Of a stretch of 64,000 bases of DNA, positions 1 to 64,000 are shown in pieces. Positions within the stretch are counted from its first letter, which is position 1. Each line of letters opens with the position of its first letter. The notes under the pieces were generated by a model. The model did not search any database. It saw only the letters and a program-made list of their open reading frames with translations, and was not told where the DNA came from. The stretch is taken from assembly GCA_041659505.1 (NCBI GenBank), contig JBAZYF010000001.1, forward strand, positions 412,933-476,932, read 5' to 3'. The translations under genes were made by a program, and so were the position numbers. Origin of the DNA: Parcubacteria group bacterium (lineage in GTDB: Bacteria > Patescibacteriota > Minisyncoccia > Moranbacterales > UBA2206).

Positions 1-9302: not shown

Positions 9303-9471
9303 TATATCCCCTTCTCCCTCCGGGAGAAGGTGGCCGTAGGCCGGATGAGGGAAAGGGCGTTTGAAAAAAAATTCTCTATAATATAACGCTTATCGCAATT
9401 AATATTACCCTTGCCCTCACCTGTCCTTCGGACATCCTCTCCCGGAGGGAGAAGAGGCTATAAAGAAAGTT
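9303..9471 (+). repeat. Composite palindromic intergenic repeat, full copy (module A - spacer - module B)
   Basis: A at 9303-9359, a 48-nt AT-rich spacer, then B at 9408-9469. Here the B inner hairpin is the GTCCTTCGGAC variant. The spurious N-terminal extension of ORF 9411 (MPSPVLRTSSPGGRRG) is a translation of this repeat. Confidence 0.8.
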
Positions 9472-9491
9472 TTCTAGTATTAATTCAAATA

Positions 9492-10751
9492 ATGTTATTT
9501 AAACTGTTTCTAATTTTTTGTGCCTACTTGCCTTTTCAGTTGGCGCTTAGTCCAAGTGCCGGTGTTGATTTGGCTAGTGCACGAGTGTTTATCTTGGTGC
9601 TGTTTTTTGTGTGGCTGGCCGAGGGACTCAAAAGTAAAAAACTCCAAATAGGAGAGAATAAGGCGAATTTTTTTCTGATCAGTTTTCTGTTTTTAAATCT
9701 ATTGTCTCTAGCTGTGGCGAAAAATACGGACTGGTCGCTCCGCAAGCTCTTGTTTCTGTTTTCTATTTTTCCGCTCTATTTCGTCGCAACAAACTTGCTC
9801 GATACGAAAGAAAAAATGGAAAAAGTGGTCAAATATCTTGTTTGGGGTGGATTTTTTGTGGCCAGCTTGGGCATTTTGCAGTTTATTGCTCAGTTTATTT
9901 TTGGGCTTGACGTGACGTATCAGTTTTGGGCAAAATTTATTTCTCCGCTTTTTTTGGGGCAAAATGTGACGGCGGCAGTGCTCAAAAATCCCAGCTGGCT
10001 GGTAAATATTTCAGGGGCGACCTATTTGCGCTCAATTGCCACTTTTCCCGACCCGCATATGCTAGCATTTTTCTTGAGCATGCTCGTTCCCTTCGCTTTT
10101 GGATTGTTTTGGCAAGCAAAAAAAAAGAGCCACTTGTTAATTTTTACTACAATTTTATTGGCCGATCTGCTGACTTTTTCTCGTGGCGGATATTTGGGAT
10201 TATTTGCCGGTGCGAGCGTGGCCTTTTTGTTTTTGTTAGCTAAACTTAAAGCTAAATATAAAATAAGGGTGATTGTTTTTGCTGTTTTTTTGGCGGTTTT
10301 ACTGATCATTCCTGGACCGATTTCTGAACGATTTTTCTCTAGTTTTAATCTGAAAGAAGGTTCGAATCAAGGCAGAATAGAAACTTGGGGAAAAGCGGTG
10401 GAAATAATTTCCAGTCATCCTTTTTTTGGCGTCGGTATTGGCAACTATCCACTGGAAATTAGCGCGACGGCGGATTATCGCGACCCAATTTATGCTCATA
10501 GTAATTATTTGGATATTGCGGCAGAAACTGGCATTTTCAGTTTATTGGCTTGGCTGGGATTTTCCGGCGCACTAATTGTGGTATTTTTAAAAAAAACAAA
10601 AGATGTTTTATTTTTTTGCGCGCTGATTAGTATAATAATATTTTCCGCGCACGCTTTAGTGGAAACGTCACTTTATTCGCCAGTTGTTTTGCCCTTATTT
10701 TTAATCATTGCTAGTTTTAGCAACGTGGCCTATGTGGAAAAAAATACTTAA
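9492..10751 (+). CDS. O-antigen ligase-like (Wzy_C domain) polytopic membrane protein
   Basis: The Wzy_C-type periplasmic loop and motif ...FFGVGIGNYPLEISATADYRDPIYAHSNYLDIAAETGIF. The start is placed at the first ATG after the repeat; the track ORF begins at 9411, inside the repeat. Confidence 0.7.
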   Translation: MLFKLFLIFCAYLPFQLALSPSAGVDLASARVFILVLFFVWLAEGLKSKKLQIGENKANFFLISFLFLNLLSLAVAKNTDWSLRKLLFLFSIFPLYFVATNLLDTKEKMEKVVKYLVWGGFFVASLGILQFIAQFIFGLDVTYQFWAKFISPLFLGQNVTAAVLKNPSWLVNISGATYLRSIATFPDPHMLAFFLSMLVPFAFGLFWQAKKKSHLLIFTTILLADLLTFSRGGYLGLFAGASVAFLFLLAKLKAKYKIRVIVFAVFLAVLLIIPGPISERFFSSFNLKEGSNQGRIETWGKAVEIISSHPFFGVGIGNYPLEISATADYRDPIYAHSNYLDIAAETGIFSLLAWLGFSGALIVVFLKKTKDVLFFCALISIIIFSAHALVETSLYSPVVLPLFLIIASFSNVAYVEKNT

Positions 10752-11889
10752 TTTGGAAAAGTTAATTTATCTAACTATTCTCGCGCTTCCTACGTATCTT
10801 TTGCGTTTTAGGGTGCTTAGTTTTTCCGTCAGTACTCTGGACTGCTTGCTCTTACTTTGCATCGCGTGGTGGCTCATAATTTATCGCAAGGAGCATTCTG
10901 GTAAGCTATTTTTCAAAAAATGTAAGTTTTTTATTTTTTCTGGTGGAGTCATGCTTTTTGGTCTTTTCTTTTCAGTCTTGGTTAATAAAAATTATGTGCC
11001 AGGAGTGGGAATATTTATCAGCTGGTTTTTATTGCCGATATTTTTTTCTCTAGTTGCTAGTTCTGTTATTTCATCAGAAAAGCGAAAAAACATTTTTCTG
11101 GCTTACTATTTTTCGGCTTTCTGTGTGGCCTTAATTTCTTTGGTTTACTATTTCTTCGGTTTTGTGACTTTTGATGGCCGTCTCCAGGGGTTTTTCAACT
11201 CACCAAACTATCTGGCAATGTGTCTGGCCCCGGCAATTTTTATCGGCTACGGATTGTTTTTTGAGCTAAAAAAGCAAAAAAATATATTTTTATTTTCTGG
11301 CGCTAGTATTGTTTTAGTGGTGTATTTGACCTATTCTTATGCCAGCTGGATCGCTATTATTATTTCTTTGGGGATTGTTCTTGCGCTAAAGCGCGAGATG
11401 AGTTGGAAAATTAGCTTGATGGGTTTTTTAATACTGGTGGTTTTATTATTTTCACAAATGACGACAAGCAAATTTTCCGCGCTGGTTAGCTATGATAGTC
11501 GCTCATCGCTCGCTTCGCGGTTGATGATTTGGCATTCGGCGGAAAAAATGCTGGAGCGGCATTGGATTTGGGGTATCGGAGCGGGTAATTTTCAAGAAAA
11601 ATATCTGGAGAATCAAAAATATTTCCCACCCTATCTGGAATGGGCGGTGCCTCATCCGCACAATCTCTATCTAGCCTTTTGGCTTTATGGTGGGATTTTT
11701 GGTTTGATCGGGTTTTTGATGTTAGTTTATTTTTGGTTTTTGAATCTTTTTATGGTGCAAAAAAATCCCCAGCTAAAATTGATCGGGCTGGGGGTTATGG
11801 TCTACATCTTGCTTCACGGACTGGTGGACACGACCTATTTTAAAAACGACCTGGCGGTCGTCTTTTGGCTTTTGTTTTCTGTGATCTAA
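10732..11889 (+). CDS. O-antigen ligase-like (Wzy_C domain) polytopic membrane protein, second paralog
   Basis: ...WIWGIGAGNFQEKYLE...AVPHPHNLYLAFWLYGGIFGLIGF. The track start at 10708 is a TTG; the ATG at 10732 is more likely. Confidence 0.7.
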   Translation: MWKKILNLEKLIYLTILALPTYLLRFRVLSFSVSTLDCLLLLCIAWWLIIYRKEHSGKLFFKKCKFFIFSGGVMLFGLFFSVLVNKNYVPGVGIFISWFLLPIFFSLVASSVISSEKRKNIFLAYYFSAFCVALISLVYYFFGFVTFDGRLQGFFNSPNYLAMCLAPAIFIGYGLFFELKKQKNIFLFSGASIVLVVYLTYSYASWIAIIISLGIVLALKREMSWKISLMGFLILVVLLFSQMTTSKFSALVSYDSRSSLASRLMIWHSAEKMLERHWIWGIGAGNFQEKYLENQKYFPPYLEWAVPHPHNLYLAFWLYGGIFGLIGFLMLVYFWFLNLFMVQKNPQLKLIGLGVMVYILLHGLVDTTYFKNDLAVVFWLLFSVI

Positions 11890-11972
11890 TAAATTACGCC
11901 CAGCCTAAAAACAAACTTTAAGCATGGAAAAACTTGCTTTTAGGCTAGGTGTAAGTTATTTTTATCCAATAA

Positions 11973-13118
11973 TTAAAGGGTAATTCGGTAGAGTTTTCCA
12001 TCTGTGCGGTTCACAAAAAACAAGATGCTTTCATCTGCATTGAGAAATAGTTTGGTGGCATCATATTCGCCATTGATTTTTTCTAGGTCGATGATTCTGT
12101 TTTTTTCTCCCGTTACCGTGTCGATTTTCCAAAAAGTATCGGCTGTATGGAATTTTTCTTGATCGTAATCATTCGGCATTATGATGTTGGCAGGGATTTT
12201 TCCTGGCATGGCGCAATAGGCCATCTTATTGTCTTTAAGCCAGGCGCACTTAGATGTGAGAGTAGGAAAATTCAAATTTCTAAATTCTCCCCCATTGGAG
12301 TTAATGATAGCGAGTTGGATTTTTGTTCCAGCTTTGGCATCAGAGTGGCTGACGAGTGCAGCTGTCCCATCTTCATTCCAAAGGTAGTCTGCTCCAAAAA
12401 AGCCATTCAGAAGGCTTTTCTTTTCTCCTCCGATCACAGGAACAGAGCTGAGGTTAGTCTCAAAAAGAGCGTCTGGCTTATTCCAGAAAGAAACTAGGCT
12501 ACTTTTGGGAATTTGAGCGATAGAAATATTGGGAAAATCTAGATCAGCTAATTTTATCCAATTGGTTCCATCAGGATCCGAAATGTCCAGAGCTGATTTT
12601 TTAGTAGCAGGATCATAATAACGGTAGAAAATGCGATTTCCGGTGTTTTGCCAAGTAACTTGATCAATATTATCTCCTAGCGGTAAATTTCTTTGTTTTG
12701 TGTAATCGTAATAGTATAATTTAATTTTTCCGGTAGAGATAAATTTTGTAATTACCTTGGTTTTATCTGGCGACCAATAAACATCACTTAGTCCGATCAG
12801 TTCTTTGTTGGAAAGAATCTTTTTATTATTGCCGTTAAAATCTATTTGATAAACTTCGCCGTTATTTTTAGCGTAATAGTCAATAGCGCTTAGGCTATTA
12901 TTTAGGATTGGAGAAATTACTGCTTCATCGGATATAACGGTGATTGGGTCGGCGCTGACTTTTGGAGGAACAACGACGGGTGGTACGTCAGGGGCTTTTT
13001 TTTCCACTGAAGTGGTGTTGATTGGATTTCGGAATGCTAGGTTATAGATGCCAAAAAACAAAAGTGCGACACAAAAAAAGGCCAGGGATGTAAAAAAAAT
13101 TTTCTTGTTGATCGACAT
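11973..13118 (-). CDS. Secreted/anchored protein with a predicted beta-propeller-like domain (TolB/WD40-like)
   Basis: N-terminal TM helix, then repeated ...YWSPDK..., ...DGT... blades. First gene at the low-coordinate end of the minus-strand cluster. Confidence 0.4.
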   Translation of the reverse strand: MSINKKIFFTSLAFFCVALLFFGIYNLAFRNPINTTSVEKKAPDVPPVVVPPKVSADPITVISDEAVISPILNNSLSAIDYYAKNNGEVYQIDFNGNNKKILSNKELIGLSDVYWSPDKTKVITKFISTGKIKLYYYDYTKQRNLPLGDNIDQVTWQNTGNRIFYRYYDPATKKSALDISDPDGTNWIKLADLDFPNISIAQIPKSSLVSFWNKPDALFETNLSSVPVIGGEKKSLLNGFFGADYLWNEDGTAALVSHSDAKAGTKIQLAIINSNGGEFRNLNFPTLTSKCAWLKDNKMAYCAMPGKIPANIIMPNDYDQEKFHTADTFWKIDTVTGEKNRIIDLEKINGEYDATKLFLNADESILFFVNRTDGKLYRITL

Positions 13119-13177
13119 GGGATAAAAAAGTTATTTTTTCATGCAGCTACCTGCTTGTTATGGCAGACAGGCGTGAT

Positions 13178-13636
13178 TTATTTGGTGGTTGCAGTGCTGG
13201 TGGTTGAACAAGTGAAGGAGTGCCAATTTTTATCTTGCTCCAGTCCAAGGTTATAACCCCCTGTTCCGCTTTTGGCAGAAAATATCCAAAGCGTGACGTT
13301 GACGATTAGCCAGGCACCAAGAGTTAAGGCAAAACCGATAACAGCGCTTGTGATAAAGCTTTTTCCTTGCGTAGTAAGCTTCGGATCCCCCGATGACACA
13401 ATAAGTATCACTCCAGCTATGCAAATAGCAGTGATTGCGAGAGTGATAATAATCGTCATGCCCCAGTCCATTAGATTTTTAATCCCAATGATCAGGTGGC
13501 AAAGCGTACAGGGGTCATTTGCGCCAGTACCGCAAGGGACAATTCCAGCTGCTGAAGCGAAATGAGTTGCGCCAAAAAACAAAGCAAGGAAGGAAGATAA
13601 ATAAGCTAATTTCTTGAAGGTATCTTTTTTCATCAC
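13178..13636 (-). CDS. VirB2/TrbC-like T4SS pilin candidate
   Basis: 152 aa with a signal peptide and two hydrophobic helices (LMDWGMTIIITLAITAICIAGVILIVSSG and SFITSAVIGFALTLGAWLIVNVTLWIF), the architecture of TrbC/VirB2 pilins. Confidence 0.5.
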   Translation of the reverse strand: MMKKDTFKKLAYLSSFLALFFGATHFASAAGIVPCGTGANDPCTLCHLIIGIKNLMDWGMTIIITLAITAICIAGVILIVSSGDPKLTTQGKSFITSAVIGFALTLGAWLIVNVTLWIFSAKSGTGGYNLGLEQDKNWHSFTCSTTSTATTK

Positions 13637-13645
13637 ATTTTTAAA

Positions 13646-14176
13646 TTAATTAGGAAATTCTGTTTCGCCAGGGCAGAAGCTTAATCCATAATTTCCTCCG
13701 CTGGCAGTTTCATTGACAGTTGGCGGAACGGTAAGGGATACATTTAGTTGACAAGCTTGATCTTTGGTGATGCCTAGTATATCAAGAAAATCACTCTCTG
13801 CAATTTCTCGCGCTTTTTGGATGTTTGGATCCATCATGGCAATAATAAATCCCTGTTGTTTTGGATAGTAGGCCATGTAATAATATTGGGTATTTTTGAA
13901 ATTTACTCCATCAAGATCTAGCGGTTTGGCATCAGGCAATTTGTAGATATTATTGACCGCAACTGTTCCGGTCTGGGTTGCTATTGTAAAAGTATCAATT
14001 GCTGTTGCTGGTTTTTCTCCGTGGATTATAGGCAATTCTTTTTTAGCAGTGTTTTGGTTTGTTTCTGGCTGATTATTGTCCGTTTTTTTGTTTTTTTGCG
14101 AAAGCCAGAATAGCAGGATTGATGTAATGGATAACAGGAGGATGATGCCAAAAAAAATTTTTCTTCTTGTGCTCAT
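13646..14176 (-). CDS. Hypothetical secreted protein (N-terminal TM or signal anchor)
   Basis: 176-aa ORF with a hydrophobic N-terminus inside the T4SS-like cluster. No recognisable domain. Confidence 0.45.
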   Translation of the reverse strand: MSTRRKIFFGIILLLSITSILLFWLSQKNKKTDNNQPETNQNTAKKELPIIHGEKPATAIDTFTIATQTGTVAVNNIYKLPDAKPLDLDGVNFKNTQYYYMAYYPKQQGFIIAMMDPNIQKAREIAESDFLDILGITKDQACQLNVSLTVPPTVNETASGGNYGLSFCPGETEFPN

Positions 14177-14204
14177 AGAAATAGGTTGAGTTTTAGCTTA
14201 AAAT

Positions 14205-15125
14205 TTAAAATCCACATGTCTTATTGCTATTCTCCCAGGTATTATATTTATTTCCACTATGTTCTTTATAGAGCTGACAGGCAGCGGTTATATTTCCGCT
14301 TCCACTACAATTGCTGTCGACGCAAGACTGGTAGCTCGTTCCGGCTCCGGTGCATTTAAAACTCGCGCAACCCTTGATCGGATCTCCTCCAGTGAAGGCA
14401 TTCTTGCCTTTGCATGTACAGGTCATATTGACTTGCAGCGCTCCACAAGAGAAAGACGTTCCATCAGTGCATTTATCCACTTTGCTCATAGTAGGCTTTC
14501 CGGCGCTATCAACATCGACACCTCCACTTTCCTTATTGCAAAGTGATGAAATTTTAGAAAGATCAGCCATTCCGTCAAAGCAACTTCCTGTTAACGAATC
14601 AACCGAGCAAGGACCGCTCGTTACGGGTTCGCATTTTCCAGTTCCAGCGCTTCCGCCTGTTCCCGTACCTGTCCCTGTCCCTGTTCCTGAGGTTGTATTG
14701 CTGCCAGACTGGCTCAATGGCACTATATTAACTAGATTTGGATTGATGGTATATAGGAGAACGTAAGAAGTGAGAGCAAGTATAACACCAGCAATAGCAT
14801 CAAAGATGATTTCCTTGGCCTTTCCTACTCTGCTAGTGTTTCCAGCGCTAGTGATGTACATGAAAGCGCCGATGGAAATCATGAAAACTGCTGAAATGCC
14901 GACCATCCAAAGTCCAAATTTATAAATTGCTAAAATATAGCCTTCGTAGGAGGTGATATTGCTAAATCCAGGAATTTCTTCCATCGGGGTGTAGGAAAAG
15001 CTTGATGCGTCAGCTAAGACAAGACTAGGCAAGAAAAACATGAAAAGGGCTGATGCCCAAAAAAAACTTTTTGGTTTTGTTTTAAAATTCATCAATTTTT
15101 GTTTTAGGCAATATGAAAAAAACAA
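14205..15125 (-). CDS. VirB2/TrbC-like pilin N-terminal module fused to a Cys-rich C-terminal domain
   Basis: Signal peptide plus two TM helices (YKFGLWMVGISAVFMISIGAFMYITS and IIFDAIAGVILALTSYVLLYTIN). Then a (GT)6 linker encoded by a 6-nt DNA repeat, then a ~120-aa domain with about 20 Cys. Confidence 0.5.
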   Translation of the reverse strand: MFFSYCLKQKLMNFKTKPKSFFWASALFMFFLPSLVLADASSFSYTPMEEIPGFSNITSYEGYILAIYKFGLWMVGISAVFMISIGAFMYITSAGNTSRVGKAKEIIFDAIAGVILALTSYVLLYTINPNLVNIVPLSQSGSNTTSGTGTGTGTGTGGSAGTGKCEPVTSGPCSVDSLTGSCFDGMADLSKISSLCNKESGGVDVDSAGKPTMSKVDKCTDGTSFSCGALQVNMTCTCKGKNAFTGGDPIKGCASFKCTGAGTSYQSCVDSNCSGSGNITAACQLYKEHSGNKYNTWENSNKTCGF

Positions 15126-17943
15126 TTTTTAGCGCTAAAATAATTGCTATGCCGGAAAGAGCGACGCGGAAAAGAAAAGCGATATAAGTTGGAATACCAG
15201 AGGAGACTGTAGCAAAAATTTTCTTGGGGGATGTGCCGTTTTTTGCTAATGGGCCAGCGCTGGTTACAGCAATTTCAATGTTATGCGTCAAGGTTCTCTC
15301 ATAAAACCCATTATAACTGATATTCCAATACTTGTTAAGCGCTTCCCTGGTAGCGTTAGTCGGTGTGTATGTGGTAGAAAAAGAGACAAGATAGGTCTTT
15401 CCGGTTTCTTTCTGCGGTAAGGTTAATTTACCATAGTTTGTCGTATCGATGGAGTAGCCATAGCTTGCAGCATTATCGGCGTTAATATCTACTCCATCAA
15501 TATTCCATACATAGGGGCAACTTGATGGTACCCCCACTGAGTCGTTGAAGTCTTTTATTCCATCTGTTCCAGAAAATACAGGAGTAAGAACGATGTTATT
15601 ATTAGTTAACGCCTGGAATACTGTTTCGCTACGGTCTTCATAAGCAACATTATTAAAATCATAGTAATTTCCCAGTAGCAGTCCCTTGCATGTCTGATTG
15701 CCGGAAGCGTCGTGATTATCAGTGTCAAGTGGCACAATCTTAACATCTGGCGTAACAACCTTAAAGACTCTTGTCAGGCTAAATTTCTCGCCAGTTTCAA
15801 TATTAAGCATCGACAGTTCTATGTTATATTGACTGCCGGCACTTCCAAGGACAGGAAAGTAGGTTCTTTCTGTCGCTTTATCGTCCTTAATACATCCATA
15901 AAAGTTTTCATCTGGACAGATTTGAGTTTTTCCATTGATTGTCCAAAGAAAGTCGCTATATTTAGTGCCTGTGTTATCAACAGCTAAGGTGATTATTTCA
16001 TCTGGCGCTACTGCGCAGACTGACTGGGGCATGGGATCAGCATCTTCATTAGTAGGATCAATGAAGAGGCATCTTTCTTGAGCGACGGGTATTGGCGCGG
16101 CTGGATCGCTCCCATCAGCATTTGGAATGATCAATAGTTTATTATTGTTTGTGGTGACTCTTGCTGTATAGACCCTTATTCTTTCTTGTGATGAAAAAAT
16201 GGGAAGGATTACATTGGCGTGTCCTTCTCTGCTTCCGGCGTCTCCTTCTAAGGAATCATTGACAACTGCAACAACCTTGAGATATTTAGGAATAATATTA
16301 TTGGTGAAGGCATTTCCTGAAAAATCAGAATCCTTGAAGTTCAAATTGAACTTAAAGGTATTTATTCCCAGACCGGAAGTTGATGTAGAGCCGTCCAGGA
16401 TGTCCTTGGAGAGAGGGGACCCCCAATCATCAGGGTTGGGTTCATCGCTACCATAAACTGTCCAGGTATAATTAAGGTAGGTGTCATTTGTCGCATTTGT
16501 AGCTGTTGCGGTAAATGAAAGTTCATCGCCATTTCCCTTGGGATCCCCCTCGACATAAGTGCTAGGGAGAGGATTGGAATCATTATTGGGATTTTGTGGT
16601 AGATATTCTAGACTAACATCCAGTTTTTCCGTTGCGCCTCCACCTTCAGACGGGGTAATGAGATTTTGATAAAGACAATCATTCATATCGCCTGAATCCA
16701 TGTCCGTCATAGTGATCGAAACATTTTCCTCATCTAGTCCTGAGCAATTTGCTACTCCATTTTCGATGTCGCTTCGAGAGCAGGTATTAGTTGTAGTGGT
16801 TTCGTCAGATATGGGATTGGTTGCGAGCAGGCCGGGGTCGGTGCCAACATAGGTCACTACAGTATGGGTTGTGGTTGTTGTCCTTATCGTAGCTGTGTCA
16901 GCAATTTGAGTGCCATCTAAGATATCTTTTGTTGTTGTGGTTGTAATTGTTGTTGTGTAATCAGTAGTTGGCGTATTTAGTCTTGTTTCTGTATCTGGTC
17001 CTGTTGTTTTTGGGTATCCAGTATCCTCTCCGAGATTTGTCGGCTCACACTTATTTTCAGTAAAAGCCCACATTGTTTTATATGATGAGTCAGCGTCTTG
17101 AGTTGATTGGATCGCAACACCTTCTACAACAACACCCACCTTATCTCCGGTTGTGTATGGAAAGGAGAATGTATTTTCACCAAGTCCGGTGACATTGGCT
17201 TCGTCCGGGTTTCCAGTTGTGGCAGTGTCATTATTATTTGGGTCAGTACGCCAAAATTTTTCCTCGCTTTTATTGAATTGACCATCCCCAGTTGTATCAC
17301 TGGGCGCATTGGGAAAAAAATGATGGCAATCCACTTCGTAGTCATCGCCGGAAGAAACATCACGGACATAACATGAGGCGGGTTTTTCTCTTTGGTCATC
17401 GCCACCAAAAACTGATTCGTATCCGTCATCGTCAGCATCCTTAGAATAATCGGCATTTTGCCAATCAAAATCATTATCCACGATGATTCGCATCGCCTTA
17501 ATCTTGTAATCTTCAATATCGACTTCTCCATCATCATCTAGGTCACAATCCTTATTGTAACTATAATCTTCATCAGGAGTCTTCTTGTCGGTACATTTTG
17601 CACCCTTAAGATACCAGGTAAAATAGAGATTGTCGATTGAATTCGTGAAATATGTTGGCATGGCCGTGGCAGTGACCGTTTCTCCTGGTACGGGATCTGC
17701 AGGGTCAAAAGTAACAGAAACCATCGGAGGATTGATTTTCCTTCTGCTGACATTCATTGTTTGGATACCATTTTTCAATTCATTCTTATCAATACCCAGT
17801 TCGCCAAAAACTGAATCCATGAGTGACATTGGGTTGCCAAGCGAAACACCAAGTAAATCTGCGTAAACCGGCAAGGCTGTCAGTGAAAAGACATTGACAA
17901 CGATCAAAAGAGTGATTATCGTTTTTTTTAGATCAAGTTTCAT
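15082..17943 (-). CDS. Large surface protein (953 aa) with N-terminal signal and C-terminal transmembrane anchor
   Basis: N-terminus MKLDLKKTIITLLIVVNVFSLTALPVYA; T/N/D-rich low-complexity body. The C-terminal helix IAFLFRVALSGIAIILALKIVFFILPK is followed by basic residues. Confidence 0.55.
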   Translation of the reverse strand: MKLDLKKTIITLLIVVNVFSLTALPVYADLLGVSLGNPMSLMDSVFGELGIDKNELKNGIQTMNVSRRKINPPMVSVTFDPADPVPGETVTATAMPTYFTNSIDNLYFTWYLKGAKCTDKKTPDEDYSYNKDCDLDDDGEVDIEDYKIKAMRIIVDNDFDWQNADYSKDADDDGYESVFGGDDQREKPASCYVRDVSSGDDYEVDCHHFFPNAPSDTTGDGQFNKSEEKFWRTDPNNNDTATTGNPDEANVTGLGENTFSFPYTTGDKVGVVVEGVAIQSTQDADSSYKTMWAFTENKCEPTNLGEDTGYPKTTGPDTETRLNTPTTDYTTTITTTTTKDILDGTQIADTATIRTTTTTHTVVTYVGTDPGLLATNPISDETTTTNTCSRSDIENGVANCSGLDEENVSITMTDMDSGDMNDCLYQNLITPSEGGGATEKLDVSLEYLPQNPNNDSNPLPSTYVEGDPKGNGDELSFTATATNATNDTYLNYTWTVYGSDEPNPDDWGSPLSKDILDGSTSTSGLGINTFKFNLNFKDSDFSGNAFTNNIIPKYLKVVAVVNDSLEGDAGSREGHANVILPIFSSQERIRVYTARVTTNNNKLLIIPNADGSDPAAPIPVAQERCLFIDPTNEDADPMPQSVCAVAPDEIITLAVDNTGTKYSDFLWTINGKTQICPDENFYGCIKDDKATERTYFPVLGSAGSQYNIELSMLNIETGEKFSLTRVFKVVTPDVKIVPLDTDNHDASGNQTCKGLLLGNYYDFNNVAYEDRSETVFQALTNNNIVLTPVFSGTDGIKDFNDSVGVPSSCPYVWNIDGVDINADNAASYGYSIDTTNYGKLTLPQKETGKTYLVSFSTTYTPTNATREALNKYWNISYNGFYERTLTHNIEIAVTSAGPLAKNGTSPKKIFATVSSGIPTYIAFLFRVALSGIAIILALKIVFFILPKTKIDEF

Positions 17944-18611
17944 TTGGTTAGGTAGATGATAAATGTATCTAGAATTATTATAACAAAAAAACTCATAAAA
18001 TACGAATAAAAAAAAGATTTTGTTTTATAGGTCAAAAAACCTCCCGTGATTGAAAGGATAATGAGGGGTAAATTTTGCCATGAAATGTTTTTGGTGATGA
18101 TAAGTGTTGCAAAGAAAATAGCTGCTTGAATGGCTATCGACCAGTGAGCTATTTTTTTGTCAAAAAGCAAAAGGATAAATCCTTGGAAAAAAAAGCTGAA
18201 AATAAAAATACTGAGGTTGACAAGTACTAGTTCATAAGCGGAAAAAAGCCAGAAGTTATTTTTCAGAGAATCATTTAATATATAGCCTGTCTTGAATTGG
18301 GTAAACATTGTCAATAAATAGAAAAGCACGAGAATGCATAGACATATGCCTATTCCCCAGCGGAGAGCTAAATTTTGATTTTTAAGATTCCATCCAAAAT
18401 ATGCAAGATCTTCTCTGAGAATTATTTTTATATAAGCGATTGGGAGTAGAAGAAGAAAAAAAAGACTTTTTGTGATTGCTTGGGCGGAATTTTGTGCGGG
18501 AAAAATAAAGACGGAAAAAAGGCAAAATAAGGCAAAAACAAGGCTGATGAACAACTCCTGATCGGTAGAAAAAAATTCTCTTTTGATTTTAGTCATTATT
18601 TTTCTGTGCAT
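17940..18611 (-). CDS. Polytopic membrane protein, unknown function
   Basis: 223 aa with about 6 hydrophobic helices. Translationally coupled, overlapping the upstream gene by 4 nt. Confidence 0.45.
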   Translation of the reverse strand: MHRKIMTKIKREFFSTDQELFISLVFALFCLFSVFIFPAQNSAQAITKSLFFLLLLPIAYIKIILREDLAYFGWNLKNQNLALRWGIGICLCILVLFYLLTMFTQFKTGYILNDSLKNNFWLFSAYELVLVNLSIFIFSFFFQGFILLLFDKKIAHWSIAIQAAIFFATLIITKNISWQNLPLIILSITGGFLTYKTKSFFYSYFMSFFVIIILDTFIIYLTK

Positions 18612-18676
18612 TCTGATTTATATTGAATTTTTATGCCTAGGACGATTTTTCTTGAAAGATATCAGAAAATAGATAT

Positions 18677-19204
18677 TTAGGCGTTATAGTTAGATATTTC
18701 CTCATCTTTTTCTGCTTGTGTGGATTTTTTTTCAGCACTAGCATCTTTTCTCTCTTGTAAAAGGAATACATAAATCAAAACAGTGGAGAGTGTTTCCATC
18801 GGCAAAAAGTTTAATCCAGGAAGAAACTCGATCAAATTTCCCAAAAGCAGTGTTGTGGCCTTTTTTTTCCCGAAATAGTGCGATTCTCCGCAGACCAGCA
18901 TTGCTGCGACTGTCAGTATGAATGTGAGGGGGGTCAGTATTGTTCCGATGATTCCCAGGTCAAAAATATCCTTAAGTAGCGCCATCGTAATGGCAGTTAT
19001 GAAAAAAATATCTCTAGTTTCTATGAATCCGATCAAAGAGGCTGCTGAAGCGATGTTTTTTGATAGCTTTTTGATGCTAGCTTTCGGCTTTCCTTCCCCT
19101 TTTTTCGTTTGCTTTTTTTCTTCTTCCGGCGGAGTTTCTTTTTTTTCTTGGCTGCTCTCTCTTTCCGCTTCCAGTCGCCTCTGGTTATCTTCTTCTTGAG
19201 ACAT
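18677..19204 (-). CDS. Small membrane protein with a charged K/E-rich N-terminus
   Basis: 175 aa. Acidic/basic N-terminus, then 3 hydrophobic helices. Confidence 0.45.
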   Translation of the reverse strand: MSQEEDNQRRLEAERESSQEKKETPPEEEKKQTKKGEGKPKASIKKLSKNIASAASLIGFIETRDIFFITAITMALLKDIFDLGIIGTILTPLTFILTVAAMLVCGESHYFGKKKATTLLLGNLIEFLPGLNFLPMETLSTVLIYVFLLQERKDASAEKKSTQAEKDEEISNYNA

Positions 19205-19230
19205 ACTTGGTTATTAATTTAAAATTCTAC

Positions 19231-21072
19231 TTATGCTTCTTCGCTCAGTTCTTTTTTGGCCCTTTCAATGTCCAACAGCTGAGATGGGTCGGTTGTGATA
19301 ATCTGATCTTCAGAGTAGGAGGCGACAACCTTGATTGCAACATGGTTTGTTCCGGCAAAAAAAATACCCTCTCCAACATTGCTTTCTAGGAGTAAAAATT
19401 TTTCTTGGTCGGTGAGATAAAAAGTATCAGTGATGACGTCAATGCCAGCAGGGGATTGTTTTAAGAGCAGTTGTAAGGAGGAATTGGTCACAATTGCTTT
19501 GCCATATCGGGAAGAAAGAAAGTCATTGACATCCTGAGTGATTGTTGTGAGGCCCGTGTAATATTTGCGGCAACGCTTGGCGATACCAAAGAGAAAGGAG
19601 GCCGCATCTTCATATTTCATCATAACCCAGGCCTCATCAACCAGCACTAACCTTTTTTTCATATTTGTGCGCATCTCGTTCCAAATGAATTGCAGAATGA
19701 TATACATAGCTACCGGGCGCAATTCTTCCTCCATGTCGCGAATATTGAATACGACCAACTGATTGTCCACCTTGATGTTGGTTGTGTTATTGAGAAAACC
19801 GGCAAAAATTCCCTGGGTATACTTTTCCAGACGAACAGCTAAAACCTCTCCACCGTCCAGGCTACGCAGTATTTGGTAAAGATCAGACATTGTAGGAAAG
19901 GAGTCTTTGTTGAGTGCATTTAAGTTTGTCTCACCAGTGATATCTTTGATGCTGTAGGTTTCGTGGATAGCCCGATCTAAAACAGAGTCTTCCTCTGGCG
20001 TTATTGATCCAAGCATGATATGTAACAGTCCTAGCAGGTTGGCAATATTATTGCGCAAAATATCTTCTGGATCTTCATCATCGCCTACCTTTGGCAAGTC
20101 AAAAGGGTTGAGATGATTGGGAGAGTTGAGTGATATTTTGATAAAAGTTCCTTCAACAGTATCACAAAGATGTTTGTATTCATTTTCTGGGTCGATAATG
20201 ATAACATCTGTCCCTACCATCATTGAGCGCAAAACCTCTAATTTGACGGTGTAGCTTTTTCCAGCACCAGACTTGGCAAAGACGACCATATTAGCATTTT
20301 CCATTTGAAAGCGGTCAAAAATAATCAGGCTGTTGTTGTGTCGGTTGATGCCATAAAGGATTCCGGTGTTTGAGGATAGTGTGGATGAAACAAATGGGAA
20401 AGTGGTAGAAAGCGGAGAGCTGTTCATATTTGTCCCGATATCCAGTTCATCATTTGCTAATGGCAAAGAGGAATTAAATCCCTGTTCTGATTTGAATACG
20501 GCAGGTTTTATATAGACTAGTTGAGCTTCTAGGATTGCCTCAATACTTTTAATGTTCTTTGTAACTGCATCTTCATTGTCTCCATAAGCTGTTATGTAGA
20601 GGGCGAAACGGAAAAACTTTTCAGTCCCCTGCTGGAGCTTATCACGCAATTCATCGATGTCTTGTTGGGCGGTTTCCAACGCTGGATCGCGGATCAATCC
20701 CTTATTTTGTTCAATCTGGATTTCAGATTCGACTTGTGTCGCACTTTTTTTTAAAGTTTTTAGGATATCATAGGTGTCGACGGGATGGATGAACATGGAA
20801 ATGTCAATCGGCATATCAATATTGATGATTGGAGAAAACCAATTGCTGTGCAGATAGCGTGGATAAGCGATAACAAAAATGGTCTGTGCGATTGTTTCTC
20901 CTACGCGGATAGATTTGGGCATGATCTGGATTGCGGCAGGCGCAATTATATCATTGAGCTTAGCTAGCCCCTCTTGGTAATACTTTTCTGATTCCAATAT
21001 CTCATCTTGTGGTTTGGTTGGTTGGTTTGATGAAATATCAGTCGAATTTTTTTTGGCGAATGGGTTAAACAT
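19231..21072 (-). CDS. VirB4/TraC/TrbE-family T4SS ATPase, ATPase domain
   Basis: Walker A VVFAKSGAGKSYT and Walker B RLVLVDEAWVMM. The central block ...IAYPRYLHSNWFSPIINIDMPIDISMFIHPVD...IRDPALETAQQDIDELRDKLQQGTEKFFRFALYITAYG matches the VirB4 signature region. Confidence 0.85.
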   Translation of the reverse strand: MFNPFAKKNSTDISSNQPTKPQDEILESEKYYQEGLAKLNDIIAPAAIQIMPKSIRVGETIAQTIFVIAYPRYLHSNWFSPIINIDMPIDISMFIHPVDTYDILKTLKKSATQVESEIQIEQNKGLIRDPALETAQQDIDELRDKLQQGTEKFFRFALYITAYGDNEDAVTKNIKSIEAILEAQLVYIKPAVFKSEQGFNSSLPLANDELDIGTNMNSSPLSTTFPFVSSTLSSNTGILYGINRHNNSLIIFDRFQMENANMVVFAKSGAGKSYTVKLEVLRSMMVGTDVIIIDPENEYKHLCDTVEGTFIKISLNSPNHLNPFDLPKVGDDEDPEDILRNNIANLLGLLHIMLGSITPEEDSVLDRAIHETYSIKDITGETNLNALNKDSFPTMSDLYQILRSLDGGEVLAVRLEKYTQGIFAGFLNNTTNIKVDNQLVVFNIRDMEEELRPVAMYIILQFIWNEMRTNMKKRLVLVDEAWVMMKYEDAASFLFGIAKRCRKYYTGLTTITQDVNDFLSSRYGKAIVTNSSLQLLLKQSPAGIDVITDTFYLTDQEKFLLLESNVGEGIFFAGTNHVAIKVVASYSEDQIITTDPSQLLDIERAKKELSEEA

Positions 21073-21145
21073 TGATGTTTGTGGTTTTATTTATATTCCC
21101 TTTATCTCTCGAGAGAGGTCCATTTGATGGCGAGGAAAATTTGGG

Positions 21146-21832
21146 CTATCTTAATTCCATTTTTTCCGTATCGATATAGCCCTTAGTATCATAAATAGTT
21201 GGATTATAAGCATTAAACAGTAGTTCGATCAATTCTTGTGTCTTGAGTGGAGCGATGCGGACTCCGATACCAGAGAGTCCGGCAGTAAGGTGGTCGACCC
21301 TTTGATATAGTTGGCTCTTGTATGTCTCAAATGTTTCTCTTTTCTCTATGATTTTTCTTTTGGGATTAAGCATGTTGGAAAAATTACTAAAAAAACCTCT
21401 CTCCTGGTTCTCAATAGGGGAAAATGGTACGACAATATAAAACATTTTATCCATAATATCAGACATGGAAACTAATTGGGTGATGAAATTTTTATATTCT
21501 GATATTTGCATCCGCATCAATTCGGTCTTTTGTTGCTTCTCCTTGGTGGTTAAAAAATCGAGATAGGTGTCTATATTTAGCTTTCGCGAATTAATCAGAA
21601 TTTGCAGCGGAAAATCCACTGAGTTGAGAAAGTTTTGGTACTGATTGATGATTGCTTCTTGCTCATCCGTTGCTTTAAGTTCAAAATTGATTGCAGAAAC
21701 AGCCAAAACTGCCCTAATTGATCCGCTCTTAAGGACTATTACGTCTTCCTTTACTTCTGCTACGTCTAGATATTTTTGCGTAGGTGATTTGGAAGCTTGC
21801 TTGGTAAGTTTTTGAGAATAAAGTTTTTCCAT
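21146..21832 (-). CDS. VirB4 N-terminal domain (CagE_TrbE_VirB-like) encoded as a separate ORF
   Basis: ...YLDVAEVKEDVIVLKSGSIRAVLAVSAINFELKATDEQEAIINQYQNFLNSVDFPLQILINSRKLNIDTYL... is the typical PrgJ/TcpF/VirB4 N-domain. A 73-nt gap and a different frame separate it from the ATPase ORF. Confidence 0.7.
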   Translation of the reverse strand: MEKLYSQKLTKQASKSPTQKYLDVAEVKEDVIVLKSGSIRAVLAVSAINFELKATDEQEAIINQYQNFLNSVDFPLQILINSRKLNIDTYLDFLTTKEKQQKTELMRMQISEYKNFITQLVSMSDIMDKMFYIVVPFSPIENQERGFFSNFSNMLNPKRKIIEKRETFETYKSQLYQRVDHLTAGLSGIGVRIAPLKTQELIELLFNAYNPTIYDTKGYIDTEKMELR

Positions 21833-21837
21833 GTTTT

Positions 21838-22263
21838 TTATCTTTTTTTCATATCTAATAATTGGGAAATATCGGCTACTTTTTGAGCGTCAAATTTTTT
21901 CCGGCTAATCACGGGAGTGGCTGCTTGATTTTTTTTAGCCTTTTCCGCCATTTTTTCTGGCAAGCGCCGCCAGATATACATTTTAGGTCGGATGATAAAC
22001 AAGATCGAGGAAAGAACAAATTTAATGAGTGGCTGGTTGTAGGGCCTATAGAAGGCAAAAGAGCCAAAAACGGCTGAAACAATAATAATAGAAAGAATAA
22101 AGGCCGACTGGTCTAATGTTTTATAGGTGAGCAGAAGAACTACTGCGCCAGCAGCAAGCCAGCCAAGTTGTTTGGCGGTGAGCGGGCCAACCAGCTTGTC
22201 TTCAATATCAATAAATTGGGGGACGTTGAATATCATTAAATTGTCTAAACCGTTAATTAACAT
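21838..22263 (-). CDS. VirB3/PrgI-like small membrane protein
   Basis: 141 aa, two TM helices, immediately upstream of virB4. ...LVGPLTAKQLGWLAAGAVVLL... resembles the PrgI/VirB3 family. Confidence 0.45.
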   Translation of the reverse strand: MLINGLDNLMIFNVPQFIDIEDKLVGPLTAKQLGWLAAGAVVLLLTYKTLDQSAFILSIIIVSAVFGSFAFYRPYNQPLIKFVLSSILFIIRPKMYIWRRLPEKMAEKAKKNQAATPVISRKKFDAQKVADISQLLDMKKR

Positions 22264-22336
22264 TGATTTCGCCGAATTTAGAATTTAATCGGTGCAATAA
22301 GTAAAAATAGGTGTTAATCAATGGCTCTAAATTTGC

Positions 22337-23464
22337 TCATTCCTCTTTCAAGTTTACCACATTTTTAGGTAATGGTCTTGGTGGAGTGGAGTAATTTATT
22401 TTAGTGACTTGGCTGGCTTGAGGAAAACTGAGTCGCGGTGGGTGCAAAGTTTCAATCGGTTTTTCTATGGGAAGAGTTTGCGGGGAAGAGAAATGGATAT
22501 TCCCCGTTTCTGGTTCAGTTTTTGCTGTTTCTTTTTTTGGCAGATCTCTTCTCCAGGCGGAAATCCTTTTTTCATCTGGCTGGAGCTTAGGCGCTGGCTG
22601 AGTGATCCTTTGTTTTGGATAATTATTTGTTTGATTTTGTCCTCTTCTGATTTCCGCCGGTTCAGTTGTGCTATTGATGTTTCCAAGATCGATAATTGGT
22701 TTTCGAGGAACTTCTTCTTTCTCTGGTATGTTGAAAATTATTTGCTTGGAATTACTATTTATGGAAAGTGGAGTTTTATCTTCAAAGGATTTTATGAGCG
22801 CTGACAGCCTTTCTCGGTCTTGAAAGGATAACGTTTGGGTGTTGTCACTTTTAAAAAGATAATTTCCCCGGATAATTGGGTCATGATTGCTGATGCCTAT
22901 TGTGAAAGTGTAGTCCGAGAGCCAGTTATCGATAGATGGTCGGACTGGTTCGGGGTAAGTTCTGATTTTAATATAGTTGGCGGTGATTAATTGTTCCCCT
23001 AGTAGGGGGTATTTTTTTAGTGCATTTTCGATCGGTAGGCTTTCTATTTGGGCTGCATAGGCTTTTTCTTGCGAGCTGTCGTTGATTATTCTTTGGATTA
23101 CTAGATCGGAAATCTTTTGCGCCGTAGCGATATTAATGCCTATCTCCTTAGATAAATTGGCGGGAAAGTCAGAGAGTTTGAGTTCTTGAAAATAATAACT
23201 GCGAATCGCACGAGAAATATCAGCCATTTGTAATGGTTCGAGGTGGAAACTTTTGCCAATATTTTGGATTTTTTGAGCTGTTAAGTCAGTAACAAGTTTG
23301 TCCTTTACTGGCTCTGGCAGGATGAGGAATTTTTCTTGTCTCTTTCTGATTTGCTCTGAATTTTCATCATCAGGATTTTTGGTGACAGAAACAGAATAAG
23401 GACGGGTGCATAGCACCAGCTTCGCATCCTCATTTAACTTAGAAAAAGGAAATTCTTTTGACAT
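22337..23464 (-). CDS. Hypothetical cytoplasmic protein with a Pro-rich C-terminus
   Basis: 375-aa ORF in the cluster. No recognisable domain. Confidence 0.45.
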   Translation of the reverse strand: MSKEFPFSKLNEDAKLVLCTRPYSVSVTKNPDDENSEQIRKRQEKFLILPEPVKDKLVTDLTAQKIQNIGKSFHLEPLQMADISRAIRSYYFQELKLSDFPANLSKEIGINIATAQKISDLVIQRIINDSSQEKAYAAQIESLPIENALKKYPLLGEQLITANYIKIRTYPEPVRPSIDNWLSDYTFTIGISNHDPIIRGNYLFKSDNTQTLSFQDRERLSALIKSFEDKTPLSINSNSKQIIFNIPEKEEVPRKPIIDLGNINSTTEPAEIRRGQNQTNNYPKQRITQPAPKLQPDEKRISAWRRDLPKKETAKTEPETGNIHFSSPQTLPIEKPIETLHPPRLSFPQASQVTKINYSTPPRPLPKNVVNLKEE

Positions 23465-23481
23465 GAGATTGGTTTTTTATT

Positions 23482-25428
23482 TTAGACAATTCCGATGCTG
23501 CTTAGCGCTGAAGAGTTGTTTCCAGAGAGTCTTTTGCGAACTTCTGCTTTTGCCTCAGTTTTTAGATTTGCCCATGCGACTTGTGCTGCTAGTATAGCCC
23601 GGTCCCTAGTCGGTCCTGCTGGTTGGCTTATTGTTGCAGTCCAATCTTGATCATTCCACTGTTCAGCGGAAAGCGCACCCATTTGCTGATTTGCAATATG
23701 TTGTTGAATGTCGGCAGTTGCGGCTGCTGCGGTTACAGTTGGTGGCAAGCCTGCCGCACTAATTCTTGCATCTAGATCTGCTCGAGCCGTAACTTGGCTT
23801 GCAGCACTGAAACTGTCAACATTTTCTCGTTTTGCCTGTTCGGTCGCATCATTTGATTTATTGATAGCAACCAGGTCGTTTCTATTTTGCTTTACTTTGG
23901 CGTTTACAGCGCCTCTTAATGCGGCATTGGAATTAGTCCTAATAAAGGCATCATAAGTTGTCTGATCCATTTTTTTATCTTCCGCTAATCTTAGTGCAGC
24001 TCCGGCGTCTCCAGCGGCAGCTAGAGTTTTAAGTTCAGGATCGGTCGTGAGATTTTTCTTGTGTTCGTCAGCCTTTCTTCGCATTTCCTTTTCTAGTGAT
24101 CCCTTGACGGCAAACATGCCCTTGCCAGCATACCTAGCTTCTCTTTCTGCTTGTCTGTCGGATCCAAAATATCCAGTTTTTTTCCAATTGGCCCATTTCT
24201 GTTGTACTCCGCCAGGAATGCCGGTTTTCTTAGCTGCCCACCAGGCAGTCTTATGCGGCGCGCTAGCTAATTGTTTCATTTTCTTTTGACCATATCCAAC
24301 TACTGCTCCTGCGCCTGCGATGCCAGATTTTTGGGCTATGATAATGCCATACCAAAGGATAATGATCGGCAATGCGAAAAAAGAAGCTGCGGAAACCAGT
24401 GTTGTTGTGTCCATCGTTGATCCGCTAGTGTTTGTTTTAGCGAGCGCTTGTATACTAGTTTGGCTTGCGCTGATTGCCGTGAATAGTTTGCTGGCAACAA
24501 ATAGAAAAAAAATTATAATCGGACCAGAAAAACAATATTTCATAAAATCTGTCCACCATTCACTGGCAGAACTGGCCAATTTTGTTCCGGGGGCGATTTG
24601 CCCGACAAAAGCGATTGGAGAAAAGATAATATATATAGTGAGCGCTATTGTCCGTATGAGCAGAAGAACGGCGATTATGAGCAGTGTGATGGCTAGGATA
24701 AAAGTGAAAATAATAGCAGAAATCAAAAAAACAAGGTCAATACTTTGGCTTTTCAGAATATTTTGAATCCCAGTTCCTTCAATGAGGGTCATAAAAGAAT
24801 TGGTTCCGCCAAGCGCGTTCAGGAGACCAAACATAAGCATATTGGAAGCGTCGATAATGAAGCGAGAGATGGGGAAACTGAAATTGACCAAAAGCGCCAT
24901 AATGATCAAGTTGAGTAAGATATTTTTATAGTTAAAATTTGTACTCGCCTGAAAGATGGTAGCGAAAGCGGAGAAGAGCAGTACCATGATAAAGGCGATG
25001 TTAAAAACATCGCGGACAGTGCGCCAAGTATCATAAACCACTTGGTTGCTCATGATCGCCTTCATGTTGTTTGCATCAACGATGTATCCAAAAATAGTTT
25101 GGGCTACGCTGAGTATTACGGCGACAAAGCTTAATATTCCCTTAAGCAGCCATGCTATTCCCCGTTGAAACCAAGTTGCGCTATCTACTTTTGGTATAGG
25201 CATTTTTGACGAATCTATTGATGCACCCTCAGCCCCATAATTATTGGAATACCCTGCAGAAGACTCTCCATTGAGATTGCTTAAGACATTGGAGTACCAA
25301 TGATCTTCAGCTGAAACTGGTCTAGCTGAATAAACAAGTGGTAAAAAAAATGCAACACAAAAAACTGCTAATAAAATTTTCAGTTTGTTTTTTTGAAAAA
25401 AAGTAAGCACGAGTGTATGTTTTTTCAT
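23482..25428 (-). CDS. VirB6/TrbL-like polytopic membrane protein with a long A/K/Q-rich C-terminal tail
   Basis: 648 aa. Signal/anchor, ~60-aa extracytoplasmic segment, a block of 5-7 TM helices, then a ~300-aa hydrophilic tail, as in Gram-positive VirB6 homologs (PrgH/TcpH-like). Confidence 0.5.
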   Translation of the reverse strand: MKKHTLVLTFFQKNKLKILLAVFCVAFFLPLVYSARPVSAEDHWYSNVLSNLNGESSAGYSNNYGAEGASIDSSKMPIPKVDSATWFQRGIAWLLKGILSFVAVILSVAQTIFGYIVDANNMKAIMSNQVVYDTWRTVRDVFNIAFIMVLLFSAFATIFQASTNFNYKNILLNLIIMALLVNFSFPISRFIIDASNMLMFGLLNALGGTNSFMTLIEGTGIQNILKSQSIDLVFLISAIIFTFILAITLLIIAVLLLIRTIALTIYIIFSPIAFVGQIAPGTKLASSASEWWTDFMKYCFSGPIIIFFLFVASKLFTAISASQTSIQALAKTNTSGSTMDTTTLVSAASFFALPIIILWYGIIIAQKSGIAGAGAVVGYGQKKMKQLASAPHKTAWWAAKKTGIPGGVQQKWANWKKTGYFGSDRQAEREARYAGKGMFAVKGSLEKEMRRKADEHKKNLTTDPELKTLAAAGDAGAALRLAEDKKMDQTTYDAFIRTNSNAALRGAVNAKVKQNRNDLVAINKSNDATEQAKRENVDSFSAASQVTARADLDARISAAGLPPTVTAAAATADIQQHIANQQMGALSAEQWNDQDWTATISQPAGPTRDRAILAAQVAWANLKTEAKAEVRKRLSGNNSSALSSIGIV

Positions 25429-25431
25429 TTT

Positions 25432-26466
25432 TTATTTATATAGTGCTCCTGGGCCGTAGGCATCAACAGTTTTATTTATTTCACTGCTCGCCTTATTATT
25501 TACTGTGGTTATTTGCTGGTTAACTTTTTGCTTAACGCCGGAAACAGCTTTGTTTACTGCGCTAGAAATAACTTTAGACACGGCCGCTGCTGCCAATTCT
25601 CCGATACTATTCGCACTTGTAACCGCCAAATTAGGAAGATTGTCCGCGTTAGCTTGCATTTCCTTGTAGAGTATGCCTGGCTTGTCTATGATTCCACTTG
25701 TCGTATCACTGATAAATCCCTGATTTGCGATACTTTGCGCGCTTGCAATAGCTTTTTCACTTTCCAATGCCGCGGCGTATTGCTGAGCAATGGCGGACTC
25801 GGCATCCCAAATCGTATTTCCACCATTACCATCACCTAAAAGGTAGAGGTTTAGATTAGAAAGTGATGAACCCTGAAACATCTGAGCCGGATCTCCCGGA
25901 TAGCTCAATTGCCATTCCTTTATATCAACAATAGTATCTTGAGCCATTGTTTGGATGCTTTGGGCAAAGCTTGCACTGCTACTAGAGGAATCAGATGCTC
26001 CCAAAACAGCTTCTTTGCCGAAACCTTCCTCGGCAATCGTGCTGGCACCTAAAACACTACCAACTGTTTGATAGCTGGAACTGCCTCGTCCGGCGAGTGC
26101 GCGACTAATGTAGTCATTAGCATAGGTTTGCGCGTTACGAGCGGGTGCGGCAATTAAGTAGTCTTGCCAATTAGTTATGAATTTTGGGCCACTGCCTCCT
26201 CCAGAAATAAAACTATCCATTTGCTGGGAAAGCATCTTGACAGCGGCTTGTTTCATGGAACCCATAATCATACCTTTGATGGTGTAGGAAATTTCTTCTT
26301 GTGCTTGCTTGAAAATGGCGCCCGGAATAGCATCGAAAGGGGCAATCCAAGCATAAGTCTTGACCGGACTCAACAAGAGATAGGAAAGAATCATGAAAAA
26401 AAACATGCCCAGATTGATTTTAGTGGGAAGGTGGCCTTCTTTTTGTTTTTTAAAATTATTTTGCAT
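25432..26466 (-). CDS. Hypothetical secreted/anchored protein
   Basis: 344 aa. N-terminal hydrophobic helix, S/A/Q-rich extracytoplasmic body. Could be a VirB8/VirB5-like component, but sequence does not support a call. Confidence 0.45.
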   Translation of the reverse strand: MQNNFKKQKEGHLPTKINLGMFFFMILSYLLLSPVKTYAWIAPFDAIPGAIFKQAQEEISYTIKGMIMGSMKQAAVKMLSQQMDSFISGGGSGPKFITNWQDYLIAAPARNAQTYANDYISRALAGRGSSSYQTVGSVLGASTIAEEGFGKEAVLGASDSSSSSASFAQSIQTMAQDTIVDIKEWQLSYPGDPAQMFQGSSLSNLNLYLLGDGNGGNTIWDAESAIAQQYAAALESEKAIASAQSIANQGFISDTTSGIIDKPGILYKEMQANADNLPNLAVTSANSIGELAAAAVSKVISSAVNKAVSGVKQKVNQQITTVNNKASSEINKTVDAYGPGALYK

Positions 26467-26525
26467 AAAGTGAATAAATATTTTTCCAATAGTGGGAAAA
26501 TATTGACGGGTAGTGCGCGGTTATT

Positions 26526-27635
26526 TTAGGGAGTTGTTGTGCCAGCTGTTGCGTCAGTATTGATATTAAACAGCGATTCTATGCCACTGAGATCTTTCGG
26601 TGCACTGATGCCATAACTTTCCAATTTCTTTTGGACGGTCTCGTCATAAGTCAGGCCATACTGAGAAAATTTACTTTGGGCTTCGGAGGTAAAATCAGAA
26701 AAGACGGTCATAAATCCTTCTATCTTGGAAAGATTGGCGATATTACCCATCGGGTCATTGTCTTTGGCTTGAAAAAGCTCTCCTAGGCTTTCTGAATAAA
26801 TTGCAAAACGCAAAGCTTTAATATGGATGTCGACCAGATCTTCCGGTACTTCGATGGCATTCAATTGCTCAACTATTTTTTTCTCACTAGTGATGAGATC
26901 TTGCAATCCGGAAGAATTCTGATTGGTGATAGCGGTAGTTATAGTGGAAAGGACGCTGGACATGACGCTAGGCGCATCAGTGAGCGAGGTGATTGGCTTA
27001 GGGGAATTACTAGAAAAGATGTATGTGATAGCAACGATATAGTTCAAAAGGTCATCTTTTTTCTTGGCGGTAGCCTCGGCTGTGCTTAAATTACTATAAC
27101 TTTGCGTTTTTATTTTTATATCATCTCTTGTGATGACAGGCAGATCATCCTCGGAAACCGTGCTAGGCGTCATTGTTTCATCGATCAGTGTTTGCAAATC
27201 GTCTAGGGAAATTTGCGTATTAGTGGAAGAAGATTGCTGTGCCAGCGTGCTGGCTTTCTGGGCGATTTCGCTTGTTAAATTATCTTCCGTAGTTTCACCA
27301 AGGACTGAGCTTGTGGAATCGGCAGAAGAAGCCGGATTTGTGGCGGTGACCGCAGTTCCAGCTGTTGATAATTTATCGCCAGGCGCTTTTTTCAAAGGGT
27401 CGTAGCCACTGCGTACTTCTGCTCCGTCAGAATAGCCATCATTATCCGTGTCGGAATTATTCGGATCAGTGGTATAGACTTTTTCTTCTTCATCGGAAAG
27501 TCCATCTTGGTCGCCATCGAGAAAGATACTTTTTGTTTCACTGGAAGTAATTTCGGCGCGTACGTAAAAAGCAAAACTCGAAACGATCAAGCTCGCAAGA
27601 ATGAAAAAAGACAGACTGACATTTTTTATTTTCAT
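26526..27635 (-). CDS. Secreted protein with Asp-rich calcium-binding (thrombospondin type 3-like) repeats
   Basis: Signal peptide MKIKNVSLSFFILASLIVSSFAFYVRA. Repeats DGDQDGLSDEEE..TDPNNSDTDNDGYSDGAE and later DNDGYSDG..DPNNSDTDNDGYSDG. Confidence 0.5.
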   Translation of the reverse strand: MKIKNVSLSFFILASLIVSSFAFYVRAEITSSETKSIFLDGDQDGLSDEEEKVYTTDPNNSDTDNDGYSDGAEVRSGYDPLKKAPGDKLSTAGTAVTATNPASSADSTSSVLGETTEDNLTSEIAQKASTLAQQSSSTNTQISLDDLQTLIDETMTPSTVSEDDLPVITRDDIKIKTQSYSNLSTAEATAKKKDDLLNYIVAITYIFSSNSPKPITSLTDAPSVMSSVLSTITTAITNQNSSGLQDLITSEKKIVEQLNAIEVPEDLVDIHIKALRFAIYSESLGELFQAKDNDPMGNIANLSKIEGFMTVFSDFTSEAQSKFSQYGLTYDETVQKKLESYGISAPKDLSGIESLFNINTDATAGTTTP

Positions 27636-27689
27636 ATGTAAAAATTATACCACAATAATAGTTAGCTTGGGAAGAGCAATTTTGGAAAT

Positions 27690-29369
27690 TTGCCCAAAAA
27701 AGGAAATGGTGATAGTTTTGTCATAGCTATGAGAAAATTTTTTTCCAAAATCGAACACTTGCTTGACACTACGTTTGAACAAAAAGTCGGTATTTTAAGC
27801 TGGCTTTTGGGATTTTCCGGCATCATCGCTTTACGGATATTTATTGATTTTTTCTTGGCATCGAAAGCGTTGCCGATCCCGCTCATCATTATTGAATATG
27901 TGCATAACTTTTTGTTTTTTTCTATCTCAATAATTTTTATCTGGCTCATTTTAAGTTTTTTTCTAACAGTTAATCCGCAAAAACTTTCCAAGCTACTCTT
28001 TTGGAGTCTTTGGGGAATTCTTTTGCCACCCTTGGTTGACATGCTCAAGACCGGCGGAGAAGTTTTCTGGAGTTTTTATGTCATTGGTGGACCGAAATTT
28101 CTAATTAGTCAATATCTTACTTTTCTTTCTGATCTGCCTTCGGGAATTGTCTATTTTGGCACTAAGGTCCTTTTTATGTTAGCTGTTATTTTTTCTGGTT
28201 TAGTGGTATATCTGAAAACAAAAAATTGGTGGCGGACAATTTTCTCTTCGCTTTTGGTTTATCTTGTGCTTTTTGTGATGGGTGCCGCACCATCATTGAT
28301 CAGCTTTGGTTATTATTTTTTCGACAAGACCAAAAGAGTATCGGAACTTCAGCCTTATCAAATTGTCCAGTTGTTTGCTTTTCCTACGCCGATCTTTGGG
28401 GTGATCTTTGATAATTTAGAATATTCCTTTCCCTATAATCTGCAATTGGTGCTTTTTCCATTCCTACTAATGGCATTGGGATGTCTCTTTTTTGCTTCGG
28501 ATCGGCTAAAATTTATGGCGCTTGTGAAAAATTTTCGATTACCGCAGATAATTTATCACGCTGGTCTTTTTTTTGTCGGCTTAGGTTTGGCTGCTTGGAT
28601 TTACCGATCTAATTTTTCACTCAATCTGTTTTCGATTTTTGCCGCATTTGATTTGCTTTTTTGCGTGATTTTGGCCTGGGCTGCCTCCGTTGTCCCCAAT
28701 GATTTGGCAGATACGCAAGTTGATTCTATATCAAATCCACATAGGCCGCTTCAGCAAGAAATTATTTCACGAGAGCTTTATAGCGAAATTGGCTGGGTCT
28801 TGTTTTTTTTGTCAATTTTTGGTGCACTTTTGGTCAATGTGAAGTTTGCTGCTTTACTTTTGGTTTACCAATTTTTGGCTTTCACTTATTCTGCTTGGCC
28901 CTACCGATTGAAACGCTTTATTTTTGTGGCTAGTTTTGTGAGTGCCTGTGCTTCACTTATTATTTTTTTTAGCGGATTTGCGCTGGTTTCTGGTGATCAA
29001 AATATCCAAGGACTTCCTTGGCGGGTGATTTTTCTCTTGCTTTTTTGCTATACAGTTTCTTTGCCAATTAAGGATTTCAAAGATATTGCTGGGGACGCTC
29101 GTGATGGAGTGAGGACGGTGCCGGTGGTTTTTGGCGAAGAAAAAGGACGGATCATTGTGGCTTCTGGTTTTTTTATTTCTTTTATATTGAGCGTTTTCCT
29201 GCTCAATGAGAAGCGTCTTTTTTGGTGGGCGCTTCTTTTTGGCAGTTTAGCTTTCATTATTATGACCAACAAAAAAATCCACCCGCGGAAAGTTTTTTGG
29301 TGGATTTTGGCTGTTGTTTCTCTGTACGGAATGATTTTGGTCAAAGTGGCTTTTGAGTTGACTTTTTAG
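27690..29369 (+). CDS. UbiA-family prenyltransferase with a ~330-aa N-terminal polytopic membrane extension
   Basis: The C-terminal half carries the two Asp-rich motifs NDLADTQVD and KDFKDIAGDARDG. The whole protein is hydrophobic. Confidence 0.7.
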   Translation: MPKKGNGDSFVIAMRKFFSKIEHLLDTTFEQKVGILSWLLGFSGIIALRIFIDFFLASKALPIPLIIIEYVHNFLFFSISIIFIWLILSFFLTVNPQKLSKLLFWSLWGILLPPLVDMLKTGGEVFWSFYVIGGPKFLISQYLTFLSDLPSGIVYFGTKVLFMLAVIFSGLVVYLKTKNWWRTIFSSLLVYLVLFVMGAAPSLISFGYYFFDKTKRVSELQPYQIVQLFAFPTPIFGVIFDNLEYSFPYNLQLVLFPFLLMALGCLFFASDRLKFMALVKNFRLPQIIYHAGLFFVGLGLAAWIYRSNFSLNLFSIFAAFDLLFCVILAWAASVVPNDLADTQVDSISNPHRPLQQEIISRELYSEIGWVLFFLSIFGALLVNVKFAALLLVYQFLAFTYSAWPYRLKRFIFVASFVSACASLIIFFSGFALVSGDQNIQGLPWRVIFLLLFCYTVSLPIKDFKDIAGDARDGVRTVPVVFGEEKGRIIVASGFFISFILSVFLLNEKRLFWWALLFGSLAFIIMTNKKIHPRKVFWWILAVVSLYGMILVKVAFELTF

Positions 29370-29588
29370 GTGATTTCTGCAAAAATAGAAAATCAACAAC
29401 AGAGAGTGAGAATGAATAGTAGCTTAAAAATGCAAGGGGGTGTAAATATGCAATGGGAATATCTCGTCTATTACTGGATTGAGGGCAGTCTTCAGGAAAA
29501 GTTGAATGAATTTGGCCGGGACGGCTGGGAGTTGGTTGGTCTTAGTCTTAGCGGCGGGTATGTTTTTAAGCGGCCCATGGTGTTATGA
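29370..29588 (+). CDS. Small hypothetical protein (possible DUF4177-like)
   Basis: 72-aa ORF directly after the UbiA gene, with ...MQWEYLVYYW...GRDGWELVGLS... An internal start at 29446 is possible. Confidence 0.3.
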   Translation: MISAKIENQQQRVRMNSSLKMQGGVNMQWEYLVYYWIEGSLQEKLNEFGRDGWELVGLSLSGGYVFKRPMVL

Positions 29589-29620
29589 AAAAAACTTAAT
29601 GCTATAAAAACAATAAAAAA

Positions 29621-29649
29621 GGGAGCTTCAAACGCTAGGTTCCCTTTTT
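29621..29649. terminator. Bidirectional intrinsic terminator between convergent genes
   Basis: AAAAAAGGGAGC-ttcaaacgctag-GTTCCCTTTTTTC: a GC stem flanked by A/T runs on both sides. Confidence 0.55.
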
Positions 29650-29658
29650 TCTTATGGC

Positions 29659-30513
29659 TTAAAACAAATTAGAGAGTTTTTTCCAATTCTCTAAGCTTAA
29701 TTCTTGCGCACGTTGGCTTGGTAGGATTCTAAGGCTTTTTAATTTTTCTTCCACCAAGGCTTTCTCTAATTTTAGACTCGCAGAAAGATTATTAGCTAGT
29801 GTTTTTCGTTTCGCCGAGAATCCGGCTTTGACAATCCTAAAGAACTTTTTAATTTCTTCTTTGTTTCTTGCTTCGCCCGTCGGAGCTTTAGCGTAGGAGG
29901 GTTTTTTAATCCTTGTTAGCCTAATCACTGCACTATCCACTTCCGGAACAGGAAAAAAAGCTGTTTTTGGTACAGCGAAAAGCAATTCAGCGTCGGTATA
30001 ATATTGCACAGAAAGCGCCAGAATACTCATCTTTCCCGCTTTCGCGCAAATTCGCTCGGCCACTTCTTTTTGCACCATGAGAAGCATTTCTTTTGGTGGA
30101 TAAGCTGTTTCTAAGAATAATCTAATGATTGGCGAGGTGATATAGTAAGGAATATTGGCAACGACTTTATAGTTTGTAAAATTATTTTGTTTTAACATCT
30201 CTGGCAAATTTATTTCCAATATATCGCCCACAATAAGGGAAGATTTATTTTTAAAATTTAAAATTAAATCATTAGAAATTGATTGAAAATTGAAAATTGA
30301 AAATTGAAAATTGCGAGCCGTATTCTCTGCCAAATGGCTATCCTTTTCTACCATTATTAATTTTCCAACCCGTCTAGCAAGTTCTGTGGAGAGTGCTCCT
30401 TCCCCGGGACCAACTTCAATCACTAAATCATCCGCCGTTAAATTGGCGGATTTTATGATTTTATCCAGGACTTCTTTATCTCTGAGAAAATTTTGACCTA
30501 ATCTTGATGGCAT
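29659..30513 (-). CDS. rsmA: 16S rRNA (adenine1518-N6/adenine1519-N6)-dimethyltransferase
   Basis: MPSRLGQNFLRDKEVLDKII...VIEVGPGEGALSTELA (SAM-binding). Contains a lineage-specific low-complexity insert encoded by the (GAAAATT)n repeat. Confidence 0.88.
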   Translation of the reverse strand: MPSRLGQNFLRDKEVLDKIIKSANLTADDLVIEVGPGEGALSTELARRVGKLIMVEKDSHLAENTARNFQFSIFNFQSISNDLILNFKNKSSLIVGDILEINLPEMLKQNNFTNYKVVANIPYYITSPIIRLFLETAYPPKEMLLMVQKEVAERICAKAGKMSILALSVQYYTDAELLFAVPKTAFFPVPEVDSAVIRLTRIKKPSYAKAPTGEARNKEEIKKFFRIVKAGFSAKRKTLANNLSASLKLEKALVEEKLKSLRILPSQRAQELSLENWKKLSNLF

Positions 30514-30517
30514 AATA

Positions 30518-31471
30518 TTAATTTAAAACTTCCTCCACTTTAACCCCGATTACTCCCGCACCGAGTGAAGCGATTTTCGCAAAAGCGACTTTGTCAAGAT
30601 CGATGATTCTGCCTTTGCCCTGAGGTCCGTAGTCATTGATCTGGACCATAACTGATTTGCCATTGGCGGTGTTGGTCACTTTAGCATATCCGCCTCTGGC
30701 GATGGTTGTGCTGGCGGCGAATAATCCGCCTTTGAAGGCATACCAAGTGCCTTGGCCTTTCTTGGCTTCTCCGGTTTTCACATAAGTGCCTTGGACAACA
30801 ACTTCAGTCACGGGTTCTTTGGTAATGTTTTTCTCCAGAACAACACGGGAAACTTCTTTTCCATCTTTGTAGGTGATTTTGTATTTTACTTCACGGATGC
30901 CTTTTTGTCCAGCGATTTCCACTTTTTTTTCTCTCCAGCATAGCTTGCTGTCGGTTTTCTCGGTGGTCTTAAACGCAATATCTTCCGGAATGACTTTCTC
31001 TTCTACATTGATGCGAGTAACAGTAATTTCTAGATTATCCATAAGGGGGCTATTTTTATCTGGGGTAGTTTTGTCTAATCGTCCCAAAGTGACATTGTTT
31101 TCAGCTAGAGCGAGGACTAAATTATTTGCGAGAGTGTGGTTTTCAATTTTTTTGCCATCGACGAGGATTTTTATTTTGGCTGCGCGACGGATTTGCATGC
31201 TTGTTCCCGGAAGAAGCGTGCTAGACCTGTCTGGCAGGATCTCATCATAGTCAGAAAGAATAATTTTTTGTTCCGAGAGGAAGTTATCCACAGTCTGCGC
31301 ACTGCTAAATTTCCTTGATTCAAGCCCATTATCGTATAAGGTGACTAATTTTGGTTGATTTTCAAAAGATAGCTCTCTTTTTGGGGAATGAAAAAAAAGT
31401 TTCCATAAAATGAGCATTATGAAAGCGAAAAGAAGCAGTTTAACGAAGGTTTTTAGAGATTTTTGGAGCAT
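30518..31471 (-). CDS. YabE-like cell-wall protein (DUF348 x2 + G5 + 3D domains)
   Basis: N-terminal TM. The G5-like block ...KKVEIAGQKGIREVKYKITYKDGKEVSRVV... and the C-terminal 3D domain ...VMVQINDYGPQGKGRIIDLDKVAFAKI. The Bacillus-like synteny yabE-ksgA is conserved. Confidence 0.78.
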   Translation of the reverse strand: MLQKSLKTFVKLLLFAFIMLILWKLFFHSPKRELSFENQPKLVTLYDNGLESRKFSSAQTVDNFLSEQKIILSDYDEILPDRSSTLLPGTSMQIRRAAKIKILVDGKKIENHTLANNLVLALAENNVTLGRLDKTTPDKNSPLMDNLEITVTRINVEEKVIPEDIAFKTTEKTDSKLCWREKKVEIAGQKGIREVKYKITYKDGKEVSRVVLEKNITKEPVTEVVVQGTYVKTGEAKKGQGTWYAFKGGLFAASTTIARGGYAKVTNTANGKSVMVQINDYGPQGKGRIIDLDKVAFAKIASLGAGVIGVKVEEVLN

Positions 31472-31478
31472 TTATATT

Positions 31479-31642
31479 TATATCCCCTTCGCCCTCCGGG
31501 TGAAGGTGGCCGAAGGCCGGATGAGGGCAAGGGCGTTAAGTTAAGAAAATACTAAATTAGTATAGTTTATTCTCAATCCATAACCCTTGCCCTCACCTGT
31601 CACGAGTACGTGACATCCTCTCCCGAAGGACGCGGAGGCTAT
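31479..31642 (+). repeat. Composite palindromic intergenic repeat, full copy (A - spacer - B)
   Basis: A at 31479-31535, spacer, then B at 31584-31642 with inner hairpin GTCACGAGTACGTGAC. It fills the intergenic space between the yabE-like start and the comM stop. Confidence 0.8.
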
Positions 31643-31647
31643 TTTAG

Positions 31648-33174
31648 TTATTCACTCTTAAACCGATACTGAATTGCCTCAGCGATGTGTGATGGCTTAA
31701 TGCTTTCCTCATCTTCCAGGTCAGCAATCGTTCTGGCGACTTTTATGATCCGGAAATAGGCGCGGGCGCTAAGGTAGAAGCGGGAAAGGGCGTTTTTCAT
31801 CAGTTCCGCTCCAGCTGAGTCTAGCTGGCAATATTTTTTGATCTGCTCACTTTCCATTTCACTGTTAGAAACAATTTTGGAACCTGCGAAACGTTCCTTT
31901 TGAATTTTGCGGGCTTTTTCTACGCGCAAGCGGATACTCTCAGAATTTTCTTGTTGGCTGTTTTCGGCCAATTTTTCAAATTTTAACCGGGGCACTTCAA
32001 TATGTAGATCGATGCGATCCAGGATCGGTCCGGAAATTTTGGCTTGGTAGCGAATGATATTGGCCGGACTGCAGGAGCAAGCTTTTTCCGGGTCAGTGGC
32101 GTTGCCACAAGGACAAGGATTCATTGCCGCGACAAGGGTAAAGCGAGCGGGAAATTCCAATGTGCCCTGAGCGCGGGAGATCGTGATGATGCCGTTTTCT
32201 AGTGGTTGGCGCAGATTTTCCAGGACGGAGCGAGAGAATTCTGAGAATTCGTCCAAAAATAAGATGCCGCGATGAGCAAGGCTGATTTCACCTGGTCGCG
32301 GAAATGTTCCACCTCCAACCAAAGAGGCGGCGCTGGCACTATGATGCGGCGAACGGAACTGTCTTTTAGTGATCAGGCTATTTTCTTTAGGTAAATAGCC
32401 GGCGACAGAAAAGATTTTTGTCACTTCCAATGCTTCAGAGACAGTTAATCGTGGTAAAATCGAGGCCATTGTTTTGGCAAGTAGAGTTTTTCCTGATCCG
32501 GGCGGACCGCTAAGGAGGATATTATGCGCACCGGCCGAAGCGATTTCTAGCGCTCTTTTGGCGTGTTCTTGGCCTTTGATATTTCGCATATCATAAAGAT
32601 GACTATTCTCTTCGAAAAGTTTTTCCAGGTCGGTCTTGGGGTAAAAATCTAGCGTGGCTATGTTTTCCAGGTGGCTGAGTAATTCTTTGAGTGTAGATAC
32701 GGCAATGATGTTTATGCCTTCGATGATTGACGCTTCTTTAGCGTTTTCTAGAGGAACAAAAAGAGTTTCGATTCCTTTTTCTTTGGCAAGGAGTGCGACG
32801 AGCAGTACGCCCTTCACAGGCCTGATTCTGCCGTCTAAGGATAGCTCACCGATAAAAAGCTTGTTTGTGTGATCAAAAGAGATTTGCTTGCTAGCCAGCA
32901 AAAATCCTAGTGCGATCGGCAAATCATAGAGCGGACCGACTTTCGGCAGATCCGCCGGAGCAAGATTGACTGTGATTCGTCCGCAACGATGCGGAGCGAT
33001 TAGCGCGCTGTTTTTTATGGCAGAGCTGACGCGATCTTGCGATTCTTTGATAGCCGTGTCTGGTAGACCGACAATATTGAAGCGATGCATTCCAGCAGCA
33101 ACTGTGTCTACTTCTACTTCAACGAGCGCGCTTTTGAGCCCGATAACAGCGGCGGAAAAAACTTTTGAAGCCAT
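31648..33174 (-). CDS. comM: Mg-chelatase-like AAA+ protein ComM/YifB
   Basis: 508 aa. The N-terminal Lon-like MASKVFSAAVIGLKSALVEVEVD, Walker A LLSGPPGSGKTLLAK, and a C-terminal ChlI-like domain. Confidence 0.9.
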   Translation of the reverse strand: MASKVFSAAVIGLKSALVEVEVDTVAAGMHRFNIVGLPDTAIKESQDRVSSAIKNSALIAPHRCGRITVNLAPADLPKVGPLYDLPIALGFLLASKQISFDHTNKLFIGELSLDGRIRPVKGVLLVALLAKEKGIETLFVPLENAKEASIIEGINIIAVSTLKELLSHLENIATLDFYPKTDLEKLFEENSHLYDMRNIKGQEHAKRALEIASAGAHNILLSGPPGSGKTLLAKTMASILPRLTVSEALEVTKIFSVAGYLPKENSLITKRQFRSPHHSASAASLVGGGTFPRPGEISLAHRGILFLDEFSEFSRSVLENLRQPLENGIITISRAQGTLEFPARFTLVAAMNPCPCGNATDPEKACSCSPANIIRYQAKISGPILDRIDLHIEVPRLKFEKLAENSQQENSESIRLRVEKARKIQKERFAGSKIVSNSEMESEQIKKYCQLDSAGAELMKNALSRFYLSARAYFRIIKVARTIADLEDEESIKPSHIAEAIQYRFKSE

Positions 33175-33176
33175 AT

Positions 33177-33641
33177 TTATTTTTTGTTAAACTTTAATAT
33201 CAGGAGAAAAGCTCCTAAGCAGATAAAAATATCCGCTAGATTAAAAACTGGCCAAACCCTCAGATCGATGAAATCAATCACGCAACCATTATACAGGCGA
33301 TCGAGCAAATTTGAAATAGCACCGGAAAGAATGAGGACAAGGGGATAATTTAAAATTTTAAATTTAAAATTTGAATTCAATTTAAAATTATTAAATTTAA
33401 TAATTTCTAATTCATTGAAAATTTTAAATTTCAAATTTAAAATTAAAAAACTAGCAAAAGCAAGAATAGCGATAATAAGTCCTATTATTAGCCAATTTGG
33501 TAGGTTTATTCCAAACGCAATGCCCTTGTTACAAATATAAAATCCGCCCGAAGAGCGGATGATATATTTAGCTGACTGATCAATAAAAATCAGTAAGATT
33601 GTGAGCAAAAATATTTTTTTATTCGCAGATTCGCATTTCAT
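33177..33641 (-). CDS. lspA: Lipoprotein signal peptidase II
   Basis: 154 aa, 4 TM. The conserved C-terminal NLADIFICLGAFLLI. Carries an AT-rich low-complexity insertion (KF-rich) at 33350-33440. Confidence 0.78.
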   Translation of the reverse strand: MKCESANKKIFLLTILLIFIDQSAKYIIRSSGGFYICNKGIAFGINLPNWLIIGLIIAILAFASFLILNLKFKIFNELEIIKFNNFKLNSNFKFKILNYPLVLILSGAISNLLDRLYNGCVIDFIDLRVWPVFNLADIFICLGAFLLILKFNKK

Positions 33642-33660
33642 TCGTAGTTTCGAATCGGAT

Positions 33661-34008
33661 TTAGCATTTAATGCAGGTCTTGGCGCTAGGATTAGCTTTT
33701 AGCCTTTCGATGTCAATTTCTTTTTGGCAATTTTCACAAAGGCCATAGGTGCCTTTTTCCATCCGGTCTAGTGCACTAATCACTTCTTGCAAATTTTTCT
33801 CGAGAGTTATTTCCACAGGTAAATTGTCTGTATATTGTTCGACTTCGGTCGTGTTGTCTTCGCGGTCAGCCCCGACTTCGCCAAAGGTGGTTTCATAATC
33901 CCCTTTTTCTTTGTCGACTGGTCTCGCTATGCGCGCCAAATTTTCTTCTAGCTCTGCCTTTTCTTTTAATAAAAGAGCCTTAAGCTCATCTTGAACATTC
34001 TTCTCCAT
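33661..34008 (-). CDS. DksA/TraR-family C4 zinc-finger protein
   Basis: N-terminal coiled-coil; C-terminal CENCQKEIDIERLKANPSAKTCIKC (C4 finger). Confidence 0.75.
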   Translation of the reverse strand: MEKNVQDELKALLLKEKAELEENLARIARPVDKEKGDYETTFGEVGADREDNTTEVEQYTDNLPVEITLEKNLQEVISALDRMEKGTYGLCENCQKEIDIERLKANPSAKTCIKC

Positions 34009-34089
34009 TTGATTAGTTTAATTGGTTATATTTGCGACGATTATATGTTAGCAAAAAAATCGAGACTTGTCTATTATTGATAATTTGAG

Positions 34090-34506
34090 CTAGATTGACC
34101 TTATGTGTTTTATTTTGGCTCTTCTCGTTATTTCATTGATCCAAACTGCAATCACATCAAAGCGATAATCGCAGGCAGTGAGATTGTTTTGCTTTAGGTA
34201 AAAATAAGCGATTTTGTCCAGCTTTTGCATCTTATGATAGTTGACGTTTTCTTCCGGATTGGTATTTTTGAATTTTTGCATCTCACGAGATTTTACTTCG
34301 ACAAAAACCAGCTCGTCTTTTGCCTTATCTTTCGCGATAATGTCAATTTCTCCCAAGCGGCGTCCGCTGGGATTGGCATAATTTAGAGCAATAATCTCGT
34401 AGCCTTTATTTCGGAGATAGTTGGCGGAGATGGTTTCGCCCAAGTTTCCTAGTGATTTTTTGGGTGTGATGGTCATGTTTCTAGTATAGCAAGAATTTTC
34501 AGTCAA
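34090..34506 (-). CDS. UPF0102/YraN-family endonuclease-like protein
   Basis: ...KSLGNLGETISANYLRNKGYEIIALNY...GEIDIIAKDKAKDELVFVEVKSRE... matches YraN. The start is probably the internal ATG at 34476. Confidence 0.72.
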   Translation of the reverse strand: MTENSCYTRNMTITPKKSLGNLGETISANYLRNKGYEIIALNYANPSGRRLGEIDIIAKDKAKDELVFVEVKSREMQKFKNTNPEENVNYHKMQKLDKIAYFYLKQNNLTACDYRFDVIAVWINEITRRAKIKHIRSI

Positions 34507-34948
34507 ACAAAAAACACCCTTTCTTTGGTGCTTGTTTTTGTTTAATTGTTAATACTTTTTTCCACTGGTTTCGATAAGGTATGGAAACCAGTGGGCTCAA
34601 CACCCAATAATAAATAAATTTGGCGAGAACCCACCGGTGTTTGTCATGTAACAACATGCAACACGGAAACATTTTTCGAGGGTGAGTTCGATTGTGTTAA
34701 ATGATGTGCATGTACTATGTCTACATAACGCAAGATTATCCTTAATCTGACGCTTTTTGGCTTAAGAATTTTGTTTTACCATTCTCTGGTGAATTTATCA
34801 CCTTTGAATTTGAAGGTACTGTGCTAGAATTTTCTAGCGTTTTTTAATTTTTGTTTTTTATTTTTACAAAAATTTTTGTTTTTATTTTTAGGGTCTCTGA
34901 TGTCAGAAATCAGAGCGGCCATCGCTCGTTGGCGACAACACTTGAACA

Positions 34949-35020
34949 GTAAAACAATTTTCAATCGCAGATAGGGGGAAATTGCGATTGAAAATTGTTT
35001 TACCGTTTTTCTCTCGTGTT
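34949..35020 (+). terminator. Very strong intrinsic terminator-like hairpin (perfect 21-bp stem, 13-nt loop, then T-run) in the middle of a 770-bp ORF-free region
   Basis: GTAAAACAATTTTCAATCGCA-gatagggggaaat-TGCGATTGAAAATTGTTTTAC followed by cgTTTTTCTCTCGTGTTTTT. No plus-strand ORF lies upstream, so it may terminate a non-coding transcript from about 34520-34950. Confidence 0.45.
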
Positions 35021-35276
35021 TTTAATGTTCAATATATTTATTATAGCAGGAAAAAAGCTCTTGGTCAATGGTAGAAATCATTAGGCTTAAATGGGGCACT
35101 GTTTGCATCGGGCTATTTTTTGAAAATTCTATTTTGGTTTCATTTAGTGGCCTGTTTTATAAAGTAATTTACTTTATAAATCTTAGGATAAGCCATTGTT
35201 TATCAATCATGTGACTGTTTGGAGTGTCTGGCTCCTGTTCATATCGCGGCATTGTAAATCTATCTTTTTAGCCAGG

Positions 35277-36491
35277 CTAATTTGCAGTATCAGAAGTTGT
35301 AATTTTATCGATAATTGCAAACATTGTCGCCTTGGTAACTCCTAGATAAAGATTATTTCCATAAAAGCTGTAGTCGATAGAGAGATTATCTGGAGAAATT
35401 ATGTTTTGATAGCGAATGTTTACTCCTGAATAGGTAGTACTGAGAAATGGTCTGGTATTGTCGTAGGAATTTTGAGTAAAAAAGAGCGGATTGACCTCAT
35501 CAGCAAGATCTTTTTCCTCTTGTAAGAGTACTTTTGCAAGATTGATGTTGTCCCGTGATTCGATTGATAATCCTATTTTTGGCATTGAGGCATCATTGTG
35601 GATATATAGGCTGAATTTGTCACCCAAAAGAGCCATAAGTGCAGGGGAGAATTTCAGGCCCATTAGATCGGAAAAAGTCTTGAAATTAAGTGGTTTGTTT
35701 TGAGCATCTGTCACGATGAATTCAATTGGAGCTGTGTAATTTCCCAAGGAGACTTTTCGCATGTATTGTTCTAGGGTAGCTTTGATTTTTTTTGGGTCAA
35801 AATCAGATGTTTCTAATCGGAGATAATTAGGGCTTGTTTGTGAGTAAGATAGGGTTACTGGTTGCTCTGGTTCTTTGTTTTGGTTTTGTATTTCTGGTTT
35901 TGCAGTATTTTTTATGAGGGGCAAAGTGATTTTATCAAAAGGGTTGAAATTATTATCGCGATAATAGCTAAGGCCGATCCAGCTCAAGAGAATAAGAAGG
36001 ATTGAGGAGAAAATAGAAAAAAAGATCAGGCGCCAACTACGATGAGTAATAGAGTACTCTTTTACCATCGATGGAGTCGGTTTTAATTTGGAAGAAGTAG
36101 TAGGTATTTCTGGTTCAAATCTTTTCTGTGCTCGTGTGACTGTCATTGGATCATTATTTTCAACAGATTTTGTTCTTTTTGCGATATTTGCTATCAAGTC
36201 ATCTGGTTGAAGTTTGTCATCCGTGACAATAATTCCGCTTAGGGGATTTTTGTCGGCCAAATTAGAGAGTGGGCTGTTGCTTTGTTTATGAGGCAAGGGA
36301 GTTTGATTGGGTTGGTCGCTTTTTTCTTCACCCACAATCATTTTATGGTTGATGCCGGGAAGCTTCAGGTCTTCTTGCATTGTATATATCGGTGCCTCAT
36401 CAACATTAAAAGCTGAAGGTATCGCCTGATCTTCGAAATTATTTTTTTTTGCTGATTGATCTGGAGAAACTTTTTTTGTAAAACCGAACAT
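35277..36491 (-). CDS. Hypothetical protein with a central transmembrane helix
   Basis: 404 aa. Pro/Ser-rich N-terminal half, TM (WRLIFFSIFSSILLILLSWIGLSYY), then a C-terminal extracytoplasmic domain. Confidence 0.45.
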   Translation of the reverse strand: MFGFTKKVSPDQSAKKNNFEDQAIPSAFNVDEAPIYTMQEDLKLPGINHKMIVGEEKSDQPNQTPLPHKQSNSPLSNLADKNPLSGIIVTDDKLQPDDLIANIAKRTKSVENNDPMTVTRAQKRFEPEIPTTSSKLKPTPSMVKEYSITHRSWRLIFFSIFSSILLILLSWIGLSYYRDNNFNPFDKITLPLIKNTAKPEIQNQNKEPEQPVTLSYSQTSPNYLRLETSDFDPKKIKATLEQYMRKVSLGNYTAPIEFIVTDAQNKPLNFKTFSDLMGLKFSPALMALLGDKFSLYIHNDASMPKIGLSIESRDNINLAKVLLQEEKDLADEVNPLFFTQNSYDNTRPFLSTTYSGVNIRYQNIISPDNLSIDYSFYGNNLYLGVTKATMFAIIDKITTSDTAN

Positions 36492-36589
36492 TTTTTTATT
36501 CTATCCCTAGCCACTTTATTCAGAAGGTTATATTTGTGGTCAGTGGACTTTTTTTAAATTTATTTATATACAAAGGGGATGATTATTGT

Positions 36590-36635
36590 GGGATTGAAAA
36601 AAGAATAAAATAGAAGCGGAAATCATCCGCTTCTA
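36590..36635 (-). terminator. Intrinsic terminator of pnp
   Basis: Hairpin ATAGAAGCGGA-aatcat-CCGCTTCTAT, followed on the minus strand by TTTTATTCTTTTTT. Confidence 0.55.
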
Positions 36636-36668
36636 TTATAAAACATAATTCAATTTTTGACCAATTTA

Positions 36669-38777
36669 TTATTCCGCTTGATTTGCCAGTCTTGCTGAAA
36701 GATTAATCCGGCCTTGTGAGTCGATTTCTTTGACCTTGACTTTCACAATATCTCCGACGCTCAGAACATCTTCCACTTTCTCAATCCGTCTCTCAGCAAT
36801 TTCAGAAATATGAATTAGTCCTTCTTGTCCTGGGAGGATTTCCGCAAAGGCGCCAAAGGCCATGATGCGGGTCACTTTGGCATTAAAGATTTCTCCTGCT
36901 TTGACTTCGTGGGTGAGATTGTCAATCCATTCCTTGGCTTTTCCGGCAGAAACTTGGTCAGGCGAAGTGATGAAAATCATACCGCTGTCTTCAATGTCGA
37001 TTTGCACGCCAGTCTGATCAATGATTTCATTGATGATCTTGCCACCAGTTCCAATGACATTTCTGATTTTCTCTGGATTGATCTGCATTGTGATGATTCT
37101 TGGGGCATATTGGGACATCTCGGTGCGTGGTGCTGGCAGAACATCGGTAATTTTTTTCAAAATCTCCAGACGATTTTGGTGAGATTGGGTCAGAACCGCA
37201 GCGAGCATTTCCAGTGTGACTCCGTCAACTTTCACATCCATCTGCATCGCTGTGATGCCTTTTTCCGTTCCAGCTACCTTGAAGTCCATATCACCGTAGT
37301 GATCTTCCAAGCCTTGAATGTCAGTAAGAATCTTGAATTTATTATTTTCTCCGACAATAATTCCCATAGCAATTCCGGAAACTGGGCGCTTGATCGGCAC
37401 GCCAGCATCCATCAGCGATAGTGTCGAACCGCAAGTGGAAGCCATGGAAGATGATCCATTGGAGGAAAGAATTTCAGAAACTAAAAGAATGGTATATGGA
37501 AATTCCTCTTTGGATGGTAAAACTGGAACGAGCGCTTTTTCGGCCAGCGCGCCATGTCCCACTTCTCGTCTTCCCGGTCCTCGCATTGGACGGACTTCTC
37601 CGACTGAATATGGCGGAAAATTGTAGTGATGGATGTAGCGTTTTTTCATGTCTACCTCCATCGTATCGATAATCTGCTGGTCACCAGGCGAACCGAGTGT
37701 CGTGACTGTGAGGGCTTGGGTTTCTCCGCGGGTGAATAGTCCGGTTCCATGAGTCCGTGGCAAGAGGCCTGTTCGACATTCAATATGGCGGATTTCATCT
37801 AGTTTTCGTGAATCCGGGCGCAATTCTTTTTCGAGAATATTTTTATGTACGATTTCATCGGATACCTCCTCAAAGACAATTTCAGCTACTTCTTTCAATT
37901 TCGCTTCTTCTTCTGGAAAAGTTGCTTTGATGTAGTCCTTGACTTTGTCATTGATCGCACTCATCTTTTCCTCGATTACTTTCTTGTCTTTGTCATACAA
38001 TGCTTCAGCTAGATTTTCAGTCATTAAAATTTCTTTGACTTTAGCTTCAAATTCGGGTGTTCCAGCCACAAGCGTTGGCACATTTTTTTCTTTCCCTATT
38101 TCCTTTTGAATTTCTAAAATGAAACCGACAATCTTTTTGATTGCTTCTTGTCCAAAAGTAAAGGCTTTGAGCATTTCTTCTTCAGAAATTTCCATTGCGC
38201 CACTTTCTATCATATTGACTTTGTCAGCACTGCCGGAAATCAAAAGATCAAGTTCGCCTTCAGCTAATTCTCCATTGCTGACTGGATTAAGCACAAACTC
38301 CCCACCGGCTTTTCCGACGCGTACAGCAGCGACTGGACCATTCCAAGGAATATTTGATATGGCGAGAGCAGTCGAAGCAGCGATGATAGCAATCGTATCA
38401 GGGTCGTTTTCTCCATCATAAGAAAGTACGGTCACAATTACTTGCACGTCATTTCGCATCCGGTGGTTGAAAAGTGGACGGATTGTTCGGTCGACGGCGC
38501 GTCCGGAAAGGACGGCGTCATCGGATGGGCGGCCTTCACGTTTGATAAAACGCGAGCCTTTGATTTTCCCGGCGGCATAATAGCGTTCTTCGAAATCTAC
38601 CATCAAAGGGAAATATCCACAGACGCGGGATGCGCCTTTACTCATGACAGCCGTCGCAAGTACGACTGTGTCGCCATAACGCACTGTGACGGCGCCATTA
38701 GCTTGTCCGGCTAAAAGGCCGTTTTCGATTTCCAAGATACGTCCCCCAATTTGGAGAGACCATTTCTTTTGATCCAT
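36669..38777 (-). CDS. pnp: Polyribonucleotide nucleotidyltransferase (PNPase)
   Basis: 702 aa. Two RNase PH domains plus KH and S1 (...GEIFNAKVTRIMAFGAFAEILPGQEGLIHISEI...). Synteny with rpsO. Confidence 0.95.
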   Translation of the reverse strand: MDQKKWSLQIGGRILEIENGLLAGQANGAVTVRYGDTVVLATAVMSKGASRVCGYFPLMVDFEERYYAAGKIKGSRFIKREGRPSDDAVLSGRAVDRTIRPLFNHRMRNDVQVIVTVLSYDGENDPDTIAIIAASTALAISNIPWNGPVAAVRVGKAGGEFVLNPVSNGELAEGELDLLISGSADKVNMIESGAMEISEEEMLKAFTFGQEAIKKIVGFILEIQKEIGKEKNVPTLVAGTPEFEAKVKEILMTENLAEALYDKDKKVIEEKMSAINDKVKDYIKATFPEEEAKLKEVAEIVFEEVSDEIVHKNILEKELRPDSRKLDEIRHIECRTGLLPRTHGTGLFTRGETQALTVTTLGSPGDQQIIDTMEVDMKKRYIHHYNFPPYSVGEVRPMRGPGRREVGHGALAEKALVPVLPSKEEFPYTILLVSEILSSNGSSSMASTCGSTLSLMDAGVPIKRPVSGIAMGIIVGENNKFKILTDIQGLEDHYGDMDFKVAGTEKGITAMQMDVKVDGVTLEMLAAVLTQSHQNRLEILKKITDVLPAPRTEMSQYAPRIITMQINPEKIRNVIGTGGKIINEIIDQTGVQIDIEDSGMIFITSPDQVSAGKAKEWIDNLTHEVKAGEIFNAKVTRIMAFGAFAEILPGQEGLIHISEIAERRIEKVEDVLSVGDIVKVKVKEIDSQGRINLSARLANQAE

Positions 38778-38994
38778 TTAGTTGTGTGAAGTCGCATCTG
38801 GCACTAAGTTTAGCGAAAAAAACATGTCGTATGACGATGATTTACGAATTAGGAACTGCAAATTTTTGCAAACCCTAATTCATAAATCCCCATACTTTGG
38901 CTAATTTATGCCTAAAATGAGACTTATTTTTAATTATTTAACTTTTCAAGTCTAGCCTATTTTTGGGTTTTTGGCAAGTTTTTGCCTGTTTTGG

Positions 38995-39026
38995 AAAACA
39001 AAAAACCTCCAATGGAGGTTTTTTAG
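38995..39026. terminator. Bidirectional intrinsic terminator
   Basis: AAAAAACCTCC-aat-GGAGGTTTTTT. Confidence 0.6.
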
Positions 39027-39038
39027 TTTCTGGTTTTC

Positions 39039-39464
39039 TTAAAGCGAAACGTTCATAATTTTAATTTCCGGCTTTTGTGGCGTATTATCAATTCTGGAAA
39101 AAGCGAGATAGCCAGGAACAATAAGATTTAGCGGTGAAATAATCATTAGAATTCCCAGCCATTCTGGTTTTCGCAATATCTTGGAAATTCCCATCCAAAC
39201 CAGTACATAAGTGACAAGATTAGCCACAGGAATGAAAAACCAAATAATCCACCAAGTGGGTTTTTTGGCAATTTCCAGCGCCAAGAGCATATCAAGAATT
39301 GGAATCCAAGCAAACCAAGCATTTCCCGTGTTAGTTTTCCTGGCAATTTTTAAAAGGCAAATTGACATATAGACATAGCACAAAGAAAAAAAGATAAACA
39401 GAAAGATGAATAGTCCGCCTACAATTGGCAATATTGACTCATTTGGTATGTTTATTTGATTCAT
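39039..39464 (-). CDS. Small polytopic membrane protein, unknown function
   Basis: 141 aa, 4 hydrophobic helices. Confidence 0.45.
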   Translation of the reverse strand: MNQINIPNESILPIVGGLFIFLFIFFSLCYVYMSICLLKIARKTNTGNAWFAWIPILDMLLALEIAKKPTWWIIWFFIPVANLVTYVLVWMGISKILRKPEWLGILMIISPLNLIVPGYLAFSRIDNTPQKPEIKIMNVSL

Positions 39465-39468
39465 ATTG

Positions 39469-39966
39469 TTAAATCAAAAACTTTTTCTTATTTTCGCTCA
39501 AATTAATGAAAGCGTCCAGTTCTTCAACCAGCTTGTTGCTGGTCGATTCCATAAAAGCGATGCCTTCGACGCGACAACCAGTGGTGGATTGGATATATTT
39601 GACCAAAGGAATGTAATCTCCATCGCCGGAAACCAAAACAATTGCATCAAGGGTTTTGGACATTTTAATGGCGTCCACGGCAATTCCCACGTCCCAATCC
39701 CCCTTTTTGGCTCCGCCGGGAAAGATTTGCAAATCTTTGGTTTTGACCTCATAGCCGACTTTTTCCAAGGCGTCAAAAAACTTTTCTTCTTGGCCTTCGA
39801 GAGTCTTGATTCCATAAGCGATGGCGCGGATCAGTTTCCGGTCACCGACGGCTTCTTTCAGGACTTGACCGAAATTGACTTTTTTTTGATGAAGCACTTT
39901 CGCGCTGTAATAGAGGTTTTGGATGTCGACCAAAACACCGATGCGTTGTTCTTTGTAGATACTCAT
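39469..39966 (-). CDS. NYN-domain (LabA/DUF88-like) protein
   Basis: ...RIGVLVDIQNLYYSAK...LIRAIAYG...IAVDAIKMSKTLDAIVLVSGDGDYIPLVKYIQ... is the NYN/LabA PIN-like signature. Confidence 0.78.
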   Translation of the reverse strand: MSIYKEQRIGVLVDIQNLYYSAKVLHQKKVNFGQVLKEAVGDRKLIRAIAYGIKTLEGQEEKFFDALEKVGYEVKTKDLQIFPGGAKKGDWDVGIAVDAIKMSKTLDAIVLVSGDGDYIPLVKYIQSTTGCRVEGIAFMESTSNKLVEELDAFINLSENKKKFLI

Positions 39967-40026
39967 AATGTTTTTTGTTATTTTAACCTAAAAAGCAAAA
40001 TGATAATCATTTTGCTTTTAGTAATT

Positions 40027-40296
40027 TTAGCCTTTGAGTTCCAATTTCTTGATCAAGGCTTTATAGTTTTTCTCGTTAGTTTTTTTCAAGTAGTCGAGAA
40101 GTCTTTTTCGTTTTGAGACCATTTTTAGGAGGCCTCTGCGAGAATGAAAGTCTTTAGCGTTTTTCTTGAGGTGCGCGGTCAATTTCTTGATCTGTTCGGT
40201 GAAAAGAGCAACTTGGTATTCCGGAGAACCCGTGTCTTTTTCGTGTCTTTTGACATCGCTTGTTACCTTTGCTTTTTGCTTGCCTGTAAGAGCCAT
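40027..40296 (-). CDS. rpsO: 30S ribosomal protein S15
   Basis: 89 aa. ...HEKDTGSPEYQVALFTEQIKKLTAHLKKNAKDFHSRRGLLKMVSKRKRLLDYL. Confidence 0.92.
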   Translation of the reverse strand: MALTGKQKAKVTSDVKRHEKDTGSPEYQVALFTEQIKKLTAHLKKNAKDFHSRRGLLKMVSKRKRLLDYLKKTNEKNYKALIKKLELKG

Positions 40297-40471
40297 AGCA
40301 TTTTTGAGGCAAAACAGAGGTTGCGGCTACGCGTCAACTGCTGTTTGCTAATAATATGATTATATTTGAACGATATACTATAATTAGAGTTTTGGCAAGG
40401 GAGCGGCGTAATTTTCTGATTTATCTCAAATTTTGTTCCTGTGCTACAATGGTTAGATAATAGAAAAAACT

Positions 40472-42640
40472 ATGACAACATTATTAGAAAATCTAAATCT
40501 TTCCCAACGTGAAGCGGTAGAAACGACCGAGGGGCCGGTTTTGGTGATTGCCGGCGCCGGTTCAGGGAAAACACGGGCGTTGACTTTTCGCACTGCATAC
40601 CTTATTTGTGAAAAAGGCGTGCGACCAGGACAGATTTTGGCGGTCACTTTTACTAACAAAGCGGCCAAAGAAATGCAAGAGCGGATCGCGCAATTGCTAT
40701 CCGAATATGGTTTTAAGGGAAAATTGCCTCTCATCGGCACTTTTCATTCGATCTGCGCGAGACTACTGCGCGCGGAAATTGGCAAGATTGGCTATGAAAG
40801 CAATTTTAATATCTTTGACGCCCAAGATCAGCAGAGTCTTATCAAAAAAACGATGAAGGAGTTGGGCGTTGATCCGACGCAATTTCGTCCACAAAGTATC
40901 TTAGGCGCAATTTCTAAGGCTAAAAATGAACTGATTGATGCTGAAATGTTTCAAAAGGCCGTTGGCGGTTATTGGGAGGAAATTGTTTCGAAAGTCTACA
41001 CAGCCTATCAAGAACGGCTAAAAAAGAATAACGCGCTGGATTTTGATGACATTTTAATGCTTTTGGTCAGGATTTTTCGGACATATCCAGAAGTATTAGA
41101 AAAATATCAAAATATTTTCCGCTATGTCATGGTAGATGAATATCAAGATACAAACCATGCGCAATACGTTCTCATTAAAATGCTGGCGGACAAACACAAA
41201 AATATTTGTGTCGTGGGAGATGATTGGCAGGGGATTTATTCCTGGCGCGGAGCCAATATCCAAAATATTCTTGATTTTGAAAAAGACTATCCAGCTGCCA
41301 AGGTGGTGAAACTGGAGCAGAATTATCGCTCGACCCAGCAGATTTTGGACGCGGCCTATGGGGTGATTTCCAAAAACATCAATCGCAAGGACAAGAAAAT
41401 TTGGACGGAAAATAAGACCGGCCATCTTTTAGCGTCATATGAAGCTGAGGATGAGAGTGATGAAGCGCAATTTATTGTTTCAGAAGCAATTTCTCTTCGC
41501 AATAAGGGCGTGAAATTAAACAACATCGTCGTGCTCTATCGGACGAATGCGCAATCACGGATCATTGAGGAAGCGCTTTTGGGCGAATCAATTCCGTACC
41601 GCATTATTGGCGGACTGAAATTCTATCAACGAAAGGAAATCAAAGATATTATCGCCTATTTGCGTCTGATTGAAAATTTTAATGATGAGATTTCTCTTGA
41701 GCGGATCATTAATGAGCCAAAAAGGGGCATTGGAGAAAAGACGGTGGAGAAATGGGTTTCTTTTGCAAAGATAAATAGTCTTGATCTAATCGCAGCTGGT
41801 TTGGAAGTTTCAGTTCAGGACAAAGCAACTGGAACTAAAATCATTAAGACTAAATTGGATAGCATCGCCAAATTTTGTGAGTTCACAAAAAGAATGCGAG
41901 AAGTGAAAAATAAGCTGACTTTAGCTGACTTTATTCAGAAAGTCTTTTCCGAAAGTGGCTATGAGAGACAATTGACGGATGGAACAGATGAAGGGCAGAT
42001 GCGGGTAGAAAATGTGCGAGAGCTGCTCACAGTAGCGAAGAAATATGACAAGTTCGTGGATGGTGAAGGTTTGCGGCTGTTTCTGGAAGAGGTGGCGCTT
42101 GTCGCGGATACGGATAATATTGATCAATCCAGCGAAGCGGTGCATCTAATGACATTGCACAGCGCTAAGGGTTTGGAATTTCAATACGTTTTCATTATCG
42201 GCTTGGAGGAGGGGATTTTGCCTCATTCGCGCAGTATGCTCAGTGAAATTGAGATGGAAGAAGAACGGCGATTGATGTATGTCGGAATTACGCGGGCAAA
42301 AGAAAAGGTCTATCTGCTTTTTACCAAGATGCGTACAATTTATGGTTCAACGCAAATCAACGCGCCATCACGTTTTTTGGATGATATCCCGGCGGAACTG
42401 GTGGAAAATGCCGAAAATTCAATAATTAATGCATGCGTTGAAAAATACGCTTCTAGCAGAAAAAAGACTATTCTTACGGATATGAAAATTTGCTACAAAG
42501 GCGGTGAGCGGATTAGTCACGAAAAATTTGGTGAAGGTCTGGTGATTTCTTCTCAGGGAAATATTATTACAGTTGCATTCAGGTCTGTTGGACTTAAGAA
42601 ACTAGATGTTTCTTTGGCGCCGATTAAAAAATTAGCTTAG
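40472..42640 (+). CDS. pcrA: ATP-dependent DNA helicase PcrA/UvrD (superfamily 1)
   Basis: MTTLLENLNLSQREAVETTEGPVLVIAGAGSGKTRALTFRTAYLI, motif II VMVDEYQDTNHAQY, ...LHSAKGLEFQYVFIIGLEEG.... Confidence 0.9.
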   Translation: MTTLLENLNLSQREAVETTEGPVLVIAGAGSGKTRALTFRTAYLICEKGVRPGQILAVTFTNKAAKEMQERIAQLLSEYGFKGKLPLIGTFHSICARLLRAEIGKIGYESNFNIFDAQDQQSLIKKTMKELGVDPTQFRPQSILGAISKAKNELIDAEMFQKAVGGYWEEIVSKVYTAYQERLKKNNALDFDDILMLLVRIFRTYPEVLEKYQNIFRYVMVDEYQDTNHAQYVLIKMLADKHKNICVVGDDWQGIYSWRGANIQNILDFEKDYPAAKVVKLEQNYRSTQQILDAAYGVISKNINRKDKKIWTENKTGHLLASYEAEDESDEAQFIVSEAISLRNKGVKLNNIVVLYRTNAQSRIIEEALLGESIPYRIIGGLKFYQRKEIKDIIAYLRLIENFNDEISLERIINEPKRGIGEKTVEKWVSFAKINSLDLIAAGLEVSVQDKATGTKIIKTKLDSIAKFCEFTKRMREVKNKLTLADFIQKVFSESGYERQLTDGTDEGQMRVENVRELLTVAKKYDKFVDGEGLRLFLEEVALVADTDNIDQSSEAVHLMTLHSAKGLEFQYVFIIGLEEGILPHSRSMLSEIEMEEERRLMYVGITRAKEKVYLLFTKMRTIYGSTQINAPSRFLDDIPAELVENAENSIINACVEKYASSRKKTILTDMKICYKGGERISHEKFGEGLVISSQGNIITVAFRSVGLKKLDVSLAPIKKLA

Positions 42641-42647
42641 CTTTAAT

Positions 42648-42813
42648 TATATCCCCTTCGCCCCTCGGGAGAAGGTGGCTGAAGGCCGGATGAGGGCAAG
42701 GGCTTTTGGTAAAATTATTACTATCCTACGCAGAACATTTCTATCTTTTGCTATCACCCTTGCCCTCACCTGTCACGTGCTCGTGACATCCTCTCCCGGA
42801 GGGAGAAGAGGCT
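42648..42813 (+). repeat. Composite palindromic intergenic repeat, full copy (A - spacer - B)
   Basis: A at 42648-42704, spacer, then B at 42767-42813 with inner hairpin GTCACGTGCTCGTGAC. Begins 8 nt after the pcrA stop. Confidence 0.8.
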
Positions 42814-42870
42814 CAGAATACAAAAAACGTCCCAATTAGATGGGACGTTTTTATTTTATATCAAGAAATA

Positions 42871-43968
42871 TTATCGAATAAATCCTTTAATCACCCGACT
42901 ATTCTTAGCCACGACGCGGGTAGATTTTTTGGCCCAACCCTTATAGTTCATTTCCGAAACGGTAAACGTGTCCGATCCGACGCTGGTGACAAGTGCGACA
43001 TGTCCCCACCAAGACTCAGATGAAACCATGATTGATCCGACAGTCGGAGTTTTGCCAGTTGCATAGCCGGCGGCCTTAGCATGATAGAGCCAGGTTCCCG
43101 CATTGCCACCCCAAGGAATATTTCTTTTTTGAGCGACGTACCAGGTGCAATAGCCATAAGGAAAGCTGTGTCCGCTTCCTCCAGCACCGCTGAGTGTTTT
43201 TCCGGCTGATTCAAATGATTCATAGGTGCGCGGAGCAATTCCTAGGCTAGTTGCGGTTTCAGTGGGTTTGGGCTTGGGAATTTCTCTTTGTCCGTCTGGA
43301 ATAGTGATGGTGTCGCCTACTTTCAGTTCCCCATCAAGATGCAGGGAATTAAAAGCAATGATTTTATCTTTGTCCGCCTTAAATTCCTTGGCAATACTAT
43401 TGATATCATCGCCATTTTTGACTGTATAGGAGAGTCCGGAAACAGGAAGGATGAATATTTTGTCTCCCGGCATGATGGAATCGACATCATCAATCGCATT
43501 AGCCCAAAGGAGCGTATTGATTGTGACATTGTTAGCTGAGGCGATCGATCCCATCGTATCACCATTTTTGACTTCATAAATTACCACGCCGCCATCTTCT
43601 TCTGGGTCTTTGAGGACGGGGCTGTTTTCACAAACCAATGAGTTTCCTTGCATAAGTACCGGGTCATTTTCGTCGTCGGCTGGTTTCAGTGTCAGATCAG
43701 GAACTTTAGACGCCTCGGAAAGCGGAGCAAGCGCCAAAGAAGTTTTTTTGTTGGCGGTCAAAAACATCTTGTCTTCCAGTGGGCTGGCATAATTGTCGGT
43801 GTTGCCAGTTTCCAGGTAGCCAAAAAGGAATCCGCTGGAGTTTTGTCCGGCAGAAAGATTAGTGGCGGAAACAAGAAGTGCACTGGAGGCAACGACAACA
43901 AAAGAAGAATAATTGCGGAAAATATGCAAAAGTTTCACCGTGCGGCGTCTTTTGATGAAAATCACCAC
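42871..43968 (-). CDS. Secreted peptidoglycan hydrolase: LysM repeats + C-terminal CHAP domain
   Basis: The LysM motifs YEVKNGDTMGSIASANNVTINTLLWAN and YTVKNGDDINSIAKEFKADKDKIIAFN. The CHAP motif ...YGYCTWYVAQKR...WGHVALV.... Confidence 0.8.
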   Translation of the reverse strand: MVIFIKRRRTVKLLHIFRNYSSFVVVASSALLVSATNLSAGQNSSGFLFGYLETGNTDNYASPLEDKMFLTANKKTSLALAPLSEASKVPDLTLKPADDENDPVLMQGNSLVCENSPVLKDPEEDGGVVIYEVKNGDTMGSIASANNVTINTLLWANAIDDVDSIMPGDKIFILPVSGLSYTVKNGDDINSIAKEFKADKDKIIAFNSLHLDGELKVGDTITIPDGQREIPKPKPTETATSLGIAPRTYESFESAGKTLSGAGGSGHSFPYGYCTWYVAQKRNIPWGGNAGTWLYHAKAAGYATGKTPTVGSIMVSSESWWGHVALVTSVGSDTFTVSEMNYKGWAKKSTRVVAKNSRVIKGFIR

Positions 43969-44217
43969 CCTTTTTTGGAATAAAAAAAGGCTAGTGAGAA
44001 AGTCTTTAAATTTTTTCTTACGGAAGATAATGGGAGAAGTTTTTTGAATTAGATTACTAATACAATTAACCTTTCTTTTAGTTTTAGCAAGAATCTTGCC
44101 CGTTCCTCGTCTGATTATCGGACAAACCTTGATCCTAAAACCCTAATTTTTACCTGCTAGACAGTATAGCTCAGGCGAGTATTTTTGTCAATCGGGTTTT
44201 TGGTGTAGAATTGGACT

Positions 44218-45153
44218 ATGGATATCCACGAACTTGAAGTCCAATTTTTGGAACATTTGGAAATTGAGAGGGGTCGCTCGCAAAAAACGATCGAAAACTA
44301 TGACCACTATCTCAGGCGCTTTTTGGATTGGGCTGAGATCTCTCGACCCGAGCAAGTCACAGCCGAAATGGTGCGAAATTTTCGGATTTATCTTAATCGC
44401 TACGAAGATGCGAAGGGGAAAAAGCTGAAAAAAATTACGCAAGGCTATTATGTGATTGCCATCCGCAATTTTCTCAAGTTTCTCTCCAAAAGAGATATCA
44501 AGTCGCTTCAGGCGGAAAAAATTGAAACGGGAAAAGCCCCGACGCGGGAAGTAGATTTTTTGGAAATGGAGGAAGTGGAGCGAATTTTAGCGCAGGCGAA
44601 TGGGCAAGATCTCAAGAATCTGCGTGATCGGGCGATTTTGGAACTGCTTTTTTCGGCCGGTCTTCGGGTGTCCGAGTTGACGGATATAAATAGAGAAAAA
44701 ATTGACCTGAAAGGGCGAGAGTTGAGCGTGCGAGGCAAAGGCGACAAAGTACGGGTAGTTTTTATTTCCGACTCCGCCGCTCAAGCGATAAGTAAATACC
44801 TAGACAAGCGCACGGATGTTGATCCAGCACTGTTTGTCCGGGATTTTCAGGGACTTATGAAATTTGAAGCTAAAAATAGCAAAAAAACTGGGGATAACTT
44901 GCGACTAACTCCCCGATCAGTCCAAAGAATCGTCAAATACTACGCAACTAAGGCCGGAATCGTGAAAGATGTCCATCCGCACACTCTCCGCCATTCCTTC
45001 GCCACAGATCTCCTCATCAACGGCGCCGATATCCGCTCAGTCCAAGCCATGTTAGGACATTCTTCTATCACAACAACCCAGGTTTATACCCATGTTACTA
45101 ACAAGCAACTTAAAGAAGTACACCAGGCGTTTCATTCCAGGAGAAAAAGATAG
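44218..45153 (+). CDS. Tyrosine site-specific recombinase, XerC/XerD-like
   Basis: N-terminal SAM-like core-binding domain (IERGRSQKTIENYDHYLRRF). Catalytic R...K...HTLRHSFATDLL...GHSSITTTQVYTHV with Tyr. 311 aa. Confidence 0.85.
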   Translation: MDIHELEVQFLEHLEIERGRSQKTIENYDHYLRRFLDWAEISRPEQVTAEMVRNFRIYLNRYEDAKGKKLKKITQGYYVIAIRNFLKFLSKRDIKSLQAEKIETGKAPTREVDFLEMEEVERILAQANGQDLKNLRDRAILELLFSAGLRVSELTDINREKIDLKGRELSVRGKGDKVRVVFISDSAAQAISKYLDKRTDVDPALFVRDFQGLMKFEAKNSKKTGDNLRLTPRSVQRIVKYYATKAGIVKDVHPHTLRHSFATDLLINGADIRSVQAMLGHSSITTTQVYTHVTNKQLKEVHQAFHSRRKR

Positions 45154-45162
45154 GCTTAAAAA

Positions 45163-45194
45163 GAAAAAATCGCCAATCAGACTGGCGATTTTTT
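45163..45194. terminator. Intrinsic terminator after the recombinase gene
   Basis: AAAAAATCGCCA-atcagac-TGGCGATTTTTTC. Confidence 0.6.
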
Positions 45195-45243
45195 CTTTAC
45201 GGGATAACTAGGTTAATTTTGTGGGACCAGCCCCGCCTCGGCG

Positions 45244-45315
45244 GGACGACCAAGAAATTGTTGTGGGACCAGCTGGATTCGAACCAGCGACCAAGAGATT
45301 ATGAGTCCCGTGCTC
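45244..45315 (-). tRNA. tRNA-Met (anticodon CAT); could alternatively be a lysidine-modified tRNA-Ile2
   Basis: Cloverleaf read by eye: acceptor GGGACCA/TGGTCCC, D arm GCTC-AGTGGTA-GAGC, anticodon loop CUCAUAA, T arm GCTGG-TTCGAAT-CCAGC. CCA is not encoded. The 13-nt 3' end (TGTGGGACCAGC) is duplicated 8 nt downstream at 45221-45233. Confidence 0.78.
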
Positions 45316-45352
45316 TACCACTGAGCTATGGTCCCGAATTTACGAACTAAAT

Positions 45353-46150
45353 CTAGTCTAGCCTTTGTTCGTGATTATGTCTAGGTATATCGCTCATAAA
45401 ACCCTGTTTTAACTTTATTTCTGGCAAATGATCCCACAGCGCTTCAAAAATAAGTTTCAAGGTGTTGTATATTTCCGAACTCTCAATGATGACCGCTAGG
45501 GTTTCCTTAGCGGAGATGAGGGATATTTTTGAGTGGCCGTAAATATCTATTTCTATGGAAAAAGGATATTTACTTTTATCGATTAATTTTGTGGAGCGCA
45601 ATTCTTTTTGGTCGTTTTCATGGAGCATTCCATGGGTGTAGTCTGTTTTTGGTAGGATTGCTCGCACTCGAATGCCCTTTTTTATTCTCTTTTTAATAAA
45701 CGTGCCCATCCATTCTTGCCCGACAATCTTTACGATATCTTCCGATCCAAAAGCCGAGAATCCGCCAGAATATCTCAAAGTATCCAAGTAGACTTCTTTT
45801 ATACCTTCGACTCCCTCATAGAATCGGATTTTTGGTTTGACGCCGGAAATGTTGTAGAGAGAGCGAAATTGCGGTAAGGCTTCTAGAAAGATCGCTTCTT
45901 TCCGTTCGAAATCCTTTTTGAGCTTTTCTGGATCTTCAGCGATGAAAAATCTTCTTTTTCCTTTTGTTGACTCAAAAATCAGCCCCTTGTTTTTGAGATC
46001 CAGCAGGATATCATAGCAAGTGGTCCTTTTAATGAGGGCTTTTTTGGCGATTTGAATGGTCGTTCCGGAGCCTAACTCTAATGATGCGAGATAGACACCA
46101 GCTTCATGGCTAGACAGTCCGATTTGTTCCAAAATAGCTTTTAGTTCCAT
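45353..46150 (-). CDS. TrmB-family transcriptional regulator (N-terminal wHTH), paralog 1
   Basis: MELKAILEQIGLSSHEAGVYLASLELGSGTTIQIAKKALIKRTTCYDILLDLKNKGLIFE... aligns with the other two TrmB-like ORFs in the window. Confidence 0.7.
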   Translation of the reverse strand: MELKAILEQIGLSSHEAGVYLASLELGSGTTIQIAKKALIKRTTCYDILLDLKNKGLIFESTKGKRRFFIAEDPEKLKKDFERKEAIFLEALPQFRSLYNISGVKPKIRFYEGVEGIKEVYLDTLRYSGGFSAFGSEDIVKIVGQEWMGTFIKKRIKKGIRVRAILPKTDYTHGMLHENDQKELRSTKLIDKSKYPFSIEIDIYGHSKISLISAKETLAVIIESSEIYNTLKLIFEALWDHLPEIKLKQGFMSDIPRHNHEQRLD

Positions 46151-46387
46151 ATATTTAGTATAATGACGACAAAACCGTCATCTATTGCATTATAACAAAA
46201 CTAGTAATAATAGTCAAATAATGCTTATTATAAGGAAAATAAAGCAAAAGAGCTTTTTCAACTATCGACAATGATTGACGCTATCTTTGACAATATGACG
46301 TTTTAGTAGTATAATTGGCTGTTAAGATGAATAGCCACGAAATGATGGGGCGAGTCTTAACAAAAACTTACCATTAACCAAAAAATT

Positions 46388-46588
46388 ATGAAAATGATCT
46401 TGAATAATGGAACAGTTATCGGTAATGCACCGATAATGTCAGAAAAAACCAGGGAATATCTCAATCAATTCTGGCACTTTCCTTCTAATGAAGAAGCGGA
46501 GAAGGAAAAAGAGAAATATTATACCTTTGATTACAAAAGAGAGATTCACAGAAGAACCGATCAAACAGAAAACGAAATTAAGCCCTAA
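46388..46588 (+). CDS. Conserved 66-aa protein, paralog of 57877-58077, transcribed divergently from a TrmB gene
   Basis: MKMILNNGTVIGNAPIMSEKTREYLNQFWHFPSNEEAEKEKEKYYTFDYKREIHRRTDQTENEIKP. Conservation of the paralog pair argues that it is a real gene. Confidence 0.55.
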   Translation: MKMILNNGTVIGNAPIMSEKTREYLNQFWHFPSNEEAEKEKEKYYTFDYKREIHRRTDQTENEIKP

Positions 46589-46723
46589 ATTCTAGCCGAG
46601 GACAGAAAAAGCTTCTGTCTTCCTTAGAGTTTATCTAAATTCGCAGATGGCTCAAAAGCTCATTAAAAAATCAATAATAATGCCGCTTGTATCGGCGGGG
46701 TAGAAATTGAGCAAGGAGAGAAA

Positions 46724-47131
46724 ATGAAAATAATTCTGCTAATTGAAGACAAGCCGGAAGAAATGGCTAAAGCTAAATTGATTTTGTCAGAAAAAGGTTG
46801 TCGGTTCGTTTCGGCCGACAATCTAGACGATGCCATGCGGGTTTGGTCAAAACTTGGAAACAAGATTTACGGAATCTTGACCGATCTCCATTTCCCAGAA
46901 AGAATTGGAGAAAAAGAAACAGCTTGTGGATTTGCGGTGGTCACTCGCGCAGTGCGGATGGGAATTCCAGTTTCCATTTGTACTGATGTTAATCACCATT
47001 TCTGCGGATATCTTAAATATTTTATGGAAGATATTGAAATGCTGACCCACCAAAATGTTCCATATACCATGGACAATAAAAATTGGCAACAAGCGGTTCA
47101 GAAACTAATCGAACAATTCAAGGAGGATTGA
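46724..47131 (+). CDS. Stand-alone receiver (REC)-like domain protein, partly degenerate
   Basis: MKIILLIEDKPEE...ILTDLHFPE... acidic pocket plus Asp. No output domain. Confidence 0.45.
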   Translation: MKIILLIEDKPEEMAKAKLILSEKGCRFVSADNLDDAMRVWSKLGNKIYGILTDLHFPERIGEKETACGFAVVTRAVRMGIPVSICTDVNHHFCGYLKYFMEDIEMLTHQNVPYTMDNKNWQQAVQKLIEQFKED

Positions 47132-47132
47132 T

Positions 47133-47444
47133 ATGCAAAAATTGATGATTATTGGTGGAGATATTTTGGGCGAAACACTTAAGGTGGTCTTGGCTGACTA
47201 CTTTGATGAAGTGATTGTCGTGGACCACAAACAAGCATTGGAAACTTTTTTCCTTGAGGATCCTACTCATGTGCTTATTTCTGACACGCTCGGTTCTCCT
47301 GGAGATGCGCAGGTAATGAAAGATATCCGTGGCGCGAACGTATCTAGCCGGATTGTTTGCTATGGTTTCGGTGGAAATGTGGATATTAAGCTTCCAATTA
47401 AAAAAGAGGAACTCATCAGTGTTCTAATGGGCGAAAAGGAGTAA
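47133..47444 (+). CDS. Stand-alone pseudo-receiver domain protein
   Basis: REC-like ...VLISDTLGSPGDAQV...LPIKKEELISVL, but the N-terminal acidic pair is replaced (IIGGDIL). Confidence 0.4.
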   Translation: MQKLMIIGGDILGETLKVVLADYFDEVIVVDHKQALETFFLEDPTHVLISDTLGSPGDAQVMKDIRGANVSSRIVCYGFGGNVDIKLPIKKEELISVLMGEKE

Positions 47445-47446
47445 AA

Positions 47447-47797
47447 ATGAAAATTCTGTATATCGACGACGATGCTGAATTGCGTTATCATTTCAAATCC
47501 ATGCTGGAGGAGCATAGAGGCCACGCTGTCGAAGTGGCTTCTAGCGGGGACGAGGGCACTAACATGATTGCAGGCAGTGCTTTTGATTTAGTTATTACTG
47601 ACATGCAAATGCCTGGAATGTCCGGGTTGGATGTTATCCGTTTTGTTAAGGATAGATATCCAGAAATAAAATTAATTCTCAAATCCAAAGGTTTCTTTAG
47701 GAAAGTCGCGGAAAAAGAAGGCGTTCCTTTTTATGCTATGATGGAGGGCACTAAATATTTATTGGATATGGTTGAAAACATGTCCAAAGTTCTTTAA
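47447..47797 (+). CDS. CheY-like single-domain response regulator (receiver only)
   Basis: MKILYIDDDAEL...LVITDMQMPGMSGLDVIRFVKDRYPEIKLILKSKG: the canonical DD, phospho-acceptor Asp, Thr/Ser and Lys positions. Confidence 0.72.
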   Translation: MKILYIDDDAELRYHFKSMLEEHRGHAVEVASSGDEGTNMIAGSAFDLVITDMQMPGMSGLDVIRFVKDRYPEIKLILKSKGFFRKVAEKEGVPFYAMMEGTKYLLDMVENMSKVL

Positions 47798-47929
47798 ACC
47801 ACAAACCGACTTTGAGTCAAGTCGTAAAACATGGCTCTTTTTTTATTTTCAATAAAACAAAAAACAACTCATATTTTTGGGGAATATGAGCAAAATTTTG
47901 CTTTCAAGTGAAGTGAAAAAACTTTTTTG

Positions 47930-48005
47930 TGGGCGTGAGAGGACTCGAACCTCTGAAACCTCTACAATGTCAATGTAGCGCTCTAACCAACTGAGCTACA
48001 CGCCC
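47930..48005 (-). tRNA. tRNA-Val (anticodon GAC)
   Basis: Acceptor GGGCGTG/CACGCCC, D arm GCTC-AGTTGGTTA-GAGC, anticodon stem CTACA/TGTAG with loop TTGACAT, T arm AGAGG-TTCGAGT-CCTCT. The variable region looks 7 nt long. Confidence 0.72.
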
Positions 48006-48013
48006 AAATTATT

Positions 48014-48065
48014 ATATTTCCCCTTCTCCCTCCGGGAGAAGGTGGCTGAAAGCCGGATGAGGGTG
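48014..48065 (+). repeat. Half copy (module A only) of the composite palindromic repeat, directly abutting the tRNA-Val gene
   Basis: TATATTTCCCCTTCTCCCTCCGGGAGAAGGTGGCTGAAAGCCGGATGAGGGTG. Confidence 0.7.
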
Positions 48066-48123
48066 CTTTGTGTAATATTATCCAACTTGTCTAGCCTACC
48101 TCAAAAAACCATTCCCGTCAAAA

Positions 48124-49128
48124 CTATTCCTCAGTTTCAACTTCGATTGTTTTCATTGCTTCGCCACCTGTCAGTGCGGTTGCTTCTGCCCCGATTTCCT
48201 CTACTTTCTCCTCCACTACTTCTTTTACTTTCGGCGTGGCAATGACATAGAAAAATAGAACCCAAGCCACTTCGGAAAAAGCGCTGAAAATGGAATAAAA
48301 AAGAATGGCAGAGGGAATGAAAACGGCAAGACCCAACGCAAGAGCAATGATTGCACCGGTATTTTTGAAGGCGAAAAATAAAGCCAATCCGATGAGGCCA
48401 AAAATAATAAGAACGATGAGGGCAATCGCGATGAGAACAAAAAAGGAAAGAATACCAAGAGGAATGAAAAGCAGTGACATGATGATGCTAGCGAGAATAT
48501 TTTTCTTGAAAAGCGCATAAGCATTTTCCACGGCGAGCCACGGTTTCAAATCAGCCAGTACGACATAAAAACAGGCATAGGTTTGGATATACTTGGCGAG
48601 GATTAGCAAAGGAATGAGGATTGCGACAGCCAAAATTGCCAGTATTGTAGCGATAATATAGGATTTTGCGACAAACAGGATTGCGATGGGGACAAAAAGT
48701 ATAATAAAACAAACGGCGACGACTAATCCGGAGAAAAAAAATATAGAGAATATGGGCCAAAAATATTTCTTACCATCCCGGAACCCTATTTTGAAACTAT
48801 TTGGCTCATTTTTCAAGATTTTTTGGGTTGATTTAACCAGTGCTCCTCTGCCGATAAAATTTAAAACCAGAAAAATTAGGCAAAGCAAAATTAGGATCAT
48901 AAGGCCAATGGCCAGTAGAGCAGAATGTTTCGCAATAAATTCTTGCAAGTGAAATTTTTCTGTGAAAGTTTGCCAATCTTGACTTGATTTTTCATCACCG
49001 GAAGAAAAGTAGTTGAAATTTACTCCTCCGGAAGCGAGCATGAAAAGACCAAACCACCACAAAAAGCGGTTATTCCAAGTGATCTTCCACGCGTCGCGGA
49101 AAATTTTTAGGTAATCGATGTTTGGCAT
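48124..49128 (-). CDS. Polytopic membrane protein, unknown function
   Basis: 334 aa with about 8 TM helices and an acidic C-terminal tail (EVVEEKVEEIGAEATALTGGEAMKTIEVETEE). Confidence 0.5.
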   Translation of the reverse strand: MPNIDYLKIFRDAWKITWNNRFLWWFGLFMLASGGVNFNYFSSGDEKSSQDWQTFTEKFHLQEFIAKHSALLAIGLMILILLCLIFLVLNFIGRGALVKSTQKILKNEPNSFKIGFRDGKKYFWPIFSIFFFSGLVVAVCFIILFVPIAILFVAKSYIIATILAILAVAILIPLLILAKYIQTYACFYVVLADLKPWLAVENAYALFKKNILASIIMSLLFIPLGILSFFVLIAIALIVLIIFGLIGLALFFAFKNTGAIIALALGLAVFIPSAILFYSIFSAFSEVAWVLFFYVIATPKVKEVVEEKVEEIGAEATALTGGEAMKTIEVETEE

Positions 49129-49170
49129 AGATTTGTATTTTATGACTTACGCATCTACTTCAAAGACAAC

Positions 49171-49300
49171 TGTCATCCTGAGCGAAGTCCGTACTCGGAC
49201 GAAGTCGAAGGATCTGTCATTGATAACCGTAGTTTATGTAATTTGTAGTAATACTGACGATAGCCAGAGGTAGATCCTTCGGCTTCGCTCAGGATGACAA
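49171..49300. repeat. Large inverted repeat / hairpin between the ftsH stop and the downstream membrane-protein gene
   Basis: TGTCATCCTGAGCGAAG...GAAGGATCT at 49171-49216 is complementary to AGATCCTTCGGCTTCGCTCAGGATGACA at 49269-49296. The left arm carries a nested hairpin GTCCGTACTCGGAC. Confidence 0.55.
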
Positions 49301-49303
49301 TTT

Positions 49304-51223
49304 CTAGATATTCTTAACTTCCACAGCTTCAATTTTTTCCTGCGTAGTTTCTGTGGCCATTTCAACTGGTTCAATGATAATAGCTTCGTCCTCGTTCTTT
49401 TTTGCTGGTGCAATTCCCATAATCGCATTGAACTCAGCTTGTTCAATTGTTTCTTTCTCAAGAAGAACGTTGGAAATTTTATCCAAAAGCTCTTTCTTTT
49501 CAATGAGGATTTTCTCCGCGACCTTGTAGGCATCGGCGATAAATTTGGTGACTTGGTTGTCAATTTCTCGGGCGGTTTCTTCAGAATAATTCTTTTCTTC
49601 GTGCATTTCCTTGCCTAAAAAGACCATTTCTTCCTTGTGGCCAAAAGTGCGCGGTCCCAGATCGCTCATTCCATAACGCGTGACCAAATTTCTCGCAATC
49701 GCGGTTGCTCGCTCCAAATCATTGGAAGCCCCGGTCGTAATGTCGCCAAAAGTCAATCTTTCACTGAGGTATCCACCCAAAAAGACGGAAAGCTCATCGA
49801 TGAAATAATTGCGGGATTGTAGAGTTTTGTCTTTGGTTGGTGCGTTTAGGGTATAGCCACCAGCATGACCGCGGGAAATGATGGAAATTTTTTGAACGGG
49901 ATCGGCGTGTTTCAGCGTGGCAGCAATCAGTGCGTGTCCCGCTTCGTGATAGGCGATGATTTTTTTTTCATCTTCATCAATGCGGCGACTCTTCCTTTCT
50001 GGCCCAAGGATGACTTTCTCGATCGATTCCGCAAGCTCGTTCATGCCGATAGTTTTCATGCCTCTTCTAGCAGCCAGAATTGCAGCTTCATTAAGTAGAT
50101 TAGCCAGGTCAGCTCCGGAAAATCCCGGTGTTCGTTGAGCAATAACGCGTAGATCAATATCTTTTACCAAAGGTTTATTTTTAGAATGAATCTTGAGAAT
50201 CGCTGTGCGTTCTTCAATGTCTGGCAAATCCATAACCACGCGACGATCAAAGCGTCCTGGCCGAAGGAGCGCCGGATCAAGCACGTCAGGGCGGTTAGTA
50301 GCGGCAATGACAATTACATTAGTATTAGTATCAAAACCATCCATCTCCACCAGAATTTGATTCAAAGTTTGTTCCCGTTCGTCATGTCCCCCGCCTAAGC
50401 CTGCTCCACGATGGCGTCCAACGGCATCAATTTCATCAATGAAAACAATAGCCGGTGAATTTTTCTTGGCTTGTTTGAATAGGTCACGCACACGAGATGC
50501 TCCCACTCCGACAAACATTTCTACGAATTCCGAACCGGAGATATTGAAAAATGGTACATTGGCTTCTCCAGCAACTGCTTTGGCAATCAAAGTTTTGCCT
50601 GTTCCAGGAGAACCGAGGAGAAGCACACCTTTAGGAATCTTAGCGCCAAGGCTCAAAAATTTCTTGGGAGTTTTCAAAAATTCTACAATTTCATAGAGTT
50701 CTTCCTTGGCTTCCTTGGCTCCGGCGACATCGGCGAAAATGACACGGTTTTTTTTGTCTTTCGGGTCCGATACGCGCGCCTTGGATGTTCCAAACGACAA
50801 TGCTTGATTATTCCCTCTTTGCGCTTGGCGGAGCATAAACCAAATGAAGCCGGCAATAAGTAGGAACGGCAAAAGAAAAGGCAAGATTGTTCCCAACCAA
50901 AGGCTGGCGGAACTTTCGCCTTTGACGACAATATTCACTGCATCAAGTTTTGCCGGGTCAACCCCATAATTTTTAAAAGTTTCCGTCAGCCCCGCTTCTT
51001 TTTCTTTGGTTGATTTCTCTGTCGTTCCGTCAGTCATGATGATGGCGAGGTCGCTGTCAGTCACATCGATCTCTTTGATTTTTTGATCATTGATTTGAGA
51101 GACGAGCGTGGAAAGTGAAATGTCCGTCGGTTTTTTCTCGGGGTTATTGAGTAAAATTAGGATACCGGAAATAAAGAGAAAGAAAAGTAGTGCGTAGCTA
51201 ATATTGCGTAGGAGATTTTTCAT
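49304..51223 (-). CDS. ftsH: ATP-dependent zinc metalloprotease FtsH
   Basis: N-terminal TMs, AAA Walker [24 protein letters not shown], and the Zn-binding HEAGHALIA. Confidence 0.95.
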
Positions 51224-51243
51224 ATGTTTTATTATGTAAAAAA

Positions 51244-52197
51244 TTAAATAAGTTCTAAGTTAATTTTATCACCTCTGCGGGTCATTTTCAATCCCCCACT
51301 GGAGACGATTTGGTTTTTGTTTTTTGTACTCCGGATGGCCTTCAAGATTTCTTCAATCTGTGAATAGTTCTCGTGAGCGTCGGCCGGTTTTTTTAGCGCT
51401 ATTGTTTTTAGTAGAATTCTCTTTTGAATCGCTTCTGGCATTGCTAGTATTTTTTTCACACTCAGCACTTTGTTTTCTTCCCACGCTTTTTCTGTCAGTT
51501 CTTCGATTACCGCATAATCCTCCGAAAAAGTCCGGGCACTTTTGGCGAGCAATTGTCGCAAATTAGGATTGTAATTTTTTTCCAGATAGGGAATTAATTT
51601 ATTCCTAATCTTATTTCTCAGATAAATTGATTCTCTGTTTGTCTTGTCGATGCGGTAACTTAATTTATTTTCTTTCAAATATGCAATAATTTCTTTGCGC
51701 GTCATCTCGAGCAGCGGTCGGATAATATTTCCGTTTTTCGCACTCATTGCTGAAAGTCCAGCGAGTCCTGTTCCGCGGATCAGTCGCATCAGCACCGTTT
51801 CCGCTTGATCATCAGCGTTGTGCGCGACCGCGATCAGATCAAATTTATTTTCTTTGCGCAATCTTTCAAAAAAAGTATACCGCACATCGCGCAAATATTC
51901 TTCTGATTGATTTTTCTCTTCAATCTTGGCGTCAAGAATATCCAGTGATAAGTTATATTTTTCGGCTAGCTTTTCTACAAACTCTTCATCCTGGTTACTA
52001 TCTTTCCCTCGCAGATGATAATTGACGTGAGCAATGGATAATTCTAAATTATATTTTTTTTGTAGTTTGGAAAATACATCAAGAAGCACTGTTGAGTCCG
52101 GTCCGCCGGAAACTCCCAAAACAATTTTAGCTTCTCTTTCTAAAAGAGAGTTTATAGAAATAAAGTTTTGGATTTTTTTGATCAGATTAGGCATCAT
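51244..52197 (-). CDS. tilS: tRNA(Ile)-lysidine synthetase
   Basis: PP-loop VLGVSGGPDSTVLLDVF. Conserved position upstream of ftsH. Confidence 0.88.
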   Translation of the reverse strand: MMPNLIKKIQNFISINSLLEREAKIVLGVSGGPDSTVLLDVFSKLQKKYNLELSIAHVNYHLRGKDSNQDEEFVEKLAEKYNLSLDILDAKIEEKNQSEEYLRDVRYTFFERLRKENKFDLIAVAHNADDQAETVLMRLIRGTGLAGLSAMSAKNGNIIRPLLEMTRKEIIAYLKENKLSYRIDKTNRESIYLRNKIRNKLIPYLEKNYNPNLRQLLAKSARTFSEDYAVIEELTEKAWEENKVLSVKKILAMPEAIQKRILLKTIALKKPADAHENYSQIEEILKAIRSTKNKNQIVSSGGLKMTRRGDKINLELI

Positions 52198-52227
52198 CGT
52201 GTGAGCAAACAGGCTGCCGGATCTTAG

Positions 52228-52809
52228 CTATGAGAGTTTGAATCCCTCCGTTTTTAAAATTTCTACAATTTCATTAACAGCCTCTTCTAGCATATCTTGT
52301 TTATTAGTGACTATAAAATCATAATAAGACATTTCATTTTTTATTTCAGTTGCAGCGTTGACTAGCCTATCAGCTAACTCTTCTTCGGTGATAGATGGCT
52401 CTCTATTAAGGATTCGCTTCCTTATATTTTCTATTAAATCGGGTTTAATAAAGATTGTTGTTGCGTTATAATTTTCTTTGAAATATTTCGTTCCTACAAT
52501 GTCTGGATTGGCGATTATATTAAAGCCACCGACTATTTTTTTATCCAAGTCTGGCTTGTAGCTTCCATAATATACTCCTCTATTTTTTACGTAAGTATGC
52601 TCGATAATGTTTTTATTAATGATTTCATCTTTAAACTTTTCTTCGGACAAAAAATAATAGTCAATGGCTTCTTGCTCCCCAATTCTCATTGATCGCGTAG
52701 TCGCGGCAACCAGACGCTTAAAAATAGGAAAACGCTTAACGATTTCATTTGTTAGGGTGCTTTCTCCGCATCCAGTTGGGCCGGAGATAATTAGTACTCG
52801 TTTATGCAT
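52228..52809 (-). CDS. gmk: Guanylate kinase
   Basis: P-loop LIISGPTGCGESTL and the Gmk signature ATTRSMRIGEQEAIDYYFLSEEKF...YYGSY. Confidence 0.75.
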   Translation of the reverse strand: MHKRVLIISGPTGCGESTLTNEIVKRFPIFKRLVAATTRSMRIGEQEAIDYYFLSEEKFKDEIINKNIIEHTYVKNRGVYYGSYKPDLDKKIVGGFNIIANPDIVGTKYFKENYNATTIFIKPDLIENIRKRILNREPSITEEELADRLVNAATEIKNEMSYYDFIVTNKQDMLEEAVNEIVEILKTEGFKLS

Positions 52810-52811
52810 AT

Positions 52812-54206
52812 TTATTCTTTCTCTTTTTTCTCCTTCTTAACCTTCTTCACTTTTTTCTCAGCTGGTTTCTCTGCGTCTTCTTTTGCTTCTTCAGTTTTTT
52901 CGATTTTTTCTTTCTTGGATTTCTTCTCTACCTTTTCTGTATCAGCATCAACTTCTTCCGCCTTTTCTTTTTTAACTTTCTTCTCCTTTTCCGGCTTATC
53001 AATAAGTGTCAGTCCCATACGGTGTTCGCGTGGTTCGATAGAAAGAATTTTCCAGCTGTAATCCTCCCCAGTCTTGATCAGATCGCCAAGACTTTTCCCT
53101 GGATGTGTATCGAGCATTTCGCTGATGTGTGCCAGGCCGTGGATATCATTGTCGAGATAGACAAAAGCGCCAAAGTGATTGATTTTGTGAACTTTTCCTG
53201 TCACGATGTCCCCCACCTTATATTTATTCGTCGCTTCGCTCCATGGGTCAGCCTGCAGTGCGCGAATGGAAAGCGAAATTTTATCATTATCAATACCGAT
53301 AATTTTAGCCTCAACCTTATCTCCTACTTTTACGATTGTGCGTGGGTTTTCGATCAATTGCCAAGCCAGTTCTGAAATATGTACCAAGCCTTCGACTTTT
53401 TCTCTTTCATTGATCTCGCCGTCATCGTTTCTTGGAGAGAATTTTACGAACGCACCAAAATCCACCACTCCGGAAATTTCACCGGAAATCACATCACCAA
53501 CTTTGAAATTGGAAATAGTTTCCTTATCGCGGTCGCTTTGCGCCGCTTTTTCACTGGCAATCAATTTTTCGGCTTCACGATCAATGTCCAAAACACAAAC
53601 TTCCAATTCTTTTCCGACCAGTTTTTTGAGCAAGTTTAGAATCTTATTTTTATCTCCATCTTCAACGCGAGGATAGTTTTTGCTAGAAAGTTGTGACACA
53701 GGCAAAAATCCGGCAATCCCATTGATTTCGATAAGCAGTCCGCCTTTATTAGCGCTGATAACTTTCGTCTTGACCTTATCCCCTGCGTCTCGTTTCTTTT
53801 CGATATCCTCCCATGCTTTTTCATAGGAAGCTTCGCGGATGGAAAGTTCGATGTAACCCTCTTCATTTTCCAAATCAGTCACAGTAGCAGAAACCTTATC
53901 GCCCAATTTTAGTTTTCCAGAGCCCATGCCATCCTTAATTTCTTTGCCCAAAACCAATCCTGTTCCGAATGGTCCGAGATCCAGATAGATTTCGCTGGAA
54001 GAAACTTCTAAAACTGTTCCAATAACAGTGTTGCCCACTATTGGAAACTCAATCGGGTTGTCCAAAAGTAATTGTTCCATAAAAGAAACTTTCTTTTCTT
54101 CCGGCGCAGTTTTTTCGTCTGCCGGCGCAGTCGTGACAGGAGCACTAATTTTTTCATCACTCAATTTATCCACTTCATCAGCAAGACTAGCCAATATATC
54201 GTTCAT
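52812..54206 (-). CDS. rpsA: Ribosomal protein S1-like (multiple S1 domains) with a Lys/Glu-rich C-terminal tail
   Basis: Repeated S1-domain G-D-x-V-x-G-x-V motifs (VGDVISGEISGVVDFGAFV, VGDIVTGKVHKINHFGAFV). C-terminal KKEKKEKE low complexity. Confidence 0.8.
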   Translation of the reverse strand: MNDILASLADEVDKLSDEKISAPVTTAPADEKTAPEEKKVSFMEQLLLDNPIEFPIVGNTVIGTVLEVSSSEIYLDLGPFGTGLVLGKEIKDGMGSGKLKLGDKVSATVTDLENEEGYIELSIREASYEKAWEDIEKKRDAGDKVKTKVISANKGGLLIEINGIAGFLPVSQLSSKNYPRVEDGDKNKILNLLKKLVGKELEVCVLDIDREAEKLIASEKAAQSDRDKETISNFKVGDVISGEISGVVDFGAFVKFSPRNDDGEINEREKVEGLVHISELAWQLIENPRTIVKVGDKVEAKIIGIDNDKISLSIRALQADPWSEATNKYKVGDIVTGKVHKINHFGAFVYLDNDIHGLAHISEMLDTHPGKSLGDLIKTGEDYSWKILSIEPREHRMGLTLIDKPEKEKKVKKEKAEEVDADTEKVEKKSKKEKIEKTEEAKEDAEKPAEKKVKKVKKEKKEKE

Positions 54207-54439
54207 TTGATTAAATTTTTTGCAACTGACATCAGGGCTGCAAGATAATGATTATGAATGTCTTAAATCTTTATAATAAATAAAAAATTTCCAAACAGTG
54301 TGGAAATTATTAAGAGTGCGCCCCTAAAGGCTAGAAAGTCAGGAATTAAAGCATTCCCCTATTCATTTTTCTTAATAATTAACGTAAATTGAGTATACTC
54401 CACCTTTTTTGTTTTGGCAAGTCTCGTGGTGAGTTATTA

Positions 54440-54477
54440 GCATACGCAGAATGTTTTGCGTATGCTAATAATTGAGC
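54440..54477. other. Perfect 14-bp hairpin 12 nt past the stop of the 54489-54926 gene
   Basis: TTATTAGCATACGC-agaatgtttt-GCGTATGCTAATAA. Neither strand has a following T-run. Confidence 0.4.
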
Positions 54478-54488
54478 GACCAGATTAT

Positions 54489-54926
54489 TCAACAGAAATG
54501 ATCCGTCTGGTCAGGCCTCGGAATGATTTTCTCCCGTGGCCTTGATTTGAGAATTTCCTGGATCTTTGTCCAGAGGCTTGTGCGGGTTGTAAAGTGTTGG
54601 AATCCTAAATCCGCGTATATAGACATATGATCAAATGTGCTATGGTTCCAGACGATAATCGTTTGGTTTTTCATTGTTTCGGGAACCGCTTTTGCTTTTG
54701 ATATCCCAGCGCCCAGATTGTTACCAATAACAACAAGATTAAAATCTTGATCCTTAAGGATCCACTCGATGTTGTGGCACAGATCGCCACTAGCCTGACG
54801 GTATACATTATCCGATCCCAACTGAAACTCCGTCGTCGCATTGATGCTTGTAGCAGTTGGGTTGAACTCAACAAGAAACTGCAAGTCTTCATCAAGGTAT
54901 AATACGCGTAGTTGTTCCATAAGCAC
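54489..54926 (-). CDS. Hypothetical protein with a degenerate receiver-like fold
   Basis: The N-terminus LRVLYLDEDLQFL and ...DFNLVVIGNNLGAG...K... resemble a pseudo-REC domain. Weak. Confidence 0.35.
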   Translation of the reverse strand: MLMEQLRVLYLDEDLQFLVEFNPTATSINATTEFQLGSDNVYRQASGDLCHNIEWILKDQDFNLVVIGNNLGAGISKAKAVPETMKNQTIIVWNHSTFDHMSIYADLGFQHFTTRTSLWTKIQEILKSRPREKIIPRPDQTDHFC

Positions 54927-55032
54927 CCCCCTCTGTTGTTGTTAAAAGATATTTTATTGCTGATTAAGCTTTAGTATGTACTAGCTATAATTAAGCGCAT
55001 TAATGACAAAAAGTCAAATTTATCTGTGTTTG

Positions 55033-55104
55033 TGCTCTCGTCAAGAATCGAACTTGAATCTAAGGCTTAGGAGTCCCTTGTTCTATCCGTTGAACTACGA
55101 GAGC
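55033..55104 (-). tRNA. tRNA-Arg (anticodon CCT), with an atypical anticodon stem
   Basis: Acceptor GCTCTCG/CGAGAGC, D arm GTTC-AACGGATA-GAAC, anticodon loop CUCCUAA, T arm TCAAG-TTCGATT-CTTGA. The anticodon stem AGGGA/GCCTT has an A-G mismatch at 31-39 and a G.U pair. Confidence 0.55.
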
Positions 55105-55112
55105 TATCTTTG

Positions 55113-55186
55113 TGGACGATACTGGGTTCGAACCAGTGACCTCACGAATGTGAATCGTGCGCTCTAACCAACTGAGCTAATCGTCC
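55113..55186 (-). tRNA. tRNA-Val (anticodon CAC)
   Basis: Acceptor GGACGAT/ATCGTCC, D arm GCTC-AGTTGGTTA-GAGC, anticodon stem CACGA/TCGTG with loop TTCACAT, T arm ACTGG-TTCGAAC-CCAGT. Confidence 0.85.
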
Positions 55187-55218
55187 AAAATTTTCTCTTT
55201 CAATAATAATTACAATTG

Positions 55219-55291
55219 TGGACCTGAGGAGGATCGAACTCCTTGCCTCTCGCATGCCATGCGAACGCTCTACCAATTGAGCTACAGGCCC
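55219..55291 (-). tRNA. tRNA-Ala (anticodon GGC)
   Basis: Acceptor GGGCCTG/CAGGTCC with the G3.U70 Ala identity pair. Anticodon stem TTCGC/GCGAG with loop ATGGCAT. T arm AGGAG-TTCGATC-CTCCT. Confidence 0.85.
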
Positions 55292-55444
55292 TATTTCGCT
55301 ATTTTTAGTATTAAGCCAAAACAAAATATTGCCTACTAATCATAACAGTTAATGCGAGATAGTCAATTTAATGTGTAATTTGAATTCAATTTGCGGTTAT
55401 AGACAAAAAATACTACACTATCAGTAATTATCCGGGCTACTATT

Positions 55445-62655: not shown

Positions 62656-63696
62656 ATGAGGAGGAATATTATGCAAAGCTTGGATCGTATGGCTGATGAC
62701 AAGAGTCGTCTTGATGAAGAAGTTTTTGTTAAGATTTTTCAAAACAAAACGCATTGTCCGGAGGTTATAAGTCGAAATTTATTTGAGAAACTTCAAGAGA
62801 CCGATCCTGATGCCAAAAAATATTTTTTGAGGTCTGGTGTTCTTTCTGCCTTACATCACAGCTCTTGGTGGAATCACGATCACGATCTTAGATCCATCGA
62901 GAATGTCGTTTGGTTCTGCTTGGAACGAGAACTTTATGGAAAGACGCTTGAGGCGGCGATCGACCTCGTTACATCTAGAGAGGTAACAGATGAGATAAAT
63001 CCTGAAAGTGTTGATTATCAGGAGGTGTGTCATACTATCGGGCATTTCTATGAGCATATGTATGATACGGGAAGGATAGATTTGGTCAATAAATTAAATT
63101 CTTATACTGTCAAGATAATGATTTCAGCTAAGTCGACGGAATATGGAGGTGGAAATTATTTAAACAATGTTTGCACCTCTCCTATAACCAATATTATTTG
63201 TGATACCGGTGAAAATCCTTTTCCTTTTAAAGGATCAGCTTTTGACAACGAAGAATTTTTGGAATTGATCAAGGCCGCCGACTCTTTTCATCGCTGTGCT
63301 TATGACGACCTCATGGAAATCAAGCGTTTTGATGAAGAAGCCAAAGTTCCCCCAGTAAGAATACTTGCTGAGCCAGAAAATATGGTTGATGGTGTGTTCG
63401 TCGATGTCGACGGGACCTTGGTTGTTGGTGCGAATCAACTCAATCAATTTGTTGTCGATTTGCTTAAGAAATACAAAGAATCAGGAAAGGCGGTAACGGT
63501 GTTTACTGCTGGTAATATCTACAGTCAGAAAACGCGATTAGAACGACTTGGCCTCACGGAAATTATTGGTGAATTTGAAGTTAGAGCAAAGAGTGATTTT
63601 ACTGGGCAGAAACTTGAGATCGTCATCGACGATTTTACGCCAAAGAAGCTCAGGGATATGTTCGGCATCTTCATTGGAGAGCACATCCTGCCCTAG
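62656..63696 (+). CDS. Hypothetical protein with a C-terminal HAD-like hydrolase domain
   Basis: C-terminal HAD motif I VFVDVDGTLVV, followed by ...KAVTVFTAGN... (motif III-like K). The N-terminal ~220 aa are unknown. Confidence 0.5.
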   Translation: MRRNIMQSLDRMADDKSRLDEEVFVKIFQNKTHCPEVISRNLFEKLQETDPDAKKYFLRSGVLSALHHSSWWNHDHDLRSIENVVWFCLERELYGKTLEAAIDLVTSREVTDEINPESVDYQEVCHTIGHFYEHMYDTGRIDLVNKLNSYTVKIMISAKSTEYGGGNYLNNVCTSPITNIICDTGENPFPFKGSAFDNEEFLELIKAADSFHRCAYDDLMEIKRFDEEAKVPPVRILAEPENMVDGVFVDVDGTLVVGANQLNQFVVDLLKKYKESGKAVTVFTAGNIYSQKTRLERLGLTEIIGEFEVRAKSDFTGQKLEIVIDDFTPKKLRDMFGIFIGEHILP

Positions 63697-63753
63697 TCTG
63701 ATGCAATAATATACTTATTGGTAGAACGGATCAAAGTAAGAGGAGTTAATAAT

Positions 63754-63797
63754 TTCAACTTAAAGCCTGTCCAAGGATGGAAACCTTGCAGGCATTT
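63754..63797 (+). terminator. Intrinsic terminator of the 62656-63696 gene
   Basis: GCCTGTCCAAGG-atggaaa-CCTTGCAGGC followed by ATTTTTT. Confidence 0.5.
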
Positions 63798-63807
63798 TTT
63801 ATTTGCT

Positions 63808-63855
63808 AAAAAAGACACCACGCGGTGTCTTTTAAAGTTCCTAAGTTGTGGATAA
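63808..63855. terminator. Terminator hairpin plus DnaA-box-like TTGTGGATAA module, copy 2
   Basis: AAAAGACACC-acgc-GGTGTCTTTT at 63808-63833, then CTAAGTTGTGGATAAG at 63841-63856. Lies between the convergent 62656 gene and the gyrA-like gene. Confidence 0.55.
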
Positions 63856-63857
63856 GT

Positions 63858-64000
63858 CTATAATACGGTTATTGCGCTAACTTTATCCCCAGCTTGCGGT
63901 CTCATAACTCTTACTCCTTGCGTGGCGCGGCCGAGGGTGGAGACGCTGGCGAGGGCGATGCGGATGATTTGACCTTTGTCGGAAGTGAGGATGAGATCAG
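63858..64000 (-). CDS. gyrA: DNA gyrase subunit A (or ParC) C-terminal end, partial; the gene continues beyond the window
   Basis: The reverse-strand frame reads ...DLILTSDKGQIIRIALASVSTLGRATQGVRVMRPQAGDKVSAITVL*, matching the last beta-pinwheel blade of GyrA (GQ.IR...GR.TQGVR...GD.V). Stop TAG at 63858-63860. Confidence 0.7.
   Translation of the reverse strand, partial: DLILTSDKGQIIRIALASVSTLGRATQGVRVMRPQAGDKVSAITVL

Follow-up and report, generated by a model that had tools for sequence, protein, structure and literature searches.

A putative origin-proximal type IV secretion locus of the Patescibacteria clade in Candidatus Moranbacteria

The window (the whole stretch of DNA analysed, 64 kb of a contig of ~656 kb) was scanned for open reading frames, and at 11973–27635 the minus strand was found to carry 14 tightly packed, co-directional ORFs (60 aa or longer) separated by −11 to +73 nt (Table 1). 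The same 14 genes are called independently on the identical public contig L001. The co-directional VirB-type cluster reported in the first-pass annotation is thus real, with 14 genes instead of the 15 given there. A promoter-like site was predicted just upstream of the first gene, in a ~90-nt divergent intergenic region facing the UbiA gene. The cluster lies 8–24 kb from dnaA/dnaN and is origin-proximal; on the side away from dnaA it is followed by the housekeeping genes for KsgA, ComM, LspA, PNPase and UvrD. Its GC content is that of the rest of the window.

Table 1. Features of the cluster and its dnaA-side flank (positions in the window).
Feature	Coordinates	Strand	Basis or remarks
dnaN/dnaA	953–3760		Flank of cluster
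YidC/Jag	4705–6030		Flank of cluster, dnaA side
Membrane-anchored beta-propeller, 381 aa	11973–13118	−	N-terminal TM; last cluster gene
Stand-alone VirB2-like T4SS pilin, 152 aa	13178–13636	−	PF18895
Small N-terminally anchored protein, 176 aa	13646–14176	−	TM 7–25
Putative pilin–lysozyme fusion	14205–15125	−	PF18895 pilin domain and SLT_3-type domain
Large surface protein, 953 aa	15082–17943	−	C-terminal TM 927–945; N-terminal signal-like hydrophobic segment
Six-TM membrane protein, 223 aa	17940–18611	−	Hydropathy
Small membrane protein, 175 aa	18677–19204	−	Hydropathy: charged N-terminus, ~3 TM segments
VirB4-family ATPase, 613 aa	19231–21072	−	NCBIfam conju_CD1110, Pfam P-loop_TraG
TrsD-like protein, 228 aa	21146–21832	−	Own gene; homologous to N-terminal domain of long VirB4/TraC
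PrgI/VirB3-like small membrane protein, 141 aa	21838–22263	−	PF12666
Conserved protein, 375 aa	22337–23464	−	Helical folded N-terminal ~250 aa, Pro-rich tail
VirB6/TrbL-like polytopic channel protein, 648 aa	23482–25428	−	Hydrophilic tail ~230 aa
N-terminally anchored extracytoplasmic protein, 344 aa	25432–26466	−	Single TM 17–35
Secreted protein, 369 aa	26526–27635	−	PF18884 TSP3_bac, 1.3e-11
Promoter-like site (predicted)	27644–27673	−	Consensus scan: TTCCCA, 18-nt spacer, TG, TATAAT

The VirB4-family ATPase, annotated earlier from its Walker A and B motifs (residues 266–273, AKSGAGKS, and 475–480), scored 373.9 bits against NCBIfam conju_CD1110 (cut-off 325; model positions 180–734 of 752) and matched Pfam P-loop_TraG (1.5e-31), AAA_10 and DUF87. 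It is 91–93% identical to VirB4 of other Moranbacteria MAGs. The PrgI/VirB3-like assignment was likewise borne out (PF12666, 1.3e-9, 38.9 bits, GA 27; TcpE 8e-4), but the gene does not stand immediately upstream of VirB4 as had been stated: the conserved TrsD-like ORF, previously missed, lies in between. All profile matches of this ORF were below cut-off, namely TraC_F_IV (model positions 17–173; E = 0.0059, 16.1 bits, GA 28.1), NCBIfam TrsD (6.1e-7, 29.5 bits, cut-off 200) and VirB4_plasma (positions 92–272; 7e-10, 37.3 bits, cut-off 590). Its precomputed annotation is PF26593 (TraC-like), and on a Pontibacillus plasmid the ORF in front of VirB4 shares 26% identity with it (E = 1.6e-24). As an ORF of ~228 aa is separate in all inspected relatives, a frameshift was ruled out as the origin of the TrsD-like/VirB4 split. 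The VirB6/TrbL-like polytopic protein with its long hydrophilic tail survived HMM or structure tests; the window copy falls below the Pfam threshold and was assigned via orthologues or structure. No VirB8-like component was identified in the cluster.

Both proteins to which the TrbC/VirB2 pilin architecture had been ascribed have a signal peptide and two TM helices. The stand-alone pilin, which also has a PCG...CTLCH motif, scored 27.6 bits against PF18895 (GA 26.6) and weakly matched the Mbov_0395 pilin-like family of NCBIfam; its orthologues are ~300 aa long with a C-terminal His-rich peptidase-like domain that is absent from the window copy. The 14205 product probably starts at the ATG at 15092 (295 aa); behind its signal peptide come a T4SS-pilin domain with two TM helices, a (GT)n linker (nt 14652–14690) and, at residues 165–306, a Cys-rich lysozyme-like domain of SLT_3 type. 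The hexanucleotide repeat reported to encode the linker is present, in imperfect form, at 14656–14689 (5.7 copies, 82% matches), and the Cys-rich domain, left without an assignment at the time, is homologous to SLT_3. Both fused domains are below Pfam thresholds in the window copy and were assigned through orthologues. The pilin domain scored 16.5 bits against PF18895, which 12 of the 13 orthologues match, and an HMM built from the C-termini of the orthologues gave the C-terminal domain 80 bits (E = 6.6e-27), with blastp E-values of 2e-15 to L007 and 2e-11 to L006, both of which pass the PF18896 (SLT_3) GA. The domain keeps Glu199 in KESGG and GALQVN at 228–233, and contains 14 Cys. Because this domain is lysozyme-like, the protein is, on sequence grounds, a predicted pilin–VirB1-type fusion; no separate VirB1 gene was found in the cluster. 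Of the 45 pilin-domain ORFs in the examined VirB4 neighbourhoods, 39 extend C-terminally by 100 aa or more, and at least 13 of the 39 are recognizable hydrolases (SLT_3 in five, SLT in four, VanY/M15 in three and HH_signal/LAS in one).

Five products (13646, 15082, 22337, 25432 and 26526) had been listed as secreted. Of these, 22337 has neither a signal peptide nor a TM segment and is therefore probably cytoplasmic. It belongs to a large uncharacterized family for which no structural relative was found. The Ca-binding repeats noted in the 26526 product are TSP3 repeats; they are preceded by a signal peptide (N-terminal hydrophobic segment) and followed by a spacer rich in Ser and Thr and by a C-terminal domain that is conserved. 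Its orthologues occur in every full-length Moranbacteria locus, and no PDB relative was found. The Ala/Ser/Gly-rich 25432 product is encoded directly upstream of VirB6, an arrangement kept in L002–L020, and the C-terminally anchored surface protein, recognized as such from the outset, has an Asp-rich, Cys-containing ectodomain, and its orthologues of 785–1135 aa share numerous invariant positions occupied by Cys, Trp and Gly; neither protein matched Pfam, NCBIfam or the PDB. Three further products gave no PDB match. The 13646 product, which did not match Pfam either, ends in LSFCP, the close of a C-terminal domain of ~110 aa that is conserved. It is accessory, with only six orthologues among related loci, and is missing from several relatives. 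The 18677 gene directly follows VirB4 and is kept in the Moranbacteria-type loci L002–L031; the family has invariant K78, D79, D82 and P135, and Pfam gave no match. In the 17940 family E127, F141, F145 and D215 are invariant, G144 is nearly so and no His is conserved; its resemblance to CPBP proteases is weak (NCBIfam CPBP MrtP, 0.015 only), and the catalytic His residues are missing. The proposed beta-propeller was confirmed using its family profile against the PDB (designed propellers 2.7e-6, TolB 0.008), and its homologues adjoin pilin-fusion genes in at least eight loci of other Patescibacteria lineages.

The cluster and its flanks are syntenic in about 15 other Moranbacteria MAGs, the whole cluster with its Wzy_C, UbiA and KsgA flanks in L002–L020, and nearly all of 80 related Patescibacteria loci carry the PrgI–TrsD–VirB4 triplet. 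In L002–L007 VirB4 is 87–93% and TrsD 81–89% identical to the window copies and KsgA only 55–65%, a sign that the motor is strongly constrained. VirB4 has its nearest relatives exclusively in Patescibacteria-type MAGs. We conclude that the cluster is very probably a chromosomal, origin-proximal Patescibacteria T4SS in Candidatus Moranbacteria, of MPF-FATA descent, with its DNA-processing parts lost and a likely role in host interaction. The first-pass interpretation is supported in this respect; its link to Patescibacteria T4SS loci holds, the organism being a member of the Moranbacteria (Parcubacteria/Paceibacteria) and not a saccharibacterium. Its estimate of novelty was too high: relaxase-less loci with VirB2-like pilins near dnaA/ksgA are the subject of PMC12102498 (2025), and essentiality was published in PMC10633639 (2023). 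Patescibacteria-clade T4SSs are derived from monoderm conjugation systems and are chromosomal, relaxase-less and origin-proximal (Wang et al. 2023, PMC10633639; Quinonero-Coronel et al. 2025, PMC12102498), and the same repertoire (TrsD, PrgI, VirB6 and VirB2 pilins, no relaxase, near dnaA/dnaN/ksgA) is described from 2,407 Patescibacteria assemblies (PMC12102498). One less-described feature is the pilin fused to a lysozyme-like domain; the remaining interest lies in the recurrent pilin–peptidoglycan-hydrolase fusions and the large 22337 family.

As reported initially, no relaxase, VirD4/T4CP or VirB11 was found among the scanned ORFs of the window. A coupling protein or relaxase may lie elsewhere on the ~656-kb contig; in many Patescibacteria VirD4-like genes are reported far from virB4 (PMC12102498). 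Since the cluster encodes neither relaxase nor coupling protein, its substrate is most probably something other than conjugative DNA. In Southlakia epibionticum the equivalent saccharibacterial locus has no recognizable coupling protein or relaxase and is essential for epibiotic growth (PMC10633639); by analogy, the most likely role of the machine is host interaction, as protein export to, or molecule exchange with, a host bacterium. VirB4, docked on VirB3 and VirB6, would power a single-membrane translocon and would also draw pilin subunits out of the membrane. The lysozyme-like domain tethered to the pilin would supply the VirB1 function and locally open the wall peptidoglycan of the cell itself and possibly that of the host, and the surface proteins would mediate host-cell contact.

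An integrated conjugative element of the usual kind, or what is left of a decayed one, having its relaxase, coupling protein and integrase outside these coordinates, would agree with the VirB4 family (CD1110) and the VirB3–TrsD–VirB4 order, both of them those of Firmicutes conjugative and plasmid systems, and with a tyrosine-recombinase gene adjoining tRNA-Met in the same window (44218–45335). This gene (44218–45153), the sole integrase-family gene of the window, is however 16.6 kb from the cluster, behind the housekeeping genes named above; no att-like direct repeats bracket the cluster, and the composition and the lack of relaxase and T4CP in 64 kb also speak against an element. Among about 2,400 Patescibacteria genomes, a relaxase close to virB4 was found in 15 cases only (PMC12102498). 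The order of the cluster and both flanks is kept across genomes in which KsgA is only 48–65% identical; this synteny among divergent Moranbacteria MAGs points to a stable chromosomal machine, as first proposed, and largely refutes a mobile element, which we consider highly improbable.

Two other readings concern what the machine does. A device importing DNA or nucleotides for a bacterium unable to make nucleotides, comparable to archaeal Ced or the Helicobacter ComB T4SS, seems unlikely. A T4SS without relaxase and T4CP fits uptake, VirB4 distantly matches CedB (3.2e-12) and a FEMS review (PMC12857230) speculates that T4SS and pilus are a conduit for uptake from the host, but the match to CedB reaches 45.9 bits where the cut-off is 700, and no DNA-binding or nuclease component was recognized in the cluster. 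In S. epibionticum, moreover, competence uses type IV pili and ComEC, and loss of comEC abolishes transformation with viability kept, whereas the T4SS is essential (PMC12857230, citing Wang 2023). It is possible, if doubtful, that the PF18895 two-helix module is a mere membrane anchor that places peptidoglycan hydrolases beside the channel, no pilus being built. In Gram-positive T4SSs PrgK- and TraG-type hydrolases are held by single-TM anchors, and the frequent extended pilin ORFs, the hydrolases among them and the missing VirB1 gene would suit such a role. Against it stand the canonical stand-alone pilin in the same window, above the Pfam GA, and the array of short pilins that is essential in S. 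epibionticum (PMC12857230, PMC10633639); fused subunits could also be incorporated at low frequency or be cleaved at the flexible (GT)n linker.

Read as a host-interaction T4SS, the locus shares the VirB4 ATPase, the VirB3 role and the VirB2-type pilin architecture with Agrobacterium VirB/VirD4 and R388 Trw (MPF-T), but lacks the outer-membrane core (VirB7, VirB9, VirB10), VirB11, VirB5, a recognizable VirB8 and VirD4, and has the VirB4 N-terminal domain as a separate protein. MPF-FATA Firmicutes systems (pGO1/pIP501 TrsC–TrsD–TrsE; CD1110-type) have the same order of VirB3-like, TrsD-like and VirB4 genes, a large polytopic protein and pilin-like genes upstream, a peptidoglycan hydrolase and a monoderm architecture without VirB7, VirB9 and VirB10; the CD1110-type Pontibacillus plasmid locus (L082) shows 36.5% identity in VirB4, over 589 aa, and 26% in TrsD. 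The conjugative prototypes, in contrast, have a relaxase and T4CP and a separate large hydrolase, whereas the present locus is a fixed chromosomal operon with extra conserved genes (the 22337 family and the beta-propeller). The Patescibacteria-clade T4SS (PMC12102498; S. epibionticum SEML1_0006–0019, PMC10633639) has VirB4 with adjacent TrsD, PrgI/VirB3, VirB6 and VirB2-like PF18895 pilins, no nearby relaxase or T4CP, and a chromosomal position near dnaA, dnaN, rnpA/yidC and ksgA, all as found here. The lineage studied experimentally is Saccharimonadia, with an array of six pilin genes and, downstream of virB4, distinct genes for peptidase and lysozyme, whereas the Moranbacteria locus has two pilin genes, a putatively pilin-fused VirB1 function and surface proteins (953 aa, TSP3 and 25432) detectable only within Moranbacteria.

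The T4SS cluster of the window consists of 14 ORFs of at least 60 aa, all on the minus strand and separated by intergenic gaps of -11 to +73 nt. The operon-like arrangement proposed in the first-pass annotation is borne out by this spacing and by the common orientation; its count of 15 genes is corrected to 14, as none of the gaps could hold a fifteenth. The same 14 genes were obtained from an independent gene call on an identical public contig (L001; Logan SRR6484325). At 0.38-0.42, the cluster does not differ in GC content from the remainder of the window. Features are listed in the table below, with cluster products named by their left coordinate.

Features of the T4SS cluster, its genomic setting and related loci (L-numbers denote loci of relatives)
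Feature	Coordinates	Strand	Description or evidence
dnaN	953-2113		Divergent from the YidC-Jag group
dnaA	2381-3760	-	Divergent from the YidC-Jag group
rnpA-like/yidC/jag group	4331-6030	+	
YidC-Jag group	4705-6030	+	
Wzy_C tandem pair	9411-11889		O-antigen ligase/polymerase-like
T4SS cluster	11973-27635	-	14 ORFs
11973 product	11973 (left end)	-	N-terminal anchor and beta-propeller; family profile versus PDB 2.7e-6
13178 product	13178-13636	-	Short pilin, 152 aa
13646, 17940, 18677 and 25432 products	13646, 17940, 18677, 25432 (left ends)	-	Membrane or anchored; no match in Pfam, NCBIfam or PDB sequences
14205 product	14205-15125	-	Pilin fusion
Linker repeat in 14205 gene	14656-14689		Period 6, 5.7 copies, 82% matches
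15082 product	15082 (left end)	-	953 aa; signal-like N-terminus, C-terminal TM; no family match
VirB4	19231-21072	-	
TrsD-like ORF	21146-21832	-	228 aa
PrgI/VirB3	21838-22263	-	
22337 product	22337 (left end)	-	No hydrophobic segment
VirB6-like protein	23482-25428	-	
26526 product	26526 (left end)	-	Signal peptide and TSP3 Ca-binding repeats, 1.3e-11
Sigma-70-like putative site	27673-27644	-	TTCCCA, 18-nt spacer, TG, TATAAT; directly 5' of the first gene of the cluster
KsgA	29659-30513		Flank of the T4SS cluster
LysM+CHAP peptidoglycan hydrolase	42871-43968	-	
XerC/D-type tyrosine recombinase	44218-45153	+	
tRNA-Met	45263-45335	-	
TrmB-family regulators	45353-46150, 58292-59029, 59949-60641		Three paralogues
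Third Wzy_C protein	55445-57163		O-antigen ligase/polymerase-like
Unannotated ORF	59126-59821		231 aa
Second pilins of relatives	L002:16958-17857; L003:14786-15652; L006:17360-18307; L007:17239-18237; L012:16169-17092		~300 aa
Propeller gene beside pilin-fusion gene	L029, L030, L035, L039, L044, L048, L070, L080		

To the left the cluster is flanked by polysaccharide-synthesis, GT2 and two Wzy_C genes, and to the right by genes for UbiA, KsgA, an RpfB-like G5/DPBB protein, ComM, LspA, PNPase and UvrD. The sign of the GC skew changes at ~2 kb (from -0.23 to +0.23); this change and the position of dnaN and dnaA place the cluster at a distance of 8-24 kb from the likely origin of replication, itself probably situated between dnaA and the rnpA-like/yidC/jag group. 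Provided that, rightwards of the origin, the plus strand is the leading one, all 15.7 kb of the operon run head-on to replication, which would be unusual for a strongly conserved and presumably well expressed locus. NCBI taxonomy assigns the source taxon to the Parcubacteria group of the Patescibacteria group, and the window VirB4 shares 91-93% identity with proteins of Candidatus Moraniibacteriota MAGs. Three Wzy_C membrane proteins are encoded in the window; the tandem pair abuts the end of the cluster and is kept at that place in relatives, which suggests a link between surface-glycan genes and the T4SS neighbourhood. The window also encodes three TrmB-family transcriptional regulator paralogues, with an unannotated ORF between two of them.

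The motor ATPase was identified with confidence. The product predicted to be VirB4 scored 373.9 bits against the NCBIfam model conju_CD1110 (cut-off 325), covering model positions 180-734 of 752, and matched Pfam P-loop_TraG with an E value of 1.5e-31; Walker A (residues 266-273) and Walker B (475-480) motifs are present. By membership test it is of the monoderm (FATA/CD1110) type. Its best 80 relatives of 557, from one-genome-per-species contigs, were CPR-type MAG proteins with 54-93% identity, and the best Firmicutes plasmid VirB4 showed 36.5% identity in a pairwise comparison. The N-terminal ~180 positions absent from the window VirB4 are supplied by the TrsD-like ORF. The latter matched the N-terminal part of VirB4_plasma (7e-10), NCBIfam TrsD (6.1e-7, under the model cut-off) and the first part of TraC_F_IV (0.0059, under the Pfam gathering score), and has a precomputed match to PF26593 (TraC-like). 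A frameshifted VirB4, with the ORF in a different frame matching the VirB4 N-terminal domain, was considered and discarded: a separate ~228 aa TrsD-like ORF was found in every relative inspected and also in Firmicutes plasmids, and the ORF is the counterpart of TrsD, which has been reported as the most abundant of the proteins associated with VirB4 in Patescibacteria (Quinonero-Coronel et al., 2025; PMC12102498). This ORF had been overlooked, so that PrgI does not lie immediately upstream of VirB4 as previously described. The VirB3/PrgI-like assignment itself was confirmed (PF12666, 38.9 bits versus a GA of 27), and PrgI, TrsD and VirB4 occur as a triplet in almost all 80 related Patescibacteria loci.

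For the VirB6-like protein no Pfam match was obtained with the window sequence. A homologue (P0040; 44% identity, E = 1e-81) scores above the threshold of PF04610 (TrbL), and the three best Foldseek matches were TrwI/VirB6 chains; on these grounds the VirB6/TrbL-like assignment is upheld and a VirB6 homologue lies near virB4. Most of the homologues bear a precomputed PF19590 match, which a current Pfam scan of the same proteins does not return; PF19590 seems to have been removed from Pfam or merged.

Both proposed VirB2-like pilins were retained. The short pilin passes PF18895 (T4SS_pilin) with 27.6 bits versus a GA of 26.6; the 14205 product reaches only 16.5 bits, which is sub-threshold, but PF18895 matches were obtained for 12 of its 13 orthologues. 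The pilin domain of the 14205 product is followed by the (GT)n linker, confirmed to be encoded by a hexanucleotide repeat (encoded sequence SGTGTGTGTGTGG), and by a C-terminal domain (residues 165-306) that aligns with the positional orthologues. The fusion and the Cys-richness of this domain (14 Cys) stand as first described, but the domain has a family, SLT_3, and is lysozyme-like. A search with the domain alone recovered a single protein, and its identity came from the orthologues at related loci, of which L006 and L007 pass PF18896 (SLT_3, 'Lysozyme like domain') with 36.3 and 30.7 bits versus 27. The window copy does not reach the reporting limit of the Pfam scan (E<=0.05) and was assigned through these orthologues. 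It scored 80 bits (E = 6.6e-27) against an HMM built from six orthologue C-termini, and blastp gave 2e-15 to L007 and 2e-11 to L006. The features taken to define SLT_3 were a family match, an E-S motif that contains the catalytic Glu and, downstream of it, a G-L-x-Q-I/V-N motif; together with the family match through orthologues, the product retains Glu199 in KESGG and a GALQVN motif. The SLT_3-type orthologues, the HMM and blastp scores and the kept motifs therefore identify the 14205 product as a pilin-lytic-transglycosylase-type fusion. It is an obvious candidate for the VirB1 function, and the cluster contains no separate gene for this function. The adjacent accession numbers of PF18895 and PF18896 suggest that curators built both models together.

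The positional orthologues of L002 and L017 bear a classical SLT domain (PF01464) in place of SLT_3. A pilin HMM scan of all ORFs of the 80 related loci returned 45 pilin-domain ORFs, 39 of which are extended at the C-terminus by 100 aa or more; Pfam assigned SLT_3 to five of these extensions, SLT to four, VanY/Peptidase_M15 to three and HH_signal to one. As judged from domain matches, the pilin fusion is a recurrent architecture in which the hydrolase type is swapped between related genomes. The relatives' orthologue of the short pilin is also longer, at ~300 aa, and ends in a Cys/His-rich CHYGG...D...NHxHxS (HxH) domain, which is missing from the window protein and the L016 copy. In L012 this domain gives a weak match to HH_signal, a family that we take to have the LAS-peptidase fold, and the domain looks like a LAS/M15-type zinc peptidase. 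Pilin-hydrolase fusions are absent from the main text of PMC12102498, and a literature search found no description of them.

The remaining predictions for individual proteins were largely sustained, namely the Ca-binding-repeat secreted protein (26526), the beta-propeller protein (11973) and the 953 aa C-terminally anchored surface protein (15082). In other lineages, at least eight loci have a gene for a homologue of the propeller protein immediately next to a pilin-fusion gene. Family profiles of the 953 aa protein, the C-terminal domain of the TSP3 protein and the 18677 product gave no informative matches against the PDB, and those of the 13646 and 25432 products gave no VirB8 or VirB5 among PDB sequences. 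A CPBP intramembrane protease, possibly for pilin processing, was considered for the 17940 product from a weak match (0.015); no His is conserved in 23 orthologues, which rules out a canonical CPBP protease. The 22337 product, formerly listed as secreted, is probably cytoplasmic since it has no hydrophobic segment. Its family comprises 144 homologues, all without a Pfam domain, and 2010 cluster representatives at E<=1e-3 in a library of 1.84 billion proteins. A fold without a match among PDB structures is confidently predicted for this family, the gene of which lies between those for VirB6 and VirB3.

An integrative conjugative element (ICE) would be expected to carry a relaxase, a coupling protein, an integrase and att direct repeats at its ends, and to vary in presence between related genomes. 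Pfam scans found no relaxase, T4CP or VirB11 in any scanned ORF of the 64 kb window, in agreement with the first-pass annotation. No direct att-like repeats bracket the cluster, and the sole tyrosine recombinase, adjacent to tRNA-Met, is separated from it by 16.6 kb that include housekeeping genes. This recombinase, the LysM+CHAP hydrolase and the tRNA form a group (42871-45335) that may represent a chromosome-dimer resolvase or mark one edge of a small integrated element, and that bears no relation to the T4SS cluster. In a tblastn matrix the 14 genes and the Wzy_C, UbiA and KsgA flanks were kept in order throughout the loci of Moranbacteria type (L002-L020), which speaks against variable presence. 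Compared with the window, L002-L007 show 87-93% identity for VirB4 and 81-89% for TrsD, 55-65% for KsgA and ~50% for UbiA as housekeeping neighbours, and 36-71% for envelope or surface components. The lowest values (36-69%) include those of the small 18677 membrane protein and the pilins. Such identities agree with strong constraint on the motor and fast evolution of the exposed parts, and not with a recent acquisition.

Mechanistic steps were modelled on T4SS biology (the R388 and pKM101 structures and the Gram-positive pCF10 and pIP501 systems). VirB4 hexamers would dock on VirB3 and VirB6 at a single membrane, with the function of the VirB4 N-terminal domain supplied or regulated by the TrsD-like protein and VirB6 as the base of the channel. 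Pilin subunits would be extracted from the membrane, the peptidoglycan would be opened by the tethered lysozyme-like domain, and the partner cell might be contacted via the Ca-binding, propeller and 953 aa proteins. Host interaction (protein export or molecule exchange for epibiotic life) is the most likely role, although we give it only an even chance; it is favoured because the cluster contains no relaxase or T4CP. A bolder and improbable proposal is that the hydrolase-headed pilins (SLT_3, SLT or LAS/M15-type, depending on the relative) are wall-cutters assembled or positioned by the T4SS against the host wall, with the propeller and the 22337 family as unrecognized components of a Patescibacteria-specific T4SS. 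If this were true the machine would be a drill for epibiotic feeding and not a housekeeping VirB1 equivalent. Three leads offer targets for structural biology and genetics of the engagement between ultra-small epibionts and their hosts: a VirB1-type function fused to the pilin module, with a hydrolase that varies among related genomes; a membrane-anchored beta-propeller that accompanies pilin genes in several Patescibacteria lineages; and the large, probably cytoplasmic 22337 family between VirB6 and VirB3. We know of no cultured Moranbacteria system.

Compared with known systems, the locus as seen in the window lacks the features looked for in an ICE, a diderm VirB/D4 system or a Ced-type importer. 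The VirB7, VirB9, VirB10, VirB11, VirB5 and VirB8 components of the diderm MPF-T system had no Pfam or NCBIfam match in the 14 proteins, and family profiles of the 26526, 25432, 22337, 18677, 17940 and 13646 products gave no VirB5 or VirB8 match among PDB sequences. For archaeal Ced-type DNA import, the CedB model gave 45.9 bits versus a cut-off of 700 and no CedA-like match was present. A Pontibacillus sp. plasmid (L082; NZ_CP062975.1, 346556-365149) resembles the window in that a TrsD-like ORF precedes VirB4. Its gene order is pilin-like (Mbov_0395 family), hypothetical, 779 aa polytopic, small VirB3-sized, TrsD-like, VirB4 (CD1110) and large peptidoglycan endopeptidase; this Firmicutes megaplasmid is typed as non-mobilizable and has chemotaxis and flagellar genes on either side. 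Among monoderm systems, VirB2-like pilin genes thus also occur outside Patescibacteria. Some TPA bins (L012, L013, L015, L017, L019, L020, L022, L025, L039 and others) are titled 'uncultured Bdellovibrionales', 'Micavibrio' or 'Gammaproteobacteria', and several also have Moranbacteria-like flanks around a Moranbacteria- or Patescibacteria-type VirB4 locus; such titles look like mislabelled taxonomy and not T4SS outside Patescibacteria.

The closest known system is the Patescibacteria-clade T4SS. In a survey of 3,035 Patescibacteria genomes, VirB4 formed a monophyletic clade nested in MPF-FATA; TrsD, PrgI/VirB3, VirB6 and VirB2-like pilins were found near virB4, relaxases were almost absent, T4CP genes were rarely near virB4, and dnaA, dnaN, rnpA, ksgA and rpmH were enriched beside it in Paceibacteria and Microgenomatia (Quinonero-Coronel et al., 2025; PMC12102498). 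The Saccharibacterial locus SEML1_0006-0019, which has no recognizable coupling or relaxase proteins, was essential by Tn-seq for growth on the host, its pilins included; this requirement for epibiotic growth was shown for S. epibionticum only (Wang et al., 2023; PMC10633639). The T4SS is essential in the one Patescibacteria lineage open to genetic manipulation, and the importance of T4SS-like loci for epibiotic life, cited in the first-pass annotation, is published for that locus. The window shares with the Patescibacteria-clade system the VirB4 type, the adjacent TrsD, PrgI/VirB3, VirB6, the PF18895 pilins, the lack of a relaxase or T4CP nearby and the dnaA, dnaN and ksgA context (dnaN/dnaA at 953-3760). 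It is very probably a Patescibacteria-type chromosomal T4SS. The earlier reading of a chromosomal, non-conjugative T4SS-type machine is supported, for a type of system that is already published. The locus leaves the existing picture of the Patescibacteria T4SS unchanged and adds to it a cleanly delimited 14-gene Moranbacteria version.

Follow-up and report, generated by a model that had tools for sequence, protein, structure and literature searches.

A large structured RNA conserved in Moranbacteria that matches no Rfam 15 family

Introduction

Does the long stretch without protein-coding genes upstream of yraN in a Moranbacteria genome harbor a non-coding RNA gene, and if so, on which strand does it lie, where does it begin and end, and is it related to a known RNA? 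Large, intricately folded bacterial RNAs are rare, and those with a known role (rRNAs, RNase P, tmRNA, and group I and II introns) have catalytic or otherwise central functions in the cell. OLE, GOLLD, and ROOL are further structurally remarkable examples. Bacteria of the candidate phyla radiation (CPR) are largely uncultured epibionts with tiny genomes and very little non-coding DNA, and a conserved RNA gene of 0.5 kb is therefore a real investment for them.

A preliminary description of the locus had proposed an RNA of 350–450 nt that is transcribed rightward from the plus strand and ends at a large hairpin. Here we describe an RNA that is conserved in Moranbacteria, which are ultra-small CPR bacteria, and that matches no family in Rfam 15. 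Judging from its sequence features, it is probably the product of an independent minus-strand gene for a large, structured, trans-acting non-coding RNA, referred to below as “Moranbacteria large RNA”. Because the family is absent from Rfam 15, annotation pipelines leave gaps of 700–870 bp at this site empty or place spurious small ORFs in them. A gene of this kind, with its near-consensus promoter, points to biology of CPR epibionts that is still unexplored, and the alignment, boundaries, and consensus structure make this RNA directly testable.

Results and discussion

The locus and its conservation

All coordinates refer to the window, i.e. the whole 64-kb stretch of DNA that was analyzed. 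The ORF-free stretch is bounded by the start of yraN and by the stop of a gene for a 404-aa protein (35277). The start codon of yraN is an ATG at 34476, and an in-frame TTG further upstream at 34506 gives a 138-aa ORF. In agreement with the preliminary description, no ORF of at least 60 aa was found in this region, the longest being 57 aa (34499–34672, minus strand) and 49 aa (35196–35345, plus strand). Both hairpins reported earlier were found again: a large one with arms at 34945–34969 and 34983–35007 (25 nt, 96% complementary, 13 nt between the arms), which is followed on the plus strand by CGTTTTTCTCTCGTGTTTTT, and an 11-bp hairpin at 34562–34594 (CCACTGGTTTC...GAAACCAGTGG).

Homologues of 508–603 nt occupy the same position in every Moranbacteria relative fetched, and in every relative examined they are flanked by yraN and a fast-evolving, lineage-specific membrane-protein gene. 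The gap between the homologue of the 404-aa gene and yraN measured 702–868 nt in the 11 relatives for which it was covered in full. Conservation starts at the predicted promoter described below and stops at the U-tract of the predicted terminator, and the stretch between them is conserved in all relatives examined. The DNA identity of the RNA to the window was 75–86% for clade members and 67–68% for two outgroups, compared to 74–84% for PNPase and only 36–56% for the adjoining untranscribed spacer; since the relatives sampled span little diversity (a single CPR lineage of order level, with 88–94% identity of PNPase in the main clade), part of this conservation reflects short divergence times. 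The DNA of the RNA is thus conserved as much as PNPase, and the adjoining spacer is not. An nhmmer profile found one copy per locus, always on the minus strand; the sole other match was the palindrome itself on the opposite strand, with no sign of paralogues or of repeat-element behavior. A search of viral contigs with the apex of the large hairpin gave 0 matches. The outgroup loci L040 and L041, whose YraN is only 59–60% identical, were located by synteny and not via the RNA, and they match the RNA profile at E = 1e-38 and 4e-41.

The 404-aa neighbor combines a disordered N-terminus with a single transmembrane helix and a confidently predicted C-terminal alpha/beta domain, which is apparently extracytoplasmic as judged from the flanking charges. 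It matched no Pfam family and no PDB fold significantly (best DcrB, E = 0.028), and these domain and fold searches revealed no link to the RNA as a possible partner.

Transcription unit

The transcription unit and the adjacent start of yraN comprise the following features:

35040–35068, minus strand: predicted promoter of the RNA gene, TTGACC-17-TGcTATAAT
34505–35033, minus strand: non-coding RNA gene, ~525 nt in the window and 508–603 nt in relatives
34505–34533, minus strand: predicted intrinsic terminator that ends the RNA, AAGCACC-AAAGAAAG-GGUGUUU plus a U-tract
34474–34491, minus strand: predicted yraN promoter and start codon, outside the RNA (extended −10 TGcTATACT at 34491–34483, ATG at 34476–34474)

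In a consensus scan, the predicted promoter of the RNA gene, which is of the sigma-70 type (−35 TTGACC at 35068–35063, spacer of 17 nt, extended −10 TGcTATAAT at 35048–35040), was the top site within 33500–36500, with a score of 11/12 plus the TG motif. Its elements CATTGACC...TGCTATAAT were invariant in all nine of the nine aligned relatives, and the promoter was also found in the outgroups L039, L040, and L041; the sequence upstream of it is unconserved. Transcription is predicted to start near 35033. The terminator was detected by a terminator scan and is invariant within the clade, and the outgroups carry the form GCACC-loop-GGUG-U7-8. Own predicted promoter and terminator, and conservation bounded by both, are features of a stand-alone structured RNA gene. 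The earlier proposal of a non-coding RNA gene thus stands insofar as a structured RNA of several hundred nucleotides is concerned, which proved to be conserved, and has to be revised as to strand and boundaries (minus strand, from ~35033 to 34505, ~525 nt).

Within the clade, the ATG of yraN lies only 6 nt downstream of its extended −10 element. The motif TGCTATA(C/A)T in front of yraN is kept in all clade members, and the outgroups have TGGTAGAAT and TGCTACAAT as equivalents. Because this conserved extended −10 promoter sits between the RNA terminator and yraN, we conclude that yraN has its own start, and infer that the RNA does not serve as its leader.

The 3′ domain and its alternative helices

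The RNA is predicted to consist of ~16 helices in two structured domains, with a conserved A-rich linker of the (A5N)n type between them. Its 3′ domain is a multibranch fold with the invariant unpaired stretches CCAGAGAAUGGU, an AGUYAGA loop, a CUCACCC loop, UGACAAACAC, and GGUUUCCAUA:

34643–34838, minus strand: core of the 3′ domain, with small hairpins at 34838–34823 and 34802–34788
34789–34771, minus strand: invariant CCAGAGAAUGGUAAAACAA in the core
34769–34738, minus strand: helix H8 with the AGUYAGA loop
34729–34704 with 34664–34643, minus strand: multibranch helix, enclosing a hairpin with the invariant loop CUCACCC (34686–34680)
34587–34646, minus strand: the invariant UGACAAACAC segment (34646–34637), then H13 (34638–34627 with 34598–34587)
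34562–34594, minus strand: 3′ hairpin, CCACUGGUUUC with GAAACCAGUGG

Changes on both sides of a pair were found in all helices from 7 to 12 (2, 4, 3, 6, 3, and 3 pairs, respectively), and the architecture of the core recurred, built from different bases, in independent single-sequence folds of L040 and L041. The long hairpin H13 was 99.5% paired, with three pairs changed on both sides. The 3′ hairpin is the 11-bp hairpin mentioned above, which the preliminary description had assigned to the upstream part of the RNA; it is indeed a conserved helix of the RNA, but located near its 3′ end. This hairpin occurs in 18 of the 21 sequences, and its arms covary (CCCUGGUUUC/GAAAUCAGGG, CGUCGGUUUUC/GAAAACCGACG, and GGGGUUU/AAACCCC), and it shares 8 nt with the 3′ strand of H13 in the window (34594–34587), corresponding to 7 alignment columns in the consensus. 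In the window and L034, this shared segment covaries with both partners. The predicted H13 and 3′ hairpin therefore overlap and are mutually exclusive, and both are supported by covariation.

Such an arrangement would also be expected of a cis-acting leader or attenuator of the yraN-dksA-lspA-comM cluster, in which a ligand or protein would flip H13 versus the 3′ hairpin and thereby cause termination at 34533–34505 or occlusion of the yraN promoter. At all loci the RNA lies directly upstream of yraN on the same strand, as leaders do, and ends with a terminator; the U-tract of this terminator overlaps the −35 region of the yraN promoter, and the terminator stem is short and even its loop is invariant within the clade. 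However, clade members and outgroups alike have the conserved extended −10 element between terminator and yraN, and a linker of ~30–40 nt separates the alternative helices from the terminator stem, so that the switch does not overlap and thus spares the terminator. Furthermore, L010 and L041 are without the 3′ hairpin and keep the rest of the RNA, the Rfam scans revealed no known aptamer, and ~525 nt with ~16 helices behind a near-consensus promoter is unlike known leaders. We consider a leader function unlikely, and a riboswitch or attenuator was rejected as the class of this RNA.

The 5′ domain and the A-rich linker

The 5′ domain consists of three hairpins, the first of which (H1) is the large hairpin, and is followed by the linker:

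34944–35008, minus strand: helix H1, a hairpin of 25–28 bp (5′ arm 35008–34981, 3′ arm 34972–34944)
34970–34982, minus strand: C-rich apical loop of H1, AUUUCCCCCUAUC
34893–34941, minus strand: helices H2 (34941–34932 with 34925–34917) and H3 (34916–34909 with 34901–34893)
34847–34890, minus strand: A-rich linker with the two direct repeats UAAAAAUAAAAACAAAAAU and UAAAAAUAAAAAACAAAAAU in an (A5N)n pattern

In alignment A5, 97.6% of the H1 cells were paired and five pairs were changed on both sides (such as A-U replaced by G-C in seven sequences and G-C by A-U in three); in L040 and L041, the lower stem is rebuilt from other bases. Both-side changes affected 6/9 pairs of H2 (100% of the cells paired) and 5/8 pairs of H3 (98.9%) in the same alignment. 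The linker repeats are kept in all sequences, right down to the placement of their C and U bases, and seven sequences (L005, L008, L011, L013, L019, L026, and L032) have an extra 16-bp hairpin between the repeats. The (A5N)3 repeats can also be read as (ARN)6, which raises the idea of candidate Hfq distal-face sites.

The apical loop of H1 is identical, or differs only by a C to U change of its last base, in 21 of 23 sequences, outgroups included. In L022/L035 and L037 it has been exchanged for UUAGUCAUUCAU with the stem kept; as two lineages replaced it, the loop cannot be universally essential. A swap of the whole loop on a retained stem has the appearance expected of a target change, and together with the display of two invariant C-rich apical loops on stable stems (CCCCC in H1, CUCACCC in the 3′ domain) it would fit a trans-acting base-pairing regulator of G-rich target sites. 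In Firmicutes, RsaE/RoxS-type sRNAs bind Shine-Dalgarno sequences by base pairing through C-rich loops, which the invariant loops of Moranbacteria large RNA resemble. However, most genes in the window lack a G-rich Shine-Dalgarno site and are A-rich upstream of the start codon. No convincing complement of the H1 loop was found in the 64-kb window (the best was a 9-mer at 59380–59388). In addition, Moranbacteria large RNA is 3–5 times larger than these sRNAs, and its size, helix number, and many invariant unpaired stretches far exceed what an antisense regulator needs. An antisense role is thus improbable, slightly more so than that of a leader.

Covariation and coding strand

RNAalifold predicted 96 pairs from 13 sequences, 22 of them with compensatory changes. 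With 21 sequences, 97.9% of the cells in 123 predicted pairs were paired, compared to 37–42% in slid controls, and 35 of the 123 pairs were changed on both sides (4–9 in slid controls). None of 500 shuffles attained the observed values for pairing or double changes; as this control can be surpassed by relatedness alone, it is the slid controls and the outgroup test that carry weight. In the latter, L040 and L041, which were absent from the derivation of the structure, folded on their own into the same helices from different bases. For the 5′ domain (23 sequences), 16/45 pairs showed both-side changes versus 1–5 in slid controls. An all-against-all column covariation scan for pseudoknots and long-range helices yielded nothing convincing.

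These data also bear on the notion that there is no RNA gene here at all. The region would then be ordinary regulatory spacer DNA, a decayed pseudogene, a gene for a small protein, or an element that acts as DNA, for instance an operator palindrome or an AT-rich unwinding element. As DNA, H1 is indeed an almost perfect palindrome, direct repeats rich in A and T make up the linker, and one gene caller placed a 57-aa gene within the homologous region of L006. However, the compensatory changes, the asymmetry of G·U pairs described below, and the non-palindromic invariant loop point to selection on a single-stranded RNA, and true spacer next to it is just 36–56% identical among relatives. No small ORF on either strand is common to all homologues; a TTG-initiated frame runs through H1 in some of them and is broken in the window and in L008, L010, L026, L032, L034, L040, and L041. 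The GC-skew switch and the cluster of genes typical of an origin (dnaN-dnaA, rpmH-rnpA-yidC-jag) are found at a distance of 30 kb from the RNA gene. Hence, the absence of an RNA gene is highly improbable. A Jag/KhpB homologue is encoded at 5554–6030.

Compared to dinucleotide shuffles, a 531-nt stretch folded far better than chance on both strands (z = −8.0 for minus and −6.3 for plus; 0 of 100 shuffles were as good), and the comparative evidence is the decisive part. The predicted helices contain 186 G·U cells versus 9 A·C cells, which fixes the minus strand: 97.9% of the helix cells are paired on this strand and 90.2% if read on the plus strand. The preliminary description had read the large hairpin as a textbook terminator on the plus strand. 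The stem is present, but a T-run immediately 3′ of it occurs only in the window and L032; the other relatives carry CCGTTCGCAGATGCAAGTTTTTAATG or a similar sequence there, with a T-run beginning ~15 nt past the stem. The terminator reading fails for this reason, and no plus-strand gene that the hairpin could terminate was found upstream of it. Although the plus strand folds well too and has a T-rich run after the hairpin in the window, a rightward RNA of 350–450 nt ending there is scarcely credible, because this T-run is not conserved, the best plus-strand promoter site of the region scored 9/12 in the consensus scan and is likewise unconserved, a reading on the plus strand would turn the 186 G·U pairs into A·C mismatches, and conservation extends well past the hairpin to the promoter on the minus strand, which also holds the terminator.

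Possible role of the RNA

With the minus-strand gene for a trans-acting RNA as the preferred explanation, the most likely role of Moranbacteria large RNA would be that of a ribonucleoprotein RNA or a structural RNA. It would act in trans as a stable and abundant housekeeping RNA and, as its anatomy suggests, most probably provide a ribonucleoprotein with its RNA subunit or scaffold. Docking sites may be formed by the invariant loops and the A-tracts, and the bistable 3′ element could switch the invariant UGACAAACAC segment between exposed and hidden states. RNase III could plausibly process the RNA at the long, perfect helix H1.

Comparison with known RNAs

Rfam 15 was searched by gathering-score scans of the whole window and 8 relatives, and by E-value scans of the region and three outgroup loci. 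These scans found no family at the locus; their only matches were tRNAs in other places and noise from hairpin-shaped models, for instance those of plant miRNAs. The earlier remark that the region is not recognizable as RNase P RNA, tmRNA, or SRP RNA was thereby confirmed, together with ARAGORN and motif tests, and the same data dispose of RNase P RNA and tmRNA, which had been named as identities compatible in size. RNase P RNA (RF00010/RF00011) had no gathering-score match in the window or the 8 relatives, and no match even at E ≤ 10 in 34300–35500 or at E ≤ 1 in the outgroup loci. Exact CR-I (GGAAAGUCC) and CR-V (ACAGAAnnnGGCUUA) motifs occurred in 0 of 19 homologues, near-matches were not positionally conserved, and the fold has no long-range P4-like helix. 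The gene at 4331–4669 was assigned to RnpA by eye (it has an RNR-type motif and the expected place within rpmH-rnpA-yidC), and an RNase P RNA must therefore exist somewhere in the genome. ARAGORN detected no tmRNA in the window or 6 relatives, and the RNA lacks a tRNA-like domain, a T-arm, a CCA end, and a conserved tag frame, its 3′ end being formed by the predicted intrinsic terminator. Nevertheless, it resembles RNase P RNA and tmRNA in its similar length, own promoter, housekeeping neighborhood, and high sequence conservation. Bacterial SRP RNA was rejected because there was no Rfam match and the Domain IV motifs are absent.

With 6S RNA, the Moranbacteria RNA would share the character of an abundant stand-alone housekeeping RNA (its abundance being presumed), a strong promoter, and long helices. 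6S RNA is a single rod of ~180–200 nt with a central bubble, in contrast to the multi-hairpin consensus fold of ~525 nt with ~16 helices in two domains, and no Rfam match to 6S RNA was obtained.

Literature searches on structured or large non-coding RNAs in CPR, Patescibacteria, and Moranbacteria yielded no description of this RNA. The closest likeness is to OLE RNA (RF01071), ROOL, GOLLD, and raiA, although none of these was matched at E ≤ 10 and the host is a CPR bacterium, not a member of the Firmicutes or phage-associated. OLE RNA itself was rejected because Rfam gave no match and the 404-aa neighbor, which has a single transmembrane helix and no Pfam or significant fold match, does not qualify as an oapA-type gene. 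To our knowledge, a layout of two domains connected by an (A5N)n linker, together with a perfect 26-bp hairpin, is undescribed for any of the four. Like them, Moranbacteria large RNA measures ~0.5–0.6 kb, combines many helices with invariant unpaired nucleotides, is restricted to a single lineage, lies among housekeeping genes beside a membrane-protein gene, and has a function that cannot be deduced from sequence. It may, with nearly even chances, represent a new Moranbacteria-specific class of ornate 0.5–0.6 kb non-coding RNAs that ranks with OLE, ROOL, and GOLLD, namely an RNA machine with a conformational switch, which could be a ribozyme, the core of a ribonucleoprotein, or an assembly of RNA alone. 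If so, its retention in streamlined genomes of ~1 Mb would be due to a housekeeping task that is specific to the lineage and is not carried out by any known RNA family.

The ORF-free gap and its gene neighbourhood

Between yraN and the adjoining gene for a 404-aa membrane protein (stop at 35277), the longest ORF on either strand measures 57 aa. This bears out the preliminary description, which had reported no ORF of 60 aa or more, and both hairpins claimed there were recovered, at 34945-35007 and 34562-34594. On the plus strand, CGTTTTTCTCTCGTGTTTTT directly follows the larger one. The neighbouring genes all lie on the minus strand and encode PNPase, the 404-aa protein and, beyond the gap, YraN/UPF0102, a DksA/TraR-type zinc-finger protein, LspA and ComM.

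Genes and inverted repeats of the window
953-2113, minus, dnaN
2381-3760, minus, dnaA
4166-4303, plus, rpmH (by eye from the translation, no family search)
4331-4669, plus, rnpA (by eye, as it follows rpmH and has an RNR-type motif, no family search)
4705-5490, plus, yidC
5554-6030, plus, gene of a KH-R3H (Jag/KhpB) RNA-binding protein
34476, minus, yraN start (ATG); an in-frame TTG at 34506 gives a 138-aa ORF
34562-34594, smaller inverted repeat
34945-34969 and 34983-35007, large inverted repeat (25 nt, 96% complementary, arms separated by 13 nt)
35277-36491, minus, 404-aa gene
36669-38777, minus, PNPase

The genes at 953-6030 form an origin-type cluster, and near 2 kb the GC skew switches sign. 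Since dnaN, dnaA, rpmH-rnpA-yidC-jag and the skew switch all lie at 1-6 kb, the gap is not the replication origin.

The 404-aa protein is annotated by NCBI as hypothetical, under the name "Parcubacteria group bacterium", and its relatives come from Candidatus Moranbacteria and Moraniibacteriota MAGs. Its N-terminal part, up to residue 146, is predicted to be disordered and to be followed by a single transmembrane helix (147-178) and a C-terminal alpha/beta domain, the latter modelled with confidence; no Pfam family and no significant fold match in the PDB were found (best match DcrB, E = 0.028).

Strand and boundaries of the RNA

Comparison with relatives shows the gap to contain an independent transcription unit encoding a conserved, highly structured RNA, which the sequence evidence assigns to the minus strand, with predicted ends at about 35033 (5') and 34505 (3'). 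In the minus orientation, the first ~200 nt past the stop codon of the 404-aa gene are poorly conserved, and within the clade alignment conservation is nearly complete from an invariant CATTGACC-17-TGCTATAAT to an invariant AAGCACCAAAGAAAGGGTGTTTTTTGTTTT. The former, on the minus strand, is the best promoter-like site of all in 33500-36500 (11 of 12 positions plus a TG motif), and a terminator scan identified the latter as a minus-strand terminator-like site. The consensus helices contain 186 G·U and 9 A·C cells; read as minus strand, 97.9% of cells are paired, and read as plus strand, 90.2% would be. The minus-strand placement is based on this asymmetry and on the conserved promoter and terminator. 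Of the earlier proposal, a non-coding RNA read rightwards and ending at the large hairpin, the existence of a conserved structured RNA thus stands, whereas strand and extent had to be revised. Nor does the large hairpin act as a plus-strand terminator, as had been suggested: the T-run adjacent to it stems from a window-specific 5' flank (GAGAGAAAAACGG) and recurs only in L032, a relative's locus, whereas in the other relatives it starts ~15 nt past the stem. The terminator scan also flagged GAGCGATGGCCGCTC followed by TGATTTCTGA at 34913-34927 (minus); this site covers the 3' strand of helix H2 and the start of H3, is internal to the RNA and is not a terminator.

Downstream of AAGCACCAAAGAAAGGGTGTTTTTTGTTTT follows a second extended -10 (TGCTATACT or TGCTATAAT) and then the yraN ATG. 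In all clade members exactly 6 nt separate the end of this element (TGcTATACT, 34474-34491 including the ATG) from the ATG, from which the yraN mRNA appears to be leaderless; yraN has no Shine-Dalgarno sequence. The outgroups retain this promoter, though some 50 nt separate it from their start codon. As yraN retains its own extended -10 after the terminator in clade and outgroups alike, we infer, with the highest confidence among our five functional readings, that the RNA functions in trans and is not a yraN leader. The main rival, a cis-acting attenuator of the yraN cluster that follows the RNA at every true copy, is improbable given this separate promoter.

A palindrome of A and T only, TTTATAAAGTAA-A-TTACTTTATAAA (consensus AAAAGTAAATTACTTTT), occurs at 35156-35180, ~100 nt upstream of the -35 of the RNA promoter. 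Unlike the surrounding spacer, it is conserved in all nine clade relatives, but in the outgroups it can be recognised only in part. It could mark the end of the 404-aa gene transcript or bind a protein and so control the RNA promoter.

Distribution and divergence of homologues

Homologues of the 404-aa protein led to the syntenic loci of eight relatives; seven of these have contigs spanning the whole gap, and in them this gene lies 726-790 nt from yraN. When one genome per GTDB species was searched with a 19-mer spanning the loop of helix H1, eight true loci emerged, five of them named Candidatus Moraniibacteriota; a match in a Prevotella MAG had neither promoter nor terminator and was attributed to chance. 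Metagenomes scanned with an invariant 19-mer of the 3' domain contributed more full-length and partial copies, and six matches inside coding genes were discarded as chance. Three further loci, obtained through distant YraN homologues (66%, 60% and 59% identity), retain the synteny with ORF-free gaps of 702, 836 and 868 nt, and the clade RNA profile matched all three on the same strand (E = 5e-137, 1e-38 and 4e-41).

All true copies share the order PNPase, 404-aa homologue, RNA, yraN, dksA-like gene, lspA and comM, with one RNA of 508-603 nt per locus and a 404-aa homologue at each. The family was sampled within a single order-level lineage, and the main clade is shallow (protein identity 88-94% for PNPase and 83-95% for ComM). 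The 404-aa protein evolves very fast by comparison, with an identity of only 34-55%. At the DNA level, the RNA of clade members is 75-86% identical to that of the window, and the RNA of two outgroups 67-68%; the figures are 74-84% for PNPase and 36-56% for the untranscribed spacer adjoining the RNA. Metagenome ERZ27247358 (ENA) contains both the window's organism (k141_1012271) and another Moranbacteria species that is more distant (L041, k141_1326113; YraN 59% identical), each with its own version of the RNA.

No ORF common to all homologues was found. The source annotation of one homologue calls a 57-aa gene (L006:6456-6629), and the window's own 57-aa ORF (34499-34672, minus) lies in another part of the RNA and is not homologous to it. 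No such frame is conserved among the homologues. Both calls are probably false and caused by the unannotated RNA.

Secondary structure

Elements of the RNA, 5' to 3' (window coordinates, all minus strand)
5' tail, AUAUUGAACAUUAAAAAC
35008-34944, H1, 25-28 bp, loop AUUUCCCCCUAUC (34982-34970)
34941-34917, H2
34916-34893, H3
34890-34847, A-rich linker with two (A5N)3 repeats
34789-34771, invariant CCAGAGAAUGGUAAAACAA, preceded by small hairpins
34769-34738, H8, AGUYAGA loop
34729-34643, multibranch domain with CUCACCC loop (34686-34680)
34646-34637, invariant UGACAAACAC
34638-34587, long hairpin H13
34594-34562, 3' hairpin (the smaller inverted repeat)
34533-34505, terminator, preceded by a linker

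RNAalifold predicted 96 pairs from 13 sequences, and compensatory double changes occurred in 22 of these pairs. With 21 sequences, the model comprised 123 pairs in 16 helices, which were 97.9% paired versus 37-42% in a slid control (3' partners shifted by 1-3 columns), with changes on both sides in 35 pairs versus 4-9; none of 500 shuffles reached the observed values. Of the 45 pairs of the 5' domain, 16 showed double changes (23 sequences, outgroups included) versus 1-5 when slid. As an out-of-sample test, the outgroup loci L040 and L041, which had not been used to derive the structure, folded alone into the same helix series with different bases, while the loops AUUUCCCCCUAUU, AGUYAGA and YUCACCC remained in place. 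Alternatives exist for the central 3' domain, for example CCUU/AAGG versus UACC/GGUA around 34818-34777.

Helices in the outgroups
H2, UUUGAG/CUCAAA
H3, CCGUCG/CGACGG
H8, GUGUUA/UAACAC or GUGCCU/AGGUAC
Multibranch closing helix, CGAUAUG/CAUAUCG

Seven loci (L005, L008, L011, L013, L019, L026 and L032; e.g. L005:6570-6640) carry a GC-richer 16-bp hairpin, GGUAUGUCCACUUAGG...CCUAAGCGGACAUGCC, between the A-rich repeats; on the opposite strand a T-run follows it directly, so that it would resemble an intrinsic terminator. In the metagenome lineages of L022/L035 (L022:528-1043, L035:1486-2001) and L037 (5228-5742) the otherwise invariant, C-rich H1 loop has given way to an unrelated UUAGUCAUUCAU, with no loss of the stem or of the remaining RNA.

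H13 and the 3' hairpin have seven alignment columns in common (34594-34587 in the window, where they amount to 8 nt), and full formation of one excludes that of the other. This common segment is altered in L034 (CCCGUC) and the window (CCCACU), and both partners have changed to match, from which both helices appear to be under selection. This paired selection indicates a conformational switch, which would alternately sequester and expose the invariant UGACAAACAC (third in confidence among our readings). A clear 3' hairpin is lacking in L010, L017 and L041.

Comparison with known RNAs

RNase P RNA, tmRNA and SRP RNA were ruled out: Rfam 15 gave no family match for the window or its relatives, at gathering scores or permissive E-values, and a motif search found no RNase P CR-I/CR-V, tmRNA T-arm/CCA end or SRP domain IV. 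ARAGORN found no tmRNA either. These results agree with the preliminary failure to recognise RNase P P4 motifs, the SRP motif or a tmRNA tag frame by eye. As RnpA is encoded, on our by-eye call, the genome should carry a conventional RNase P RNA at another site. No description of the RNA was found in the literature searched, and the H1 apex was not found in viral contigs.

Long perfect helices of 26 bp are expected RNase III substrates, and H1 may accordingly be cleaved by this enzyme (fourth in confidence). The Hfq distal face binds (ARN)6 patterns, which the (A5N)3 repeats fit; these would be candidate Hfq sites if the genomes encode Hfq, the reading we hold most tentatively. An RNA-binding protein, the KH-R3H protein (5554-6030), is encoded in the window. 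Most of the window's 45 long ORFs have no Shine-Dalgarno motif, and the 20 nt preceding their starts are A-rich (aaaaaaATG, aaataaatATG), which the A-rich linker resembles.

An antisense regulator would fit poorly with local genes that mostly have no Shine-Dalgarno sequence, and no target was found in the window for the C-rich H1 loop. In its size, ~16 helices and many invariant unpaired stretches, the RNA is closer to ribonucleoprotein or structural RNAs such as OLE than to antisense regulators, and this resemblance, second in confidence only to action in trans, suggests a comparable role.

Follow-up and report, generated by a model that had tools for sequence, protein, structure and literature searches.

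The locus lies within a 64-kb window (the whole stretch of DNA that was analysed, part of a 656-kb contig of the Parcubacteria group MAG that encodes protein MFA5961441.1) and carries three consecutive small genes, ORF1, ORF2 and ORF3, preceded by a short ORF, a divergent regulator gene and several smaller elements (Table 1). Gaps from stop to start are 1 nt between ORF1 and ORF2 and 2 nt between ORF2 and ORF3, and a Shine-Dalgarno sequence, AAGGAG(G), is found 5-8 nt 5' of the ATG of each of the three. The coordinates and gaps agree with an earlier interpretation made from the DNA letters (the sequence-only reading), which described three ORFs of 135, 103 and 116 aa with gaps of 1-2 nt. Start sites and Shine-Dalgarno sequences are conserved in relatives. 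All three are genuine genes under purifying selection, because pN is far below pS for each of them in comparisons with orthologues. ORF1 has the lowest dN/dS of the three (0.04-0.06), the value for ORF2 is 0.16, and ORF3 (pN 0.28 vs pS 0.81) is the least constrained. The public record calls all three genes, ORF1 and ORF2 as “hypothetical protein” and ORF3 as “response regulator”; the name given to ORF3 by IMG, “CheY-like chemotaxis protein”, is a generic label. Each product is a single domain and an output domain is absent, as the sequence-only reading had also stated.

Table 1. Genes and other elements of the locus, with positions in the window.
Feature	Position	Strand	Remarks
TrmB-family HTH regulator	45353..46150	-	265 aa; Pfam TrmB 42.3 bits, cut-off 25.6
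TrmB promoter-like site	46189..46217	-	TTGACT-17-TATAAT with TG; 11/12 consensus; conserved in L001, L004
Operon promoter-like site	46287..46315	+	TTGACA-17-TATAAT; 12/12 consensus, perfect; upstream of 66-aa ORF
66-aa ORF	46388..46588	+	first gene past the promoter-like site; close relatives only
Spacer with two conserved hairpins	46589..46723	+	from 66-aa ORF to ORF1; 89% identity to L001, L006
ORF1	46724-47131	+	135 aa
ORF2	47133-47444	+	103 aa
ORF3	47447-47797	+	116 aa
Hairpin 3' of ORF3 stop	47807..47824	+	T-run ~14 nt on; reported on the - strand by the scan
tRNA-Val	47929-48005	-	bounds the cluster

The TrmB gene has a dN/dS of 0.05. Its orthologue is divergent and less than 1 kb from the ORF1-like gene in the L001/L004 lineage and at the related loci L021 and L026, lies 2-3.7 kb away at L020, L023 and L024, and is absent at L014 and L025; TrmB-like genes are frequent in these genomes, with three in the window alone. 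The divergent TrmB gene is a candidate regulator or partner of the operon, and TGACG-N-CGTCA repeats in the stretch 46151-46387 are candidate operators for its product. Both hexamers of the promoter-like site in front of the 66-aa ORF are invariant in L001 and L004, and this site is the probable start of the operon. The 66-aa ORF is unchanged in length and frame at L001 and L004-L007 (dN/dS 0.16-0.19) and has no match in Pfam or NCBIfam (both at E up to 10) or in PADLOC; at distant loci its place is taken by unrelated small ORFs. We considered it as an Hpt-like partner and rejected this, given the lack of a family match, its insufficient length and its conservation in close relatives only. In the spacer that follows, pairing in the second hairpin (CCGCT-TGTATC-GGCGG) is kept through a change of C:G to T:A. 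A structured RNA in or around the operon was rejected, since only tRNA passes in the Rfam search and the spacer has no match. The hairpin beyond ORF3 is a possible, weak candidate for the operon terminator. A genomic island acquired by horizontal transfer, suggested by an integrase and flanking tRNAs, was likewise rejected: the cluster has a G+C content of 0.34-0.42, similar to the mean for the window (0.40), and the presence of dnaA/dnaN in the window counts against it. Neither is a defence system indicated, as PADLOC gives no match for ORF1, ORF2, the 66-aa ORF or TrmB; the matches of ORF3 to PADLOC models are weak and N-terminal only (E at least 2e-4).

All three ORFs are receiver (REC) homologues with a receiver fold, showing the (beta-alpha)5 architecture and detectable homology to solved receivers. 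The receiver signature claimed for all of them in the sequence-only reading is thereby borne out, with the qualification that only ORF3 passes the Pfam threshold (Response_reg, PF00072, gathering threshold 30.2 bits); for ORF1 and ORF2, family profiles and structure models were needed. As a single sequence ORF1 scores 18.7 bits against Response_reg (E 0.002), below the cut-off, and weak matches are seen in 13 of 18 members of its family. When ORF1 and ORF2 were each used as a single query, PDB sequences gave uninformative results. The AF2 model of ORF1 (pLDDT 83.4), when used in Foldseek, gave receiver domains as all of its best 50 PDB matches (top E 3.5e-6); the structural matches of the proteins of this locus include DivK and Spo0F. 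Likewise, hhalign of ORF1 against receiver alignments gave a probability of 96% (E 3e-9 and 8e-9), pairing ORF1 T87 with CheY T87, and all 30 PDB matches of the ORF1 family profile are receivers. The C-terminal half of ORF1 stays unaligned to receiver profiles in HMMER, and ORF1 has no match to an enzyme family by sequence or fold.

Homology of ORF2 is harder to detect. The single sequence has no Pfam match, weak Response_reg matches are found in 3 of 25 relatives, and the dedicated pseudo-receiver families of Pfam (PF06490, PF21155 and others) are not matched by ORF2; one member of its family matches VpsT-like_REC at E 0.024. A profile of five ORF2 sequences was too shallow, giving a probability of 8% against receivers, and significance was reached only after representatives from an exhaustive search had been added. 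The structure model of ORF2 is only moderately confident, with three of five models poor, and the pseudo-receivers of CikA and FrzS are among its structural matches. Sub-threshold HMM scores of the first two ORFs had been named in the sequence-only reading as grounds for abandoning it; single-sequence Pfam searches do give such scores, and profile-profile and fold evidence overturns them. The ORF1 and ORF2 families do not appear to be recent mutual duplicates, as hhalign between the two finds nothing. A fourth, weakly receiver-like ORF proposed at 54489-54926 gave no receiver signal in any test run: Pfam and NCBIfam have no match, hhalign gives 1.9% over 17 columns, and the REC, ORF1 and ORF2 HMMs find nothing. 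This frame, 143 aa from an internal ATG, is a singleton hypothetical protein and is probably not a receiver.

Across 18 sequences of the ORF1 family, D9, D54, P58, G69, H92 and K119 are invariant and E8 is near-invariant. ORF1 has an acidic pair after beta1 (E8 D9), a phospho-acceptor Asp with Pro at D+4 (D54, P58) and a Thr after beta4 (T87; Thr or Ser in all 18 relatives). The invariant K119 lies in the beta5-alpha5 loop, 2-5 residues C-terminal of the canonical Lys position as placed by alignment or by the “aromatic at K-3” rule. Of the 18 relatives, 16 have C86 and 12 have C68, and both residues, as well as H92, are on loops that form the receiver active site. Other peculiarities are an unusual Asp at T+1 and a lengthened beta3-alpha3 loop, and the motifs T-D-x-x-H-H and K-[DN]-W. 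Judged by residue conservation, ORF1 ranks first among the three and appears to retain the E-D/D/T set together with a candidate Lys, K119. Since all five positions have conserved candidates, ORF1 is not clearly a pseudo-receiver, and its earlier description as an “intermediate” does not fit the retention of E8-D9, D54, T/S87 and K119 across 18 relatives.

In ORF2 the quoted loss of the acidic pair is confirmed: the residues are G8 G9, at a position that is variable across the family. The acceptor position is D51 in the window and D, E, G or A across the family, which also lacks the D+4 Pro and a conserved T/S at the place that corresponds to the Thr/Ser after beta4. Where the Lys is expected, there is a hydrophobic residue ahead of a conserved Pro, and the beta4/alpha4 region is shortened by a deletion. 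The family consists of stand-alone, unannotated proteins of ~100 aa in ~20 clusters at 50% identity. A pseudo-receiver has been defined as a receiver that lacks any one of DD, D, T and K (Bourret et al. 2025, PMC12632262). With DD, T and K missing from its sequence, ORF2 is one. Of the two pseudo-receivers originally proposed, ORF2 can therefore be kept, whereas ORF1 appears to have the catalytic set still and is under the strongest constraint of the three.

ORF3 is recognized by Response_reg with 57.6 bits over profile positions 1-77 of 111 only, and hhalign against receivers gives a probability of 99.6% (E 6e-24) with the whole segment from beta5 to the Lys (K109) gapped. Its N-terminal two thirds are typical, with D7 D8, D52 followed by P56, and S80, and its C-terminus is degenerate. 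MAFFT places Y96 at CheY Y106 and M99 at K109, and M99 is replaced by Ala in the L001 orthologue. The motifs quoted earlier (IEDK, LTDLHFP, IIGGD and ITDMQMPGMSG) are all present in the three ORFs, and the accompanying claim of a complete pocket, K included, in ORF3 alone fails on this Lys column, which is M99 (Ala in L001) or gapped. By alignment, with K missing, ORF3 too would fit the pseudo-receiver definition. Its best NCBIfam and PDB matches are the receivers of CpdR, TrrA, FleR and CheY, with all NCBIfam scores far below equivalog cut-offs; the score against the CheY equivalog PRK10610 is 34.8 bits (cut-off 189), and no che or fli genes were found among the scanned ORFs of the window. 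ORF3 is found only in the window, P0013 and L001-L003/L019; neither the L004-L007/L018 lineage nor any distant locus has it, which suggests a recent, lineage-specific and optional or dispensable third member.

An ORF2-like gene is located directly 3' of the ORF1-like gene at every locus that has an intact ORF1-like gene and downstream sequence (L001-L009, L011/L012, L014, L016/L017, L020, L021, L022, L023, L024 and L025), with junctions that vary between an overlap of 4 nt and a gap of 13 nt. These loci belong to Moranbacteria, Saccharibacteria and “Patescibacteria group” genomes; in one further relative, L026, the ORF1-like gene is truncated. Members of the ORF2 family always adjoin an ORF1-like gene, and no fused ORF1-ORF2 protein occurs among 19 ORF2-family representatives. 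The sequence-only reading was right in describing an operon of stand-alone receiver-fold proteins that mixes a pseudo-receiver with receivers. Its view of the triplet as a unit has to be revised, given the absence of ORF3 from L004-L007/L018 and the distant loci: the conserved functional unit appears to be the ORF1-ORF2 pair.

The 52 ORFs of the window that were scanned against Pfam gave no match to HisKA, HATPase_c or Hpt; among the few ORFs outside these 52, judged by eye to be housekeeping, are those at 36669-38777, 49304-51223, 51244-52197, 52228-52809 and 52812-54206. At ~10 independent related loci there is likewise no kinase, HisKA, HATPase_c or Hpt within ~7-10 kb. The earlier statement that a sensor kinase is not adjacent thus stands for the scanned ORFs of the window and extends to the neighbours at related loci. 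Neither the arrangement of a two-component system (a HisKA/HATPase_c kinase adjoining the regulator) nor that of a phosphorelay (an Hpt or Spo0B-like phosphotransferase with a stand-alone receiver) is seen among the scanned ORFs of the window or at related loci. With no adjacent kinase here or there, a module based on protein interaction is a likelier reading than a classical pair of kinase and regulator. Because the search covered only 64 kb of the 656-kb contig, a dedicated kinase elsewhere on the chromosome is entirely possible; kinases average ~0.29 per 100 genes in CPR genomes, 81% of which encode one or more (PMC10805038).

The reading that we favour, giving it about an even chance, is a lineage-specific split receiver/pseudo-receiver switch with a phosphodonor that is unlinked or a small molecule. 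It builds on the gene structure, homology, residue conservation, synteny and lack of a neighbouring kinase described above, from which we infer phosphorylation of ORF1, binding between ORF1 and ORF2, and the roles of ORF3 and TrmB. ORF1 would provide the residues for Mg2+-dependent Asp phosphorylation (E8-D9, D54, T87 and K119), with the invariant H92 and near-invariant C86 predicted beside the pocket, and ORF2 would be its non-phosphorylatable partner. Translational coupling may supply the two proteins in a fixed ratio suited to a heteromeric switch, in which the phosphorylation or ligand state of ORF1 would alter the binding of ORF2 and the complex would act on a target via protein-protein contact. 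The phosphodonor, presumably not encoded nearby, could be an unlinked orphan kinase or, for example, acetyl phosphate. ORF3 probably modulates the module, e.g. as a competitor, connector or sink, and the TrmB-like protein, encoded divergently, most likely either regulates the operon or is acted on by it. We regard as unlikely a more specific proposal, in which the ORF1-ORF2 pair would be a kinase-independent, Patescibacteria-specific switch, ORF1, its Asp pocket augmented by the invariant His and a Cys, sensing a metabolic signal directly (acetyl phosphate, metal or redox) and relaying it to transcription via ORF2 and the TrmB-like regulator; if true, the pair would amount to a minimal sensing system of a kind that fits very small genomes.

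Several other explanations have to be weighed against the split switch. ORF1 and/or ORF3 may be ordinary orphan regulators that serve an unlinked kinase or phosphorelay, with ORF2 as a degenerate duplicate that does little by itself. There are well-known single-domain regulators, such as MrrA, whose kinases are unlinked, and our view is limited to 64 kb of a 656-kb contig. Most CPR genomes also have at least one kinase (PMC10805038). ORF2 is, however, under purifying selection (dN/dS 0.16) and is always kept beside ORF1-like genes, with tight junctions, over phylum-level distances, which is unlike what is expected of a decaying duplicate, and the absence of a kinase within ~7-10 kb at ~10 independent loci also speaks against this explanation, which we find a possible but rather doubtful one. 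Continued phosphoryl chemistry is the simplest account of the kept E-D/D/T/K set and D+4 Pro of ORF1, and no enzyme family matches it by sequence or fold; re-purposing of ORF1, with His and Cys residues binding a metal, redox signal or ligand or with activity as a small Asp-based hydrolase, and with ORF2 as adaptor, is quite unlikely on these grounds. What speaks for it are H92 (invariant), C86 (16/18) and C68 (12/18), all on active-site loops, the longer beta3-alpha3 loop, the C-terminal half that falls outside receiver profiles, and the existence of Cys-based redox-sensing receiver derivatives such as RitR (PMC5965902).

In a version of the sequence-only reading, ORF3 would be the sole true phospho-acceptor, ORF1 and ORF2 would be pseudo-receivers, and the operon would serve as a sink for phosphate from an unlinked kinase. 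ORF3 alone is above the Pfam threshold, it has DDD, D52 and S80, and a kinase is not adjacent. Yet ORF3 has no alignable Lys (M99/Ala, or gapped), shows the weakest constraint of the three and does not occur at most ORF1-ORF2 loci, and candidates for all five catalytic positions are conserved in ORF1 across 18 relatives (E8 near-invariant); this account is improbable. The idea that these are random open reading frames or pseudogenes in decay, without function, is scarcely credible: the “hypothetical” annotation of ORF1 and ORF2 and the truncated gene in L026 could be cited for it, but it is refuted by conservation, with pN far below pS for every ORF, and is further contradicted by the conserved starts and Shine-Dalgarno sequences, the receiver-like structure models and the retention of the pair across Patescibacteria classes.

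Receivers of the single-domain and orphan kinds are common, as are pseudo-receivers, and the finding is incremental rather than surprising. Very few signalling proteins can be recognized in CPR/Patescibacteria, whose sensing of host and environment is poorly understood. Standard domain annotation sees only ORF3, the least conserved of the three, and misses the ORF1-ORF2 pair. Two new families could be described from this locus, one for ORF2 and its relatives and one for the ORF1 subfamily, which has T-D-x-x-H-H and K-[DN]-W. Two small soluble proteins that are split by nature would also offer an easy way to study how a receiver communicates with a pseudo-receiver.

Known analogues in which a receiver works with a pseudo-receiver include PleD, BldM-WhiI and CmrRST, and on/off switching of bacterial pseudo-receivers is an acknowledged open question (PMC12632262). 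ORF1-ORF2 would be a split version of the REC-REC' tandem of PleD, differing from it in being encoded by separate, coupled genes without GGDEF or another output domain. The likeness to BldM-WhiI and CmrR-CmrT is that the pseudo-receiver works with a receiver-containing partner, and the CmrRST genes also share an operon (PMC12632262); those proteins carry DNA-binding output domains, whereas ORF1-ORF3 consist of the receiver fold alone, and CmrRST has a kinase among its genes, in contrast to this locus with no linked kinase. As stand-alone receiver folds of 116-135 aa that presumably act by protein contact, the proteins resemble CheY, Spo0F, DivK, CpdR and MrrA, but no CheA, Hpt or Spo0B-type partner is nearby, and the long beta3-alpha3 loop, T-D-x-x-H-H and K-[DN]-W of ORF1 are atypical of single-domain regulator families. 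Finally, ORF2 is similar to the CikA PsR and FrzS in having a receiver fold without catalytic residues, and it is set apart from proteins of this type as a free-standing protein of ~100 aa with a beta4/alpha4 deletion, belonging to a restricted family beside an ORF1-like gene.

The three small ORFs were re-found with the coordinates, lengths and spacing given by the sequence-only reading, whose observation of a stack of receivers (CheY-like domains) is real. Judged by its matches, ORF3 is clearly a receiver: it scores 57.6 bits against Pfam Response_reg (cut-off 30.2; profile positions 1-77 of 111 covered), has 140 PDB sequence matches, and aligns with 99.6% probability (hhalign, E 6e-24) to an alignment containing CheY, Spo0F and PhoB. 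Scored as single sequences, the other two would formally fail as receivers, because ORF1 falls below the Pfam threshold (18.7 bits, E 0.002) and ORF2 has no match in Pfam or PDB sequence searches, but deeper tests reversed this outcome. The AF2 model of ORF1, built from 8 homologues (pLDDT 83.4), has (beta-alpha)5 order, and receiver domains make up all of its best 50 Foldseek PDB matches (best E 3.5e-6, TM 0.6-0.7). The ORF1 family alignment matches receiver alignments with 96% probability (hhalign, E 3e-9 and 8e-9); every one of the 30 PDB sequences that its profile finds below E 1e-3 is a receiver, although the matches span just the N-terminal 65-87 positions, and weak Response_reg matches occur in 13 of the 18 family members. 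By these tests all three ORFs are receiver-fold homologues. The proposed fourth receiver-like ORF (54489-54926) has been called as a gene for a hypothetical protein of 143 aa, and no receiver similarity was found for it in Pfam, NCBIfam, hhalign or HMM searches.

Features of the receiver locus, its surroundings and two related loci
Feature	Coordinates	Strand	Remarks
T4SS-pilin-like gene	13178-13636	-	within 13178-27635 cluster
TraG/VirB4-type P-loop ATPase	19231-21072	-	within 13178-27635 cluster
Protein with bacterial TSP3 repeat	26526-27635	-	within 13178-27635 cluster
XerC/D-type tyrosine recombinase gene	44218-45153		Phage_integrase and SAM-like N-terminal domain
tRNA-Met	45263-45335
TrmB-family HTH gene	45353-46150		divergent transcription; own promoter-like site
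Perfect TTGACA-17-TATAAT site	46287-46315		upstream of 66-aa ORF
66-aa ORF	46388-46588		precedes ORF1-ORF3
ORF1	46724-47131	+	135 aa
ORF2	47133-47444	+	103 aa
ORF3	47447-47797	+	116 aa
tRNA-Val	47929-48005	opposite to ORF1-ORF3	closes cluster
TrmB-family HTH gene	58292-59029
TrmB-family HTH gene	59949-60641
111-aa ORF and 147-aa ORF1 paralogue	L025 3237-4012		downstream of pair
175-aa ORF1 paralogue	L023 8690-9217		upstream of pair

The three genes lie head to tail, separated by 1 nt and 2 nt, with AAGGAG(G) 5-8 nt 5' of each ATG. In the public record ORF3 is named "response regulator", and the label for both ORF1 and ORF2 is "hypothetical". These three, the 66-aa ORF and the TrmB gene are real genes, since pN is far below pS in every ORF of the cluster when compared with orthologues in the related loci L001 and L004 (dN/dS 0.04-0.06 for ORF1, 0.16 for ORF2, 0.16-0.19 for the 66-aa ORF and 0.05 for TrmB; for ORF3, pN 0.28 vs a saturated pS of 0.81). 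PADLOC gave no significant match for the cluster proteins, and no Rfam family matched apart from tRNA. Two hairpins are conserved in the 135-nt spacer 46589-46723 between the 66-aa ORF and ORF1, which also has no Rfam match. In the second of them, CCGCT-TGTATC-GGCGG, situated about 25 nt 5' of the ORF1 start, a C:G pair is replaced by T:A in L001, a compensatory change that preserves the stem. This element may serve in intercistronic processing, stability or attenuation.

The window, 40% in G+C, is part of the chromosome of a Parcubacteria-group (CPR/Patescibacteria) MAG and has the dnaA and dnaN genes at its beginning; no compositional anomaly of the cluster was found, nor any island signal in the G+C of the TrmB-to-ORF3 region. 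The flanks of this block are unlike those in L001 and L004, and the XerC/D-type recombinase and tRNA-Met genes lie directly upstream of the TrmB gene.

ORF1 and ORF2 relatives form only small families, which come from CPR metagenomes and MAGs. Wherever an ORF1-like gene is intact and its downstream sequence is available (L001-L009, L011/L012, L014, L016/L017, L020-L025), an ORF2-like gene lies directly 3' of it; the two overlap by up to 4 nt or are separated by up to 13 nt. Species-representative genomes with the pair are labelled Candidatus Moraniibacteriota, Candidatus Saccharibacteria and Patescibacteria group. Locus L026 appears to carry the module in a state of decay: at 5773-6036 its ORF1-like gene is shortened to 87 aa and runs into stop codons, no ORF2-like gene follows, and its divergent TrmB orthologue is intact. 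ORF3 is confined to the window, P0013 and L001-L003/L019, and the 66-aa ORF to close relatives of the window. In the sister lineage L004-L007/L018, ORF2 is directly followed by a RarA/MgsA-type ATPase gene (PF12002 MgsA_C and AAA families) in convergent orientation. Extra receiver-like genes around the pair differ between lineages; the ORF1 paralogues of L025 and L023 share T-D-x-x-H-H and K-D-W motifs and have long insertions before alpha5. As far as gene order tells, what is conserved as a unit is a split receiver/pseudo-receiver pair and not the triplet.

We judged pseudo-receiver status by the definition of Bourret et al., under which any one of DD, D, T and K is missing (PMC12632262). All 18 ORF1 family sequences share D9, D54, P58 (D+4), G69, H92 and K119 and have T or S at position 87; E8 is nearly invariant, and C86 occurs in 16. 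The hhalign equivalences to CheY are E8-D9 to D12-D13, D54 to D57, P58 to P61 and T87 to T87. K119, in the beta5-alpha5 loop of the AF2 model, is the likely but unproven equivalent of the canonical Lys, because it sits 2-5 residues downstream of the aligned position. ORF2 lacks the acidic pair: it has G8 G9 at a position that is variable elsewhere in its family. Family members have D, E, G or A in place of the acceptor, a hydrophobic residue occupies the expected Lys position in the motif [QKR]-[LMFIV]-P-[FL] before alpha5, and beta4/alpha4 is shorter by about 10-15 residues, so that ORF2 is a clear pseudo-receiver. ORF3 retains D7 D8, D52, P56 and S80; MAFFT places its Y96 at CheY Y106 (the K-3 aromatic) and M99 at K109, with Ala in this column of the L001 orthologue, and an alternative hhalign alignment gaps the entire beta5-Lys segment. 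Compared in this way, the three proteins do not support the claim that only ORF3 retains a complete pocket. ORF3 is itself a predicted pseudo-receiver under the strict definition, and ORF1 is the best candidate among the three for a working phospho-acceptor.

The absence of a kinase held: none of the 52 ORFs scanned against Pfam in this 64-kb window of a 656-kb contig matched HisKA, HATPase_c or Hpt, a few further ORFs (e.g. FtsH-, PNPase-, TilS-, Gmk- and S1-like) being classed as housekeeping by eye only, and neither did any called or scanned neighbour in related loci. An unlinked kinase elsewhere in the genome is quite possible, given that CPR genomes carry about 0.29 kinases per 100 genes and 19% have none (PMC10805038).

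A TrmB-like gene is divergent within 1 kb in three independent lineages (the window group, L021 and L026) and lies within 2-3.7 kb of the pair in L020, L023 and L024; none was found near the pair in L014 and L025. Because such genes are frequent (three in the window), we take the association as suggestive only. Their number per 64 kb, together with the recurrence of the family close to the pair in loci of other Patescibacteria, suggests that TrmB is a dominant regulator family of these small genomes. The divergent intergenic region 46151-46387 shares 85% identity with L001 and L004; an invariant inverted repeat, TGACGAC-N5-CCGTCA, lies directly upstream of the TrmB start, and an additional TGACG adjoins the -35 of the operon promoter. 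These TGACG-type repeats are predicted candidate operator sites for the TrmB-like regulator.

Elsewhere in the window, the palindrome GTTCCACGTGGAAC, core of the 22-nt AATTGTTCCACGTGGAACAATT, has 9 exact copies (0 expected; at 55947, 55989, 56178, 56219, 56525, 56595, 56780, 56821 and 57142), all within one Wzy_C/O-antigen-ligase-like ORF (55445-57163, +); an exact search found no copy elsewhere in the 64 kb. Most are paired at a spacing of 41-42 nt, and none of them interrupts the ORF, which reads across them in different frames (peptides CSTWNN, IVPRGT and LFHVEQ). They resemble short palindromic insertions that a coding gene has tolerated. A long minus-strand cluster at about 13178-27635, mostly of unannotatable membrane or secreted proteins and including a 953-aa ORF, resembles a type IV secretion or conjugation-like machinery, here in a CPR genome.

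The previously unannotated, Patescibacteria-restricted ORF1-ORF2 pair is the core of the locus biology. A protein-interaction module was a reasonable reading of a kinase-less stack of bare receiver folds, but its centre is this pair, and the accompanying residue-level reading was partly wrong. That the two genes stay tightly coupled across deep divergence speaks for co-expression in a fixed ratio, and from this coupling we also infer that the two proteins may form a physical complex. The invariant H92 and the Cys residues flanking the ORF1 pocket would suit a site re-purposed for metal, redox or ligand sensing, which we consider unlikely. On the receiver/pseudo-receiver reading, phosphorylation of ORF1 by a presumed donor, or its ligand state, would control association with ORF2; output would pass through protein contacts, possibly onto the neighbouring TrmB-like regulator as presumed target, and ORF3 may act as a lineage-specific modulator. 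This proposal follows known logic, making ORF1-ORF2 a variant of already known receiver/pseudo-receiver signalling: the closest described case is PleD, where phosphorylation re-packs a receiver against the adjoining pseudo-receiver, and the BldM-WhiI heterodimer and the CmrR-CmrT pair resemble it as well (PMC12632262).
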